Shown here piece after piece: positions 1-64,000 of a stretch of DNA of 64,000 bases. The position numbers and the translations under genes were made by a program. Location: the IMG/VR virus record IMGVR_UViG_3300030708_003106, positions 27,618 through 91,617 of that record, one strand, 5' to 3'. Positions within the stretch are counted from its first letter, which is position 1, and each line of letters opens with the position of its first letter. Under the pieces are notes generated by a model, which was given only the letters and a program-made list of their open reading frames with translations, did not search any database and was not told the origin of the DNA. The stretch is from a virus (lineage: Duplodnaviria > Caudoviricetes).

Positions 1-2
1 AA

Positions 3-68
3 TTGAAAATTTCAGCAAGTGCTAATTTTAGCGTGGATGTCATATTAAGCGTTCTCGAACAAACTTGA
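3..68 (+). CDS. 3' end of a small putative virion protein (partial, ...LKISASANFSVDVILSVLEQT*)
   Basis: Open frame from the window edge to TGA at 66-68, followed by GAGG and the ATG at 80. Confidence 0.6.
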   Translation: MKISASANFSVDVILSVLEQT

Positions 69-79
69 GGTAGACATCG

Positions 80-3000
80 ATGTCAGATATGCATATCGGA
101 AAGCAACCAATACGAGCTAATAGTAAATTTTACGACCGAAGTGGTAATGTTGGAGCTGCTTCTTCAATTTTAGTTGCTGCTCAAAATGGAGAGGTGGAAT
201 GGATTCACCCATATGACGCAGGACTACAAGGTCTCCAAGGTACTCAAGGTGTTCAGGGTATTCTAGGAACAGAAGGAAAACATCCTGGAGTTGAGCTTGA
301 ATTTGATAGTTCAACTAGTACTAGTAATATGAGTAATGGACTGATGAGGTTCAATACCTCTAATCAGTATCAGGCATCGCAAATTATCATCAGCAACCAG
401 GATTACCATGGAAATGGAATCTCCGCTTGGGTTAATACTTTTGATGACACCACTAACCCTGGTGATAAAGGGACGTTATGGATATATGGAAGTGATGATG
501 ACCAAACTTGGGATACGAATGAATTTATTATTGCTACAGTAACTGATATTACTAGTTACTTTGGTTATAAAGTAATAGATATTACAATTAGACAGACAAA
601 CTATGGTTTTAGTGATGGTGATCGTGTATTTTTACAATTCTATGCTATAGGAGATCAAGGTACTCAAGGTATTCAGGGCGTTCAAGGTACTCAAGGCGTT
701 CAAGGCGTTCAAGGTGTTCAGGGCACTCAAGGTATTCAAGGTGTTCAGGGCACTCAAGGTATTCAAGGTATTACTGGAACAGAAGGACAACACGCAGGAA
801 TTCCATATGAATTTAGTACTAGCACATCTAATGCTGATCCTGGCAATGGAAAATTTAGATATAATTCCCAATATACTTGGCAAACAACTCGAATTTATAT
901 CGACGATCGGGCAGCGGGTGGTGGTGCTGATCTTCAACCTTGGTTGAGAACTTTTGATGATTCCACTGACCCCAATAGTAAGGGTCATTTAGTAATTTAT
1001 GGTAGTGATGATGATCAAACTTGGGATTCATATGAACTTCATATTTGGAATATTACTTCTGTAACAGAACATACTGGTTATTTTGAACTAGCCGTTACTT
1101 CTGTTGATACAAATTATTCATTTAGTAATGGTGATATTTGTTTCTTACAATTCTATAGAACTGGTGATAGAGGTCTTCAAGGTGATGCTGCTAGTGTCCA
1201 GGGTATTCAAGGTATAAAAGGAAACCAAGGTGTTTTTGGTATTCAGGGTGATGCTTCTACCGTTCAAGGTCTTCAGGGCACTCAAGGTAGAACAGGAAAC
1301 CAGGGTAGAACAGGTATTCAAGGTGATGCATCATCTGTCCAAGGTCTTCAAGGTACTCAAGGCATAAAAGGAAACCAAGGAAACTTAGGTATTCAAGGTG
1401 ACGCAGCATCTGTTCAGGGTCTCCAAGGTATTCAAGGCACAAAAGGAAACCAGGGTATTTTAGGCGTCCAAGGTGATGCTGCTGAGGTTCAGGGTCTTCA
1501 AGGTATTCAAGGACAATTAGGAAACCAGGGTATTTTAGGAATCCAAGGTGATGCTGCTAGTGTCCAGGGTATTCAAGGTACTCAAGGTGTTATTGGATTC
1601 TCCGGAACAAATAACATAATTTGGGAGAGAAGTGCTAATAACATTACTACCAACAGCAGTAGTTGGAAAAGATTTAAATCTGATGGAACGAATAATGCTA
1701 GTTACTATGATTTCTCTGGTAATGCCTGGTGGTATTTTGGTGGAACTACTAATGTCACCGATTACTTAGATGATTTGCGGTCACAAATAAATGGTGGCAG
1801 TAAAATGTATATGACCGTCAACAAGTTTGACTGGTCTCAGTACATGGTATATGAAGTTACTGCAATTACATTAAGTGCAGGTACTGCTAGTAGTGGATCT
1901 TCTGTTTGGAGATTTAGTGTTTCTCATATATCAACACATAACATAACTGGAACAGGAAGTTTCTCATTCACTAACTATGATGAATATCATTTCAACTTCC
2001 AAGTAACTGGTGCTCAAGGTGCTCAGGGTGTTGACGGACAATATGCAGGTATAGGTCTTCAAGGTCTCCAGGGTATTCAAGGTAGAACAGGAAACCAGGG
2101 TAGAACAGGTGTTCAAGGTGATGCTGCTACTGTTCAGGGTCTCCAGGGTATTCAAGGAAGATTAGGAAACCAGGGAATATTAGGTATTCAGGGTGATGCC
2201 TCTAGTGTCCAAGGTCTTCAGGGTGTTCAAGGTAGAACAGGAAACCAAGGAAACTTGGGTGTTCAAGGTGATGCAGCATCTGTTCAAGGTTTAACAGGTG
2301 TTCAAGGTAGAAGAGGATTCCAAGGACACTTAGGTGTTCAAGGTGATGCTGCTAGTGTTCAGGGTCTCCAAGGCACTCAAGGTGGAGGAGGAAACCAGGG
2401 TACAACTGGTACTGGACTTCAGGGTGACGCAGCATCTGTTCAAGGTCTTCAGGGCATTCAAGGTAGAAAAGGAAACCAAGGAAACTACGGCGTTCAAGGT
2501 GATGCTGCTACTGTCCAAGGTCTACAGGGTGTTCAAGGCAGAACAGGAAGCCAGGGAATATTAGGTGTTCAAGGTGATGCAGCATCCGTTCAGGGTCTTC
2601 AGGGTGGTCAAGGTGTAACCGGCGATCAATTTACAGCACAAACTTATACAATTAGTGTTCCAGGAGGATCTGGTGGTGGATATTATATTAATGGCGTATC
2701 GAGAGATGATCTTTTCCTAATAAGAGGTCAAAGATATGTCTTTGATCAATCATCTTCTACAAATAATAACCACCCAATAAGACTTTCTACTACAAGTAAC
2801 GGAACTCATGCTGGTGGAACTCAATATACTTCTGGATGGACATATACTGGAACAGCAGGTTCAAATGGAGAAGCAGTATTCGTAGTTCCTTTCGATGCAC
2901 CAAATACATTATATTATTATTGCGCCAACCACTCTGGAATGGCTGGTAGTGCTAGTATTTCAATCAGAAATTTAAATGCTGAAGATCTTCAAGGTATAAA

Positions 3001-4102
3001 AGGTAATCAAGGAGATGACGGTGTTCAGGGTGATGCAGCATCTGTTCAAGGTCTTCAAGGAAATATAGGAGCAGGTTCACAAGGTGCTGCTGGACCCCAA
3101 GGCAATGCTGCTAATGTTCAAGGTATTCAGGGTCCACAAGGTGTTCAAGGAAATAATGGACTTCAGGGCATTTATGGCGTTCAAGGTAGAACTGGTGCAG
3201 GTAATCAGGGTGCTGACGGATCTCAAGGTATAACTGGTGCTGGATTACAAGGTGATGCTGCTAGTGTCCAAGGTCTTCAGGGTACTCAGGGAGATTTTGG
3301 TGTCCAAGGTCAAGTTGGACTGCCAGTTAAGAGTGGAGTATATAACATAGTAGTACACAGTAGTCAGAGTTCTTACGGTACACCATCAAGTTTACCGAGT
3401 GGTAGTTTTGCATTTAATGGTTTCAGAGCATCTTCTACATCACAAGTGTTTGTTTCAGTATTTGATGCTCAGGGTAGAAACTTTGTTCCTTGGTCAACAT
3501 CCAATTTCCCTGCTGATTTAGAACTTCAATTCAAGTCTGGAAGTTACTGGACATATTTTAGATTTAAAGCAACCTCTAGAGGTAGTATCACTCATGGTAG
3601 TGGTGGTAATCCATCATTCTATGCAGTCAACGTAAGTTCAGCCACTTATTCAAACACTAATACCCAAATGCATCAGTGGTATTATGCAGTTAATGGTAAT
3701 GGTTCTATTGGTGGCAGTGACCCAGGAACAGGAACTGCTAATGGGTGGTTGATGACTTTTGGACCAGCTCCAGGTCTCCAGGGTGTTCAAGGTGGTGAAG
3801 GTCCTCAAGGTGGCACTGGTCTTCAAGGTCTTGATGGTTTTGGATTACAAGGTTCTCTTGGTATTCAAGGTATTCAAGGTACTGATGGAACAGGATTGCA
3901 GGGTATTCAAGGTGCAGATGCATCTGCAATTGCTGCACAAGGAGCTCCTGGACCTCAAGGTTTGACTGGTGCTGGTTCTCAAGGTGCAATAGGTACTCAA
4001 GGAGATGCAGCATCCGTTCAAGGTATTCAAGGTCCATCAGGATCTGTTGGAGGAGATACAGTTTCAACTCCTCTCGCTATTGCTCTTGCTGCCGCGTTGT
4101 AA
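80..4102 (+). CDS. Collagen-like (Gly-X-Gln) fibre/structural protein with a duplicated globular domain and a cupredoxin-like module
   Basis: 1340 aa; long GxQ tracts with recurring GDAASVQ interruptions; duplicated domain containing [10 protein letters not shown]; HPIRL...YYCANHSGM; hydrophobic C-terminus LAIALAAAL. Confidence 0.85.
1180..2610 (+). repeat. Degenerate ~75-nt coding tandem repeats (GDAASVQ-(GxQ/GxT)n), two blocks
   Basis: GGTGATGCWGCW...GTYCARGGT recurs with ~75-nt period at ~1180-1590 and ~2110-2610. Confidence 0.85.
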
Positions 4103-4106
4103 TCCG

Positions 4107-4113
4107 ATAAATA
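4107..4113 (+). promoter_or_regulatory. T4-type late promoter (ATAAATA)
   Basis: Near match to the gp55 TATAAATA consensus, in the intergenic gap before a structural gene. Confidence 0.65.
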
Positions 4114-4143
4114 AAAATAATCAAAAAGACTGTGTTCTGATAA

Positions 4144-7100
4144 ATGGCAAAGAAATTAATCTATAATTATGCATTTGACGCTTCTGCACAGACAATCACC
4201 TTAACTGGTTTATATACTCTCAGAACGTTAATTCTGATTACCAATGTCACTGATGGTGCCATTATCTATAATTTTGCCGATGCCAATACTGGAGGCACTA
4301 CATCATATGATGCTGATAATAATGAAACTACAATTACATTAGAATACAACACTACCTCAATGAGTGATAGTGATGAAATTCAAATTTTAGTTGATGAACA
4401 AGAAAATAAAATTGATCCTGGAGAATCTATATTAGACCCAGTTCACAAAATGAGGGTTTCAAATCCTCAAAACTTGATTGATACAGATTTTGAATATGGT
4501 CTACAACCAACTAAATGGGAAACAATTGAATTAGTAGATAATATTCCTTCTGTATATACTAGAGATTCTGGTGTATCTATTGGACAAATTAATAGAGTTA
4601 CAACCATTGCAAATTCTAATTATATAACAGTATTTACTGGAGTTGCTCATGATTTGGCAGTTGGTGATCCAATTGAGGTACAAGGCACAACTTCAAGAAC
4701 TGCAAATGGTAAATATGTTGTAACAACAGTTGCATCAGATACTTCATTTATATACAAGGCACGATCTGTTCAATCATCTTCCTCTGATATTAGAACAGCG
4801 TATACAACAGTTATTCCTGGTTCTTTCTTTACAGGTTCGGATATTGTTTTTAACTTATATGATGGGATAAAAACTGATGGTGGAAGTCCATCTACTCTAA
4901 CTATATCTGCAGACTATAAACATGGTCTCATTAATGGAACTAGTGTTTATCTTAGCAATACTGTAGGTAAGAAAGAGTTTACACTTAATAATACATCTTC
5001 AAATGCTGCTGATGGATCTCCCACGATTGATCCAACAGATGAAAGTTTATACATAGACAATCATAATTTATATACGGGACAAAAAGTATTTGTAACTGCA
5101 CAAACAGGAGGCATATTACCTACCGCAGCTACAGGTGCTCCACCACCAGCTGGCGAAGAAGCATTGAATAATGTTTGGACTCATGCAAGTAATGCTATTC
5201 AAACTATTAAAGATCAGATCAACGCTGATGGCAATGATGCTTATCTTGCTATGGAAAATAATGTTTCAACTTCATTATACTATGCTCGGGGTAATTATAC
5301 AACAGTAACTGCTAATGGATTAGCAAACAAATATCAGCGAATGATCTATGGGCATTATGGCAACTTTAGATCACCTAATTATCTTAGTATATCTAACCAG
5401 AATAGCACTCAAGTTATAGCAAATTATAATTTCACTCAACATCAATTTACTCCTTCGCAACTTTATACAGGTCAAGTTGTTGATTATGGGGCGTTGGGTG
5501 CAAAAACGGGAGGATCTGATCCAATTAGTGGATCTTTTGATGGAGTATTTCTTGCCAAGTTTAGTGCATTTGAATACTTAGGAAGTTTACCTTATGCTTT
5601 AACAATATACCAAATTCCAGAACCTAATTTATGGGCTAATGGAGCTAGAATAATTTGGAGAGAAACTGATTATTATAGTATGTATGGAGGAACTTCCAAT
5701 TATCGCTCACTTGATACGCGTGAACAACAATCAACAAAACAAATTTTATCAAATGGATGGCAATACTCATATTACTGTGCGGAATACAATGCAAGATATG
5801 GATTACCTGGTTATATTGGAATGACCATCCACTTAGAAAATACTAATTGGTCAGGATATTTTTCAAATAATGTGAATTGGAGATGGAACTATCAAAATAG
5901 TATGGTCCCTCTGACAGCACAGTTATATAACCAACATGGTGGATCATACCTTATAAAAACTTTAATTCCTTATCATGATGGAAGTACTTCTTATAGCACT
6001 AGTTACTTTGCAGCTAGTAATGCTTCGTATTTAACATACGCCCAAATAGCAAATAATATTGCATCTGAAATTGCTAACAATATTGCTTTTGGTCAATGGC
6101 AAAATACCGGCACTGGAAATCAAAATACAGCCTTTGTTACAAATAAAGGTACTAATAGAATTACATTAAGTGATGCTAATAATAATGCCTTTAATTTTTC
6201 GACTAATGGACAAGGACCCATTTTAGTAGAGACAGAACAAGTTGCTGGAGTTCATGATGATTATTATGCATTAACGGGAGCTGCAGCAACCTCATTTACT
6301 CTACAGGGGTCTGGAACAATACCAGCTAGAGAACTTGAATTTACCAATAGTGATGTAATTGAAGATGGTGGCGAATATTACATAAAAATTAGTGGTCATG
6401 GTTTAGGTGATGGATCTATCGTTACATATAGTGTAGTCACTGGATCTGCTCCTGGAGGTCTTACTGGAGGAAATCAATATTATGCAATTGTTATTGATTC
6501 AGATTATATACAATTAGCAGCAACTCAAAGTGAATGGTCAGGAAACATAAATGCTATAACTGGAACTCAGGGAGTATCTTCAACATATAAATTATTTGTA
6601 TTCTCTGTCAGCGGAAGAGTTGCATCTACAGGAACTATTGCAATAGCATCAAGTGATAGTAAAGTTGTAGAGGGAACTTCTACTAAATTCTCATCGACTT
6701 ATAAAATTGGAGATAGGTTTAATATAGTTTCCTTTGGTTCAACTGTAAACCAATTTGTCAGTAGAGAGATTACATCAATTGTTAGTGATACGTCTTTGGC
6801 TTTAGATGGTGGGGTTGGATTTGTTACAACTGGAGCATCTCATTATGTTGACACTAAAGTCAATGTTAGAGCAGATGGAACATTCCTTCATAGACCATTT
6901 GATGGTGGAGTTGACATTACTGCTGGAAGTTCGCCAGATTCTCAAATTGTTAGACAAACTAGAAAATACTTTAGATATCAGTCAGGTAAAGGTATTCAAT
7001 GCTCGATGGCAATTAACTTTAATCCATCAAGGCAAGTTCTTTCTATAACAGGAAGCGGAACAAATGCAACCGTAACAACAGAATATCCTCATGGATTAAC

Positions 7101-9102
7101 CACTGGAGATACTGTTAGTATTACTGGAACAGAAGAGCATATATCACTTACGCCTACTAATGCTGCATATGATTCAGCAACTGGACTTTTAACCATTACC
7201 GTCAATGGTCATGGAATTTTAAAAGGTGAATTTATAACTCTTGAAGAAGATTCAATTACATTTACATGCGCTAAAGATGGACATGCAACAAACCATCCAT
7301 ATCCACGTTCTACTGATCCAGCTGGTGGTAGAGAGCGTCTTAAAGTCTTATCAGTGACAACAAATACATTTGTTGTTGATGTTGGCACCTCAACATATGT
7401 TGGAGCACATACTTTTGTTAGTGCTGATGCAAATGCAGTCACTCATATTGACACCAGTAATGCATATAATGGAACCTTTGAAGTCACATCTGCTACAGAT
7501 TTCACATTTGGTTATACTACTGACGGAAGTGTGGTCCAAAATAATCCAAAAGGATTTGTTGATTATGTTATTTCTGGATATAAGAATGCAGGTATTCGTG
7601 CTGGATTATTTGATTTCCAAAATGGATTCTTCTTTGAATATGACGGAAAATATCTGTATTGCGTAAGAAGATCTTCAGTTCAACAAATTCCAGGCACAGT
7701 TCAAGTTATCAATAGGAGTAATATTATTAATGGCACTGATACCAAATTTACTGATAATTTAATAGCTGGAGATCGAATTGTAATACGTGGTCAAACTTAT
7801 AAAATTACTAGTGTAGAATCAGATACTTCTATACACGTACAACCAGCATATAGGGGAACATCAAATAGAGGAGTTGTTGTTACAAAAACAATAGATACGA
7901 GAGTTCCACAGCATAGGTGGAACATCGATAAATCTGATGGCAGTGGTCCTTCTGGATATATTTTAGATATTAATAAGATTCAGATGGCATACATGGATTA
8001 TTCTTGGTATGGTGCTGGAAAGATTCGTTTTGGATTTAAAGATACTTATGGTCATGTTAAGTATGTTCATGAGTTTATTCATAATAACAAACTTAATGAG
8101 GCGTATATGAGATCTGGAAACGTTCCAGCTAGGTATGAAGTATACAATGAAGATGCTTCCCCTACATATGTGCCATCATTGTTCCACTGGGGTACATCTG
8201 TAATTATGGATGGTGGTTTTGATGATGACGATAGTTACTTGTTTACGGCATCAGGTAATACACTCACATTTACTAATGGTGACGCATCTACTGCCGTAAC
8301 TTCTGGAGGATCAACTCTGGTTTCAAGTGGATGGGGTAGATATAGAACTTACTATGTCAAAATACCATTTGCAACTAGTGATAGTTCAAAGTTCCAAACA
8401 GGTATTCCACTGTTTACTGCCGATAGTGTATTGAATGGACAACCAGTTGATTTTACATCATATAGTAGCACCAGTTTCGATGTCCATATCCTTATTTCTA
8501 GTGGATATAGTGCTCCAGTAGCATATCCGTCAATTTCTGGAGGAACAACTGTGAGCATTGGTGCTCAAGTGGTCGGCACTACCGGAATTGATCTTAATTC
8601 TAATATTCCATTGATTAGTGTTAGACTTGCTCCATCAGCTGATAATAATATCATTGGCGATCTTGGCGAAAGAGATATTGTCAATCGAATGCAATTAAAA
8701 ATGAGAGAACTTGGTATTTCTGTTTCTCATGATGCTAACATTAGTGTCATTTTGAACGGTTCTTTAAGTAATCTCACTTATGCAAATGTTGGATCGCCAT
8801 CACTTTCTCAGTATGTTGCACATGAAGCGGGCGATACAGTAGATGGAGGAACAGTCGTCTATCAGTTTAGAGCATCTGGTGGTTCTGAAGACGCCGAAGG
8901 AAAACGATTTGTTTCTTCGACGCAATTTGATTTATCTGGATTAGTTGATTTGGGTAATTCTATTCTTGGTGGAGATGGAGTATTCCCCAATGGTCCTGAT
9001 ATTATTACAATCGCAGCATCGGTTATTAACACCGCTGAAATTGACTCTACTTCTTCATTCCAGGTTGCATCTAGAATTTCTTGGGCAGAATCTCAGGCAT
9101 AA
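4144..9102 (+). CDS. Large virion structural protein (cyanophage-type)
   Basis: 1652 aa, Thr/Ser/Gly-rich beta modules, VRQTRKYFRYQSGK, DYSWYGAGKIRFG, YPRSTDP module; late promoter upstream. Confidence 0.75.
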   Translation: MAKKLIYNYAFDASAQTITLTGLYTLRTLILITNVTDGAIIYNFADANTGGTTSYDADNNETTITLEYNTTSMSDSDEIQILVDEQENKIDPGESILDPVHKMRVSNPQNLIDTDFEYGLQPTKWETIELVDNIPSVYTRDSGVSIGQINRVTTIANSNYITVFTGVAHDLAVGDPIEVQGTTSRTANGKYVVTTVASDTSFIYKARSVQSSSSDIRTAYTTVIPGSFFTGSDIVFNLYDGIKTDGGSPSTLTISADYKHGLINGTSVYLSNTVGKKEFTLNNTSSNAADGSPTIDPTDESLYIDNHNLYTGQKVFVTAQTGGILPTAATGAPPPAGEEALNNVWTHASNAIQTIKDQINADGNDAYLAMENNVSTSLYYARGNYTTVTANGLANKYQRMIYGHYGNFRSPNYLSISNQNSTQVIANYNFTQHQFTPSQLYTGQVVDYGALGAKTGGSDPISGSFDGVFLAKFSAFEYLGSLPYALTIYQIPEPNLWANGARIIWRETDYYSMYGGTSNYRSLDTREQQSTKQILSNGWQYSYYCAEYNARYGLPGYIGMTIHLENTNWSGYFSNNVNWRWNYQNSMVPLTAQLYNQHGGSYLIKTLIPYHDGSTSYSTSYFAASNASYLTYAQIANNIASEIANNIAFGQWQNTGTGNQNTAFVTNKGTNRITLSDANNNAFNFSTNGQGPILVETEQVAGVHDDYYALTGAAATSFTLQGSGTIPARELEFTNSDVIEDGGEYYIKISGHGLGDGSIVTYSVVTGSAPGGLTGGNQYYAIVIDSDYIQLAATQSEWSGNINAITGTQGVSSTYKLFVFSVSGRVASTGTIAIASSDSKVVEGTSTKFSSTYKIGDRFNIVSFGSTVNQFVSREITSIVSDTSLALDGGVGFVTTGASHYVDTKVNVRADGTFLHRPFDGGVDITAGSSPDSQIVRQTRKYFRYQSGKGIQCSMAINFNPSRQVLSITGSGTNATVTTEYPHGLTTGDTVSITGTEEHISLTPTNAAYDSATGLLTITVNGHGILKGEFITLEEDSITFTCAKDGHATNHPYPRSTDPAGGRERLKVLSVTTNTFVVDVGTSTYVGAHTFVSADANAVTHIDTSNAYNGTFEVTSATDFTFGYTTDGSVVQNNPKGFVDYVISGYKNAGIRAGLFDFQNGFFFEYDGKYLYCVRRSSVQQIPGTVQVINRSNIINGTDTKFTDNLIAGDRIVIRGQTYKITSVESDTSIHVQPAYRGTSNRGVVVTKTIDTRVPQHRWNIDKSDGSGPSGYILDINKIQMAYMDYSWYGAGKIRFGFKDTYGHVKYVHEFIHNNKLNEAYMRSGNVPARYEVYNEDASPTYVPSLFHWGTSVIMDGGFDDDDSYLFTASGNTLTFTNGDASTAVTSGGSTLVSSGWGRYRTYYVKIPFATSDSSKFQTGIPLFTADSVLNGQPVDFTSYSSTSFDVHILISSGYSAPVAYPSISGGTTVSIGAQVVGTTGIDLNSNIPLISVRLAPSADNNIIGDLGERDIVNRMQLKMRELGISVSHDANISVILNGSLSNLTYANVGSPSLSQYVAHEAGDTVDGGTVVYQFRASGGSEDAEGKRFVSSTQFDLSGLVDLGNSILGGDGVFPNGPDIITIAASVINTAEIDSTSSFQVASRISWAESQA

Positions 9103-9105
9103 ATA
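9099..9105 (+). promoter_or_regulatory. T4-type late promoter (ATAAATA)
   Basis: Overlaps the upstream stop codon, precedes ORF 9138. Confidence 0.55.
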
Positions 9106-9137
9106 CAGTATAATGATTTGTTTGATTGATTTTTTTA

Positions 9138-10130
9138 ATGGAGAATTTTGTAAAACACTGTATTGATAATGGTGGGATCATTAAACCTCTTATTATTCCA
9201 GCAGAAATCACAAACGGAACGGGTTTATTTAATCCAAGTATTTTAAATGACAATGGCACACTACTAGTTAATGTGCGCCATTGTCAATATACTTTATATC
9301 ATTCAGAACTCAATAATTACGAACATCCTTGGGGTCCTCTGCTCTATCTAAACCCCGATGATGATAGAACTTTAAGAACTACAAATTATATTGGCATCTT
9401 AGATGACAATATGGTTTTAGATAATATACGAAGAGTTGATACTACCTCTCTTGACAAAGAACCTTTGTGGGAATTTGTTGGTCTTGAAGATGGTAGATTA
9501 GTAAAATGGGATGGAAAATATTACTTAACAGGTGTCAGAAGAGATGTTGATCATATTGGCACTGGAAGGATGGAATTATCAGAAATTGATATTCAAAGAG
9601 ATAAAGTAACTGAAGTAAAAAGATCTAGAATTCCAGCCCCTCCACCAGACAGAAGTTATTGCGAAAAAAACTGGATGCCAATTTTGGATAGACCTTTCCA
9701 GTATATAAAATGGAGCAATCCCGTTGAAGTTGTAGAAGCTAATATAAAAGAAGAAAACAATATACAATGTAAAACTTTATACCATGGAACTTTTGACAAT
9801 TCACCAAAAATCAAAGATATTAGAGGTGCTTCACAAGTAATTCCTTATAAAGATGGATATCTAGCAGTTCAACATTTAACTGTTTTGTATAGAAGTAAGA
9901 CTGATAGGAAAAATGGAACATATCGCCATCAATTAACTTATTGGGACAAAGACTGGAATGTAATTAAAAGATCTCCTATCTTTTCTTTCATGGGAGCAAA
10001 AATTGAATTTTGTTGTGGAATGTGTGAACATAAAGGATACTATTATATTACTTTTGGATATCAAGACAACGCTGCTTATGTTGTTAAAGTTCCAGAAAAA
10101 GTATTGGGAGATTTTATAAATGGAAAATAA
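9138..10130 (+). CDS. Glycosidase/phosphorylase-like 5-bladed beta-propeller protein (GH130/GH43-like)
   Basis: FNPSI, GLEDGRL, EKNWMP and IEFCCG motifs; ATG at 9138 preferred over TTG at 9126. Confidence 0.6.
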   Translation: MENFVKHCIDNGGIIKPLIIPAEITNGTGLFNPSILNDNGTLLVNVRHCQYTLYHSELNNYEHPWGPLLYLNPDDDRTLRTTNYIGILDDNMVLDNIRRVDTTSLDKEPLWEFVGLEDGRLVKWDGKYYLTGVRRDVDHIGTGRMELSEIDIQRDKVTEVKRSRIPAPPPDRSYCEKNWMPILDRPFQYIKWSNPVEVVEANIKEENNIQCKTLYHGTFDNSPKIKDIRGASQVIPYKDGYLAVQHLTVLYRSKTDRKNGTYRHQLTYWDKDWNVIKRSPIFSFMGAKIEFCCGMCEHKGYYYITFGYQDNAAYVVKVPEKVLGDFINGK

Positions 10131-12069
10131 ATTTTTACATGAATATCTTGCTGATCCAGAAAATCCAATCACTAATTACAATCTTGCGGTAAGATATTAT
10201 AAAATAGATCAAACAGCAGCTGCTGTGACATATTTTCTTAGATGTGCAGATAGAACCAGTGATCTAGATTTAGCATATGAATGTTTAATTCATATGGGAG
10301 ATTGCTTTGCTGCTCAAGGTGAGAGAGAAACTCATACAAAATTCATGTATGAACTTGCATTGTCAACTAAATCAGATAGACCAGAAGCATATCAAAGAAT
10401 ATGTGACATGGATATAAGTGCAAAAAACTTTTCATCTGCACATAACTATTGTAAATTTGCATTAAAAATTTGCAACTTTGATTCTCCAAATTTTAAATTT
10501 TATAAAACACCTCATAGAAGTCTAAAAACATACTTTGAGATTGAAGAAGCGCATAGTGCCTGGTGGACAGGAAAGCATCAAAAGGCAGCAAAATTATTCA
10601 ATACATTAAACCAAAAAGATTATTTGACGGAGGAAGAAAAAATGTTAGTAGAAACAAATATAAAAGAAATTCAAAAAACTACTGCTTGGCATGATCCATT
10701 ACCATATACAAAAGATCAGTGGGAAAAAATTAGATATAAATTTGCAGGATCACACCTTCTAGAAAAAAATTATGCACAGGTATATCAGGATTTATTCGTC
10801 CTTTGTATGCTTGATGGAAAAAGAAACGGTTGCTTTTTAGAAGTTGGTGGGGCAAGACCTTTCTTTGGAAATAACACTGCATTACTAGAACTCGAATATG
10901 ATTGGACAGGAGTATCTTTAGAACTAGAATCAAATTTTGCAGAGGAATATAGAGCACAAAGACATAAAACAACAATGTTTTGTGTAGATGCTACGCAAAC
11001 TGATTATAGTCAACTTCTTGGTACAATGTTTGCAGACAAAACTATTGATTATTTGCAATTGGATATTGATCCTCCAGATGCAACTTATGATGTTTTGATG
11101 AAAATACCATTTGATGAGTATAAATTTAGAGTTATTACATATGAGCACGACTATTATGCAGATCCAACAAAATCATATAGAGATAAGTCTAGAGAGTACT
11201 TAAGATCAAAGGGATATGTTTTAGTTGCAGACAATATTTCCCCTGATGAAAATTGTCCTTTTGAAGATTGGTGGGTTCATCCAGATTTGGTGGATAAAAA
11301 TATATTAGCATCTATGACTCTAGTAGATGGAGAAACAAAATATGCAGAAGATTATATGTTCCCAGGGGATCCATTATTTTCTCATTTAATGAATATGCAG
11401 CAAGCATCAAATGGGGAAGAAACTTTTGCTGAAATTATTGATGTGACCCCAGCAAAAACGGAGTTTGGATTCAATAAATCACAACAAAAAACTATGTGGA
11501 TTATTGATAATTTCTATGATGACCCAGACTCTGTTAGAGACTTTGCACTTAAGCAAAAATATTTTGAAGGTGGATGGGGTAGAGGATTTATCGGAAGAAG
11601 AAGTGCAGAGCAATTTCTATTTCCTGGATTGAAGGAAAAATTCGAACAAATTATGGGAGAAGAAATAACTGTATGGGAAGAACATGATATGAACGGAAGA
11701 TTTCAAAATGCAGTTGGTGGGGAACCACTTGCATATCATTGCGATTCTCAAAAATGGGGTGGAATGTTATATCTAACTCCAGACGCTCCATATCAATGTG
11801 GAACTACATTATATGCACATAAAAAAACTAGAGCTAGAAATTTCTTCCAACAAGGTTGGGGAGATGCATGGTCGGCAGATCCGGATGAAATATATTCTGG
11901 AGGAGTTCATTGCGACGGAACTCATTTTGAAAAAGTAGATGTTTGCGGAAATGTTTACAATCGTCTTTTCATTTTTGATGCCAGCAATATCCATTCTGCT
12001 TCAGAATACTTTGGATCAAATATGAATAATGGAAGATTGTGGCAAATGTTCTTTTTTGACACTAAATAA
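10120..12069 (+). CDS. TPR + FkbM-like SAM methyltransferase + 2OG-Fe(II) oxygenase-like fusion
   Basis: N-terminal TPR-like helices (RPEAY); FLEVGG...IDYLQLDID...ITYEHD; C-terminal HCD...NRLFIF...H...R. Confidence 0.7.
   Translation: MENKFLHEYLADPENPITNYNLAVRYYKIDQTAAAVTYFLRCADRTSDLDLAYECLIHMGDCFAAQGERETHTKFMYELALSTKSDRPEAYQRICDMDISAKNFSSAHNYCKFALKICNFDSPNFKFYKTPHRSLKTYFEIEEAHSAWWTGKHQKAAKLFNTLNQKDYLTEEEKMLVETNIKEIQKTTAWHDPLPYTKDQWEKIRYKFAGSHLLEKNYAQVYQDLFVLCMLDGKRNGCFLEVGGARPFFGNNTALLELEYDWTGVSLELESNFAEEYRAQRHKTTMFCVDATQTDYSQLLGTMFADKTIDYLQLDIDPPDATYDVLMKIPFDEYKFRVITYEHDYYADPTKSYRDKSREYLRSKGYVLVADNISPDENCPFEDWWVHPDLVDKNILASMTLVDGETKYAEDYMFPGDPLFSHLMNMQQASNGEETFAEIIDVTPAKTEFGFNKSQQKTMWIIDNFYDDPDSVRDFALKQKYFEGGWGRGFIGRRSAEQFLFPGLKEKFEQIMGEEITVWEEHDMNGRFQNAVGGEPLAYHCDSQKWGGMLYLTPDAPYQCGTTLYAHKKTRARNFFQQGWGDAWSADPDEIYSGGVHCDGTHFEKVDVCGNVYNRLFIFDASNIHSASEYFGSNMNNGRLWQMFFFDTK
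12062..12068 (+). promoter_or_regulatory. Late promoter-like CTAAATA
   Basis: TAAATA core just upstream of the radical SAM gene. Confidence 0.45.
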
Positions 12070-12089
12070 CCCCTAGACATGAGAGTATT

Positions 12090-12950
12090 ATGAATAAACC
12101 TTGGTCGGTTACAGATTGTCCAACTTTAGAATTTACAACTTCAATCGACGTTAAAACTGGATGCGTCGTTGATTGTGTTTATTGTCCACAGAGAACCTTA
12201 CAGGGATCATATAAAGGTAAAAAATTTCTTGAATTAACTGAATTTAAGCAGGTAATTGACAAACTACCACAAGAAATAAGAGTTACTTTTGCTGGATTTA
12301 CTGAACCTTTTTTAAATCCACGTTGTACTGATATGATTCTCTATGCATCCGAAAAAGGGCATGAGATTTCAGTATTTACAACTGGAATTGGTATGACAGT
12401 AAGAGATTGGAATAGAATAAAACATATTCCTTGGGCAGGACAACCAAATGGTGGATTTACTTTACATGTACCTGATGATGATTTAAGAGCAAAACATCCA
12501 ATTACTGATAAGTACATCAATTTACTTGAAACAATTTACATGTCATGGAGAAGAGGAGAACTTCATCGTAATTTTAATGTTATGAGTATGGGAAAACCTC
12601 ATCATAGAGTAAAGCACCTTTGGGATAATCCAACTCAGTCTCAGATGTGGTCGAGGTCTGGAAATCTTTTTCATGAGGCAATTCTAAAACCAGAATTGAT
12701 GAATAGAAAAGATGAATGGAAGTCGGTATATCACGGAGAGAATGATATGACATGCGGATGTGTAGAAGAACTATATCACAATGTCATGTTGCCCAATGGT
12801 GATGTTTCTTTATGTTGTATGGATTATGGACTAAAGCATATTCTTGGGAATTTATTCGAGCAAGAGTATGAAGATGTTGTACCAAAAATGAATACTTGTT
12901 TTGACCTATGCAGATTTTGTGAAAATGGAAAAGCACCGACTCAAGAATAA
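12090..12950 (+). CDS. Radical SAM protein with SPASM/twitch-like C-terminal domain
   Basis: CVVDCVYC (CxxxCxxC), GFTEP, C-terminal C...NGDVSLCC...CRFC. Confidence 0.85.
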   Translation: MNKPWSVTDCPTLEFTTSIDVKTGCVVDCVYCPQRTLQGSYKGKKFLELTEFKQVIDKLPQEIRVTFAGFTEPFLNPRCTDMILYASEKGHEISVFTTGIGMTVRDWNRIKHIPWAGQPNGGFTLHVPDDDLRAKHPITDKYINLLETIYMSWRRGELHRNFNVMSMGKPHHRVKHLWDNPTQSQMWSRSGNLFHEAILKPELMNRKDEWKSVYHGENDMTCGCVEELYHNVMLPNGDVSLCCMDYGLKHILGNLFEQEYEDVVPKMNTCFDLCRFCENGKAPTQE

Positions 12951-12979
12951 ATATATTACACAACCCAAGATATTTTAAA

Positions 12980-13633
12980 ATGTCACCTATTAGATCAAAA
13001 CCATTTGGAACTAAAAGTGCTGGACAACAAACTACAAAAGTTTTAGATGGGAAAATGAGAACTTTTTCTAGTTCGATTGATGTAGGAAATTTTGCACAAG
13101 TTCCTACAATTTCATCTGGAGCGGACCTTGTAGTTAGATATATGACATCTGCACTATGGCAAAGTTCTACCAACGTAAATAACCCTTCATTTGGGATTGG
13201 AGCTAGTAATGCCATAACAGGGGAATCTAATAGTCAGAACATGCACAATAGTGATGCATATTACATTGTTGCAGTAAATAAGATGTGCAGAATACATTAT
13301 GATCTCACTATTTCTAGTGAAAATAATTATGACTGGGGATATTTTACATTATCTGCAAAATCTACAAATTATACTCCTAATAACATAGGTCCTGCTACTG
13401 GATCACCAAAAAATATACAATTTAGTAGAATCTCTGGAAGTTCAATACGTACTGGATCTGTTGATATGGATAGTTGGAGAACACTCAACAGTCATAGTGA
13501 CGATTATGATTTAGGTTTTGATGGAGATGAAGGAGAGATGCTGGTTGTTGTAAGGTACAGGAAAGATGGTAGTGCTAATAGTGGAGATGATAAATTTACT
13601 ATCAATTCTCTCTATTTTGAGGATCTTCCATAA
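12980..13633 (+). CDS. Hypothetical protein, possibly virion-associated
   Basis: 217-aa ORF; ATAAATA at 12947-12953 upstream. Confidence 0.6.
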   Translation: MSPIRSKPFGTKSAGQQTTKVLDGKMRTFSSSIDVGNFAQVPTISSGADLVVRYMTSALWQSSTNVNNPSFGIGASNAITGESNSQNMHNSDAYYIVAVNKMCRIHYDLTISSENNYDWGYFTLSAKSTNYTPNNIGPATGSPKNIQFSRISGSSIRTGSVDMDSWRTLNSHSDDYDLGFDGDEGEMLVVVRYRKDGSANSGDDKFTINSLYFEDLP

Positions 13634-13650
13634 GGATCTTTAAGATAAAT

Positions 13651-13681
13651 TTCTGAAGCCTCCAAAGTGTCCTAGTTATAT
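13651..13681 (+). repeat. 31-bp island repeat, copy 1
   Basis: ttCTGAAGCCtccAAAgtGTcctagttatat. Confidence 0.9.
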
Positions 13682-13696
13682 CAGGGACACTTTTTG

Positions 13697-13795
13697 ATGT
13701 CAACTACTGAAAAATTAATTTTCATTGGATCATTTTTATGGATGATGCAATGGGGAACCCGTGTGACTTTGCTTGCGATCAATGCTCTCTCTTGA
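13697..13795 (+). CDS. Small hydrophobic peptide (32 aa, MSTTEKLIFIGSFLWMMQW...)
   Basis: Hand-translated; first ORF after repeat copy 1. Confidence 0.45.
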   Translation: MSTTEKLIFIGSFLWMMQWGTRVTLLAINALS

Positions 13796-14249
13796 ATACT
13801 CAGGATACAACTATAGCAAAAATCGTTGCGAAAGTATAGTTCAGTGGTTTGTAGATAAGTATCTGCCACGACACAAACTAGAAATTGTTGTACATCATCG
13901 CGGATTAGTTCGTGAAGGTGTATATGGTTGGTGTACTGTCCTTGATTGTGATTGGAGACCAAGAGCATTTGAAATCGAACTACACAATCAGATGAATATT
14001 GATGATTACACCAGCACCCTCTTACACGAACTCTGGCACGTTTATCAACATGTCAAGGGTAATCTGAAGGATAAGGGTGAAAAACGCTTCTGGAAGGGCA
14101 TAGACCACTCTGATACGGACTATTCTAATCAACCATGGGAACTTGAAGCAAGAGAAATGGAAAGGAAACTTTATTATTGCTATTTGGGTCTTGGACCCGA
14201 ATCTTTTGGTCATGGCACACCATTTCCCAATCGCTTGACAGCATCCTAA
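13782..14249 (+). CDS. Zincin-like metallopeptidase
   Basis: LLHELWHVYQ (HExxH) plus downstream PWELEA third-ligand motif. Confidence 0.75.
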   Translation: MLSLEYSGYNYSKNRCESIVQWFVDKYLPRHKLEIVVHHRGLVREGVYGWCTVLDCDWRPRAFEIELHNQMNIDDYTSTLLHELWHVYQHVKGNLKDKGEKRFWKGIDHSDTDYSNQPWELEAREMERKLYYCYLGLGPESFGHGTPFPNRLTAS

Positions 14250-14263
14250 AAACCCACTAGAAT
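14235..14263 (+). promoter_or_regulatory. Sigma70-type promoter
   Basis: TTGACA-N17-TAGAAT. Confidence 0.8.
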
Positions 14264-14287
14264 ACCTTTGTCGAGGTTAATCAAACT

Positions 14288-14491
14288 ATGACTTCTATTA
14301 AAACTGATTTTATTTGTGTAAAACCTAGGTCCTCTAAGGCAAAAAATAGGTTTGCAAATTTGATGAATAACCTCCACTCTTGTCGTATTGAGAAACGTAA
14401 AGATGGTAAATTATTCCTTGCTTCTATCAGTGGTAAATACTTTTTTTGGATGAATGAATCATCTGACGACCACTGGGAGGTTATTAAATGA
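14288..14491 (+). CDS. Hypothetical protein
   Basis: 67 aa, follows promoter, ATGA overlap with next ORF. Confidence 0.7.
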   Translation: MTSIKTDFICVKPRSSKAKNRFANLMNNLHSCRIEKRKDGKLFLASISGKYFFWMNESSDDHWEVIK

Positions 14492-14685
14492 AAGATCAGA
14501 ACAGCATCGAAGACACTGAAACTAAACAAGATAAATGGAATCGAGGTCTTGACATTTTTATTGAAAGTGTCTTAGAGCCAGATTCTGATTTGAGAGCGTG
14601 TGCTCATAATCAAAGATGCTATCATGAATTGATGGATGTTCGTCAAGATGTTTTGGATTATCTCAAAACTAAAAGATGGAACTAA
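14488..14685 (+). CDS. Hypothetical protein
   Basis: 65 aa, GGAGG RBS, coupled overlap. Confidence 0.7.
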   Translation: MKDQNSIEDTETKQDKWNRGLDIFIESVLEPDSDLRACAHNQRCYHELMDVRQDVLDYLKTKRWN

Positions 14686-14796
14686 AGAATCCTACTATCC
14701 CTATATTAATGTTTTTGGGTGTAATTTTTTGCACCCTTTGTGTTATTGTAGCAGGATACTTCCATGGGAACATGCACCTTATCACCACACTTAAAA

Positions 14797-15063
14797 ATGC
14801 TGCCGCTTCTTAACATTTTTCTTGCTGTAACTTTATGGGTTCAGGTTCCTCAATGGAATGATGACTGGAGTAACTGTGCCGTAGATGTTCCCGATACATC
14901 TTGCCATTGGTATATTGTTCAGGCAGATAATACTTTTGGTGAAGGATTTGATTGGGAGACTGCACCATGGTATAGTATTGAAGGTCTGCAAGATATTGCA
15001 GATTTGCATGATCAAGTCCTTTCTGAAGGCAATCAGTACACTGTAGAATCTCTTCAAAAATGA
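14797..15063 (+). CDS. Hypothetical protein with signal peptide
   Basis: MLPLLNIFLAVTLWVQ start; ATGA overlap with next ORF. Confidence 0.6.
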   Translation: MLPLLNIFLAVTLWVQVPQWNDDWSNCAVDVPDTSCHWYIVQADNTFGEGFDWETAPWYSIEGLQDIADLHDQVLSEGNQYTVESLQK

Positions 15064-15218
15064 ACCTCACTCTCCAAGAAGTAGACCACCTTATCAAAGC
15101 ACTAGAAACAATGTCATCTTATGATATTGCCCGTGCTAGAGAAGCAGTTGTGAATGGTGTGTCAGATCACCCTGAATTGATTCAAAAACTAAAAGATTAT
15201 CGTCTTCGTCTCACTTGA
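15060..15218 (+). CDS. Hypothetical protein (52 aa)
   Basis: Hand-translated; fills the gap exactly. Confidence 0.6.
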   Translation: MNLTLQEVDHLIKALETMSSYDIARAREAVVNGVSDHPELIQKLKDYRLRLT

Positions 15219-15219
15219 C

Positions 15220-15681
15220 ATGAAAGAATTTGATTATGAACTTGATTACAAATCACTTGACTTCACAGATGCAGAAACTCGCAAACTTTATCGTATTGGA
15301 AGGGGAGAACAAGGGGTTCTATTGGTACGCCCTTATACAAACGATATTTGTGCTCATTGGAGATTTGTAGATGAAGAAACGTCTATTAAATCTTCTCATA
15401 AAATATACGAAATGTTCTGTGAATATAAACAACGGAAAGATTTCATTGGAATGGACATGGCAAGAAAATTCCTTGAGATGGGATTTACCCGTGCAAGACG
15501 GTATGCCAATCACTCTTCGGGACGCAAATATGCAAAAGACAGGAGTATATTACCCATTGAGTCCGATTGCCTCACGTCTGAGAAATCAAGATCAGCAAAA
15601 GTATTCAAGGAAGTAAGAGATAAAGCTGCATATGATTCGGAATATGTTACAATGAGAAAAGAATGGAGATCTAAGGAATAG
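15220..15681 (+). CDS. DUF4385-like protein
   Basis: YRIGRGEQGVLLVRPY and MDMARKFLEMGFTRARRYANH motifs. Confidence 0.75.
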   Translation: MKEFDYELDYKSLDFTDAETRKLYRIGRGEQGVLLVRPYTNDICAHWRFVDEETSIKSSHKIYEMFCEYKQRKDFIGMDMARKFLEMGFTRARRYANHSSGRKYAKDRSILPIESDCLTSEKSRSAKVFKEVRDKAAYDSEYVTMRKEWRSKE

Positions 15682-15683
15682 TC

Positions 15684-15899
15684 ATGACTCAACTAATTGA
15701 TCCATCTGATCCACGTTATTTTACAAAGACTTCTGAGGGTCTATACGATAGGCATCATTATAAAGTTATATCTAAAGAAGGTGATACTGTTGTAGTTGAC
15801 AACTGGCAAGATGCCTTTCTCATATGGTGGAATAAAAAAGATTTTCTTTCTCATGTGGAGGTTTTAGATCCACCAAAAGGAGGAAAAGGATTTGCCTGA
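15684..15899 (+). CDS. Hypothetical protein
   Basis: 71 aa in a tightly packed run. Confidence 0.65.
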   Translation: MTQLIDPSDPRYFTKTSEGLYDRHHYKVISKEGDTVVVDNWQDAFLIWWNKKDFLSHVEVLDPPKGGKGFA

Positions 15900-16200
15900 C
15901 ATTAAATATCATGATGCTTTTCCATGGAGGTTAGTGAATGGTGACACAATATGCCATTTTGAGTGCAGAGAACACTTGCAGAAATACTTAGATAGATATA
16001 AACTGAAACCTAGAAACTGTAGCATTACACATAAAGATGGAAAACCCTTTGAATCCCGTGAAAAACACAAGAGAAACGTGGAGTCGTCAACATCAAAGAA
16101 AAATAACGGAAGTTCAAGTGCAGTTCGCAAACGAAAATCCAGCGTGGATTCCACTCGAAACACTTCTAGCAATTCAAAACGTAAGAAAAATGGAAAGTAG
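15892..16200 (+). CDS. Hypothetical basic protein
   Basis: 102 aa, TTG start after AAGGA, Lys/Ser-rich tail. Confidence 0.55.
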   Translation: MPDIKYHDAFPWRLVNGDTICHFECREHLQKYLDRYKLKPRNCSITHKDGKPFESREKHKRNVESSTSKKNNGSSSAVRKRKSSVDSTRNTSSNSKRKKNGK

Positions 16201-16202
16201 TC

Positions 16203-16385
16203 ATGTATGAAGAGCTAAATTGTTTTGAGGAAGCACTTAAACATTTTGGAACTAGAGTTGAAATCATCTGTGCTATGGAATATTCCAAAAGATTGTCTTC
16301 CGAAGATGCATATCAAATGATCAAGGAAGAACTTAAGGAGGTTAAAAAATGCAGGAAAAAATTCAATCAGAAAGAGAATTGTTGA
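16203..16385 (+). CDS. Hypothetical protein
   Basis: 60 aa in a tightly packed run. Confidence 0.65.
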   Translation: MYEELNCFEEALKHFGTRVEIICAMEYSKRLSSEDAYQMIKEELKEVKKCRKKFNQKENC

Positions 16386-16500
16386 CTTCTCTTGAATGGT
16401 ATGATCTTTGGTTACATGAACCAGATGATCGACCTCTTGCAGAAATTTGGAGAGAAATGGATGAAATTGAATCTCTCACCCCATTGCCACCTAAAGAACA

Positions 16501-16932
16501 ATGAAAACTAAAGCACTTTTACTTTCAACTCTATTATTCTTGCCTCTACCTGCATTTGCTGGCGGTCCAGTTTTTAGGAGAGGTAATCATAATCATGGAC
16601 AAACGAATGTCTATGAAGAATGCTTTAGACATGTAGAGAAATATACTCCAGGACACTACAATAGTCGGGGTCAATATGTTCGTGGGCAAGTAAGAGTTAC
16701 GAGAGAAAGTGTTCCTTGTGGATATGCTCCTAGGAGAAATTATCATGTCCCCAGTCACTATCAACGTAATGAACCTATAGACAATAATGATTGCTCAGGT
16801 GGTACAGCTGTGGGTGCTTTGTTAGGTGGTGGACTTGCAGGATTTGGATCTAGAGGTAAAGATCGCTGGTGGGCGATTCCTGCTGGAGTTGTTGGTGGTG
16901 CCATGGTGGGATGTCAGATTGATGGTGGTTGA
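16501..16932 (+). CDS. Exported protein with glycine-zipper 2TM domain
   Basis: Signal peptide (LPLPAFA); GTAVGALLGGGLAG...GVVGGAMVG. Confidence 0.75.
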   Translation: MKTKALLLSTLLFLPLPAFAGGPVFRRGNHNHGQTNVYEECFRHVEKYTPGHYNSRGQYVRGQVRVTRESVPCGYAPRRNYHVPSHYQRNEPIDNNDCSGGTAVGALLGGGLAGFGSRGKDRWWAIPAGVVGGAMVGCQIDGG

Positions 16933-16933
16933 G

Positions 16934-16964
16934 AACTGAAGCCTGCAAAGTGTCCCTGTAGTGT
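16934..16964 (+). repeat. 31-bp island repeat, copy 2
   Basis: aaCTGAAGCCtgcAAAgtGTccctgtagtgt. Confidence 0.9.
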
Positions 16965-16981
16965 AAGCACCACTCAAACAC

Positions 16982-17416
16982 ATGGGAACCCGCTCTCGCA
17001 TCGGTATTCAACTCAAAGACGGCAGTATTCTGAGTTCTTATCATCACTGGGATGGATATCCTGAGTGGTTGGGTCGCATCCTCACCACACATTACAACTC
17101 CCGCGAACAAGCAGCGGAACTGATTGATGGTGGTGACATGTCATGTGCATGGACAAAAGATCGCTGGACTGGTAAACAACTTTCTGCTTATGTGACTGAG
17201 CAGAAAGAAGCAGAAGAGTATGGTCCTCAGTATTATTCTGGACGCGGTGAAGATTGCCCTCCTCGTCTTGATGACAACATTGAGAAATTCCTTACAGATG
17301 GTGAAGAATATGGTTACATCTTTGAAAATGGTGAATGGAAGTGCTATGATACTAAAGACTGGTCCGATACATATAAGGAGCAGATTTCCATTCCTGAAGG
17401 AGCATTGGCAGTATGA
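16982..17416 (+). CDS. Conserved phage hypothetical protein
   Basis: MGTRSRIG...YHHWDGYPEWLG motif. Confidence 0.75.
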   Translation: MGTRSRIGIQLKDGSILSSYHHWDGYPEWLGRILTTHYNSREQAAELIDGGDMSCAWTKDRWTGKQLSAYVTEQKEAEEYGPQYYSGRGEDCPPRLDDNIEKFLTDGEEYGYIFENGEWKCYDTKDWSDTYKEQISIPEGALAV

Positions 17417-17604
17417 TTGATAGAGGTTTTCTGACAGAAATGTCTCATGATGATAAAGAACGTCTGTCAGAAGACTGTGAGGATTATCTTTTACATAGGA
17501 ACATCCCTCTTTATTCTGATTCGTATGATAATATCATCATACATGCAATTAAAGAGGGATATCAATTACAACGTTTTGATCGCTTCGTAAAAAAACCACA
17601 ATGA
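17413..17604 (+). CDS. Hypothetical protein
   Basis: 63 aa, ATGA overlaps on both sides. Confidence 0.65.
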   Translation: MIDRGFLTEMSHDDKERLSEDCEDYLLHRNIPLYSDSYDNIIIHAIKEGYQLQRFDRFVKKPQ

Positions 17605-17720
17605 CTGAAAAAGAACTCAAGCAAATGGAAATCGTTGCAGAAGAATTTTGGGCAGAGGTTGAATCCGAAGCGGAACGACTTGAAGTCACGGTTGATTACT
17701 ATCTTGCTGAATTTTACTGA
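17601..17720 (+). CDS. Small acidic protein (39 aa)
   Basis: Hand-translated MTEKELKQME...YYLAEFY; overlap-coupled both sides. Confidence 0.6.
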   Translation: MTEKELKQMEIVAEEFWAEVESEAERLEVTVDYYLAEFY

Positions 17721-17920
17721 TGGAAGAAGAAATCAAACCGAAAAGAATCAAAGATGAGAAATTTCTGCTACTAGCAGCAATCAATCAAGTAGAAAACATT
17801 ATCAACCTGACAGAGGAAAATGAATACAAACAATTCATTTATATGCACCTCAATTCAGTTTATTATGAACTAAAGCGCCAGTTGACTAATCTCACAGACC
17901 AAAGTAAAATTAAGGAGTAA
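17720..17920 (+). CDS. Hypothetical protein
   Basis: 66 aa, TGATG coupling. Confidence 0.65.
   Translation: MEEEIKPKRIKDEKFLLLAAINQVENIINLTEENEYKQFIYMHLNSVYYELKRQLTNLTDQSKIKE
17882..17910 (+). promoter_or_regulatory. Sigma70-type promoter
   Basis: TTGACT-N17-TAAAAT. Confidence 0.6.
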
Positions 17921-17931
17921 ACTAACCGAGG

Positions 17932-18174
17932 ATGATGACTCAAAAGTATTTCTACATTGTTGACCACTTTGTTCCTTTTCCTTCTAGTGAATATGGTGGT
18001 GTTTGGAATGTGATTGCTGAAAGTGACGAAGATTGTTTTAATCTTATCACCGATAGTGATGATGGATTTAATCAACAGTATTATGGAAACCTTCGTGAAA
18101 ACATTCTAAAGTCTCGCACTTATGCCTTGGCAGAAGATGTAGAATCTACTATTGTTGAGGAATTTACTACATGA
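17932..18174 (+). CDS. Hypothetical protein
   Basis: 80 aa. Confidence 0.7.
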   Translation: MMTQKYFYIVDHFVPFPSSEYGGVWNVIAESDEDCFNLITDSDDGFNQQYYGNLRENILKSRTYALAEDVESTIVEEFTT

Positions 18175-18404
18175 AACCTGACATGGTTCTAAGTTGGAAA
18201 CAACATCTTCGGGATGGTAATGTATGGAGGGTGAATGTAGAACTCCCTATGCAAGATGTTCCTGGAGGTGATGTAACATTCTACAATGTAGATGTATATG
18301 TAGTGTCACCAACTCAAGAACTGGCGCAATATATTGTGTCTACAATGTATTCTGAATATCAATCTATTTCTGTTGATGATGAACCAGTTAGAATTGCCCC
18401 CTGA
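18171..18404 (+). CDS. Hypothetical protein
   Basis: 77 aa, GAGG RBS, ATGA overlap. Confidence 0.65.
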   Translation: MKPDMVLSWKQHLRDGNVWRVNVELPMQDVPGGDVTFYNVDVYVVSPTQELAQYIVSTMYSEYQSISVDDEPVRIAP

Positions 18405-18684
18405 TTTTCCTCATGAACCACCTGAAAACTACACTTACGAAGTTAAAGAATTCCGACGCAACATTTTATCTATTTGGTGTTGCAATCATGCTGAATTCTC
18501 TTACAACGGCGGTGCTGTTTCAAAAACTATCTGGGGGTTCTACAATGTCAAACAGCGTACCTACATTGCTCCCATCAATTCAAAAAAACCTGGAAAAGTA
18601 GTAGATATTTCTAATACTCGTCCCTATACTGCGATGCAACTCAACTTGAATCCTTTAATGCAATGTCTTATGTCCCCCGATTAG
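18334..18684 (+). CDS. Hypothetical protein (true start probably ~18376-18379)
   Basis: ORF in a packed run; FPHEPPENY...APINSKKPG. Confidence 0.65.
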   Translation: MCLQCILNINLFLLMMNQLELPPDFPHEPPENYTYEVKEFRRNILSIWCCNHAEFSYNGGAVSKTIWGFYNVKQRTYIAPINSKKPGKVVDISNTRPYTAMQLNLNPLMQCLMSPD

Positions 18685-18950
18685 ATGATTATGTTGTATG
18701 GAATGACTCTCTAGGAAGAGTTATTAAAGGATGGGTGTATTTTGTTTCTGACAGTTACATTACGATTGAGGTTGGTGTAAAATGTAAAGATGAAGAAAAC
18801 ATCAAAGATTGTCCTATTCATAAGAAAACTCACTGCCTAGTCTTATGTTTTCCTGAGAATTGGCATGAGTTGGAATATGTAAAAAATCGAAGAGATATTG
18901 ACATTGATCAATATAAATCTCAAGAAGGTAGATATATTGATCCTCAGTAA
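18663..18950 (+). CDS. Hypothetical protein
   Basis: 95 aa; stop 4 nt before repeat copy 3. Confidence 0.65.
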   Translation: MSYVPRLDDYVVWNDSLGRVIKGWVYFVSDSYITIEVGVKCKDEENIKDCPIHKKTHCLVLCFPENWHELEYVKNRRDIDIDQYKSQEGRYIDPQ

Positions 18951-18954
18951 ATTA

Positions 18955-18985
18955 AACTGAAGCCCCTAAACTGTTTTATTATTGT
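18955..18985 (+). repeat. 31-bp island repeat, copy 3
   Basis: aaCTGAAGCCcctAAActGTtttattattgt. Confidence 0.85.
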
Positions 18986-18998
18986 AAGCACACCACTT

Positions 18999-19133
18999 AT
19001 GGACTGGTACGACGACATTCAAGTTGAAGAACTTCAAAACTTTGATCACATTGAAGAAGATCTCGAAGATTTGATTGAAGACAATCAAAATTTCAACATG
19101 AAAGAATACCTCAACTCCAACATTGATTACTGA
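18999..19133 (+). CDS. Small highly acidic protein (44 aa)
   Basis: Hand-translated MDWYDDIQVEELQNF...NIDY. Confidence 0.6.
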   Translation: MDWYDDIQVEELQNFDHIEEDLEDLIEDNQNFNMKEYLNSNIDY

Positions 19134-19134
19134 A

Positions 19135-19356
19135 ATGAACTTCCCTACTCAAACTGTCAACGTTTTGCCTCACATGAATGAACTCCGAGAGACTTGGAGG
19201 CGTCAAGATTTTCGATTTACTAAAGAGCAACAAGAAGAATATGATATGCTAAAGCAAGCACGAGCAGAACGAGTTAGGTGGTTTTATGAAACTGGACGAG
19301 TTCAAGTTGGTCCCAAAGTGACAAAAGAAAAGGAAATTGAATCTGAAGACAGTTGA
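19135..19356 (+). CDS. Hypothetical protein
   Basis: ATG 1 nt after the previous stop. Confidence 0.65.
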   Translation: MNFPTQTVNVLPHMNELRETWRRQDFRFTKEQQEEYDMLKQARAERVRWFYETGRVQVGPKVTKEKEIESEDS

Positions 19357-19411
19357 GATACTGTCCATAACCACTTGACTTAACGTTCATTATCTCCTAT
19401 TATACTAAATA
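19348..19411 (+). promoter_or_regulatory. Composite promoter: GACAGT-N6-ACTGTC palindrome, sigma70-type TTGACT-N17-TATTAT, and late-type CTAAATA
   Basis: Palindrome 19348-19365; -35 at 19375; -10 at 19398; CTAAATA at 19405. Confidence 0.6.
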
Positions 19412-19435
19412 ATAGGAGATTTTTTCCTGTCTAAA

Positions 19436-19942
19436 ATGAAAACCTTTGCTGAATTTGTTGCAGAAGCATATGATAAGGATGTCATGGGATCTTCCCAAAT
19501 CCGTAAGCAAGGAGAGGGTGGAAGAGTTGGTGCTAATAGAAAGAAAACAGAACCAGAAAAGCGTAGAATGAAAGCAGCGGGTGGTGGAAAAATGGTCCCC
19601 GCAAAAGATTACAAACCCCGCAAAGATATTGGTTCTCAAAGGCAAAGATCTACAAGAGAGCAACAACCAACACAGGAAAGAGGATCTGCTGCATTATCAG
19701 CAAAAGAAGCACAACGCAAGGCATATAGAGAAAGAAAGGCAAGAGAATCGGGTGCAAAGACTAAATCTGCATCAGAACTTCTGTCTAAGAAATCTGCTAA
19801 GAAAGTAAATCCTAACTATAAACCACAAAAAGCATCTGGATATACTAGAACCGAGAGACAGAAACTTCAGAGAACTGGCGATAGAATTATTCGCGACATT
19901 CGTAAGGGTAAAGACAAACCAGCATCTGCATACGAAAACTAA
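19436..19942 (+). CDS. Basic protein with MKTFxEFxxEA N-terminus (candidate internal head protein)
   Basis: Lys/Arg-rich 168 aa; N-terminal motif typical of T4-like capsid-targeted proteins; late promoter. Confidence 0.65.
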   Translation: MKTFAEFVAEAYDKDVMGSSQIRKQGEGGRVGANRKKTEPEKRRMKAAGGGKMVPAKDYKPRKDIGSQRQRSTREQQPTQERGSAALSAKEAQRKAYRERKARESGAKTKSASELLSKKSAKKVNPNYKPQKASGYTRTERQKLQRTGDRIIRDIRKGKDKPASAYEN

Positions 19943-19972
19943 ACTGAAGCCCCTAAAGCGTCTCAGTAGTGT
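19942..19972 (+). repeat. 31-bp island repeat, copy 4
   Basis: aaCTGAAGCCcctAAAgcGTctcagtagtgt; overlaps the TAA stop. Confidence 0.9.
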
Positions 19973-19996
19973 CTGAGACCGCCTGCAAGACCTCTG

Positions 19997-20040
19997 AAAC
20001 AACCTCTAGGTATATTTGTACTGCTGAGGTTGTTTTTTAT
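19997..20040 (+). terminator. Terminator-like hairpin
   Basis: AAACAACCTC...GAGGTTGTTT followed by T-run. Confidence 0.55.
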
Positions 20041-20068
20041 TGACAGGCAATTCTGACTCTGCTAAACT
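20040..20068 (+). promoter_or_regulatory. Sigma70-type promoter of the nuclease-MTase pair
   Basis: TTGACA-N17-(TGc)TAAACT; AAGGAG RBS at 20077. Confidence 0.75.
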
Positions 20069-20089
20069 ACTATTTTAAGGAGACCACCG

Positions 20090-20623
20090 ATGGGAGTTTC
20101 ACAACTTTCCGAAATCGTTGCTCTCGGTTTTGAAGAACTCATTGCTGAGGGTGACACAAGGGAAATTGGCAAGTTTCTTGCATTTCCAACCGAACGTATC
20201 ATCGCCCCGCAATGGTTGCGCGAAGAATGTGGAATCGAAAATGATAAATCTCCCGATGATCTTGATGGTCAGCAGGAAAAGTACGATAGACTTTCTTCAA
20301 AAGGTCTGCGTATTCAAGTTAAGTATCGTGGAGGAAATACTCTCCACATGGAACAAACTCGCCGCACTACTGGCAAAAATGCAAACAATGGTGCTAAGAA
20401 TGGGCAGGTTCGCTATGCAGTGAACTCGTTTGATGTTATACTGTTTATTATCCCCAAAGGTCACGAAGATATTTCAAAGTGGGAATATCTTGCTATTCCT
20501 AGTTGTGAACTTGAAGATAAAAATATGCCTGGATATTGTGTAGGTTCTGTTCCTGCTGCTGTCCGTAAAAAGTACACTGGTCGCGCAAAGGAGGTTCTGG
20601 TTGCTCTCAACAATGCTGAATGA
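20090..20623 (+). CDS. Putative PD-(D/E)xK-type endonuclease
   Basis: E...YD...IQVK motif; overlaps a DNA methyltransferase. Confidence 0.5.
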   Translation: MGVSQLSEIVALGFEELIAEGDTREIGKFLAFPTERIIAPQWLREECGIENDKSPDDLDGQQEKYDRLSSKGLRIQVKYRGGNTLHMEQTRRTTGKNANNGAKNGQVRYAVNSFDVILFIIPKGHEDISKWEYLAIPSCELEDKNMPGYCVGSVPAAVRKKYTGRAKEVLVALNNAE

Positions 20624-21560
20624 ATATACAATCGGTGACAGTAGAGAACTACTGAAAGAAGTTGATGCAAACTCGGTGGATCTAATTTATATTGATCCAC
20701 CATATTGCACTGGCAGAGACTTCTATCACTTTGATGATCGATTCAAATCGAGTGCAGATTATCGTGAATTGTTGATGCGTCCTTTATTGGAAGAATGTCA
20801 TCGTGTTCTGACTGATTGTGGCAACATTGTTGTGCATGTAGAACCTAAGATCTCTCATCATATTCGCATTGTCCTTGATGACGTATTTGGTGAGAATAGA
20901 TTTAAGAATGAGATTGCTTGGGTTTCTGGCGGCAACCACAAATCAAAAAAGCAACTGCAACGCAATCATGATACGATCATTGTTTATCAGAAAGGAAAAG
21001 AATCCATCTATAATGCAGAGCACAAAGAATATGATGAGGATACTGTAAGGAAGGCAAAGATCTGTCCAATTCGCAAAAAGAAATACAATACATCTGCACT
21101 TGTTAATCGTCAACCAAATGTTGTATCTCGCCCTAATTTGAGATATGAATGGAATGGTAATCATCTCCAGTGGCATGTATCAAAGGAGAGGATGCAGATG
21201 CTTCATGATGATAATCGATTAGAATATTCTCCTAACACAGGTATTCCTAGAGTCAAGAAGTATTTGGATGAAATGGATGGAATCCCTGTCAAAGATGTAT
21301 GGTCTGATGTAAAACAGATTCAGGGAAATGAGAAGTTAGATTATGCAACTCAAAAACCTGTTGCACTCTTAAATCGCATACTTCGCATGTTCAGTAACAA
21401 AAACTCTATTGTTCTTGATCCTTGTGCTGGATCTGGTACAGTAGGCAGAAGCGCCAGACAGACAGATAGAAATTACATTTTATTTGATCTTAACACTGAA
21501 GGCAAAAAACTATTTGAAGAATCAATTAAAAATCCATTGCTCGACGCAATGGTCAGTTAA
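20613..21560 (+). CDS. Beta-class N6A/N4C DNA methyltransferase
   Basis: DLIYIDPPY, YATQKPVALL, VLDPCAGSGT. Confidence 0.92.
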   Translation: MLNEYTIGDSRELLKEVDANSVDLIYIDPPYCTGRDFYHFDDRFKSSADYRELLMRPLLEECHRVLTDCGNIVVHVEPKISHHIRIVLDDVFGENRFKNEIAWVSGGNHKSKKQLQRNHDTIIVYQKGKESIYNAEHKEYDEDTVRKAKICPIRKKKYNTSALVNRQPNVVSRPNLRYEWNGNHLQWHVSKERMQMLHDDNRLEYSPNTGIPRVKKYLDEMDGIPVKDVWSDVKQIQGNEKLDYATQKPVALLNRILRMFSNKNSIVLDPCAGSGTVGRSARQTDRNYILFDLNTEGKKLFEESIKNPLLDAMVS

Positions 21561-21563
21561 ATT

Positions 21564-21594
21564 AACTGAAGCCCCTAAAATGTCCTAGTAATAC
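21564..21594 (+). repeat. 31-bp island repeat, copy 5
   Basis: aaCTGAAGCCcctAAAatGTcctagtaatac. Confidence 0.9.
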
Positions 21595-21607
21595 TGATAC
21601 GCCCTAG

Positions 21608-22798
21608 ATGATTACACTTCGCCCACATCAGGAACGCATCACAAATCGTATGCGTGACTACAACAAAGGTCAGATTATTGTTCCTACTGGTGGTGGTAAA
21701 ACTCTCACCATGATTGTTGATACTCGGGATCGTCATGATTCTATCAACAATGGAACCACTACCGTTGTTGTTGCTCCGCGTATTCTGCTGGCAGAACAAC
21801 TGTGCAGCGAATTTATGGAGGTTATTGATACTGCTCACACACATGTAATGCATGTTCATAGTGGAGAAACTTCATATTTCTCTACAACAAAGGCAGAAAA
21901 GATCAATCTATTTGTAAATACCGCTAGAACTGCTGGTGAGAATGTAATTATCTTCACCACTTATCATTCTTTGCATCGTTTGCAGGAGGCAGATATTGAA
22001 GTCAATACGATCTACTTTGATGAAGCGCATAATTCTGTGCAGAGAAACTTTTTCCCTGCTACGGAATACTTTGCTGCTGATTCTGATCGTTGCTATTTCT
22101 TCACTGCTACTCCTAAACATTCTCTTACTGTTTCTAAACCTGGGATGAATGATTTTGCTGTTTATGGTCAGGTTCTGGCAAATGTTCCTGCTCCTGAACT
22201 AGTTGAAGGTGGTTACATTCTTCCTCCCAAAGTTGTAGTCAAGTCGCTTCCTTTGATCAAAGGTCGCAAAGTCATGTATGCTGAAGATGCTGATAATTTG
22301 ATCGAAACTATTGATGAGAACAACATCGACAAGACTTTGATTTGTGCTCGCACTACGAAGCAGATTGTGGGTCTTCTTTCTCAGTCTGATTTCTGTGCTG
22401 AACTTGCTCAGCGTGGATATTCTTGGATGACGATCACATCGAAGACTGGTGCAATCATTGATGGTAAGAAAGTCAATCGTGAGCAATTCTTTGAGACTCT
22501 GAACACTTGGGGCAAAGATCCTGAGAAGAAGTTTGTTGTCATTCACCACAGCATTTTGTCTGAAGGCATCAACGTGAGTGGACTTGAAGCAGTTATTTTC
22601 ATGCGTAACATGGATTATATCGGCATCAGTCAATCTATCGGTCGTGTGATTCGTTTGGGTGGCAAGTCTAAGACCTTTGGTCTAGTTTGCATCCCAACTT
22701 ATGATTCTGTTGGTATTTCTACTGCTCGCAAAGTTCAGGCAGTTGTTGATGTTGTATTCAACAAAGGTGAACCCGCTATTTCTGAGATTCGTCGATGA
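21608..22798 (+). CDS. SF2 DEAH helicase (type III restriction Res-like helicase domain)
   Basis: LRPHQ, PTGGGKT, FDEAH, TATP, LSEGIN, QSIGRVIR. Confidence 0.9.
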   Translation: MITLRPHQERITNRMRDYNKGQIIVPTGGGKTLTMIVDTRDRHDSINNGTTTVVVAPRILLAEQLCSEFMEVIDTAHTHVMHVHSGETSYFSTTKAEKINLFVNTARTAGENVIIFTTYHSLHRLQEADIEVNTIYFDEAHNSVQRNFFPATEYFAADSDRCYFFTATPKHSLTVSKPGMNDFAVYGQVLANVPAPELVEGGYILPPKVVVKSLPLIKGRKVMYAEDADNLIETIDENNIDKTLICARTTKQIVGLLSQSDFCAELAQRGYSWMTITSKTGAIIDGKKVNREQFFETLNTWGKDPEKKFVVIHHSILSEGINVSGLEAVIFMRNMDYIGISQSIGRVIRLGGKSKTFGLVCIPTYDSVGISTARKVQAVVDVVFNKGEPAISEIRR

Positions 22799-23034
22799 AA
22801 CTAACACAAACTAAGAGCAGCATACTAGAACCCAAACCAGTAGAAGAGGGATTCCTGGTGGGAAAATATGAAGACCCATTGTGTTATGCTGCTGTGCCAA
22901 TTATGGGAAGTAATACACAACTAGCAATTATACATCGAGGGAGAGTTATTAAAGAGTGTCGCAATCGTCAATCAGCAATTAACTTTATTGAGAAGCATCG
23001 TAAGGGTAAATCTGTAGCAAAACTTCCCATTTAA
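22795..23034 (+). CDS. Hypothetical protein
   Basis: 79 aa, ATGA overlap. Confidence 0.7.
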   Translation: MKLTQTKSSILEPKPVEEGFLVGKYEDPLCYAAVPIMGSNTQLAIIHRGRVIKECRNRQSAINFIEKHRKGKSVAKLPI

Positions 23035-23037
23035 CTA

Positions 23038-23068
23038 AACTGAAGCCCCTAAACTGTCCTAGTAGTAT
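23038..23068 (+). repeat. 31-bp island repeat, copy 6
   Basis: aaCTGAAGCCcctAAActGTcctagtagtAT(G). Confidence 0.95.
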
Positions 23069-23960
23069 GAAGAACACTCATTTGCAACATCCTGAAGATT
23101 CTATTCTGACTGGAGACCTTTCAGTTCTTGATTGGTTCGGTGAGTCGGATAGTATTATCAGCACCAAAATGGATGGCGCTCCTGCTATTGTTTGGGGCAC
23201 AGATCCTGCGACTGGTACATTCTTTGTTGGCACTAAATCTGTCTTCAACAAAGTAAAAATCAAAATCAATCATTCACATGAAGAAATTGACAAGAATCAC
23301 GAAGGCAAAGTTGCTCGTATTCTTCATGCTTGCTTTGATTGTTTGCCTCGCACTCAATCCATTATTCAGGGTGATTTTATTGGGTATGGTGGTAGTGATA
23401 CTTTTCGCCCCAATACGATTACTTATGTCTTCCCTCAAATAGTATCGGAAGATATTATTATTGCACCTCATACTTTGTATTTTGGTGTTGATCTGCGAAC
23501 TGTAAAAGCAGCACCTTTGACTAACAAACTGATCAGCACTGATTCTTGTTTGTTTGTCCAACCTGAAGTTTCTTTGCATCCTCATCGTGAAGATTTGGTA
23601 GATGTTTGTGCATTTGCCAAGCAAATGTCTACTCTATGTGAGTTTGTCACTCCAAACAAAGCAACAAAAATCAAAAAACATATCAATGACTGCATCCGTG
23701 GGGAAAACTACATTGATGAAGATGAAATTGCAGAAAAATTTGATTGTGACATCAACTTGATCCGATTGTGGAAGTTGGTTGCATCTATCAAGGAAGATTT
23801 GTTCTGCTTCATTGATGAGTGTGATGACATTGGTTGTTTGATTGGTGAAGAAGTTACATTGCATGAAGGTTATGTCATCACCAACAAATATGGCATGTTC
23901 AAGGTTGTTGATCGTGAGGAGTTTTCCCGTGCAAACTTTATCATGGAAAAGACTTGGTAA
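23067..23960 (+). CDS. Ligase-fold nucleotidyltransferase-like protein (DUF6267-like)
   Basis: TKMDGAP (KxDG), IIQGDF, HEGYVI and MFKVV motifs in ligase order. Confidence 0.6.
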   Translation: MKNTHLQHPEDSILTGDLSVLDWFGESDSIISTKMDGAPAIVWGTDPATGTFFVGTKSVFNKVKIKINHSHEEIDKNHEGKVARILHACFDCLPRTQSIIQGDFIGYGGSDTFRPNTITYVFPQIVSEDIIIAPHTLYFGVDLRTVKAAPLTNKLISTDSCLFVQPEVSLHPHREDLVDVCAFAKQMSTLCEFVTPNKATKIKKHINDCIRGENYIDEDEIAEKFDCDINLIRLWKLVASIKEDLFCFIDECDDIGCLIGEEVTLHEGYVITNKYGMFKVVDREEFSRANFIMEKTW

Positions 23961-23964
23961 TTAA

Positions 23965-23995
23965 AACTGAAGCCCCTAAACTGTCCTAGTTACAT
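23965..23995 (+). repeat. 31-bp island repeat, copy 7
   Basis: aaCTGAAGCCcctAAActGTcctagttacAT(G). Confidence 0.95.
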
Positions 23996-24383
23996 GAGCA
24001 CTGATTCCATGACCACTCAATCCTTCGCTGACTACGTTGCCACGCAAGATGCACGCAACACGATTCAACTTAACGTGCGTAAGTATACGCTGATGTTGTG
24101 TGATGCTCTGCTGGACAATTTCAAGTCCCGCAACAATCGCAAGGATAGTGGTTACAAATTCTACATTGAAGAAGGTCGCAAATATCATAAAATTATCATG
24201 GAAACTGGTGGAAACTCCCGCAGTGTTCATGCCTTTGTTGATAAGAAGACTGGTGATCTGTATAAAGCAGCATCATTCAAATCTCCTGCCAAAGGAGTAC
24301 GTTTCAACCTTTGCATCATCAGTGATCGTGAATGGTTGCTGGAAAATGCTGACTGGGCAGGTGGATACTTGTACGCTCGTTAA
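23994..24383 (+). CDS. Conserved phage hypothetical protein
   Basis: GRKYHKI...SVHAFVDKKTGDLYKAAS...PAKGVRFNL. Confidence 0.75.
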   Translation: MSTDSMTTQSFADYVATQDARNTIQLNVRKYTLMLCDALLDNFKSRNNRKDSGYKFYIEEGRKYHKIIMETGGNSRSVHAFVDKKTGDLYKAASFKSPAKGVRFNLCIISDREWLLENADWAGGYLYAR

Positions 24384-24387
24384 TTAA

Positions 24388-24418
24388 AACTGAAGCCTCC
24401 AAAGTGTCCCTATAGTAT
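24388..24418 (+). repeat. 31-bp island repeat, copy 8
   Basis: aaCTGAAGCCtccAAAgtGTccctatagtAT(G). Confidence 0.95.
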
Positions 24419-24596
24419 GAGCACAACTAAAATGACAATCACCGAACGCAATCAACAACTCTTCGATCTTCGTAAAAAACTTGATCAGAAGAAAATGGAG
24501 ATGGCATGGATTGAAACTCAAATCATGGCAGTTAATGCACAATATGATCGTGAGAATCGTGAAACCCCATTGTTCGATGAAATGTTCGGAGGTTGA
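24417..24596 (+). CDS. Small coiled-coil protein (59 aa)
   Basis: Hand-translated MSTTKMTITERNQQLFDLRKK...FDEMFGG. Confidence 0.65.
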   Translation: MSTTKMTITERNQQLFDLRKKLDQKKMEMAWIETQIMAVNAQYDRENRETPLFDEMFGG

Positions 24597-24599
24597 TTG

Positions 24600-24806
24600 A
24601 TGCAATTCCAAATTACTGAAATCGAATTAGATTTTGAAGATTCTCAAGGTGTTCTATCTCATAATGAACAAACTGAAATTGTTGATGATTTAGTTGGTCA
24701 CATCTGGGAAGCAGATGATGAAGATGATCTCATTGAAGAAATCACATGTGCATCAGGTTGGTGTGTCAAATCCATCGATTTTCGTTATGCTCTAAACGCA
24801 TCTTAA
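24600..24806 (+). CDS. Acidic hypothetical protein
   Basis: GGAGG RBS; WEADDEDDLIEEIT...GWCV. Confidence 0.7.
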   Translation: MQFQITEIELDFEDSQGVLSHNEQTEIVDDLVGHIWEADDEDDLIEEITCASGWCVKSIDFRYALNAS

Positions 24807-24807
24807 A

Positions 24808-24996
24808 ATGAAAACAACAACTGCAACTTATTCAATCACAGTTACAACTGATGAGGGTACACTATCATTTTTGAGGACAATGCCCACACGTCCAAAAACA
24901 TCTAAGGGCATTAAAGCACATAATACTAGATTGGAAAACTATGCCATGAAGCAGTATCCAAACTGGAAAGAAATCGACGTTAAACTATTGCCATGA
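24808..24996 (+). CDS. Hypothetical protein
   Basis: 62 aa. Confidence 0.65.
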   Translation: MKTTTATYSITVTTDEGTLSFLRTMPTRPKTSKGIKAHNTRLENYAMKQYPNWKEIDVKLLP

Positions 24997-25163
24997 GTAA
25001 CATCGAAGATGTAACAAACTCTCCCAAAGATTGGGAAGACTTTTGGTACAATTCCGAGTCAGATGGACAGGAATTTGAGAAACTTCCCCCATACCTTGAA
25101 GCAGTCTTAGGACTCTCAAAATACCCTGCTGATTGTAAACGCGAATCCCCACTTTCAGAATGA
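24993..25163 (+). CDS. Hypothetical protein (56 aa)
   Basis: Hand-translated; ATGA overlaps both sides. Confidence 0.6.
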   Translation: MSNIEDVTNSPKDWEDFWYNSESDGQEFEKLPPYLEAVLGLSKYPADCKRESPLSE

Positions 25164-25327
25164 TCACTAACAAAGCACAAATGCTCAACGTCATGTCAAA
25201 ATGTGACGGTGCAGATACACTCACCCGAGAGGAAAAGTTTCAAGTCTTTTGTAATGTTTGCGACAACATGTTGAAAGAAGGTAGAATTAGCAAAGCAAAT
25301 CACAAGCGTTGGACTAACATTTGGTAA
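25160..25327 (+). CDS. Hypothetical protein (55 aa)
   Basis: Hand-translated MITNKAQM...RWTNIW. Confidence 0.6.
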   Translation: MITNKAQMLNVMSKCDGADTLTREEKFQVFCNVCDNMLKEGRISKANHKRWTNIW

Positions 25328-25329
25328 TT

Positions 25330-25554
25330 ATGAAAGTTGATACAATAGGCAGGATTATTGGTTCAGTTCTTGTAATCGTTGCCTATTTTGTTATTTTACA
25401 CATTGATCTCACATTTGGGGTGACATTAAACTTCATTGGTGATGCAATTTCCATTCCATTCTTTATACGAACAAAGTCCTGGGATGTTGTCATTATGTTA
25501 GTTTTCTTATTGTGTATTTCTTCCAGTAAATTATTTGGGTTTGGTTTATCATGA
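25330..25554 (+). CDS. Small membrane protein
   Basis: About three hydrophobic segments. Confidence 0.65.
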   Translation: MKVDTIGRIIGSVLVIVAYFVILHIDLTFGVTLNFIGDAISIPFFIRTKSWDVVIMLVFLLCISSSKLFGFGLS

Positions 25555-25691
25555 AATGCGAAGTAAAGTTGTACGTTGCAGGAAAAGTTTTCGCTGAGGA
25601 AGTATATGCGAAAGATTATCAAGAGGCAAGGGAAGTTGCATTAGCACGCAATCCTAATGCAAAAGTAATAGGAGTGACAGCAAAGTTCTAA
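25551..25691 (+). CDS. Hypothetical protein (46 aa)
   Basis: Hand-translated MKCEVKLYVAGKVF...ALARNPNAKVIGVTAKF. Confidence 0.65.
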   Translation: MKCEVKLYVAGKVFAEEVYAKDYQEAREVALARNPNAKVIGVTAKF

Positions 25692-25699
25692 GGATTAGA

Positions 25700-25730
25700 A
25701 ACTGAAGCCTCCAAAGTGTCCTAGTAGTAT
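25700..25730 (+). repeat. 31-bp island repeat, copy 9
   Basis: aaCTGAAGCCtccAAAgtGTcctagtagtAT(G). Confidence 0.95.
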
Positions 25731-25944
25731 GAAGACCACTCAAATGCAAATCAGCACCGCTTTCACTGATGCTTTGGAGTCCATGTCTGGGTTCTTTTAT
25801 GAAATGAATCCTGATCTGGATATGTGCTACGATTATGTTTGCGAGATTGCAGAAATTGATTCTTTCGTTGACAATAAAGAAGCATGGGATATGTTCTATG
25901 AAGCATGGGAAAAGGTTGCTGAGGAGAACTTTATCGATGTCTGA
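25729..25944 (+). CDS. Acidic hypothetical protein
   Basis: 71 aa directly after the repeat. Confidence 0.7.
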   Translation: MKTTQMQISTAFTDALESMSGFFYEMNPDLDMCYDYVCEIAEIDSFVDNKEAWDMFYEAWEKVAEENFIDV

Positions 25945-26158
25945 TTCTATCAAAACTTATCCACTTTTTTCTGAACTTATGAGCATTACTAATCCTTACG
26001 TTGAAAATCTTGTCGAGATGGGATATGATCGAAAAGACGTAGAAACGGCGTCTACGATGTTTCAAAAGAAAACGTTTCCATATACAATTCACGGTCGCAC
26101 TTATCAGACCGAAGAAGAATATAATGAAGCGATTCACGAGTTTATGAATGGCATGTAA
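25937..26158 (+). CDS. Hypothetical protein
   Basis: GAGGAG RBS before ATG 25937. Confidence 0.6.
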   Translation: MSDSIKTYPLFSELMSITNPYVENLVEMGYDRKDVETASTMFQKKTFPYTIHGRTYQTEEEYNEAIHEFMNGM

Positions 26159-26172
26159 TTCAGAGGTTTAAT

Positions 26173-26203
26173 AACTGAAGCCCCTAAAGTGTCCCAGTAG
26201 TAT
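26173..26203 (+). repeat. 31-bp island repeat, copy 10
   Basis: aaCTGAAGCCcctAAAgtGTcccagtagtAT(G). Confidence 0.95.
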
Positions 26204-26375
26204 GAACAACACTCAAGAAACCAAATTCCTTCTCTATGGTCAATTCCATCGCGCAAATGGTTGGATTATGAACGACTGTTTGGGTTACATTAAGGCAACA
26301 GAACAAGAGGCAATCGATACATGTAAGCGCCTCAATCCTAACTTTGTCATTCAATCTATCACCATCGAAAAATGA
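26202..26375 (+). CDS. Hypothetical protein (57 aa)
   Basis: Hand-translated MNNTQETKFLLYGQF...; ATGA overlap with next ORF. Confidence 0.65.
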   Translation: MNNTQETKFLLYGQFHRANGWIMNDCLGYIKATEQEAIDTCKRLNPNFVIQSITIEK

Positions 26376-26656
26376 ACTACACTCTCTGGCATCTCCAACA
26401 ACGTGTCAACAAACTGATCGAACAACAAGGTGAAGATGCACATTGTGCGGCATGGATTTACACCAAGGAAGATTGTTTTTTGACTGATGATAATGGTGAG
26501 CAGGAATATCCATGTGATGAACATCCTGAACTTGCTGAACGTATCTTCAATGATGTTGGAAACATTGATTACATCTACACTGTCATTCAAGAGTGTGTGG
26601 ATGAAGTAACTGAAGAACAATATATGGCATATCAACAAGAACTTTCAGAGGTTTAA
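26372..26656 (+). CDS. Acidic hypothetical protein
   Basis: 94 aa; stop 1 nt before repeat copy 11. Confidence 0.7.
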   Translation: MNYTLWHLQQRVNKLIEQQGEDAHCAAWIYTKEDCFLTDDNGEQEYPCDEHPELAERIFNDVGNIDYIYTVIQECVDEVTEEQYMAYQQELSEV

Positions 26657-26657
26657 T

Positions 26658-26688
26658 AACTGAAGCCTCCAAAGTGTTTCTATAGTAT
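26658..26688 (+). repeat. 31-bp island repeat, copy 11
   Basis: aaCTGAAGCCtccAAAgtGTttctatagtat. Confidence 0.9.
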
Positions 26689-26717
26689 AGGCACCGATTC
26701 ATTTTTCTTTTCTTCAC

Positions 26718-26990
26718 ATGCAAGTCACTAATTCTGCTGTCATTGTTGATTACTTCCCCGAGGCATTTATTGCTGAGTCTTGTGAGAAGAAAGGTGTGAA
26801 AGTTGTTGTCAAACGTTTCATCCGCCGCGTTAAGTTTCGTGCTACTGGTCAAAAATCTTATAGCACAGTTCTTGGTATTGAAGCAAAATATGATTGGCAA
26901 GCGCGTATTGCTAAAGGTGCAGAAGTGACTGACTTTAACACTGAAAAAATGCCTCGCTCTGAGTTCATGCCTCTTGCATGTGTGGGGTGA
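26718..26990 (+). CDS. Hypothetical protein
   Basis: 90 aa. Confidence 0.7.
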   Translation: MQVTNSAVIVDYFPEAFIAESCEKKGVKVVVKRFIRRVKFRATGQKSYSTVLGIEAKYDWQARIAKGAEVTDFNTEKMPRSEFMPLACVG

Positions 26991-26993
26991 TTT

Positions 26994-27179
26994 ATGTCAC
27001 TGATCAAACTTTATCTTCACAACAAAATGATGGACCGACTTGAAATGTTGACTCAACGTGAACAACTTATGGAGGACATTGATTGTATCATTGAATCAAA
27101 CTTTGGAGAGGTTGAATATAAAGATGATGTAATTCGTCAACTGTGTGATGCAGTCTGCAAAAACTTTCCAACCGACTAA
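26994..27179 (+). CDS. Hypothetical protein
   Basis: 61 aa (start may be further downstream). Confidence 0.6.
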   Translation: MSLIKLYLHNKMMDRLEMLTQREQLMEDIDCIIESNFGEVEYKDDVIRQLCDAVCKNFPTD

Positions 27180-27415
27180 TGTCTTTCGTTTCATTTTCCA
27201 CCGATCCAAACATCATGAACCAAGAGCAACTTAACAGACTTAAAGAGAACTATGCCAACCTCATTGTTGATGGGATGGATATGGATACTCTCGTTCAATT
27301 CGCACTTGATAGTCTCATGAATGATATGGAAAAATGGGATGAAGTAGATGTTAAAGAAGAAGTTCTTTATTTGTATGATGATGAAACTTGGAAAGATCTT
27401 CAAGAGTCAGTGTAA
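27179..27415 (+). CDS. Acidic hypothetical protein
   Basis: 78 aa. Confidence 0.65.
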   Translation: MSFVSFSTDPNIMNQEQLNRLKENYANLIVDGMDMDTLVQFALDSLMNDMEKWDEVDVKEEVLYLYDDETWKDLQESV

Positions 27416-27489
27416 CTTACCGAGGTTTTCCGAGTAGCGCAGCGTTCCGGATTTTTTGATCATAAGTATCAATCAACCTCAGTAATACT

Positions 27490-27520
27490 AACTGAAGCCT
27501 GTAAAGTGTCCCTATAGTGT
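27490..27520 (+). repeat. 31-bp island repeat, copy 12
   Basis: aaCTGAAGCCtgtAAAgtGTccctatagtgt. Confidence 0.9.
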
Positions 27521-27549
27521 AAGGACACACAATCCCAACACTTTTCCAA

Positions 27550-27897
27550 ATGCGTAAGATCGAATCCCAAATGTGCCAAGCAGTTCAGTCTAACAAGAAC
27601 TGGAGTTCTGGTAACACTACGGTTACGATTGATGAGGAAACTAATACTTCCTCTGTTTATCTTCACGGCAATCTGATTGCTACTGTGACAGATAATGACA
27701 TGACCATTTATGATGGTGGTTGGCAAAGTAACACCACTAAGTCGCGATTGAACGCTCTGTGTGATACTTTCTGTGTTGATGGTGAAGGTGTTTTCCAGGA
27801 GAATTTCGCCTGGTATGTGAGGAAGTTTGTAGGTGCAATTAACGGACAATCTAAGTTCGTCATCGAAACTTTTTCCAACGGTTACATCTTTGCCTGA
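27550..27897 (+). CDS. Conserved phage hypothetical protein
   Basis: MRKIE...VYLHGNLIA...GGWQSNTTKSRLNAL. Confidence 0.75.
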   Translation: MRKIESQMCQAVQSNKNWSSGNTTVTIDEETNTSSVYLHGNLIATVTDNDMTIYDGGWQSNTTKSRLNALCDTFCVDGEGVFQENFAWYVRKFVGAINGQSKFVIETFSNGYIFA

Positions 27898-28019
27898 GTC
27901 TTAACTTACATCTAGGCAGTACAGAATTGGGAGACTGATTCACAACGTAAGACCTAGTTTAACCAAGTGCTGAGTAACACTATAAACTGCTCACATTTCA
28001 CTCTAATTTACATCAACTC

Positions 28020-28166
28020 ATGTCTAAAGAAGTTCTCATCGGTATGCTGAAAATTGCTCAGAACGGTGATCAAATGCTTCAAATTCTTGACAGCATTACT
28101 GACACTGAAAAGGAGAGTATTTCCTCTGATGCAGTAGACTTCAGCGGTCAACCTGTCAACTTCTGA
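28020..28166 (+). CDS. Hypothetical protein (48 aa)
   Basis: Hand-translated MSKEVLIGML...; followed by a terminator. Confidence 0.55.
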   Translation: MSKEVLIGMLKIAQNGDQMLQILDSITDTEKESISSDAVDFSGQPVNF

Positions 28167-28169
28167 TAA

Positions 28170-28201
28170 TAAGAAAGGGGCGCTAAAAATGCCCCTTTTT
28201 T
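28170..28201. terminator. Intrinsic terminator, probably bidirectional
   Basis: AAGAAAGGGGCG-loop-TGCCCCTTTTTT; A-rich left flank and T-run on the right. Confidence 0.8.
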
Positions 28202-28381
28202 GCTATTATACATAAAGATTACCCTTTTTTTATATTAAAAATGTATTAAAAAATGTATTTACGTTGTTTGTATCGTGTTTAACATTGTTGGAAATGGAGT
28301 TACTTAGCAGTGTCTTCGTAGTTACTCTGGGGCGTATTTGTAGTGATTTTAATGCTCTCAGACGTTGTGATCTAAGCGAGC

Positions 28382-28410
28382 AGTCTATCACGAACGCGCA
28401 GAAATGTCAA
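28382..28410 (-). promoter_or_regulatory. Minus-strand sigma70-type promoter
   Basis: Reverse complement reads TTGACA-N17-(TGa)TAGACT. Confidence 0.65.
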
Positions 28411-28485
28411 CCGGGCGGAGATAAGTTTTACCAGGGATTGACAACACAAAACTATCAGACTTGCTAATAAATACTGAGAGGATTA

Positions 28486-28514
28486 TTGACAGTTCCTCTC
28501 TGTTATTCTATACT
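28486..28514 (+). promoter_or_regulatory. Sigma70-type promoter with -35 inside an inverted repeat
   Basis: TTGACA-N17-TATACT; GAGAGGA/TCCTCTC flank the -35. Confidence 0.8.
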
Positions 28515-28543
28515 AGTAAAGTATCACTCAGGGAGTCTCACAA

Positions 28544-28717
28544 ATGCCGACAGTCTATCACCAGTCTCAAAAGAGTAAGTATCGCATCACTCTGGAAATT
28601 GAAGCATTAGCAGACTTCGACCCTCATCAGATTAACTGGGAGAAGTTGTTCAAATTGGAAGGCAATGAGTCTTGTGATGCGTATATCGAAGACCTGTCAA
28701 ATCCTGGTCGTTGGTGA
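28544..28717 (+). CDS. Hypothetical protein (57 aa)
   Basis: Hand-translated MPTVYHQSQKSKYRITLEIE...; GGGAG RBS. Confidence 0.65.
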   Translation: MPTVYHQSQKSKYRITLEIEALADFDPHQINWEKLFKLEGNESCDAYIEDLSNPGRW

Positions 28718-28742
28718 TAGATTGTCAGTGGTGGGTGATAGT

Positions 28743-28773
28743 AACTGAAGCCTGTAAAGTGTCTCAGTAGTAT
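28743..28773 (+). repeat. 31-bp island repeat, copy 13
   Basis: aaCTGAAGCCtgtAAAgtGTctcagtagtAT(G). Confidence 0.95.
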
Positions 28774-29026
28774 GAACATCACTTCGACAGACATGACCGC
28801 TCAAACTTACAACGGTTGGGCAAATTATGAGACCTGGAATGTTGCTCTGTGGTTGGGAAATGATGAGACTATGTATAACTTTGCCCGTATGTTTGCAGAG
28901 CATGGTTATAAGTCTCTGTCGCACCAGTTAGTAGAAACTTTCGGTGCAGTTACTCCTGATGGTGTGTATTGGAAGCACGCTGATCTGAATATCAATGAAC
29001 TGAATGAAATGTTGGAAGAACTCTGA
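28772..29026 (+). CDS. Conserved phage hypothetical protein
   Basis: TYNGWANYETWNVALW...TPDGV motif. Confidence 0.75.
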   Translation: MNITSTDMTAQTYNGWANYETWNVALWLGNDETMYNFARMFAEHGYKSLSHQLVETFGAVTPDGVYWKHADLNINELNEMLEEL

Positions 29027-29044
29027 TACTTAAGAACACGGGGG

Positions 29045-29073
29045 TTGACATCAGTTAGTCCCCGTATTATAAT
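29045..29073 (+). promoter_or_regulatory. Perfect-consensus sigma70 promoter
   Basis: TTGACA-N17-TATAAT; ACGGGG/CCCCGT inverted repeat around the -35. Confidence 0.9.
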
Positions 29074-29274
29074 CAGAGAGTATCAGTGAAACGGCAGTGT
29101 TTTGGGGGCGTTGTTGATGCGTTGCGGCGGGCGTTGCGTATATAAAAACGCCTAACTACCCTAACCTACAGAGGTGACAATTCGCGAGAGATATATTTAA
29201 ATATAAAAAAATTTCCGGAGTAAAAATCGCCTTCTGTAGGGTTGATAGATAAAAAAAATCCGGAGTAAAAAATA

Positions 29275-29463
29275 ATGCAATCAAAGGTTTATCACATTTA
29301 CGCAAAGCAAGAGTGTTTATATAATTGTTTGACGGAAGAACAATTTAATAAGGTATGGAAAACCCTCAAAGGTATGGTTGGTCTGATGAAGACTGATTAC
29401 ACCATTGAGGATTTGTCATATGAGGAGTTAACCGTACAGAAAGGAGAGGAAGCAAGTTATTGA
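29275..29463 (+). CDS. Hypothetical protein
   Basis: 62 aa, GGAG upstream. Confidence 0.65.
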   Translation: MQSKVYHIYAKQECLYNCLTEEQFNKVWKTLKGMVGLMKTDYTIEDLSYEELTVQKGEEASY

Positions 29464-29488
29464 CAATGTATAGATAGACTGTTAAAAT
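29460..29488 (+). promoter_or_regulatory. Sigma70-type promoter
   Basis: TTGACA-N17-TAAAAT. Confidence 0.75.
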
Positions 29489-29511
29489 TGAACTGAAGTC
29501 AATTCAAAGTT

Positions 29512-30282
29512 ATGGCAAAAGGATTTACTGTAAAGGCAAAACCGCCTGCGAAGAAAGAAGAAGCAGAGTGGGACATTGCCGCGATTAAGGAACGTATGCG
29601 AGGAAAGACAATTGTATTTTGTCTGCCTGGTCGTGGATGTTCATATACTTTTCTAAAGAATTTCGTACAACTGTGCTTTGATATGGTACAGAATGGTATG
29701 AGTATTCAGATCAGTCAAGATTACTCTTCTATGGTTAATTTTGCCCGTTGTAAGTGTTTGGGTGCGAATGTACTTCGTGGACCAAAGCAAATTCCTTGGG
29801 ATGGTAAACTGGAATATGATTATCAGTTGTGGATTGATAATGACATTGTATTCAACTCAGAAAAATTCTGGCAATTGTGTGATCTTGCAATCTCTGAAGA
29901 CGGCACAGAACGTGAAGTAGCTGCTGGGTGGTATTCCACAGAAGATGGTCACACAACCTCAGTAGCACACTGGTTGGAAGAAGATGACTTCCGTAAGAAT
30001 GGTGGAGTGATGAATCATGAAACTATGGATACAATCACCAAGCGTAAGAAACCATTTACTGTTGATTACACTGGATTTGGTTGGGTACTGATCAAGAAGG
30101 GTGTCTTTGAGAACTTGGAGTATCCATGGTTTGCTCCTAAGATGCAAGTCTTTGAATCTGGTCAAGTTCAAGATATGTGTGGTGAAGACGTATCATTCTG
30201 TCTTGATGCAAAGGAAGCAGGTTTTGAAATTTGGTGCGATCCTCGGATTCGCGTTGGTCACGAAAAAACTCGGGTTATTTGA
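29512..30282 (+). CDS. GT-A fold glycosyltransferase-like protein
   Basis: LWIDNDIVF (DxD), TGFGWVLI, GEDVSFC, VGH. Confidence 0.75.
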   Translation: MAKGFTVKAKPPAKKEEAEWDIAAIKERMRGKTIVFCLPGRGCSYTFLKNFVQLCFDMVQNGMSIQISQDYSSMVNFARCKCLGANVLRGPKQIPWDGKLEYDYQLWIDNDIVFNSEKFWQLCDLAISEDGTEREVAAGWYSTEDGHTTSVAHWLEEDDFRKNGGVMNHETMDTITKRKKPFTVDYTGFGWVLIKKGVFENLEYPWFAPKMQVFESGQVQDMCGEDVSFCLDAKEAGFEIWCDPRIRVGHEKTRVI

Positions 30283-30297
30283 TAGGAGATTATTACA

Positions 30298-30438
30298 ATG
30301 GCAAAAAGCATGATGAAAGGTGGGAGTTATGTCCCCGGAAAACCGAAAAAAACTCGTCAAGGGTCATCACAACATACCCTGCTTTCCGCGACTTCTCGTA
30401 ATAAAGCAAAGAAGAAATATCGTGGACAAGGTAGGTAA
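30298..30438 (+). CDS. Small basic protein (46 aa)
   Basis: Hand-translated MAKSMMKGG...KKTRQG...KKYRGQGR; AGGAG RBS. Confidence 0.7.
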   Translation: MAKSMMKGGSYVPGKPKKTRQGSSQHTLLSATSRNKAKKKYRGQGR

Positions 30439-30461
30439 ATAAGTAAAGTTACATTAATTTA

Positions 30462-31130
30462 ATGGCGGCACTTATTTGTAATCTTCCTTCAGTAGAAGTA
30501 TGGGTTAGAAAAGAATATCTAACAGATCATCAAAGTGGTCATGGAGAATTCGTAAAAGGCGTCTGGGTTTCGGCAAAGTCGATTCCTGGGCGCACTTTTT
30601 ATTTTGAGACGTATTTACCTGAATATGCAGCGATGTATGATAAACTACCTATCAGCGCGTTTCTCTCGTCTCCGACGCTTCCAGACCCCGATATGGACCT
30701 TCCTAACCTACAGTTCTGGAACTGTATGGATTATGGTGTAGTTTCAGTTACGAAGCAATTTATTGGTAGTATGGATTATGAACTATATACAAGAGACTTT
30801 GGAATTCAGAAAGGAACTTATATCTGTACTTTAGATAATTACCATCAAGATCCAGATGTAATTGACTATGCAACAAGCGAAAATCCTGCTGAGCACAAAT
30901 CACATAATCTGATTGAATTAGATAATGGACAATACGCACTCTATCCTAATAACAGAATGCGTATTTTTGATAATAGTTTGACTCCTGTTGATCCAAAGAT
31001 GCCCGACTTTAAGGTTTCAACACAATATTATCAAGTTGAGAATGGATTTGAGCGTCTTGGAATGGGTAGAGAGGACGAATACTTCTGGAAAACTGCAAAA
31101 GAAAGAGAAATTGCTGAAGAAGATTCTTAA
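30462..31130 (+). CDS. Conserved phage hypothetical protein
   Basis: 222 aa; EHKSH...LDNGQYALYPNNR; GTAAATA upstream. Confidence 0.75.
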   Translation: MAALICNLPSVEVWVRKEYLTDHQSGHGEFVKGVWVSAKSIPGRTFYFETYLPEYAAMYDKLPISAFLSSPTLPDPDMDLPNLQFWNCMDYGVVSVTKQFIGSMDYELYTRDFGIQKGTYICTLDNYHQDPDVIDYATSENPAEHKSHNLIELDNGQYALYPNNRMRIFDNSLTPVDPKMPDFKVSTQYYQVENGFERLGMGREDEYFWKTAKEREIAEEDS

Positions 31131-31183
31131 TTAAGGGATAGCAACCCCTTAAAAAGTTCTGATTTACCAATCAGGAGAACCAA

Positions 31184-31468
31184 ATGGGCAATTCACCAGT
31201 GGACAGAGATGTAAATTACATGAAAGAAACCTGGGGAACAGTCGAATTAATTACGGACTATCATTCTATGACACCAAACAATGACTTTTTAGACAACTTA
31301 GGTAATCATCAACATCAAAAGATGCTTCGTGAAATTTCAAATGATGATTTAACACCTAAAAAACATGATTTTAAAGTGCAAAATGAATTGCATGAAAAGA
31401 TTCGTAATGATGATGATTATGATGATTGGGAATATGGAACTGAACCAATTCCGCTCAATGAATTTTGA
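31184..31468 (+). CDS. Acidic hypothetical protein
   Basis: 94 aa, AGGAG RBS. Confidence 0.6.
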   Translation: MGNSPVDRDVNYMKETWGTVELITDYHSMTPNNDFLDNLGNHQHQKMLREISNDDLTPKKHDFKVQNELHEKIRNDDDYDDWEYGTEPIPLNEF

Positions 31469-31480
31469 TCCAAATCCTTG

Positions 31481-31487
31481 ATAAATA
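31481..31487 (+). promoter_or_regulatory. T4-type late promoter (ATAAATA)
   Basis: Upstream of gp25. Confidence 0.7.
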
Positions 31488-31508
31488 AGTATAAATTGCT
31501 GTATTTTA

Positions 31509-31910
31509 GTGCCTCTAGAAAGAGTAAGTCAGGGTTTTAAAGATATTAGTATGACTTTTCAGAGAAATCCTCTGAATGGAGATCTGCTTGCTCTTAAGAA
31601 TGAGTCTGCAATAGCGCGTTCAATTCGTAATATTGTTTTTACAGTACCCGGAGAGAAGTTTTTTGATCAGACCTTTGGGTCTAGAATCACTGCTTCTCTC
31701 TTTGAAAATATAGATGATATATCTGCTATTAGCGTTGCGGATGAAATACGTGAATCGATCACTCGTAATGAACCAAGAGTGAATTTAATATCAGTGAATG
31801 CCTATCCAAACCCAGATCAGAATTCATTTGATGCTGTTATTTTATATGACATCATTGGAGCGGACGTTCCACCACAAGAATTACAATTTGTTTTGCAACC
31901 AACTAGGTAA
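31509..31910 (+). CDS. gp25: Baseplate wedge subunit gp25
   Basis: AIARSIRNIVFTVPGEKFF...FGS...EPRV; synteny with gp6. Confidence 0.92.
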   Translation: MPLERVSQGFKDISMTFQRNPLNGDLLALKNESAIARSIRNIVFTVPGEKFFDQTFGSRITASLFENIDDISAISVADEIRESITRNEPRVNLISVNAYPNPDQNSFDAVILYDIIGADVPPQELQFVLQPTR

Positions 31911-31912
31911 AA

Positions 31913-34015
31913 ATGACACTAGTCAACTTTTCTAACTTAGATTTTGACCAAGTAAAACAATCCTTGGTCGAGTATCTTAAGTCAAACTCTAATTTTACAG
32001 ATTATGACTTTGAAGGATCCAATCTTTCAACGATTTTAGATGTACTTGCGTATAATACGTACATCACTTCATATAATGCAAACATGGTTGCAAATGAAGT
32101 ATTCATTGATAGTGCGACATTAAGAGAAAATGTCGTATCTTTAGCAAAAAATATCGGATATTTACCTCGTTCTAGAAAGGCAGCAACTGCGGTTATAAGT
32201 TTCTTCGTTGATACTACTTCAATTACACCAACTCCAGCAAGTATTACCCTTAAAAAAGGTCCTGTAGTGACTTCTACTTCTGGATTTGGTAATCAATCAC
32301 GTATTTTTTCGATATTAGATGATATTACAGTTCCAGTTTTCAATGGAATTGCTACATTTAATGATATTAGAGTTTATGAGGGATCTCTTTTAACATCCAA
32401 TTTTACATATTCTACTAGAACTCCCAATCAAAAGTTCATTTTACCAAATAGTGGTGTTGATACTGACTTAATTTCGGTCACTTTAAAGAACAATCAACAG
32501 TCAACATCTCAAACTAAGTATAGTTTGCAGCATAAACTGTTAGATGTGAAAGCAGATTCGAAAGTTTACTACCTACAAGAGATCGAAGGCGAAAGATATG
32601 AACTATTTTTTGGTGATGGCATCTTTGGTGAGAAGTTAAAAGAAGGAAATTTCATAACTGCCAATTATATCGTATCTAATGGTGATGCAGCTAATGGAAT
32701 AAATCAGTTTAATTTCTCTGGAAATGTTTCATATACAAGAAATGGAGAAAATTACATTGTAACCTCGGGCATTTCCCTTGTAACAACGATCTCTCCTGCT
32801 ACTGGTGGAGAAAATATTGAATCTGTAGAGTCGATTAGGAAGTATGCACCTAAAGTTTATGCAACTCAAAACAGAGCGGTCACATCTAATGACTATGAAA
32901 CTCTAATTCCTTCTCAAATCTACCCTCAAACGGAATCAATATCAGTTTTTGGTGGAGAGGAGTTGGTTCCGCCTCAATATGGAAAGGTTTTTATTAGTAT
33001 AAAACCAAGAACTGGAGATTTTCTCTCAAATTTGTCGAAGCAAGACATAAAAAATAAGTTAAGAAAGTACGCTGTTGCTGGAATTGTCCCAGAAATTCTA
33101 GATTTGAAGTATTTGTTTATTGAAATTGATTCAAAAGTTTATTTTAACTCAAATTTAGCACCATCTTCAGCATATGTTTCCGATTTAGTTCAAACTAATG
33201 GAAATAAGTATTCAGAATCAACAGAATTAAACAGATATGGTGCAAGATTTAAGTATAGTAAGTTTTTAAAAGTTCTTGATGACAGTCATGAATCAATTAC
33301 ATCGAATATTACGACTGTAAGTATGAGGAGAGACTTAAGAGCAGTCTTAAATTCATTTGCTGAGTACTCAATTGGTTTTGGTAATGAATTTTATGTTAAA
33401 TTCCAAGATGGATACAACATAAAATCATCTGCTTTTAAGATTGCAGGAATTCAAGATGATATTTACTTCTCTGACATCCCAAATCCTGGCGGATCGACAG
33501 GATCTTTATTCTTTTTCACTCTACCATCTGAAAATTCTCAAAGTCCCACTATCGTAAGAAGAAATGTAGGTGTAGTTGATTATGTTAGAGGAATTATTAC
33601 TTTAAATCCAGTTAATATTTTGGGTGGAAAAGTAAAAGATGGACAAACTATTATTGAAATATCAGTTTCTCCAAAATCTAATGATGTTGTCGGATTACAG
33701 GACTTGTATTTGCAGCTAGATATTAGTAACAGTAATTTTGAAACTATTGTGGATGAAATTTCATCTGGATTAGATCCTTCGGCATCAAATTATGTTGTCT
33801 CTTCTAGTTATCCAAACGGAAATTTGGTACGCTCTGGAGGACGTTCTAGTGTAATAACCACCGCTGCCCCTTCTACTACCGCACCAACAACAAATCAAGC
33901 AGTTTCTAGCACTGTTTCCACTTCAGGTGGTTCAGGTTCATCTTATTCTACTCCAGTTTCCACTTCAGGTGGTTCAGGTTCTTCGAGTTCAGGTTCTTCG
34001 GGTTCATCTTACTAA
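31913..34015 (+). CDS. gp6: Baseplate wedge subunit gp6
   Basis: LDFDQVK, FTDYDFEGS, LAYNTY, QNRAVT..DY, YGKVFISIKP. Confidence 0.93.
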   Translation: MTLVNFSNLDFDQVKQSLVEYLKSNSNFTDYDFEGSNLSTILDVLAYNTYITSYNANMVANEVFIDSATLRENVVSLAKNIGYLPRSRKAATAVISFFVDTTSITPTPASITLKKGPVVTSTSGFGNQSRIFSILDDITVPVFNGIATFNDIRVYEGSLLTSNFTYSTRTPNQKFILPNSGVDTDLISVTLKNNQQSTSQTKYSLQHKLLDVKADSKVYYLQEIEGERYELFFGDGIFGEKLKEGNFITANYIVSNGDAANGINQFNFSGNVSYTRNGENYIVTSGISLVTTISPATGGENIESVESIRKYAPKVYATQNRAVTSNDYETLIPSQIYPQTESISVFGGEELVPPQYGKVFISIKPRTGDFLSNLSKQDIKNKLRKYAVAGIVPEILDLKYLFIEIDSKVYFNSNLAPSSAYVSDLVQTNGNKYSESTELNRYGARFKYSKFLKVLDDSHESITSNITTVSMRRDLRAVLNSFAEYSIGFGNEFYVKFQDGYNIKSSAFKIAGIQDDIYFSDIPNPGGSTGSLFFFTLPSENSQSPTIVRRNVGVVDYVRGIITLNPVNILGGKVKDGQTIIEISVSPKSNDVVGLQDLYLQLDISNSNFETIVDEISSGLDPSASNYVVSSSYPNGNLVRSGGRSSVITTAAPSTTAPTTNQAVSSTVSTSGGSGSSYSTPVSTSGGSGSSSSGSSGSSY
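33914..33981 (+). repeat. 26-bp exact direct repeat in the Ser/Gly tail of gp6
   Basis: GTTTCCACTTCAGGTGGTTCAGGTTC at 33914 and 33956. Confidence 0.9.
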
Positions 34016-34032
34016 GTCTGTAAAATATTAAA

Positions 34033-37000
34033 ATGTCAGAAAAAAGAGTACAACTTAACAATATTGTTAAAAGTCAACTTCCCAATTATGTTAGGGATGA
34101 GTTTCCTCTAATTGAGGAATTTTTAGAGCAATACTACATTGCTCAAGAATTTCAAGGTGCTCCTGTCGATTTAATTCAAAATATCGACAAGTATATAAAA
34201 ATTGATGAGACAACAAATTTAACAGAATCTGCTTTTATTGGTGTAGGAATTGATGAATTTGATGAAACAATAACTGTAAGTGGTTCTCTTTCTCCCCAAG
34301 GCACAAGAGGATTTCCTGATTCATATGGTCTTTTGCAGATTGGTGATGAAATTATTACATATACGGGAAAAACTGACTTTTCATTTACAGGTTGTATAAG
34401 AGGTTTTAGTGGAGTAACTTCATTAAAAGATGATTTTAATACTGATCAATTAGTATTCAAAACTTCAGAATCCTCTAGTCATGAATCTGGTTCAGAAGTA
34501 AAAAATCTGAGCGTTTTATTTTTAAAAGAATTTTTACAAAAGACAAAACGTCAAATACTTCCTGGCATCGAAAATAAATCTTTTAATGAAGATTTGAATG
34601 AAAAATTATTCCTAAAGAATGCTAGAGATTTTTACCTCGCTAAGGGTACAGATAGAGGTTTTGAAATTTTATTCAAAGCTTTGTATAATGAAGACGTAAA
34701 AATCGTTAAACCATCTGAACTTTTAAGTACTCCATCCAACGCACAATGGAGAGTAACTAATGATTTGGTAGTCGAACCCATTTTTGGAGATCCAGAAAAA
34801 CTCCAAGGATCAACTCTTTTTCAAGATCCATATGGCAGCAAAATCAATAAAGCATATGGACCAATTACTTTTGTTGAAAAGATAAATGTTGGAGCTGGAC
34901 AAACATATTACAAACTCGTATTTGATGCAGGATATAATAGAGACATTAGAGTTTCTGGATCGATTTATGGAGATTTCCAGGTACAACCAAAAAGTAAAGT
35001 CATAGGTAAAGTATCAGCTGGTTCGTCTGCAATTATAGTAGATTCTACTGTCGGTTTTGAATCTGATGGAGAATTATATCTGAACTATGAAGATAATACT
35101 GTTGGAATTATTTCATACAGATCAAAAACGCTTAATCAATTTTTAGATTGTACAAATATAAATTCTGATATTCCAGATTCTACACCTATTGGTATTAATA
35201 CTTTTGCGTATGGAACTGCTTCTTTTGATGACAACGAACTTATTGAAGTTAGAATTAATTCTGTTCTTTCTGATCTAGAAGTAACTGAAAATGCATATCT
35301 CCAAGGAAGAGGAGATACTGCGAAGATAAAAACATTTGGTGTAGATGATGATTCATTTAAGGCAAAGAATTGGTTATATAATGTTTCTCCATCGTATAAA
35401 GTAAATACTTTTAATTTACTCGATTCTTCGGATAATACTTATAATCTCAATTTAAATGTAAATCATTACTTCTACTTGGGTGATGGAATTGAACTAATCT
35501 ATAGTAATGGACAAAAGAAAACTGCAACTGTAATTGGAATCCCATCTGGTAAATCAATTACAGTTCGTGGGCAAGGACAACTTTCAGAAAATCTTACTTA
35601 TACCGTCAAAAAGAGTATACGTAGAGTAACTTCAAATAGTTTTGTAAATGCTTCGATTTACACAGCTAATATTCAAAACTTATACAGAAGTAAGAAGAAT
35701 AAAGATAATTACTTAGTTGCATCTGGATCTTTACCAAACTACAATTCTCAACCAATTGTAACTACTAATAGGTCTATCACTTTTTCAGGAACATTTATTG
35801 GAGATGAACTCACCATCTCACCATTAGATCATGGATTCTATACAGGAGATGCTGTATATTATACTTCAAATGGAAATTCATCCTTATTTGATGATGGTCT
35901 TTACTTTGTAGAAAGAGTTAATAGAAATACAGTTAAATTTGCATTAAGTAGATCTAATCTTTATAATTCAAAATATATTACTTTTGAAAATTCTGTCACG
36001 ATTTTAAATAATACGATTACTCCATTTGATTTAAAGAATAAAACTTTAACATCTCAAAAGATTCTTAGAGAAATTAATCCACCAAATGAAACTACATTAC
36101 CCTCTACAACTAATCCAGGATTCACTGGAATATTTGTTAATGGTGTAGAATTATTAAATTATAAATCGGGAGATTCAATTAATTATGGAAAAATCGAAAA
36201 GATTAATATAACTTCTCCTGGATATAATTATGATGTTGTCAATCCTCCTACTCTAATAGTATCGGATCAGGTTGGAACTGGAGCTACAGGATATGCTGCA
36301 TTTTCTGGGGTTCTTAAGGAAATTAGAGTCATTGATCCTGGATTTGATTATATAAGTGCTCCTACTGTTAAAATCACTGGGGGAAATGGAAAAGGTGCTA
36401 AGGCATCTCCTACGATGAGACAGACAGTACATTCTGTTCCATTTAGTTCAACATTAAATGTCACAACTGGTGCTACAAATTCAACGATAGGATTTAGTAC
36501 ATATCACAAATTCAGAGTGGGTGAACCAGTAATTTATAGAACAGGATCTCAAAAGGCAATCAGTGGCATATCAACAGGATCTATTTACTATACCTCTATT
36601 GTTAATTCAAACACCGTAAAATTACACGAAACAAGAGGAGATGCACTTGCTGGAATTAACACTGTAACTTTAAGTGCTGTTGGAGAAGGAAATCATAATT
36701 TAGAATCTGTAAATAGAAAATTATTAGTAGATTCTATTAGTGTAATAGATTCTGGATCTGGATATGAGAATAAAAAAAGAACAGTTCTTCCTGTTGGAAT
36801 TAATACTGCTACAAATGTAATAACAATAAAAGACCACGATTATGAGTCAGGAGAAATTGTAAAGTATACTTCTGAAGGAACAGAAATTTCTGGATTGAAT
36901 TCGGGATCTGAATATTATGTAACTAAAGTAGATAATAATAGTTTTAAATTATCTAATATTAATGTCGGAGTTTCAACTGTAAAAGAACTCTTTTACAAAG

Positions 37001-40000
37001 AAAAAGAATATGTTAATTTAACCAGCGGCGGTTCTGGTACTCAGGTTTTTAACTATCCAGACATTACAGTTTCTTTGGTAGGTAGTGTTGGTATATCTTC
37101 TGTTGGCGAAGAAAATTTTGAAGCAGTAATTCAACCCATTTTTAGAGGAGAAGTCACTTCAGTACATCTAACGGATAATGGAGTTGGTTATGGATCTTCG
37201 GAAATTATTAATTTTGAAAGAACTCCATTAGTAACTTTAACTACTGGTACTGAAGCACAGTTACTTCCAGTGGTTAGTGGTGGAAGAATCACAGAAGTTA
37301 TTATCTTAAATGCAGGAAAGAATTACACGAGTATTCCTGATTTAACTATTGAGGGAGAAGGTATTGGTGGAGTTTTAACTCCGGTTATTGAAAATGGCAG
37401 ATTTACCTCAGTTAAAGTGGTTCATGGAGGAATCAATTATACTCAAGAAACATCTATTGTAATTAATTCGTCTGGTCAAGGAGTAGAGTTTAAACCAGTT
37501 TTACAAAAATGGACTATCAACTTATTTGAGAGACATTTTGATAATTTCACTTTAGACGATGGATTCCTTACAAATGGAAATAATGATTCTTATGGTCTTC
37601 AATATTCTCACATATATTCCCCTAGAAAATTAAGAGAACAATTATTCTCAGTCGATCAAGGTGGAAATACTTTATATGGTAAAACTGATTTAAGAAAGAT
37701 TAATAGTATTGAATCTACTTCTGCAGACCATTCTCCCATTATTGGATGGGCATATGATGGAAACCCAATATATGGACCATATGGATATTCTAAGAGAAGT
37801 GGTGGATCTGTAGTATTAATGAAATCTGGATATGAATTAAATATTTCCGAAGACAGACCACCGACTAGTGTTTTCCCAGAGGGTCTTTTTATTGAAGATT
37901 ATGAGCACAAAAATGTTGTAAGTGAATCTACTCTTGATGAAAACAATGGTCGTTTTTGTGTAACTCCAGAGTTTCCTGAGGGAACTTATGCATATTTTGC
38001 TACAATTAGTAATGTTTCAGATACTTCTGGTCCATTTTCAAAATACAGAAGACCAATTTTCCCATACTTAATTGGAAATTCTTTTAAAAATTCTGCAAAC
38101 ATTTCTAATTTTTCAGGAAATGCAAATCAAGACTATATTGACCTTAGCAATTCCGAATGGTCTAGAGTAATTAATCCATACAACTTAATAGAAAAAGATA
38201 GTAATTATTCTTATACATTCATTCCCAATAATTTATTGCAAACAATTGACATTGAATCTATTGCTCCTGGAAGCATTAATTCTATTGGTATTAGTAGTGG
38301 TGGAAATAATTATAGAGTTGGTGATCAGGTAGTTTTTGATAATTCTAATACACAGGGAAGTGGTGCCTCTGCAGTAGTTTCTTTGGTAGATGGAAAAGAG
38401 GTTAATAGTATTAGTGTTGCTACTACTACTATTACTGGAGTTGAAATTTATCCAGACGGTAAAAATCAATACTTGGTTATTGCTGATACTCCTCATAGTT
38501 TACAAAACGATGATATTATCAACATCACTGGATTCAATACAACTTCTTCTTACTTAGAAAATTCATATTCTGCTGGCATTACTAGTGCTCGTCTTGTAGT
38601 TGCAGGATTGAATACAACTGGATATGGAATAAGTGCTCCTTCAGTTACTGGAATTGTTACTTATTTCAGCGTAATTGGAGAATTGTCAAAGGTAAGAGAA
38701 AATGACATTTTAAACATCCAAACTGAAAAAGTTAAAATTCTGAATGTTGATCACAGACTTTCTAGAATTAGAGTTTTAAGAGAGGTTCAAGGAACAACAG
38801 GTTCTGCTCATACTGCAACTACATTCTTATTTGAGGATCCAAGAAAGATAAGAATAAGTGCTAAGAAAAAATTAAATAACACCAGCATAAGAGAGAATAG
38901 ACAACTTTATTTTGATCCCAGTGAAAGTGTTGCCTTAGGAACATCTTTTGGAGTTGGAATTGGCACGACCATAAGTTTTTCAAATCCAGGAGCTGGATTA
39001 ACTGAGACATTTGTTCCAACAAAATCTATCTACTATCCAAATCACAATCTTGCTACTGGTGATGTATTAACTTACAATTTTAGTAACGGTAGTGGAATTG
39101 TAGTTGCTGAAGAAGGTAATGTTGGAGTAGGAACTACTCTCAGTGATGGGCAGAATTTGTTTGCAGTTAGAGTAAGTGAAAACTTAATTGGTATTTCCAC
39201 TGTAAGGGTAGGATTAGATACTAGTGGCACTTTTGTAGGCGTTGCAAGCACGTATAGAGACTCTAGAAGTCTTTATTTTGTTGGCGTTGGAACTGGAGTC
39301 ATTCATAGTTTTAAAACGAATTATGATGTTCTTACCGCAGAAGTTAATAGAAACATAGTAACTGTATCTACTGCATCTAATCATGGAATAAGTCCTGAAC
39401 ATGCTGTAAATATTACAGTAAATCCAAAAAATACAATTACACATGTTGTAAAATATAATGATCATCACAGAAAGTTAATTATTAATCCACAATCATTTGT
39501 TGCTGGTGATGTGAATATCAATGAAAATACAATAACTCTCGAAAGTCATGGATTTGTAACTGGAGATAAAGTAATTCACACTTCCTCTAGTGCATCTGGT
39601 GGTTTAACTCATAATCAAGTTTATTTTATTGTCAGAGTTGATAATAATAATGTGAAATTAGCAACCTCTAGGTATAATGCAGTTCAAATTATACCAATCG
39701 TTGTTGATATTACTAGTGCATCCTCTGGAATAATCAATCCAATAAACCCAGCATTAAAAGTATATAAAAATTCTACTATTATCTTTGATTTAAGTGATTC
39801 TTCTTTATCATATATCAACTTCTCCACAAAATATCCAGCATTTGATTTTAATTTCTATGTAAATTCAAATTTTGCAAAAATTTGGGATAAACCAAATGAT
39901 TCTAAAAATTTCTATGTAATAAAAGAGGGAGAAGTTGGAGTTTCAGCTAATGCAAAAGTAACACTAATAATTGATGAAAAAGTACCAGATGTTTTATTCT

Positions 40001-43000
40001 ATAAATTATCACCAGTTTATGAAAGCGATATTCCTGAGAGAAAAGAAAATGTAGTAACTGATTTTGAATCTTACAATGCAGCGCAGATTCAAGTTGAGAA
40101 TAGCGTTTATTCAGGAAGACACTCAATTTCTATTGGTTCTTCAACAGAATTTACTTACACACTAAAAGAAATTCCAGAAAAAACTTCATATAGTTCAACA
40201 AATTCAGATTTAAGTTATAAAACTGATTGTACTCATACAACAGGACCAATATGTCAAGTATCCATTACAAATAAAGGTAAGAATTATTATTCATTACCAG
40301 GTATTAGTAGTGTAAGATCAAAAACTGGAACAGGAGCTCTTTTAGAAGCAAATAGTTCTGATATTGGAAGAGTGAAGAGAACAAAAATTAATGATATTGG
40401 ATATGATTTCCCAACGGATACTACCTTAAGTCCAAGTGTTAATCTACCTCAGGTCATTAAGGTTACATCTTTGGCATCGATAGAATCTATTGGAGTCAGT
40501 TCGGTTGGTAGAGGTTACTTAACATCACCTAAGTTACTTGTCTTTGATGCTGAAACTGGAAAATTAGTTGAAGACTTAGATCTTCAGTATGATCTCGGAA
40601 CAACAGATGTTAAAATACTCAAAAATACTTATGGTATTAGTAATTTAACTCCTAGAATTATACCTGTACATAATAGTAATGGAGTTGGTATTAGTACAAT
40701 TTCATATAATACTTCAAACAAAAATGCAACTGCAACTCTTTCTAAAGAGTTTAGTGATACAAATAATTTCCCATTCAAGGTCAATGATAAGATCTTGGTT
40801 GAAAATGTTAGTATTGGTGTTGGATCTACCGCAAGAGGATATAACTCATCTGAGTATGGGTATAATTTATTCACTGTTGTATCCACAGATGAAAATATTG
40901 GTGGTGCAGGTGCTACAGTTACGTTTAGTCTTTCTGAGTATTATGATGATAGTGTAACTACTCCAGGAATATTTGACTCTCTTAATAATTCTGCAGCAAA
41001 AATTATTCCAGAAAAACATTTCCCTCAGTTTAATATCACTTTGACCACTAATGATTTTGGTATTGGTGAGGAAGTAAAATGTGGATCTTCTGCTGGAATT
41101 GTCGAGTCCTGGGATCCTAGAAATGGAATTCTGAGAGTATCTGCGAAAGAAGACTTTTCTCAAGGAGAAATTGTAAAGGGTTTATCTACAAAGACACAAG
41201 GAATTGCTTCTAAAGTATATTACAGTGAAGGATTCTTGAATTTAGATGCAAAATCAAAAGTTGTTAGAGGATGGCAAGTAAATTCTGGATTCTTGAATGA
41301 TGATCTGCAAAGAATTCAAGATAGTGATTATTATCAAAATTTCTCATATGCATTAAAATCTAGAGTTCCATATCAGACATGGAATGAATCGGTTTCAGCA
41401 CTGAATCATACTGTTGGACTTAAGAAGTTTTCAGACTATCAATTAGAGTCTTCACCTAACTCCTCTTCGATGGTAGTTGGTATTTCGACAGAACTTACTT
41501 CTTTCCAAATTGTAAGTGATCTTATTAGTGTTGCTGATCTAAATTGTGTATATGATTTTGATCTTGTTAAGGAATCCACTTTTGAGATTGGAGATGAAAC
41601 TCTCACTACTGAAATAATATTTGCAAATAGAACTTTAACAGATTTTGAAGAATCTGTTGGAAATAGAGTTTTAAATATTGATGATATGAGTGGATTATTT
41701 AATAGTAATCCAAGAGCTACTCCATATGAAGTAGTATCTTCATTCAATATTGATAGAGCAAGGGCAATGAAATTCCTGACTCTTGTCAAGGATAGAAGAT
41801 ATACTACTCAGAGACAATTGTTAATAGTTGATTTGGTTCATGATGGAGCAATTGCTTATACTAATCAATATGGAAGAATGGAATCTGCATATGATCAAGG
41901 ATCATTTGATTTTAATGTTTTTGGTGATTCTGGGCAATTATTGTTCTATCCAACTAATTTTGCTTTAAATGATTATGATGTTTCTACTTTAGCATATCGC
42001 TTAGATGATGATTTAATTGGATATGGTACAACTAACATTGGACCAACTGTCATCAAAAATGATACAGTTTCTCTTGCATCTGGAATAACAACAACGATTG
42101 TTTCTATAGCAAAAACATATTCTTCTGCAAAGGTATTAATAGAACTAACCCCAGATACTAATAACACTGATAGATATGAATTTAATCAATTAAACGTTGT
42201 TCACGATGGAACTGATGTTTCATTTGTAGAATATGCTCCATTATCTACATCTTTAAATGAATTTGCTGTAGCAGGTCTTGGTACTTATAATGCATATCTT
42301 GAAGGTAGTAGTTTAAAAGTAGACTTTACTCCAGGATTCAATGTTGGGGTGGGGAGCACTGGAATTATTAATACAATAACGATTGGATTAGCAGACGCTA
42401 GCAATACTGGCGTTGGTACTCATGTCATGAAGCACGCTAGGTTGGAAACAACTACAACATCCATTAGTGCTTCAGCCAATCCAACTCAACATGTTATTGC
42501 AGAATATCAAACAGATACATTTACTGGTTATGATGGTGCATACTGCTTTATTCAGGCACATGATGAATCTACGAATGGTTATCAGTTCTCTGAATTTATT
42601 GTAATTGATGATTATATAGAGGATATTCCTAATCCAGAAACATATGACACAGAATTTGCTTATGTAGAAACTTCTGCCGGCGTTGGTACGATAGGATCTA
42701 GAATTCTTACAAACTCTGTCGGTATAGCAGCAACAGTGCAGATTTTATTTACACCAATTCCAGGAACTCCTGTCAAAGTCAATACATTTTTAAATGCGAT
42801 TAGAGGTCAAGATGACACTCAATCTATTGTTACTTACCATGAAGGAACTGTAAAAACTGGAATAGGACTTTATGAAGGAACCGAAAGAGACATTAAGAAA
42901 GCATTTGAACTCTTTCATAGAGGAGATCCAATATTCGAAAGAAAATTTGTTGGGAATGACACCAATATAGTTGATACAGATAATAATGTTATTATTATTC

Positions 43001-46000
43001 CAAATCACTTCTTCGTTACTGGAGAAAAAATTAAATATTTCCATGGTGATAAAGGAATTGGAATTTCAAATACCAGTTTCCCTGGTATTGGTGTTACAAA
43101 CAGACTTCCAGAAGATTTATATGTAGTAAAAGTTGATAATAATAAAATTAAAATTGCAACAACCGCAGAAAAAGCATTAAAATCTGCTCCAGAAGTTGTT
43201 GATTTGACAAGTGTTGGTATTGGAACATCACATAGATTTGTGATGCAAAATCCAAATAACAAGTGTATCATTTCTCTTGATAATAACATTCAATCTCCTA
43301 TTGTCGCATCTTCTACAACTACTAGATCATCTGAGAATGTATTTACTACAGACGATTTAATTAAATTTGATAGTACTAAAGATTTCTTGGGTGGTGATCT
43401 CATTAAGATGAATAATGAGATCATGGCAATTGAAGCAGTTGGTGTTGGATCTACTAACATGATACGAGTTCGTAGAGCAAGACTTGGAACATTTGTAGCT
43501 GGATACTCTACCGGAACCCAAATTACTAAAGTCAGAGGAAACTTTAATATTGTTAATAATACACTTAACTTTGCGGAACCACCTTTTGGAAATACTCCTT
43601 TAGGAACTACAACAAATCCACCAGATGAGGTTGATTGGGTTGGAATATCTACAGGTTCAAGTTTCCATGGAAGAGTTTTCTTACGTTCTGGAGTACCAAA
43701 TACTTCTACAGATCCATATAGCAAAAATTATATCTTTGATGATATTTCTGAAAACTTTGACACTCAAACTAATGAATTTATTCTCAAATCTGAGGGTCAG
43801 AATGTTTCTGGAATCAGTGCAGACAACGCAGTATTCTTAATTAACGATATATTCCAAGGTCCTGGAGAAACTAAGGATTATAAGTTGACTGAAAGTGCTG
43901 GAGTAACGACAGCAACAATTAATGGAGTTCCTCAATCAGTAACACATGATGTTGGCATTTCTAGTTTCCCAAGAGGAGGAATTATTCTTTCAGTTGCTGT
44001 TGATTCTAAGGGAAATGCATATCAACCTTTAGTTGCTGCTGGTGGCACAGCAGTTGTTTCTGCTGCAGGAACAATCGCATCTATTGGAATTGGCAACAGT
44101 GGATCTGGTTACAGAGCAGGTATTCAAACTGTAAATGTTTCTATCAGAGAGAAGAGCATCGATGCTAATAACATTGTTGCAATTGGAACTGCTCAAATAA
44201 CTGACGGTCATATTACAGGAGTTGCTGTAACTAATGGACAAGTATTCTATGCTCCTAGAAATCTTTCAAACTTCCTTTATGACAATACAACTGGAATTTC
44301 TACAGTAACAACAGCAACTGCACATAATTTATCCATAGGTGATGAAATTACATTCACTGGAATTGCAATGACTTGCGATTATGCACCTCAGGTAAATGTT
44401 GTAAATGCAGTTTATGATAATACAACTGGAATTGTAACAATTACTACTGATGCTGATCACAAGTTGCAAGCATCAGGGCAAAGAAGTACAGTTATTTTAT
44501 CTGGTATTGGATTCACATGTGATCTTGATTTAGGTATTGGAACACATTATTATCCAAGATCCACCGATCCTGCTTACTGTGGTGCTGCTGTTATTAGTGT
44601 TGCAAGTACAACAGAATTTACTGTTGGTGTTGGTTCTCATGTAACACCTCACTTCTATAATTCTGGAGGAACAGTACAAGCGGCTGAGGTATTCCCCAGA
44701 GCTAGTGATGAAATTAAAGCAAATTCCTCTGCATTTGTAACCAAAATCAATAGCAGCACTGATTTTGAAACTAATGTTGGACTATCAACAAGAGTTCACT
44801 TCTACTCAAGATGTGGAAATGTTCAAAAAGTATTTGACGTTGAGTTTGATGATCCACTGTCATATACAAATATTCCTCTTGTATATACTTCAGGTAATAC
44901 TGGTCCTGGATTAGGATCAGAAGCTGTTGTTGATATTGTAGTTGGTCAAGGATCTAGCGTTATTGACTTTAACTTCAAACAATATGGTTATGGATTTAAA
45001 CCAAGCGAATCATTGACAATTCCATTTGGAGGACTCACTGGAATTCCAACTACTTCAGGATACACTGAATTTAAATTGATTGTTGATGAAGTTTTTAGTG
45101 ACAAATTTACTGGATGGTCTGTTGGAAAACTACAGTCTTTAGATAGTATTGATCAATATATTGATGGTTCTAGAAATTCTTTCCCATTATCAGTCGGAAC
45201 GAATCAAATTTCAATCGTTGCGAAACGAGGATCTTTAATTAATGTTCAAGATGTATTATTAGTGTTTGTTAATAACATACTTCAAGTTCCTGGAAAGGGA
45301 TATACTTTTGAAGGAGGAAGTACTATAACATTCACTGAATCAATTAAAGTTGGGGACGATGTAAAGATTCTCTTCTATAAAGGAAGTGGTGATGTTGATG
45401 TTATTCAACAAGAAATTATTGAAACTGTTAAAACAGGAGATAATCTTCAAATTGGTTACGATAGTTCTATAGGTCAACCTTCTTATTTCCAAGAAGAAGA
45501 AAGAAGTGTAGTACAAATAACTTCTGTTGACTCTATAGATACTAATCCATACTTTGGTCCTGGCAAAAATAGTGATTCTAGCTTACTACGTCCTGTTGTT
45601 TGGTGTAGACAAACTGAAGATAAGATTATTGATGGTATAGAAGTTGGTAAAGACAGAGAATTATATGAACCAATTATTAAACCAACCGCATCTCTTATAA
45701 AAACTGTTGGAGTAGGACAATCTATTCTTTATGTTAATCACGTTAGACCATTCTTTGATGGTAGAAATGAAAATGACACTTCTCTTGAATTCCAAAACAC
45801 TGTTGTCCTTATTGGAAATGAAGAAGTAACTGGTGCAGCTGCAACTGCAGTTGTTTCTGCTGGAGGATCAATAACTTCTATTGTTATTTCTGATGGTGGT
45901 TCTGGATATACATCTACACCATTAATAAGTATAGGTGGAACAGGATCGAATGCAGCAGCTACTGCGTCAGTGACTGCTGGGGTAGTAACTAGTATTACTA

Positions 46001-46740
46001 TTTCAAATGGTGGATCTGGGTATTCTCAGATAACACCTCCACCAATTTTAATTACTCCACCAGTCGTTAAGAGAGAAGTAAATGAAGTATTCTCATATAA
46101 TGGAGATTCTGGAGTTATTGTCGGATATGGTGCTTCTACTTTTGATCCAGGTGGAAATAAAATCATCTTAGATCTTCACATTCCTTTTGACTCAGATCTC
46201 AGAAATCCAGTTCTTGTTGGATCTGCAATTACTCTCACTTCATTAACCGCAGGTGATTATTTCTTGGTTCAAAACTCTATCAATAGATTAGAAGGTAATG
46301 AAAAGTTTGAAACATTTGCAGCAAATGATTTTAATTTCGTAAATCAAGTTGGAGTTGCAACCGATAATATTGATACAATATATCAAGTAGAATCTACTGA
46401 ATTAGTAGAAACCTCAATTAGTGGAATTACTACAACTGTTAAGAGAATTTTCACCAGAATAACTGGTATTGGATCTACAGCATATGATTCTACTTTAATT
46501 ACAAAAGATTCTACTGCATTTACTTATGATTCTGTTGGTAATGTCTATACTGCAGGTATTTCAACTAATTCCGAACATTATTTTGGTGATTTCTGTTGGG
46601 GTAAAATAACTTTAGTTGGAAGATCTGAGCAGAATGAATTTAAATCATATTCTGGTCAAATAGACTTCAGAGTTGGCATTTCTACTTCGGATATTGTTCA
46701 AAGAGATATTGCTTTGAAATATAAGAACTACATAGTCTAA
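34033..46740 (+). CDS. gp7: Giant baseplate wedge initiator (gp7-like)
   Basis: 4235 aa between gp6 and gp8; FYLAKGT...ILFKALY; IQDSDYYQNFSY; many GSGY beta modules. Confidence 0.8.
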   Translation: MSEKRVQLNNIVKSQLPNYVRDEFPLIEEFLEQYYIAQEFQGAPVDLIQNIDKYIKIDETTNLTESAFIGVGIDEFDETITVSGSLSPQGTRGFPDSYGLLQIGDEIITYTGKTDFSFTGCIRGFSGVTSLKDDFNTDQLVFKTSESSSHESGSEVKNLSVLFLKEFLQKTKRQILPGIENKSFNEDLNEKLFLKNARDFYLAKGTDRGFEILFKALYNEDVKIVKPSELLSTPSNAQWRVTNDLVVEPIFGDPEKLQGSTLFQDPYGSKINKAYGPITFVEKINVGAGQTYYKLVFDAGYNRDIRVSGSIYGDFQVQPKSKVIGKVSAGSSAIIVDSTVGFESDGELYLNYEDNTVGIISYRSKTLNQFLDCTNINSDIPDSTPIGINTFAYGTASFDDNELIEVRINSVLSDLEVTENAYLQGRGDTAKIKTFGVDDDSFKAKNWLYNVSPSYKVNTFNLLDSSDNTYNLNLNVNHYFYLGDGIELIYSNGQKKTATVIGIPSGKSITVRGQGQLSENLTYTVKKSIRRVTSNSFVNASIYTANIQNLYRSKKNKDNYLVASGSLPNYNSQPIVTTNRSITFSGTFIGDELTISPLDHGFYTGDAVYYTSNGNSSLFDDGLYFVERVNRNTVKFALSRSNLYNSKYITFENSVTILNNTITPFDLKNKTLTSQKILREINPPNETTLPSTTNPGFTGIFVNGVELLNYKSGDSINYGKIEKINITSPGYNYDVVNPPTLIVSDQVGTGATGYAAFSGVLKEIRVIDPGFDYISAPTVKITGGNGKGAKASPTMRQTVHSVPFSSTLNVTTGATNSTIGFSTYHKFRVGEPVIYRTGSQKAISGISTGSIYYTSIVNSNTVKLHETRGDALAGINTVTLSAVGEGNHNLESVNRKLLVDSISVIDSGSGYENKKRTVLPVGINTATNVITIKDHDYESGEIVKYTSEGTEISGLNSGSEYYVTKVDNNSFKLSNINVGVSTVKELFYKEKEYVNLTSGGSGTQVFNYPDITVSLVGSVGISSVGEENFEAVIQPIFRGEVTSVHLTDNGVGYGSSEIINFERTPLVTLTTGTEAQLLPVVSGGRITEVIILNAGKNYTSIPDLTIEGEGIGGVLTPVIENGRFTSVKVVHGGINYTQETSIVINSSGQGVEFKPVLQKWTINLFERHFDNFTLDDGFLTNGNNDSYGLQYSHIYSPRKLREQLFSVDQGGNTLYGKTDLRKINSIESTSADHSPIIGWAYDGNPIYGPYGYSKRSGGSVVLMKSGYELNISEDRPPTSVFPEGLFIEDYEHKNVVSESTLDENNGRFCVTPEFPEGTYAYFATISNVSDTSGPFSKYRRPIFPYLIGNSFKNSANISNFSGNANQDYIDLSNSEWSRVINPYNLIEKDSNYSYTFIPNNLLQTIDIESIAPGSINSIGISSGGNNYRVGDQVVFDNSNTQGSGASAVVSLVDGKEVNSISVATTTITGVEIYPDGKNQYLVIADTPHSLQNDDIINITGFNTTSSYLENSYSAGITSARLVVAGLNTTGYGISAPSVTGIVTYFSVIGELSKVRENDILNIQTEKVKILNVDHRLSRIRVLREVQGTTGSAHTATTFLFEDPRKIRISAKKKLNNTSIRENRQLYFDPSESVALGTSFGVGIGTTISFSNPGAGLTETFVPTKSIYYPNHNLATGDVLTYNFSNGSGIVVAEEGNVGVGTTLSDGQNLFAVRVSENLIGISTVRVGLDTSGTFVGVASTYRDSRSLYFVGVGTGVIHSFKTNYDVLTAEVNRNIVTVSTASNHGISPEHAVNITVNPKNTITHVVKYNDHHRKLIINPQSFVAGDVNINENTITLESHGFVTGDKVIHTSSSASGGLTHNQVYFIVRVDNNNVKLATSRYNAVQIIPIVVDITSASSGIINPINPALKVYKNSTIIFDLSDSSLSYINFSTKYPAFDFNFYVNSNFAKIWDKPNDSKNFYVIKEGEVGVSANAKVTLIIDEKVPDVLFYKLSPVYESDIPERKENVVTDFESYNAAQIQVENSVYSGRHSISIGSSTEFTYTLKEIPEKTSYSSTNSDLSYKTDCTHTTGPICQVSITNKGKNYYSLPGISSVRSKTGTGALLEANSSDIGRVKRTKINDIGYDFPTDTTLSPSVNLPQVIKVTSLASIESIGVSSVGRGYLTSPKLLVFDAETGKLVEDLDLQYDLGTTDVKILKNTYGISNLTPRIIPVHNSNGVGISTISYNTSNKNATATLSKEFSDTNNFPFKVNDKILVENVSIGVGSTARGYNSSEYGYNLFTVVSTDENIGGAGATVTFSLSEYYDDSVTTPGIFDSLNNSAAKIIPEKHFPQFNITLTTNDFGIGEEVKCGSSAGIVESWDPRNGILRVSAKEDFSQGEIVKGLSTKTQGIASKVYYSEGFLNLDAKSKVVRGWQVNSGFLNDDLQRIQDSDYYQNFSYALKSRVPYQTWNESVSALNHTVGLKKFSDYQLESSPNSSSMVVGISTELTSFQIVSDLISVADLNCVYDFDLVKESTFEIGDETLTTEIIFANRTLTDFEESVGNRVLNIDDMSGLFNSNPRATPYEVVSSFNIDRARAMKFLTLVKDRRYTTQRQLLIVDLVHDGAIAYTNQYGRMESAYDQGSFDFNVFGDSGQLLFYPTNFALNDYDVSTLAYRLDDDLIGYGTTNIGPTVIKNDTVSLASGITTTIVSIAKTYSSAKVLIELTPDTNNTDRYEFNQLNVVHDGTDVSFVEYAPLSTSLNEFAVAGLGTYNAYLEGSSLKVDFTPGFNVGVGSTGIINTITIGLADASNTGVGTHVMKHARLETTTTSISASANPTQHVIAEYQTDTFTGYDGAYCFIQAHDESTNGYQFSEFIVIDDYIEDIPNPETYDTEFAYVETSAGVGTIGSRILTNSVGIAATVQILFTPIPGTPVKVNTFLNAIRGQDDTQSIVTYHEGTVKTGIGLYEGTERDIKKAFELFHRGDPIFERKFVGNDTNIVDTDNNVIIIPNHFFVTGEKIKYFHGDKGIGISNTSFPGIGVTNRLPEDLYVVKVDNNKIKIATTAEKALKSAPEVVDLTSVGIGTSHRFVMQNPNNKCIISLDNNIQSPIVASSTTTRSSENVFTTDDLIKFDSTKDFLGGDLIKMNNEIMAIEAVGVGSTNMIRVRRARLGTFVAGYSTGTQITKVRGNFNIVNNTLNFAEPPFGNTPLGTTTNPPDEVDWVGISTGSSFHGRVFLRSGVPNTSTDPYSKNYIFDDISENFDTQTNEFILKSEGQNVSGISADNAVFLINDIFQGPGETKDYKLTESAGVTTATINGVPQSVTHDVGISSFPRGGIILSVAVDSKGNAYQPLVAAGGTAVVSAAGTIASIGIGNSGSGYRAGIQTVNVSIREKSIDANNIVAIGTAQITDGHITGVAVTNGQVFYAPRNLSNFLYDNTTGISTVTTATAHNLSIGDEITFTGIAMTCDYAPQVNVVNAVYDNTTGIVTITTDADHKLQASGQRSTVILSGIGFTCDLDLGIGTHYYPRSTDPAYCGAAVISVASTTEFTVGVGSHVTPHFYNSGGTVQAAEVFPRASDEIKANSSAFVTKINSSTDFETNVGLSTRVHFYSRCGNVQKVFDVEFDDPLSYTNIPLVYTSGNTGPGLGSEAVVDIVVGQGSSVIDFNFKQYGYGFKPSESLTIPFGGLTGIPTTSGYTEFKLIVDEVFSDKFTGWSVGKLQSLDSIDQYIDGSRNSFPLSVGTNQISIVAKRGSLINVQDVLLVFVNNILQVPGKGYTFEGGSTITFTESIKVGDDVKILFYKGSGDVDVIQQEIIETVKTGDNLQIGYDSSIGQPSYFQEEERSVVQITSVDSIDTNPYFGPGKNSDSSLLRPVVWCRQTEDKIIDGIEVGKDRELYEPIIKPTASLIKTVGVGQSILYVNHVRPFFDGRNENDTSLEFQNTVVLIGNEEVTGAAATAVVSAGGSITSIVISDGGSGYTSTPLISIGGTGSNAAATASVTAGVVTSITISNGGSGYSQITPPPILITPPVVKREVNEVFSYNGDSGVIVGYGASTFDPGGNKIILDLHIPFDSDLRNPVLVGSAITLTSLTAGDYFLVQNSINRLEGNEKFETFAANDFNFVNQVGVATDNIDTIYQVESTELVETSISGITTTVKRIFTRITGIGSTAYDSTLITKDSTAFTYDSVGNVYTAGISTNSEHYFGDFCWGKITLVGRSEQNEFKSYSGQIDFRVGISTSDIVQRDIALKYKNYIV

Positions 46741-46766
46741 ATATTTTTAAACCAAAAGGTCTATAA

Positions 46767-47705
46767 ATGGCAAGATTAGGCATAAACACCGGTATAGGTG
46801 CAAATGATGGAACAGGTGATTCCCTCAGAATTGCCGGTGGTAAAATTAATACTAATTTTGAAGAAATTTATGATTACTTTGGTGACGGATCTAATTTAGC
46901 ATTTAAAAACAGTGTTTGGGAAGAAACTGCTGTTGGTATTAATACTCTGGCAAAGGTTGGAATTGGAACAACAAATCCAACTAAAACTCTAGAAACACTT
47001 GGTGATGTTGAATTTGTTGGCAACGTAGAAATAACAGGAATAATAACTGCAACAACATTTTCTGGAAACTTTCTAGGTAATATCACTAGTGCAAATTATG
47101 CAAATGCTGCAGGTATTGCAACTAATGCAAATTATGCAACTCTTGCTGGAGTCTCTACATATGCACATACTGCTGGATTTGCAACAGATGCAACAAATGC
47201 AGTAAATGTTATTGGAACTGGCATTGGATCTTTTTATGAATTGCACAGTACAGGAATAACAACCCTGTCTGCTAGTGGCGGTATTACAACTACTGGTGGC
47301 GACTTATATGTTGGTGGAGACTTATATGTAAAAGATGATATTACGTATGATGAGGTAAATATAAGCAGAAATCTAAATGTTACTGGTATTGCTACTCTTG
47401 GTGTTGTTGGTGTAGCAGGTTCCTTAACTGTAGATGACAAATATTATGGCGATGGAAGTAGATTAACAGGAATAGCTGGATTTGCGACTGCATTATCTCC
47501 AGATCCTGCATCATCTTTAAACGCATTCTTTAAAACACCAAAGGAAATCATTGTCAAAGCAGGGGAAAATATTCTTGTAGCATCAGATGACACTAGTGGA
47601 AATTTAGTATTTGCAAGAGAAAAAAATATTAGAGTCGCTAGTGGTGGTACTATGACAGTTGGAGCTGGAACCACTATCTTATTAAATGTGTTGAATATTT
47701 TTTAA
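46767..47705 (+). CDS. Baseplate/fibre connector with gp9/gp10-like N-terminus
   Basis: ANDGTGDSLRIAGGKINTNFEEIY; CTAAATA at 46737. Confidence 0.7.
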   Translation: MARLGINTGIGANDGTGDSLRIAGGKINTNFEEIYDYFGDGSNLAFKNSVWEETAVGINTLAKVGIGTTNPTKTLETLGDVEFVGNVEITGIITATTFSGNFLGNITSANYANAAGIATNANYATLAGVSTYAHTAGFATDATNAVNVIGTGIGSFYELHSTGITTLSASGGITTTGGDLYVGGDLYVKDDITYDEVNISRNLNVTGIATLGVVGVAGSLTVDDKYYGDGSRLTGIAGFATALSPDPASSLNAFFKTPKEIIVKAGENILVASDDTSGNLVFAREKNIRVASGGTMTVGAGTTILLNVLNIF

Positions 47706-47738
47706 TAAATAAAAGAAGCAAAAAAGATTAGAATCAAG

Positions 47739-49277
47739 ATGTCTGAGATTAGAGTCAATAGTATTAAGAATGAGGCAGGTTCAGGTGCTGTTGAACTGAC
47801 TCATGGCGCTACTATCCCTTCTGGAGCATCTCTTAGCGGTGCTGGAGGATTAAATGTTACTGGCGTTGTAACTGCCACATCGTTCAGTGGACCATTAACA
47901 GGAGATGTTACTGGTACTGCAAGTAATGCAACCACTCTTGCTGATGGAGCAAACATTACTACAGGAACTATTAGTGACGATCGATTACCCGATCTAATTT
48001 CTTCAAATGTTCATGTTATTTCTGGAGTATCAACATTTGCAAATGTTAGTGCAAATTCTATTGTAGGTGCATTAACTGGAGACGTAACAGGTACTGCAAC
48101 AACAGCAACTATTGCGAATGCATTACAAGGAACTCCTAATATTGAAGTGGGAGTAATTACTGCAGTATCGGCAGAATTTTCTGGTAGTGTAACTATTGGA
48201 GGAACATTAACCTATGAAGATGTTAAAAATGTAGATTCTGTTGGTGTTGTTACTGCTAATATTGGTATTGATGTTGTTGCTGGTGGAATTGATGTAACTG
48301 CTGGCGGCATCAATGTTCAAGCTGGCATTTTGACTGCTGTTACTATTAGTGCAGGTGATTATACTGGAACTGGTAATGTTAATGCAGCTAATGTATCTGC
48401 TTCTAGTTCAGTAACAGCTGCTAATTTCTATGGAAATCTTACCGGTATTGCAGATACAGCAAATCGTCTTTCTAATGCTGCAAATATTACTACAGGAACT
48501 ATTAGTGATGATAGATTGCCAGCAACGATTACTTCTGACATCACAGGTAATGCTGCCACTGCTACAACGGCAACTTATGTAACTTATGTTGGATCATGGA
48601 CTCTTGGTGCGGATGGAGGAAATTCATATTATACTTTCACTGGTCAGGGGTTTGATGGAACAGAACAAAATCCAGAAATAACTGTTTTACGGGGACAGAG
48701 ATACAGATTTATCAATAATATGAATGCTCATCCGTTTCAACTTGAAACAGTGGCGGGTGTTGCATTAACATCAGGGGACGGTGTTTCTGGAGACAATCCA
48801 TTACAAGAGGGAACACAATTCTGGGATGTTCGAATGGATGAGGCATCCGAACTACAGTATGTGTGTACATCACACGCTGCTATGAAAGGCAGAATACACG
48901 TAGTAAATGCTGGAATTGGAGCAAGCACTGACGTAAATACCTCTGGAATAATTACTGCATCTGAATTTGTTGGACCATTAACTGGTACAGCATCCACTGC
49001 TCTTAGTTTAGCTACAGTAGGTGCCACTGGTACTGATCTTACATTGAGTGGTGTTGCTACTGCAACAGGATTCGTTGGTGGTTTAACTGGCAATGTTACT
49101 GGAAATGCATCTGGATTGACAGATGGAGGTTATAATTTAAATACTTCTGGAATCATTACTGCTACTGGTGGTTTTATTGGCGCAGCATCAACTACTCCCG
49201 TAGTCATAACGCATAGTGCTGGAGTATTAACATTCACTGTTGCTGGTATTGGTTCTACCTCCCTTGCATTAGCATAA
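47739..49277 (+). CDS. Tail-fibre-like protein with cupredoxin-like module
   Basis: GIITAT / G(D/N)VTG repeats; AHPF...YVCTSHAAM; ATAAATA at 47705. Confidence 0.7.
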   Translation: MSEIRVNSIKNEAGSGAVELTHGATIPSGASLSGAGGLNVTGVVTATSFSGPLTGDVTGTASNATTLADGANITTGTISDDRLPDLISSNVHVISGVSTFANVSANSIVGALTGDVTGTATTATIANALQGTPNIEVGVITAVSAEFSGSVTIGGTLTYEDVKNVDSVGVVTANIGIDVVAGGIDVTAGGINVQAGILTAVTISAGDYTGTGNVNAANVSASSSVTAANFYGNLTGIADTANRLSNAANITTGTISDDRLPATITSDITGNAATATTATYVTYVGSWTLGADGGNSYYTFTGQGFDGTEQNPEITVLRGQRYRFINNMNAHPFQLETVAGVALTSGDGVSGDNPLQEGTQFWDVRMDEASELQYVCTSHAAMKGRIHVVNAGIGASTDVNTSGIITASEFVGPLTGTASTALSLATVGATGTDLTLSGVATATGFVGGLTGNVTGNASGLTDGGYNLNTSGIITATGGFIGAASTTPVVITHSAGVLTFTVAGIGSTSLALA

Positions 49278-49324
49278 TAGTAAAGGACCAAAAAGTCCAA
49301 TAAATAAAGAAAAACCTGTATCCA

Positions 49325-50878
49325 ATGGCTGCCATTATAACTGACCAGATTAGAATATTAAATGCGAAAAATTTTGTGGATGGAGTCAAATCCTCAAGCA
49401 ATTCGTATTATTCTTTTATTGGATTACCTAATGCTCCCAATTTTCAACCAGATTGGGATAATAATCCACCATCTCCCAAAGATAATTTCAATGAGGAGAA
49501 TGATTATTGGGATACTATGATCGCATTAAAGAAGATTACTTCTTCTGATGTGAGGCAGGTTATATCTAAGAGAGATTGGTCATCGGGAACTACTTATGAC
49601 ATGTATCGTCATGATTATAGTAGATCTAATACCGCTCCCATATCAGGTGCCACTAACTTATATTCTTCGGCATTTTATGTTTTAAATAGCGACTATAGAG
49701 TTTATATTTGCCTTCAAAACGGAACGGATCCAGATAATCCAAATGGTAGACCATCTCTTGACGAACCAACATTTACTGATTTAGAACCAAGATCAGCTGG
49801 AAGTAGTGGTGATGGTTATATTTGGAAGTATCTTTATACAATTAGACCAAGTGATATTATAAAATTTGAATCTACAGACTTTATGCCTGTACCTCAAGAT
49901 TGGTCTACTGCTACTGATAATGCCTCAGTAAGAGATAATTCCGTTGATGGATCTATTAAAATTGCAACCATTACAAATAGAGGAATTGCTGTTGGACCAG
50001 AGGGTGGTACAGAATATACAAGAGTTCCTATTAAAGGTGATGGTACTGGAGCAGAGTGTACAATCGTAACAAATAATGATAGGAAGGTTCAATCAGTAAC
50101 TATTTCAAATCAAGGTTCTGGTTACACTTATGGAACCATAGATTTAGAAGGGGGTGGAGTTCCAACAGGGACCACAAGACCTACTTTTGACGTTATTATT
50201 AGTCCACAAGGAGGACATGGTGCAGATATTTACAGAGAATTGGGTGCTTATAACGTTTTAATGTATTCAAGAATTGAAAATGATATTTCTAACCCAGACT
50301 TTATTACAGGAAATCAAATTGCAAGAATTGGTATTGTAGAAAATCCAAGAAGATCTGATTCTTCTATTTTAACTTTAGATAAAGCTAGTGCAGTTGCTGC
50401 ACTCAGATTGACAGGCACTGGATACAGTTCTGCAACTTTCGATGCAGATTCATACGTAACTCAAACTATTTCTGCAGGTTCTACTGCAATTGGCAGAGTA
50501 ATTAGTTACAATCAAACAACAGGTGTTTTAAAGTATTGGCAAGATAGAACAACTGCAGGATTTACCACAGCAGGAATTGGTGTAACTAATCCAACATATG
50601 GATTAGATTCTCTTCAGTTTACAAGTACTCCTGGTACAGGAGGAAATCTTACAATTATCCCATCATCTGGGGCAAATTTGGCAATTGATACTTCATTCAC
50701 AGGTCTCTCTACCGTAATAAATAATCGTACATACTATCTTGGTCAGGAATATACCAATGGTCTTGCTGATCCTGAAGTGAAAAAATATACTGGAAATATT
50801 ATCTATGTTGATAATAGACCATCTATTACAAGGTCATCAAACCAAAAAGAAGATATCAAAGTCATTTTGCAGTTCTAA
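49325..50878 (+). CDS. gp8: Baseplate wedge subunit gp8
   Basis: MAAIITDQIRI, YRVYICLQNG, DGYIWKYLYTI, IIYVDNRP; ATAAATA at 49300. Confidence 0.9.
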   Translation: MAAIITDQIRILNAKNFVDGVKSSSNSYYSFIGLPNAPNFQPDWDNNPPSPKDNFNEENDYWDTMIALKKITSSDVRQVISKRDWSSGTTYDMYRHDYSRSNTAPISGATNLYSSAFYVLNSDYRVYICLQNGTDPDNPNGRPSLDEPTFTDLEPRSAGSSGDGYIWKYLYTIRPSDIIKFESTDFMPVPQDWSTATDNASVRDNSVDGSIKIATITNRGIAVGPEGGTEYTRVPIKGDGTGAECTIVTNNDRKVQSVTISNQGSGYTYGTIDLEGGGVPTGTTRPTFDVIISPQGGHGADIYRELGAYNVLMYSRIENDISNPDFITGNQIARIGIVENPRRSDSSILTLDKASAVAALRLTGTGYSSATFDADSYVTQTISAGSTAIGRVISYNQTTGVLKYWQDRTTAGFTTAGIGVTNPTYGLDSLQFTSTPGTGGNLTIIPSSGANLAIDTSFTGLSTVINNRTYYLGQEYTNGLADPEVKKYTGNIIYVDNRPSITRSSNQKEDIKVILQF

Positions 50879-50884
50879 AAAATC

Positions 50885-53800
50885 ATGCCACAGCAAACTA
50901 ATCTCAACGTAGCTCCATATTTTGACGATTTTGATCCTGCGAATGATTATCATAGGGTGTTATTTAAACCTGGATATCCTGTTCAGGCTAGAGAATTAAC
51001 TAGTTTACAGTCTATATTACAAAACCAAATTGAAAAGTTTGGTCAACACTTCTTTAAGGAAGGCGAAAAGGTAATTCCTGGAAATACTGGTTATAGTCAA
51101 TTATATTACTGCATTCAACTTGAAAATATTTACCAAGGAGTACCAGTTTCTGCTTATGCGGATCAATTGGTTGGAACAAAAATTACTGGACTAACCTCTG
51201 GTGTTACTGCGTATGTTGATTATATACTGCTGCCCGAAGACTCAGAAAGAAATACATTAACACTTTATATCAATTACTTAGGTTCTAGCACTACAAATAA
51301 TTCTACTCAAGTCTTTAGTGATGGAGAAGAATTATCTTGCAGTGATATTATTACTTCTGGACTAATAGGAAATGCATCCATAGAAGTAGGATCTCCATTC
51401 GCAATCACTATTGCAAATGAAGCTGCTGCGACTGGATCTTCATTTCAAATTGAAAGTGGTGTTTATTTTGTAAGAGGTCATTTTGTAAATGTTAGTAGAG
51501 AAACTTTAATATTAGATCAATACAGCAGCAAACCTAATTATAGAATTGGTTTGTTTGTAAATGAAGAGATTATTAATGCAGACCTTGATGAAGATCTGAA
51601 TGATAATTCTCAGGGTTATAATAATTATGCAGCACCAGGTGCAGATAGATTAAAACTTTCAGTAAGTCTATTCAAAAAGGCACTTAACGATTTTGATGAT
51701 ACTAACTTTGTTGAATTAGCAACTGTAACTGACGGAAATATTAGGACAAAGGCACGAAGAGGAGATCTCGGTGGTGGACCAGGATATAATAATATTGAAG
51801 ATACATTAGCAAGAAGAACATTTGCAGAATCTGGCGATTACTACGTTAAACCATTTGACATTTCTGTTGTTGATTCGTTAAATGATAATCTAGGTAATAG
51901 AGGGTTATATAGAGAAAATCAATTAACTTCTAATGGAGAAACACCCTCAGATGATTTAGGAGTTTATAGAATTTCACCAGGAAGAGCATTTGTTCGTGGT
52001 TATGAAGTAGAAACATTACAACCTACTTTTATTGATGTAGAAAAACCAAGAACAACCAGATTGATTGAAAACGAGTCATTAATTTATAATACTGGATCAT
52101 CATTAAACGTCAATAGAGTTTACAGAACTCCAACTATAGGGTTGGGAAATACCTACTATGTTAGTTTAAGAGATTCTAGGATAGGGTCTAGTCAAGAAGT
52201 AGCTCCAGGCAATGAGATTGGACTTGCAAGAGTATATGATTTTAAATTAGAATCTGGAACATATAGTGATTCAAATGCAGATGATAATGAGTGGGGACTT
52301 TCATTATTTGATGTTCAAACTTATACAAACTTAACTTTAAATTCTTCAGTAACTCTTACTGTACCAACTCATATTAAAGGTGCTAATAGTGGAGCTACTG
52401 CTTTCTTAAAAGATCCAGTAACAGCTGGTGTTGCTCTTACAGTTTATGAAAAGAGTGGTAATTTTATCGAAAATGAATCTTTGATTTTTAATGGAATAAA
52501 CGATGGAAGAATTGCTGTTGCAGTAACTGAACACGGAATATCAAAAGTAAAATCTATTTTTGGAACAACTGATGGTACAATTGGAATTAATACATTTAGT
52601 GCAGATGTAATTCAATCTACAGCATTTAATGTCGGAATCGCAACTGTCAGTCCAGGATTAACAAATGGGCAAAGCACTGTCAGAAGCGCAAATCCACTCT
52701 TCCCAGGGAATATTGTCATTGGAGATGTAATTTCCTATACTGATATAGCATCATCAGATGATCCAATTTTCGCTAAAGTTGAGTCTGTAGCGACTAATTC
52801 AATTACTATTTCGGGTGTTACAACTGTTTCTGGAGTTGCAGATGGAAAACTCCCAGGATCAGCATTAAATGTTACAGATTTCAAAATTTTAAAAACTAAT
52901 TTAGAGGAATCTACTGATAATACACTTTACACGAGATTACCCAAAGGAAACGTTTCTGACGTTGACTTAACAAATGCATCATTGACTATAAGAAAGTCAT
53001 TTACAGTCAATATTGTAAATAATCAAATCACTACAGGAACATTACCAAGAGCGGCAGATGGTGAAGTATTTTTACCTTTCACTCCCGCAAGATATTCCTT
53101 AGTAAGATTTGATGGATCTACAGAAGAATTAACTGCAGATAAGTTTGACTTTGGTTCTGGTGATTTCTGTCAGATTCGCAATTTGGGTTCTGATGATACT
53201 GGAGCGACACTAGTTGCAACTTTATCCAAGAGAAATATAAAAGCAAAAGTAAAAAATAAAAATAAAACAAACGCTATTATTATTGACAAATCCAAGTATT
53301 CTGGATCTGGAACTGGTGATACAACTCTTAATGATGGATTAACTTATGGCAATTTTGCATTTGGAACAAGAGTTCAGGATGAAACAATTTCTCTGAACGT
53401 TCCAGATGTTATTGAAATACATGGAATTTTTGAATCTTCTGATACAAATGATCCATCTGCTCCAAAATTAACCCTCGAAGCATTAAATACTCCATCTACA
53501 ACTACGGTAGATTTGACTCTGGGTGAAATTTTAGTAGGAGAAACAAGCGGTGCTACTGCAATTTATGTTGAAAGAAATTCAGATACTGTCATATCAGTTG
53601 TTTACAAAAATGATATTAAATTTAAAGAGGGAGAAAGAATTTCTTTCAAAGAGTCTGCATCAACTGGAACTATTACAAGAGTAGATGCAAATAGTTTTGA
53701 AATATCAGGAAGTTATACATTTGATACTGGACAAGAGTCAACTATTTACAACTATGCTTCAATCACAAGAAGACCAGAAGCATCTGAACCAACCAAAAAA

Positions 53801-56800
53801 TTAAAAGTTTACTTTACAAGTGCTTCATACGATTCTACTGATGATGGAGATATTACCACTGTAAATTCTTATAAGAATTTTAGTTATTCTAGAGAGATAA
53901 TGGCAGTAGAAGGTATTCTAAATGCCGATATCATCGATATAAGACCTAGAGTATCAAACTACACAGTATCTGCAGATCAGAGATCTCCACTAGAATTCCT
54001 TGGAAGATCGTTTAATCAATCTGGAAATTCTTCTCCAAATATTTTGGCATCGGACGAAAATCTTTTGATCAACTTTAACTACTATCTCGGTAGAATTGAC
54101 AGAATTTTCTTAAATAAAGAAGGAAAGTTCCAAGTAAAATATGGAACTCCTTCGGAAAATCCAGAAGTTCCTGTACCAGTTGATGAAGCACTGGAAATTG
54201 CTACTGTAGTATTTCCACCATATCTTTATAATAACGAGGATGCAGATATTTCATTCCTTGAGCATAAAAGATATAGAATGGTCGATATCAAAGACCTTGA
54301 GAATAGAATTAAGAATCTTGAATATTATACTTCACTTTCTTTACTTGAGGCAAATACAGTAAACTTATTTGTTCCAGACCAAGATGGATTAAATAGATTC
54401 AAGTCTGGATTCTTTGTTGATAATTTTAATGATTTCAGACCTCAAGATAGTGAAATTCCCATCAATAATAGTATTGATAGAAAACGTAAGGAAATACGTC
54501 CAAGACACTACACAAATTCAATTGATTTAATTCCTGGACCTGTCACAGGTTTAGATCCTAATGAAGACTTAGAATTTTCTACAATTGAGGGTGTCAATGT
54601 AAGAAGAGACAGCGATGTCATTACTCTTGATTATAATGAAGTTGAGTGGTTGAAACAAACATTTGCTACTAGAACTGAAAGTGTAACTCCATTCCTTATT
54701 AGTTTTTGGAACGGAACTTTGGAATTAACTCCAGCAACTGATACTTGGGTAGACACTACAAGACTTGAAGCTAAGATTATCCAGGCAGAAGGAAATTACA
54801 GCACTACTTTGGCAGATGCTGCCAGAACTCTGAATGTAGATCCACAAACTGGATTTTCTCCTGTTGTATGGAATGCATGGAATACTCAATGGACTGGAAC
54901 CACTGTTAGAAACAGCACTAGAACTTTACAATCTTCTAGTTCTCACGTTTTTGGAAGAGGTGGATGGATTAATGGCGGTAGAGGTGGTCCTGCTGCTAGA
55001 ATTCAAAGAACAACTACAACTACAACCACACAAACTCTTCAGCAGACTATTCAACATGGTATTGATCGAAGAGATGGAATAAGGACTATCGTTCACGAAG
55101 AATTTGAAAGACAGTCTGTTGGTGATAGAGTTGTCAATAGAGAAGTTGTTGCAATTATGAGATCTAGAAACGTACAATTCGTTTCTAAGAAAGTAAAACC
55201 TCTGACAAGACTCTATACATTCTTTGATGGTTATGATGTAACAAAATACTGTATACCTAAATTATTAGAAATTTCCATGACCAATGGAGTTTTTGAGGTA
55301 GGGGAGACTGTAATTGGAAGAGTTGAAAAAACTGGATTAGATCAAGACAATACTACGACTACTCCAGAAATCAGATTTAGAGTAGCACAATCTAACCATA
55401 GAGAAGGACCTTACAATTCTCCAACAGTAACATATCCAGAAAATCCATATACTGGTACTACATTACCAACAGATTATTCTTCAACTTCCAGTATTTTGAA
55501 TGTTGATACTTTTTCACTTTCAAATGAAGTTCAAGGTTCATATTATGGATGGGCTGAAGAGGGAATGGTTTTAGTCGGTGCTTCTAGTGGTGCAACTGCA
55601 ACTATAACAAATTACAGACTCGTATCTGATTTATCAGCAACTCTTATTGGTAGTTTCTATATTCCCGATCCAAATAATCCAAATCATCCAAAATTTGAAA
55701 CGGGAACCAAAACCTTTACAATAACAAATGATGAAGATAATGATGTAGATAATGCTACTACCATTGCAGAAGAAACCTTTACTTCATCTGGAACTATTGA
55801 GACTGTTCAAGAAAATATTATTTCTCTCAGAAATGCTAGGATTGAAAGGCGAAGAGAGTTCCAAGAAAGAAACGTCAATAGAGATCTTGGAACAAGAGTT
55901 ACTTCAAGTAGATCTACCAGTAGTACAAGAGAAGCTATTATTGGTTGGTATGATCCCCTTGCACAATCTTTCTTGGTTGAAGATGATACTGGGGTATTCA
56001 TTACAAAGTGTGATGTATTCTTCCAATCTAAAGATGACATGGATATTCCAGTTGTCTTCCAGATCAGAACAATGGAAAATGGATTCCCAACTCCAAATGT
56101 TCTTCCATTCTCTGAGATTGTTCTAGATCCGTCTGACGTTAATATTTCTGCTGATGGATCAGTTGCTACTACATTTGAATTTAAGGCACCAGTCTATCTT
56201 GCTGGTGGTAATACTGAGTATGCGATTGCTTTGGCATCAAACTCTACGAAATATAGTGTTTACATTTCTAGAATCGGAGAGAATGATATTCTGAGTGATA
56301 CATTCATTTCTAACCAACCATATCTTGGTTCACTCTTTAAATCACAAAACGCATCTACTTGGGAACCAAGTCAATGGGAAGATCTTAAATTCACCTTGTA
56401 TAGAGCAGACTTTGTAGAAGCTGGAAGTGTCGAATTCTACAATCCAGAATTGTCAGAGGGTAATGGTCAAATTCCAACTCTCATGCCACAATCGCTGAAC
56501 TTCCAGTCAAGACAAATTAGAGTTGGTCTAGGAACTACTTTAGGTGATACTGGATATGCAAATGGAAACACCTTCACTCAGACTGGAACTAATGCAACTG
56601 GTAATCTTGTAGGAACTGCAGGAAGTGTTACTGGAACTTTAAGTATTACCAATGCTGGAATTGGTTATACTCCTAGTATTGGAGGCGTAACATTTAATGG
56701 TGTTAATCTTGTTACATTAACAGGAAAAGGAAGAGGTGCTACTGCAAATGTTACTATTAGTAGTGGTGTCGCTGCAGCAGCAACTATTTCTAATGGTGGA

Positions 56801-58402
56801 TCTGGATATCAGGTTGGAGATGTTTTAGGTATTTCTACAATTGGAATTTCTTCTGTCGGTAGAGATGCAAGACTGTCTGTTGTTGCAATTGGTCAAACGA
56901 GTGAACTTATATTAGATAATGTACAGGGTCAGTGGATTGTTGGATCTGCTAATACTATTTTCTATACAAATAGTTCTGGAATTTCAACCGAATTAAATTA
57001 TGATAATGGTGGCGATATTCAAGTTTCAACTATTAATGTTGATCGTGATGGACTTCATGTCAAAGTTGACCATCAGAATCATGGTATGTATTTTGATGAC
57101 AACTTAGTTAGAATAACTGGAGCAGAAACTGATGTAAAACCAACTAAATTAACTGGTGCTCTTTCTCTTGGAGATACAACACCAATTACATTAGAGGATG
57201 CGTCTTCATTTGCACAATTTGAAGGTGTTGGAGTGGGAACTACTAATGTGGGATATGCACTCATTGGAGATGAAATTATTGAATATACTACTGTTGATGG
57301 AAATAATCTTGGCGGTAATATTGTTAGAGGATCCAATCAGAGAGGAGTATATCCTGTAGGAACACCTGTTTATAAGTATGAACTTAATGGAATTAATTTA
57401 CATAGAATCAATAAAGTTCATGACTTGTCCGATTCAACTGTAACAAATCCAATAACATATGATTCTTACACTATTAAGTTAGATACATCTGAACTCATAA
57501 ATTCTAACAATGATGACAGAAGTGATAATGTAGGATTCCATCAATTATATCCAACTACCACAAAATCAACAGGTGGATATAAGATCAGAGCATCTCAAAA
57601 TATGCCATTTGAAATTGCTACACCTCAAATTCAGACATTAACAGTTTCTGGAACGAATGTAACCGCTGAAATGAGAACTTTAACAAGTCAATCAATAAGT
57701 GGATCCGAAATTCCTTATGTTGATGCCGGATACGAACCTGTAACAATTAACGAATCAAATTACTTTGAAACTCCAAGAATGGTTGCATCTAAAGTAAATG
57801 AAGATGCAAAACTTACCAATATTCCTGGAGCAAAATCTCTGAATCTGAGAATGTCTCTTACAACTACTGATACGAGAGTAAGTCCTGTTATTGACTCCCA
57901 GAGAGTTAGTGCAATTCTTACTTCAAATAGAGTTAATAATCCAATCAGTGATTATGTAACTGATCCAAGAGTGAATACACTTACTGAAGATCCACATGCG
58001 TTCCAATATATTTCTAAAGAAATTAACTTGGAAAATCCTGCATCTTCATTAAAGATACTTGTCAATGCACATATCAATCTTGATAATGACATTAGAGCAT
58101 TCTATGCAATAAGTGACAAGGTTGGTTTTAATCCAATTTTCGAACCATTCCCTGGATTTGATAATTTGGATCGCAGAGGAAGAGTAATCAATTCCGCATT
58201 AAATAGTGGAAGATCTGATAAGAGTGTTCCTAAAGCCAATTTTAAATCTTTTGAGGGAGAGCAATTACAGTATAGTGAATTTACATTTAGTGTTGATGAT
58301 CTCCCCGCATTTAGATCATATAAGATTAAAATTGTTATGTCATCAACCAATCAAGTTTATGTTCCAAGAATGAAAGATCTGAGAGTAATCGCATTAGCAT
58401 AA
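50885..58402 (+). CDS. VrlC/DUF4815-like large virion structural protein
   Basis: PYFDDF...VLFKPGYPVQARELT, APGADR, RFKSGFFVDNF, DPLAQSF. Confidence 0.85.
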   Translation: MPQQTNLNVAPYFDDFDPANDYHRVLFKPGYPVQARELTSLQSILQNQIEKFGQHFFKEGEKVIPGNTGYSQLYYCIQLENIYQGVPVSAYADQLVGTKITGLTSGVTAYVDYILLPEDSERNTLTLYINYLGSSTTNNSTQVFSDGEELSCSDIITSGLIGNASIEVGSPFAITIANEAAATGSSFQIESGVYFVRGHFVNVSRETLILDQYSSKPNYRIGLFVNEEIINADLDEDLNDNSQGYNNYAAPGADRLKLSVSLFKKALNDFDDTNFVELATVTDGNIRTKARRGDLGGGPGYNNIEDTLARRTFAESGDYYVKPFDISVVDSLNDNLGNRGLYRENQLTSNGETPSDDLGVYRISPGRAFVRGYEVETLQPTFIDVEKPRTTRLIENESLIYNTGSSLNVNRVYRTPTIGLGNTYYVSLRDSRIGSSQEVAPGNEIGLARVYDFKLESGTYSDSNADDNEWGLSLFDVQTYTNLTLNSSVTLTVPTHIKGANSGATAFLKDPVTAGVALTVYEKSGNFIENESLIFNGINDGRIAVAVTEHGISKVKSIFGTTDGTIGINTFSADVIQSTAFNVGIATVSPGLTNGQSTVRSANPLFPGNIVIGDVISYTDIASSDDPIFAKVESVATNSITISGVTTVSGVADGKLPGSALNVTDFKILKTNLEESTDNTLYTRLPKGNVSDVDLTNASLTIRKSFTVNIVNNQITTGTLPRAADGEVFLPFTPARYSLVRFDGSTEELTADKFDFGSGDFCQIRNLGSDDTGATLVATLSKRNIKAKVKNKNKTNAIIIDKSKYSGSGTGDTTLNDGLTYGNFAFGTRVQDETISLNVPDVIEIHGIFESSDTNDPSAPKLTLEALNTPSTTTVDLTLGEILVGETSGATAIYVERNSDTVISVVYKNDIKFKEGERISFKESASTGTITRVDANSFEISGSYTFDTGQESTIYNYASITRRPEASEPTKKLKVYFTSASYDSTDDGDITTVNSYKNFSYSREIMAVEGILNADIIDIRPRVSNYTVSADQRSPLEFLGRSFNQSGNSSPNILASDENLLINFNYYLGRIDRIFLNKEGKFQVKYGTPSENPEVPVPVDEALEIATVVFPPYLYNNEDADISFLEHKRYRMVDIKDLENRIKNLEYYTSLSLLEANTVNLFVPDQDGLNRFKSGFFVDNFNDFRPQDSEIPINNSIDRKRKEIRPRHYTNSIDLIPGPVTGLDPNEDLEFSTIEGVNVRRDSDVITLDYNEVEWLKQTFATRTESVTPFLISFWNGTLELTPATDTWVDTTRLEAKIIQAEGNYSTTLADAARTLNVDPQTGFSPVVWNAWNTQWTGTTVRNSTRTLQSSSSHVFGRGGWINGGRGGPAARIQRTTTTTTTQTLQQTIQHGIDRRDGIRTIVHEEFERQSVGDRVVNREVVAIMRSRNVQFVSKKVKPLTRLYTFFDGYDVTKYCIPKLLEISMTNGVFEVGETVIGRVEKTGLDQDNTTTTPEIRFRVAQSNHREGPYNSPTVTYPENPYTGTTLPTDYSSTSSILNVDTFSLSNEVQGSYYGWAEEGMVLVGASSGATATITNYRLVSDLSATLIGSFYIPDPNNPNHPKFETGTKTFTITNDEDNDVDNATTIAEETFTSSGTIETVQENIISLRNARIERRREFQERNVNRDLGTRVTSSRSTSSTREAIIGWYDPLAQSFLVEDDTGVFITKCDVFFQSKDDMDIPVVFQIRTMENGFPTPNVLPFSEIVLDPSDVNISADGSVATTFEFKAPVYLAGGNTEYAIALASNSTKYSVYISRIGENDILSDTFISNQPYLGSLFKSQNASTWEPSQWEDLKFTLYRADFVEAGSVEFYNPELSEGNGQIPTLMPQSLNFQSRQIRVGLGTTLGDTGYANGNTFTQTGTNATGNLVGTAGSVTGTLSITNAGIGYTPSIGGVTFNGVNLVTLTGKGRGATANVTISSGVAAAATISNGGSGYQVGDVLGISTIGISSVGRDARLSVVAIGQTSELILDNVQGQWIVGSANTIFYTNSSGISTELNYDNGGDIQVSTINVDRDGLHVKVDHQNHGMYFDDNLVRITGAETDVKPTKLTGALSLGDTTPITLEDASSFAQFEGVGVGTTNVGYALIGDEIIEYTTVDGNNLGGNIVRGSNQRGVYPVGTPVYKYELNGINLHRINKVHDLSDSTVTNPITYDSYTIKLDTSELINSNNDDRSDNVGFHQLYPTTTKSTGGYKIRASQNMPFEIATPQIQTLTVSGTNVTAEMRTLTSQSISGSEIPYVDAGYEPVTINESNYFETPRMVASKVNEDAKLTNIPGAKSLNLRMSLTTTDTRVSPVIDSQRVSAILTSNRVNNPISDYVTDPRVNTLTEDPHAFQYISKEINLENPASSLKILVNAHINLDNDIRAFYAISDKVGFNPIFEPFPGFDNLDRRGRVINSALNSGRSDKSVPKANFKSFEGEQLQYSEFTFSVDDLPAFRSYKIKIVMSSTNQVYVPRMKDLRVIALA

Positions 58403-58403
58403 T

Positions 58404-58631
58404 ATGAAAGAATATCATGGAGTTGAGGGTCACGGAGATTTGCTTCGTGACCCAAAAACAAATTCAATAGTAAATTCAAATTCAGTCGAATATGAGCAAT
58501 ATGTTTCCAGAAGAAATGTAAAACGTGAAAAGAATCAAAAAGTACAAAATATTGAAGAAGAAGTTGCTAATATAAAGAGTGATATTAACGAAATCAAGTC
58601 TTTACTAAAGGAGTTATTAAATGGATCCTGA
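58404..58631 (+). CDS. Small coiled-coil protein
   Basis: VEGHGDLLRDP...IKSDINEIKSLL. Confidence 0.75.
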   Translation: MKEYHGVEGHGDLLRDPKTNSIVNSNSVEYEQYVSRRNVKREKNQKVQNIEEEVANIKSDINEIKSLLKELLNGS

Positions 58632-58785
58632 TTCAATTACACTTAGCAATTTATCAAAAAGTTTTGCATATCAAAAAATAGCAAAAGAAATTGATGGATG
58701 TGAAAGTATCGATCAATTGAGAGATATTGCAAAGTCTTTCTGCAAACTTTATTATAAGCAGCAAGAAACGCTTGAAAAGATTTAA
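58621..58785 (+). CDS. Small helical protein (54 aa)
   Basis: Hand-translated MDPDSITLSNLSKSFAYQKI...KLYYKQQETLEKI; AGGAG RBS. Confidence 0.7.
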   Translation: MDPDSITLSNLSKSFAYQKIAKEIDGCESIDQLRDIAKSFCKLYYKQQETLEKI

Positions 58786-58819
58786 CCTAAATACACTTAG
58801 GAAAAACTCTTGTGAATAA

Positions 58820-59677
58820 ATGGCACAACCAAGTAGTAGGTCTGAGTTAATAAGCTATTGTAAACGACAACTGGGAGCACCAGTTTTAGAAATTAATGTT
58901 GCTGATGAGCAAATTGATGACCTGATTGATGATGCTCTGCAATTTTTTCATGAGAGGCATTTTGACGGTGTAACTCAAACATTTTTAAAATATAAAATCA
59001 CTCAAGATGATATTGATAGAGGTAGAGGAAGAGGAGGAGATAATCCAATCGGTATTGTAACTACTACAGGAACTGCAGCAGCATCTTCTGGAATTTCAAC
59101 CACTGCTGTTACTTTTTCATACGAAGAAAATAGCAACTATTTGCAAGTTCCACCATCGGTAATTGGAGTTCAAAAAATATATCACTTTGATGGTACGAAT
59201 ACCTCAACAAATAATATGTTCAGTGTTAAATATCAGATGTTCTTAAATGATGTTTACTACTGGGGATCAACTGAGATGTTGTCATATGCAATGACAAAAA
59301 CGTACTTAGAAGATCTTGACTTTTTACTCACGACACAAAAACAAATAAGATATAACCAAAGAGGAGAAAGATTATACTTAGATATTGATTGGGCAAGCGT
59401 ATCTTTAGATGATTATCTTGTAATTGATTGCACAAGATTAATGGATCCAAATGATTACACTAAAGTTTATAACGATTCATTTTTGAAGAAGTATTTGACT
59501 TCACTAATTAAAAAACAGTGGGGGCAAAACCTTATTAAGTTCCAAGGAGTAAAACTTCCAGGTGGAGTTGAACTCAATGGAAGACAAATTTATGATGACG
59601 CTCAAAAAGAAATTGATGATTTGATGGAAAAAATGTCTAATACATATGAACTCCCACCTTTAGACATGATCGGTTAA
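58820..59677 (+). CDS. gp13: Neck protein gp13
   Basis: LGAPVLEINV, QWGQNLIKF...LPGGVELNG; CTAAATA at 58787. Confidence 0.93.
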   Translation: MAQPSSRSELISYCKRQLGAPVLEINVADEQIDDLIDDALQFFHERHFDGVTQTFLKYKITQDDIDRGRGRGGDNPIGIVTTTGTAAASSGISTTAVTFSYEENSNYLQVPPSVIGVQKIYHFDGTNTSTNNMFSVKYQMFLNDVYYWGSTEMLSYAMTKTYLEDLDFLLTTQKQIRYNQRGERLYLDIDWASVSLDDYLVIDCTRLMDPNDYTKVYNDSFLKKYLTSLIKKQWGQNLIKFQGVKLPGGVELNGRQIYDDAQKEIDDLMEKMSNTYELPPLDMIG

Positions 59678-59681
59678 TGCC

Positions 59682-61109
59682 ATGCTTAATCCATTTTTTC
59701 AGCAAGGGTCCAGAGGAGAGCAAAGTCTTGTTCAAGACTTGATAAATGAACAATTAAGGATGTATGGTGTAGAAGTTCACTATCTTCCTAGAAAATACAT
59801 TACTGAAAACTCAGTTATACGAGAGGTTATACAATCATCTTTCGATGATGCATATCCAATAGAGGCATACGTTCAAAATTTTGAAGGATATTCCGATAAT
59901 TCTGTATTACTTTCAAAATTTGGTATTCAACAAACTCAAGAAGTAACTTTAGTAATATCAAAAGAAAGGTGGGAAAATTATATTCAACCACTATCCAAAG
60001 AAAAGGCAAATATAAAATTATCAAGTAGACCAAAAGAAGGAGATTTGGTTTATTTTCCATTGGGTGATCGTTTATACGAAGTAAAATTCGTAGAACATGA
60101 AAAACCATTTTATCAACTTCAAAAAAATTATGTTTATGAATTGAGATGTGAACTCTTCAGATATGAAGATGAAGTAATAGATACGGATATTGAGGAGATT
60201 GATGATAATCTCGTTGGAAACGAACTTGATGGATTAACATCTGATGGATTAAATACCATTCTTGGACCAACACAGACACTAACTCTTGTTGGTGTGGGTG
60301 TTACTGCTATTGCTCATGCACAAATTGTTAATGGTGGAGTTCGTTTAGTAAGTATAACAAATAGAGGTGGAGGATACTTAGAAAATCCAACAGTACAACT
60401 TTCTTCTGCACCAAGTGGAGGGGTTACGGGTATTGTAACTACAAGAATGATTGGTGGCATTAATGTTTGCAATTTAAATGTAAATCCAGCACTCAAATCC
60501 GTACAGAATGTCGATATTGTAAACGCTGGTTCTGGTTATACTGTTGCACCTGGCGTCAAATTTACAGGAGGTAAAGGTGGAACAGGTGCAGCTGCTACTT
60601 CATTTATTGGGGATGGAATTGTTGGATTTGTAACTATGTCAAATGGTGGTGGTGGATACGTCACTGCACCAACGATTACATTTACTGGAAGTTCTACTAT
60701 ATCTGCGGCAGCAACTGCTGTTGTTAGTGCTGCAGGAACTATAACTTCAATCAACTTGACAAATGCAGGTCTTGGATATACCGAAGTACCAACAATAACA
60801 ATCTCTGATCCAAGTCTTGGATCTACTGGATCGTTTAATTACAATGAACTAATTACAGGATCTGTAAGTGGAACTAAGGCTAGAGTTAGAGTTTGGAATT
60901 CTGTTACGAATATTTTGGAAGTTTCTCATGTAACAGGAGATTTCAAAGTTGGAGAAAATCTTGTCGGATCTGAATCGGGAGCATCATTTGCTCTGAGAAT
61001 AATTGACACTAATCCAACCGATGATGGATTTGCTGATAATTATAACATTGAAACTGAAGCAGATTCAATTATTGACTTCTCTGAGCAAAATCCCTTTGGG
61101 ATGCCTTAA
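59682..61109 (+). CDS. gp14: Neck protein gp14 with inserted beta modules
   Basis: EQLRMYG, RPKEGDLVYFP, FVEHEKPFYQL, DFSEQNPFG. Confidence 0.92.
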   Translation: MLNPFFQQGSRGEQSLVQDLINEQLRMYGVEVHYLPRKYITENSVIREVIQSSFDDAYPIEAYVQNFEGYSDNSVLLSKFGIQQTQEVTLVISKERWENYIQPLSKEKANIKLSSRPKEGDLVYFPLGDRLYEVKFVEHEKPFYQLQKNYVYELRCELFRYEDEVIDTDIEEIDDNLVGNELDGLTSDGLNTILGPTQTLTLVGVGVTAIAHAQIVNGGVRLVSITNRGGGYLENPTVQLSSAPSGGVTGIVTTRMIGGINVCNLNVNPALKSVQNVDIVNAGSGYTVAPGVKFTGGKGGTGAAATSFIGDGIVGFVTMSNGGGGYVTAPTITFTGSSTISAAATAVVSAAGTITSINLTNAGLGYTEVPTITISDPSLGSTGSFNYNELITGSVSGTKARVRVWNSVTNILEVSHVTGDFKVGENLVGSESGASFALRIIDTNPTDDGFADNYNIETEADSIIDFSEQNPFGMP

Positions 61110-61160
61110 CAGATAAATAATATTTAATCTTGTAAATAATATCATAATAGGACCTAAACA

Positions 61161-62144
61161 ATGTTTGAGTATTTTTATAACGAAATTTTGAGGAGAACCA
61201 TTATATCTTTTGGTACTCTCTTTAACGATATTAGCATCAAGAACGAAGGATCTGTTGTAAAAGTACCTTTGGCGTATGGTCCTACTCAGAAGTTTCTTGC
61301 GAGATTAGAACAATCTCCAGATCTTAATAAATCTACGGCAATGTCTTTGCCTAGAATGTCTTTTGAGTTTATTGGATTGACTTATGATCCGACTAGAAAA
61401 ATTACTACAACTCAAAAATTTGTTGTGAAAGATCCATCGGATGGGTCTGAAGTTAAGAAATCATATGTACCAGTTCCATATAATATGCAGTTTGAACTTA
61501 GTGTTATGACTAAGTTGAATGACGATATGCTGCAAATTGTTGAGCAAATTTTACCTTACTTCCAACCAGCATATAATTTAACTGTAGAACTAGTAGAAAC
61601 AATAAAAGAAAAAAGAGATGTTCCAGTAGTTCTCGAAAACATCACTATGGAAGATGATTATGAAGGGGACTATACCTCTCGCAGGGTACTACTCTACACA
61701 CTAAGATTTACAGCAAAAACATATCTTTTTGGACCTGTTTCTTCTGCTTCCAAAGATATTATCAAAAAAGCTACTGTCAGTTATATTGCTGGAAGAGATC
61801 CAGAAAATGCTCAAAGATCTCTCACATACTCCGTTACTCCAAGAGCAACCAAAAACTATACTGGACCCGCCGCAACTACATTGGTTGATGATATTACCAA
61901 AGCAGCAAAATCTATTGAAGTTGAAGATGCAAGTGGTCTGACTGCTAAGACTTATATTGATATTGGCGAAGAAGAACTGTTCATCAAAACTATTAGTGGA
62001 AACAAACTTACTGTACTTAGAGGGCAGGACAATACTACTGCAGCAGAGCATTTAAGAGGAGCAGAAATATTTGTAATTGATTCTGCAGACGATGCTCTCA
62101 TAGAAGAGGGTGATGACTTCGGATTTAGTGGTAGTATCTTCTGA
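61161..62144 (+). CDS. gp15: Tail sheath stabiliser/terminator gp15
   Basis: FGTLFN, VPLAYGP, LPRMSFE, QIVEQILPYFQP; ATAAATA at 61113. Confidence 0.93.
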   Translation: MFEYFYNEILRRTIISFGTLFNDISIKNEGSVVKVPLAYGPTQKFLARLEQSPDLNKSTAMSLPRMSFEFIGLTYDPTRKITTTQKFVVKDPSDGSEVKKSYVPVPYNMQFELSVMTKLNDDMLQIVEQILPYFQPAYNLTVELVETIKEKRDVPVVLENITMEDDYEGDYTSRRVLLYTLRFTAKTYLFGPVSSASKDIIKKATVSYIAGRDPENAQRSLTYSVTPRATKNYTGPAATTLVDDITKAAKSIEVEDASGLTAKTYIDIGEEELFIKTISGNKLTVLRGQDNTTAAEHLRGAEIFVIDSADDALIEEGDDFGFSGSIF

Positions 62145-62149
62145 TAGTT

Positions 62150-62587
62150 ATGAGTATGACAAAAAACTTTGATAAATTAAACGAAACATTTGACGTAGAT
62201 GGAGAAGTAGTTCCCGTTGAAGTTGAACCCTCACCGATTACTCCTGCCAAGAAAAAGACTGGTCAATCGCCAGAAGATATTAAGAAAGACTATGATTATA
62301 CAAGAGGAAATTTATATTCTTTGATTGAAAAAGGACAAGAAGCCATAAACGGAATTCTTGAATTAGCGCAAGAAACAGAACAGGCAAGAGCATATGAAGT
62401 AGCTGGTCAGTTAATTAAAAATGTTGCAGATGCGACAGATAAATTAATGGAACTACAAAAGAAATTGAAAGAAGTTGAAGAGGACACTCAAGTAAAAGGA
62501 CCATCAACAGTTAATAATGCACTTTTCGTTGGTTCTACTGCAGACTTGGCAAAATTATTAAAGAAATCAAATAAAGAAGAGTCTTAG
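62150..62587 (+). CDS. gp16: Terminase small subunit gp16
   Basis: DYDYTRGNLY, RAYEVAGQLIK, NNALFVGSTADL. Confidence 0.92.
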   Translation: MSMTKNFDKLNETFDVDGEVVPVEVEPSPITPAKKKTGQSPEDIKKDYDYTRGNLYSLIEKGQEAINGILELAQETEQARAYEVAGQLIKNVADATDKLMELQKKLKEVEEDTQVKGPSTVNNALFVGSTADLAKLLKKSNKEES

Positions 62588-62628
62588 TTAAATTCTCGCT
62601 AAATAATAGGGAATATCCACTCGATTGA

Positions 62629-63921
62629 ATGTCTAAAAGCGGCAAATGTAAAGCAGGATATTACTACTGCTATACCGACAAAGTGTGCAAACCCATTTCT
62701 AAGGGAATGAAGATGACTGCGAGATTTTCTGGTAATGGAAAAGATCCAGAAGAGGTTGGTATTGATAAACCACTTAATGGAAACGGAAATGGTAATGGGA
62801 ACGGAAACGGCGGAAACGGGAACGGAAACGGTGGTGCCGTCTCGGAGGGGAACAAGAGTGGTGATTCTTCTCTGCGTGACTGGTTTGGCAAGAGTAAGTC
62901 TAGTGATGGCAAGCCTGGCTGGGTTCAGTTGGGTGGAAAGTATGCAGGAAAACCCTGTGCAAGACAACCAGGACAAACCACTAAACCAAAATGTGGTTCC
63001 AGCAAAATGAAGCGTGCTCTCTCCAAAGATGAAGAGGAAGCAGCATTTCGTCGTAAGAATCGCCAAGACCCAAATCCAGATAGAAAAGGGAAAGCAATTA
63101 ACGTGAAGACAGAAGAAACATTACCAGAAGCAACCTATCCTTCTGACTTTAAAAAGGGGTCTGGAGTTGCTAAGAAAAAGTACGATAGACCAAAACAGCA
63201 CGATCAAGAAACCGATCGTTACGGTCGTAGAAAGACTGTAGATGAAGGCAAAAAAGATGCTTGCTATCACAAGGTCAAGTCTCGTTATTCTGTATGGCCT
63301 TCTGCATATGCCTCAGGTGCTCTGGTTAAGTGCCGTAAAGTTGGTGCTGCCAATTGGGGAAACAAGACAAAGAAAGAAGAGTTTTCAGATTGGAGAACAG
63401 AACTCTCTGAGGGTGGTAAGAAGTGCTGGAAGGGATATAAGAAAGTAGGCACACAAAAACTGTTTGGTAAAACTTACAATCGTTGTGTAAAAGAAGAAAC
63501 TCCAAAGTGTTCTCATACCGAAAAAGGTAAAGAGTGTCCTGTTCATGGTATGGATCTTTGCCCAGATAAAGTAAATGAGGCAATCAGAATTCCTGCTAAA
63601 ACTGGAAACATTATTAGTGTAACCTTATCCTGGAGAGGAAAGGTTTATATGATCAAGATGTTCTTCCCTACTGTATCAAAACCAAGTAGAAAAGAAGTTC
63701 AGGATCAGATTGATAAAGTATACCCAGGAGCAAGAGTAAATTCTTATTTTATTAGTGAAGTAAAACCAGGTGAACAATTCTTACATACTGAGGATTGGCA
63801 AAAGAAATCTGGTAAAAATCCTGAAGGTGGTTTGAATGAAAAAGGAAGAAAGAGCTACGAACGTCAGAATCCAGGAAGCGATCTTAAGAGACCTTCAAAG
63901 AAAGTTGGGAACCCTCAATGA
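62629..63921 (+). CDS. Multi-module basic cyanophage protein, C-terminus disrupted by an inversion
   Basis: GN repeat; KKDACYHKVKSRYSVWPSAYASG; GKNPEGGLN; expected C-terminus lies on the minus strand at 63913-63999. Confidence 0.75.
   Translation: MSKSGKCKAGYYYCYTDKVCKPISKGMKMTARFSGNGKDPEEVGIDKPLNGNGNGNGNGNGGNGNGNGGAVSEGNKSGDSSLRDWFGKSKSSDGKPGWVQLGGKYAGKPCARQPGQTTKPKCGSSKMKRALSKDEEEAAFRRKNRQDPNPDRKGKAINVKTEETLPEATYPSDFKKGSGVAKKKYDRPKQHDQETDRYGRRKTVDEGKKDACYHKVKSRYSVWPSAYASGALVKCRKVGAANWGNKTKKEEFSDWRTELSEGGKKCWKGYKKVGTQKLFGKTYNRCVKEETPKCSHTEKGKECPVHGMDLCPDKVNEAIRIPAKTGNIISVTLSWRGKVYMIKMFFPTVSKPSRKEVQDQIDKVYPGARVNSYFISEVKPGEQFLHTEDWQKKSGKNPEGGLNEKGRKSYERQNPGSDLKRPSKKVGNPQ
62776..62833 (+). repeat. 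(Gly-Asn)n coding microsatellite
   Basis: AAYGGN hexamer repeats. Confidence 0.85.
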
Positions 63922-64000
63922 CTTATTGATTCTGCTATCTGGATCATTAGCAGTTTTGGCAGAAGTCAGTTTTTTCTTCATACCTTTCATTCTCGCACAA

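Follow-up and report, generated by a model that had tools for sequence, protein, structure and literature searches.

Direct repeats among the early-type genes of a T4-like cyanomyovirus are probably promoters with a lineage-private specificity box

Anatomy of the repeat array

The window analysed here is a 64,000-nucleotide stretch from a T4-like cyanomyovirus near S-SM2 and SynMITS9220M01, and searches covered the whole record to which it belongs, whose 91,617 bp represent only 43% of a genome. Between the tail-fibre genes and gp25, the window contains a conserved block of small, early-type genes in which a direct repeat occurs thirteen times. Because the block is found at the equivalent position in S-SM2, SynMITS9220M01, Bellamy and Syn9, the term accessory island that the initial annotation had applied to it does not fit. 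Syn9 reportedly possesses a non-host-like regulatory element of early genes (Doron et al. 2016, ISME J 10:1437), and it is this, together with synteny with the Syn9 block, that suggests an early role for the block.

The thirteen copies lie on the + strand, without indels, at the positions first annotated. Copy 1 (13651-13681) opens the block, directly behind a structural gene and at the head of a 32-aa ORF (13697-13795); its orthologs precede the corresponding gene in S-SM2 and SynMITS9220M01. Copy 2 (16934-16964) precedes a gene (16982-17416) whose Bellamy ortholog is preceded by an element of the Syn9 type. Copy 3 (18955-18985), which heads the genes at 18999-19942 including that of a basic protein, has an atypical AT-rich downstream half, TTTTATTATTGT, that is retained in SynMITS9220M01. 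Copy 4 (19942-19972) has a long leader and is the ortholog, leader sequence included, of the putative promoter of the S-SM2 helicase (g26), and copy 5 (21564-21594) precedes the helicase gene at 21608-22798. A built-in ATG at 23067 in copy 6 (23038-23068) is the true start of a DUF6267 gene (MKN...), and copy 7 (23965-23995) precedes a DUF7717 gene (23994-24383). Exact matches to the motif are also found in copies 8 (24388-24418), 9 (25700-25730) and 11 (26658-26688). The built-in ATG of copy 10 (26173-26203) is the sole available start of ORF 26202-26375, copy 12 (27490-27520) precedes a Kyano_Gp96 gene (27550-27897), and copy 13 (28743-28773) closes the array. The units delimited in this way measure 0.42-3.3 kb, hold 1-12 genes each and carry the repeat at their 5′ end. 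The record has a single degenerate copy (16001-16031, + strand; match at 16003, CTGAAACCTAGAAACTGT), which reads CTGAAACC-TAG-AAACTGT and lies upstream of ORF 16037-16210.

The repeat has two parts, an upstream box, CTGAAGCC, and a downstream half, AAA-N2-GT ... TAGTAT, which often ends in a start codon. The string CTGAAGCC-N3-AAA-N2-GT is invariant, with 13 matches as against none in 100 shuffles, and no further exact copy exists on either strand of the 91,617-bp record, structural regions included; the box itself occurs 13 times forward and never in reverse. The N3 variants cluster by position, CCT being found in copies 3-7 and in copy 10, and TGT in copies 12-13. According to the ORF table, eight copies (starting at 16934, 18955, 19942, 21564, 23038, 23965, 24388 and 26658) begin 0-5 nt past the upstream stop codon, and in six an ATG that opens an ORF lies 29 nt after the repeat start (23067, 23994, 24417, 25729, 26202 and 28772). 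No RNA or single-stranded DNA structure was predicted for the repeats, RNAalifold on the 13 copies returning 0 pairs, an Rfam search of the repeats gave no match, and no terminator-like site adjoins any of the 13 copies. The hexamer CTGAAG is the AcuI/Eco57I site; the rest of the window shows no avoidance of it (39 forward and 27 reverse occurrences versus about 14 expected per strand), and a role as restriction site was therefore dropped.

Distribution in relatives and replacement of the box

Repeats of this family are present in the cultured phages S-SM2, SynMITS9220M01, P-TIM68, S-B05 and S-B43 and are common among marine viral contigs. The complete genomes of S-SM2 (10 copies), SynMITS9220M01 (11) and P-TIM68 (13) each have every copy within one block of 9-15 kb, on the gene strand. 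The downstream half, AAAGTGTCCCTATAGTAT, is common to a large family of marine cyanomyoviruses. The upstream box, of 8-10 bp, is identical across the copies of one genome and swapped wholesale between lineages at orthologous positions, where GGGGGGTCG, TTACTCACC and about ten more types in IMG/VR contigs take its place. A minimum of three copies is present at each of at least 84 IMG/VR loci, whose boxes fall into about 12 discrete types, and a foreign box was found in only about 4 of 429 copies. In S-B43, eight copies of a TACTCACC-type box occur genome-wide; six were read, and those six have the shared half. Sequence comparison thus indicates that each copy is made up of one half common to related viruses and another private to the lineage. 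This motif was not found in the literature consulted.

The copies are also orthologous by position. They precede the orthologs of window genes g1, g13, g21, g28, g29, g30, g41 and g44 in S-SM2 and SynMITS9220M01, and orthologous copies in these phages retain copy-specific downstream features although the box is different. In Bellamy and Syn9 a different element stands before the orthologs of g13, g29, g41 and g44, and in Syn9 and P-TIM40 the window-type core is not in excess. Phages with early proteins 80-90% identical differ in which of the two types of element they carry. The uniformity of the box within each genome and its replacement between lineages imply a lineage-specific reader acting in trans. 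Since N3 varies right beside an invariant box, the box is apparently held by selection and not by blanket gene conversion.

The built-in start codon

A new feature of these repeats is the built-in ATG, from which one gene truly starts. It is in frame, and open for at least 30 codons, in 223 of 239 copies (93%), of which 103 offer no second in-frame ATG in the vicinity. The g28 protein begins with MKN at the built-in ATG, and its P-TIM68 ortholog begins with MKN at a separate one; in P-TIM68, a TAnnnT-like hexamer and the ATG are both displaced by 2 nt, so that the 9-nt gap between them is kept. The frequency and use of this in-frame ATG speak against TAGTAT as a sigma-70 -10 box and in favour of near-leaderless mRNAs. 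Translation from the built-in ATG makes a transcription start upstream of it most likely, in which event the invariant AA-N2-GT would be a -10-like element and the leader would be only 3-5 nt long. The register of the start site is tentative, because AA-N2-GT is devoid of the usual T at -12 and the GT is placed 1 nt further upstream in S-B43-type copies. TAGTAT fits TAnnnT and could be the real -10 if the first genes are translated from read-through RNA.

Promoters and the alternatives

Taken together, these features make it probable that the repeats are promoters specific to one gene class, the early-type block of this T4-like cyanomyovirus, and endowed with a lineage-private specificity box. 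The initial annotation had described the array as promoter-bearing, and this part of it agrees with the position, orientation and confinement of the repeats to one gene block and with their positional orthology in relatives. As copy 1 comes immediately after a structural gene, early expression would have to begin there. From each copy a short operon would be transcribed, with 1-12 small genes, and the upstream box would be read by a putative lineage-specific factor acting in trans and not by a host sigma factor alone.

That the repeats are ordinary host promoters of the sigma-70 type, with TAGTAT as the -10 and a readerless box kept uniform within each genome by gene conversion, seems quite improbable. 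TAGTAT or TAGTGT does fit TAnnnT, CTGAAG lies 17 bp upstream of the hexamer, and marine picocyanobacterial promoters often have no clear -35. Moreover, alt, mod, motA and asiA are missing from cyanomyoviruses (review, PMC2984593), which makes unmodified host polymerase the default assumption. Against these points, a start 6-8 nt downstream of a TAGTAT -10 would leave out of the message an ATG that 93% of copies keep in frame and from which g28 truly starts. A sigma-70 scan (at least 9 of 12 matches) recovered 57 sites, with none of the 13 repeats among them, whereas canonical sites are present in the block and nearby, for instance TTGACA-17-TATAAT at 29045. Boxes such as GGGGGG are unable to act as a -35, and the variation of N3 argues against simple conversion. 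A signal acting on polycistronic early mRNA, such as a translation operator or a processing site bound by a phage RNA-binding protein, is very improbable. RegA, which reads initiation regions in T4, would be the model for it. Cyanomyoviruses retain the regA gene (PMC2984593), the motif occupies the space from the upstream stop (0-5 nt away in eight copies) to the built-in start codon, and the protein best correlated with the box resembles many RNA binders in being very basic as well as disordered. Yet the distance to the start codon is not fixed, this codon being found 15-115 nt downstream, in any frame, in 273 of 512 copies; the repeats have no conserved RNA structure, and the first copy, coming after late structural genes, is where a promoter is needed.

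The initial annotation had also proposed that the modules are gained, lost or reordered by recombination at the repeat, as in a cassette array of the PeSL or integron kind. As the main role of the repeats this is unlikely. Breakpoints are mildly enriched at them: junctions with a repeat were broken in 402 of 472 comparisons (85%) and those without one in 462 of 630 (73%; odds ratio 2.1), and among same-box relatives the figures were 44 of 57 and 54 of 86 (odds ratio 2.0, p = 0.10). Some novel junctions coincide exactly with a repeat, as in L099, where a repeat links gene 25835-26158 to 27550-27897; compared with S-SM2, the window has two inserted genes (20090-21560), and this insert terminates at an additional copy (21566); and the approximately four heterotypic copies suggest that promoter-led units may cross lineages. 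Contrary to this, the nearest relative, L086 (94% identical), is collinear over eight copies and both of its indels are off the repeats, and the frequency of breakage at repeat-free junctions is itself high. Genes 30-43 move singly, units from repeat to repeat are not conserved, and in metagenome contigs g39 adjoins g32, and g40 adjoins g31, with no repeat at the border. Orthologous copies have kept their inherited positions, the repeats have no stem-loop or attC-like fold, and no tyrosine recombinase was found, PF00589 having 0 matches in the 91.6-kb record (43% of a genome), in line with the integrase-free window first described. The observations expected to speak against the proposal, collinear relatives and breakpoints unrelated to the repeats, were for the most part made, and what survives of it is the mild enrichment. 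On the best reading of these comparisons, gene shuffling is tied only mildly to the repeats, which do not appear to be mobile cassette sites; shuffling in the block would proceed gene by gene, with the repeats at most one of several favoured seams.

Comparison with known systems

The closest counterpart is the Syn9-type element, which is likewise repeated, non-host-like and located before small genes between tail-fibre and baseplate genes; in Syn9 and Bellamy its presence before the orthologs of g13, g29, g41 and g44 is a positional match to the window repeats. Its composition is different, with (A)GTGGCACA/AAGTGTCCAC followed by a GC-rich hairpin and then TGTATTCTATAAGAGTCAAAGG, whereas the window type is free of hairpins, has a built-in ATG and carries a box private to the lineage. 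PeSL (promoter-early stem-loop) cassettes have been described in the T4-type phages RB49/phi1, PST/T4 and nt-1/KVP40 (PMC2839356; PMC4122927). They are similarly promoter-bearing intergenic repeats concentrated in hyperplastic small-ORF regions, their consensus varies between phage pairs, and some gene differences between relatives abut the motif. In contrast, a PeSL combines a terminator stem-loop with a near-consensus sigma-70 promoter; the window repeats have no stem-loop, for which the eight copies beginning 0-5 nt after a stop codon leave no room upstream, and they have no -35/-10 fit. On breakpoints the comparison is less clear-cut, these being only about 2-fold enriched at the window repeats. 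An integron array is made of promoterless single-gene cassettes served by one common promoter, unlike the window units of 1-12 genes with the repeat at the 5′ end, and its IntI (PF00589) and attC-like consensus structure are absent from the record (43% of a genome) and from the repeats, respectively.

T4 middle promoters, with a MotA box at -30, a -10 and sigma appropriation by MotA/AsiA, also combine a -10-like element with a phage-specific box replacing the -35, a likeness that implies a phage-encoded reader. The window box differs in being nearer the presumed start and lineage-private, and the class appears to be early and not middle; homologs of motA and asiA are not known in cyanomyoviruses (PMC2984593). 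The promoter-RNA polymerase pairs of T7, T3 and SP6 offer another parallel, with many near-identical promoters per genome, a specificity segment that varies from one related phage to another, co-evolving with its reader, and a CTATAG-like sequence beside the start. Contrary to this family, TATAG is not conserved in window-type repeats (CAGTAGT, CTAGTAGT), and no single-subunit RNA polymerase was seen in the repeat-bearing block. T4-like cyanophages are not known to carry one.

Candidate readers of the box

The gene g23 (19436-19942, + strand) encodes a basic protein (P0001) of 168 aa, very basic and mostly disordered, which has no name in Pfam, PHROG or the Atlas and whose AlphaFold model is of low confidence (pLDDT 66, pTM 0.22). 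It appears to be the best, though imperfect, correlate of the private box. Box type fits the g23 tree best of 15 families, with 14 changes (minimum 11; shuffles 27.9), and the classes of its C-terminal tail track box families. The protein is present in four motif-bearing isolates, and seven g23-negative comparison phages have no window-type repeat (five scanned as whole records; DSL-LC02 and S-SRM01 over an 18-kb stretch only). The g23-box contrasts amount to only 3-4 independent ones, with box classes defined post hoc and a sign test at p >= 0.125. Motif-bearing S-B43 has no g23 homolog genome-wide and still carries box copies with the shared half; g23 as an obligatory reader was therefore discarded. 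Ahead of g23 lies a sigma-70-like site with a hairpin (19375-19420); it is not shared by S-SM2, SynMITS9220M01 and P-TIM68, in which the gap measures only 13-26 nt. Another candidate, g17 (17932-18174), was rejected because it also occurs in S-SCSM2R and P-SSM2, both with Syn9-type elements.

Tentatively, the repeats may represent a two-part promoter class in which a shared, non-canonical -10-like half, giving near-leaderless mRNAs, is combined with a private box of 8-10 bp read by a fast-evolving factor, encoded by the phage or delivered by the virion. Such an early code would be owned by each lineage and exchangeable wholesale, and the basic protein at 19436-19942 might be a box-binding accessory.

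Implications

Labelling repeat-bounded 'cassettes' in phage hyperplastic regions as mobile modules calls for caution, since breakpoints need to be counted beforehand. The repeat family provides a concrete handle on how the early programme of T4-like cyanophages starts, and box oligonucleotides could serve to isolate the matching reader predicted from the private box. Should transcripts indeed start 3-5 nt ahead of the start codon, near-leaderless translation would rank as a major mode among the early genes of cyanophages.

The repeat and the gene block that carries it

The repeat array is a real feature of this genome. Thirteen copies of CTGAAGCC-N3-AAA-N2-GT, all 13 on the + strand, start at 13651, 16934, 18955, 19942, 21564, 23038, 23965, 24388, 25700, 26173, 26658, 27490 and 28743, as the initial annotation had it, and none was found in 100 shuffles. 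No full copy had been noticed in the structural regions, and no other exact copy was found on either strand of the 91.6-kb IMG/VR record containing the window, a 43%-complete fragment; scanning of the whole record recovered a single decayed copy at 16003. The ORF table also agrees that an upstream stop codon lies at most 5 nt from the repeat in eight copies and that an ATG at +29 opens an ORF in six. A second conserved block follows downstream, and the full consensus reads AACTGAAGCC-yyy-AAAGTGT-CCyAG-TAGTAT-GAnCAC. Copies 10 and 11 have in common an identical 24-nt stretch (TTCAGAGGTTTAATAACTGAAGCC; 26159-26182 and 26644-26667) that extends upstream into two different genes at their 3′ ends, which hints at local duplication or conversion.

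The window belongs to a T4-like cyanomyovirus (Kyanoviridae); of the isolates, S-SM2, SynMITS9220M01 and Bellamy are the nearest to it. The stretch with the repeats, previously regarded as an accessory island, is a block also present in these three phages and in Syn9, and in all of them, as in the window, it is located between the tail-fibre genes and the baseplate gene gp25. Its content is small same-strand genes together with a helicase, DUF6267, DUF7717 and Kyano_Gp96. The second gene of the block (13782-14249) showed a weak match to the putative metallopeptidase family DUF6782 (E = 0.004), and its S-SM2 homolog is annotated as PF06114 (ImmA/IrrE-like). We take the block to correspond to the early-gene block of Syn9 studied by Doron et al. 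in 2016, who reportedly described a ‘novel regulatory element’ of the Syn9 early genes; its genes would accordingly be early in timing.

A shared half and a lineage-private box

The syntenic stretches of S-SM2 and SynMITS9220M01 contain 11 copies each. The downstream part of the repeat, or shared half, reads AAAG(T/C)GTCCCTATAGT(A/G)TGAGCAC in these two phages, and the 8-10 bp upstream part, or box, differs (AAGGGGGGTCG and AATGTTACTCACC, in that order). In their complete genomes the core is restricted to the gene strand of one block (10 hits at 42.7-57.1 kb and 11 at 36.3-50.0 kb, respectively), and the complete genome of Bellamy has no core match. In P-TIM68 (NC_028955) the repeat takes an AT-rich form, GTTAGTTACC-TCT-AAATTGA-nnTATTAATG, and its 13 copies all fall in the stretch 47.1-56.1 kb. 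Contiguity of the block is not universal: TACTCACC-box copies of S-B05 (MK799832) lie far apart and on opposite strands, at 31.7-40.4 kb (- strand) and 156.0-157.0 kb (+ strand), and those of S-B43 (MN018232) occupy two distant regions, 54.5-55.6 kb and 201.1-208.8 kb.

In IMG/VR the shared half matched at least 118 stretches, and boxes were compared in at least 84 locus-strands with three or more copies each. Among the matches listed, each contig had one box type, uniform within it (84 locus-strands), and about a dozen related types were found across contigs: ACTGAAGCC, ACTGAGCCA, ACTGAGGCT, ACTGGGCCC, CTGGGGCC, TTGGATCC, GGGGGAGCC, GGGGGGACG, GGGGGGTCG, TAGCTCACC, TTACTCACC and TTAGTAACC. 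Only 12 of 429 copies among these matches departed from the box of their own genome, about four of them being of a true foreign type. Single foreign-box copies in otherwise uniform arrays were seen at L082 3619, L110 7317, L024 7809 and L094 1398 (locus and position), one example being a ACTGAAGCC copy amid TTAGTTACC copies, and may be traces left when a promoter-led unit recently passed from one lineage to another.

With the genes numbered along the window, orthologs of g1, g13, g21, g28, g29, g30, g41 and g44 are preceded by copies in the window, S-SM2 and SynMITS9220M01, and so is the helicase gene g26. Copy-specific traits of the downstream part and leader are retained among orthologs, for example TTTTATTATTGTAAGCAC before g21, TAGTGT before both g13 and g44, and the leader GTCTGAGAyCGCCTGCAA; the putative S-SM2 helicase promoter matches window copy 4 (19944), leader included. 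The box of an orthologous copy is nevertheless that of its own genome. Because N3 varies in the window (TCC, CCT, TGC or TGT) beside an invariant 8-mer, it is position-specific selection that keeps the box constant in each genome, and the simplest cause of a box kept within genomes and differing between them would be a co-evolving trans-acting reader. The leader of copy 4 has a 9-bp-stem hairpin followed by T's at ~19990-20030.

Probable promoter function and the predicted start of the RNA

The initial annotation had proposed a promoter-bearing cassette array, of which the promoter part is supported by position, orientation and orthology, whereas the cassette part is weakened by a collinear relative and by repeat-free breaks. 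The repeats are probably class-specific phage promoters: the copies are strictly co-oriented with the genes, sit at the heads of units and are confined to one expression block, copy 1 directly follows the structural genes, and the orthologous positions in other phages hold another promoter-like element type. The latter, a GTGGCACA-like box followed by a hairpin and TGTATTCTATAAGAGTCAAAGG, is carried by Syn9, Bellamy, S-SCSM2R and P-SSM2, and no excess of the window-type core was found in Syn9 or P-TIM40. In Bellamy, which has 53-90% identity with the window in its early proteins, it precedes the orthologs of g13, g29 and g41. Elements of this type open with AAAGTGTCCAC or GAAGTGTCCAC (S-SCSM2R locus L242, 11625-11692 and 13987-14054; Syn9 locus L132, 16304), an opening that nearly equals the window-type shared half but lies ~40 nt upstream of their own -10-like part, and the two elements may share a recognition module.

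None of the repeat copies fits a sigma-70 -35/-10 scan, though the same block has canonical sites on the gene strand: a perfect TTGACA-17-TATAAT at 29045-29073 and sites with 11/12 matches at 14235-14263, 28486-28514 and 29460-29488. All of these are intergenic. The block would thus mix a private repeat class with host-like promoters. The copies contain no hairpin, have no predicted RNA structure and match no Rfam family.

The obvious candidate for a sigma-70-type -10 box within the repeat is TAGTAT. Transcription would then start 6-8 nt past it and the gene transcript would lack its start codon, because the ATG overlapping TAGTAT (the built-in ATG) is translated. This ATG is present in 239 of 512 non-redundant copies and is followed by at least 30 open codons in 223 of the 239 (93%), against an expected share of about one third for an incidental ATG; 103 of the open ones have no alternative in-frame ATG within 10 codons. 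When the built-in ATG is missing, the first start lies 15-36 nt further downstream, in all three frames. The protein of g28, the DUF6267 gene, begins with MKN from the built-in ATG in three phages, and its P-TIM68 ortholog begins with MKN from a separate ATG 19 nt downstream, the motif ATG being out of frame. An RNA start upstream of the built-in ATG is thus favoured, as a later start would lose it. Tentatively, the invariant AA-N2-GT could belong to a -10-like hexamer as its A(-11) and T(-7); the RNA would then start at a purine of TAGT and have a leader of 3-5 nt. The best hexamer of P-TIM68, TAAATT, lies 2 nt nearer the box and so does its ATG, with the 9-nt gap kept; in S-B43-type copies the GT is shifted 1 nt upstream, which makes the register of the start site tentative.

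Candidates for a putative reader of the box

Box-type changes were counted on trees of 15 gene families of the block. The best fit was given by g23 (19436-19942), with 14 changes for a minimum of 11 and a shuffled mean of 27.9; the helicase tree required 31 (minimum 12) and that of DUF6267 25 (minimum 11). The g23 product is a very basic protein of 168 aa with no Pfam, PHROG or Atlas name and a family of 5373 clusters in metagenomes; its AlphaFold model is mostly disordered (pLDDT 66), with helices at 89-104 and 138-156. Among isolates, g23 is confined to S-SM2, SynMITS9220M01, P-TIM68, the S-B05 group and two single-cell viruses, and it is the sole block gene present in at least four motif-bearing phages and in 0/6 motif-free phage stretches compared. 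Its C-terminal tail classes track box families, the QETxKY...TKxLxRV tail going with TTAG/TTAC/TAGC boxes (11/0/2/21 table). When the tree is limited to the N-terminal part, 3-4 independent contrasts per class all point in the same direction, for box classes defined post hoc and a sign test with a floor of 0.125. S-B43 has eight TACTCACC-box copies, of which six were read, all six with the shared half, and no g23 homolog genome-wide. Since the motif exists there without g23, this gene is a lead and not a required reader; its product is possibly a box-binding accessory. Another block gene, g17, was rejected as box reader because it is also present in S-SCSM2R and P-SSM2, which carry Syn9-type elements. 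In the 80-nt gap upstream of g23, a sigma-70-like TTGACT-17-TATTAT overlaps a hairpin that has a 12-bp stem and a run of T's behind it (19375-19420); this site is not conserved, as the gap measures 13-26 nt in S-SM2, SynMITS9220M01 and P-TIM68.

Recombination and gene order

Adjacent gene pairs of the window were scored as intact or broken, at the protein level, in 96 motif-bearing loci. Pairs with a repeat between them were broken in 402/472 testable cases and pairs without one in 462/630 (odds ratio 2.1, on counts pseudo-replicated by kinship); in 12 same-box relatives the figures were 44/57 and 54/86 (p = 0.10, likewise pseudo-replicated). The idea that breakpoints fall at the repeats found no support in the nearest relative, L086 (94% identical), which is collinear over eight copies and whose two indels, at 24556-24576 and 29223/29240, are not at a repeat. 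Gene-order maps showed a conserved backbone in which genes 30-43 are reshuffled singly, as in the order 29-34-36 of S-SM2 and SynMITS9220M01 against 29 / repeat 30-36 in the window. It is common for an insertion to begin or end at a repeat while its opposite end coincides with a plain gene border. The two-gene insert 20090-21560, between copy 4 and the helicase, ends at the repeat copy at 21566; one of its genes is unknown (177 aa), the other is an N6/N4 DNA methyltransferase, and the copy behind the insert is an extra one. In locus L099, 25835-26158 is joined via a repeat to 27550-27897, and metagenome contigs have g39-g32 and g40-g31 junctions without any repeat. Contigs of related phages (runs X1-X3) show variant gene orders at repeat-free borders, in which 26202-26375 continues at 24808 and 26372-26656 at ~24588. 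No integrase was found in the 91.6-kb record. Mosaicism affects almost all gene borders of the block, and its units are unlikely to be cassettes; the repeats may act as short homology seams, a role that any repeat of 30 bp may play in a T4-like phage proficient in recombination.

Relation to known systems

PeSL cassettes, described in T4-type coliphages and vibriophages, occupy the same neighbourhood and are partly alike in evolutionary role; they consist of a stem-loop and a sigma-70 promoter, neither of which the window repeat has. The Syn9 early-gene element is found in the same place with a different sequence. As working analogies, the private box may be compared with T4 MotA-dependent middle promoters and with T7-family promoter/polymerase pairs. 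The literature examined contains no description of the window repeat motif. New here are the breakpoint count, the reading-frame statistic on 512 copies, the argument from g28 orthologs, the box catalogue, the comparison of orthologous copies, and the g23 lead with its S-B43 counterexample, and their relevance is chiefly to the unsolved mechanism of early transcription in cyanophages.
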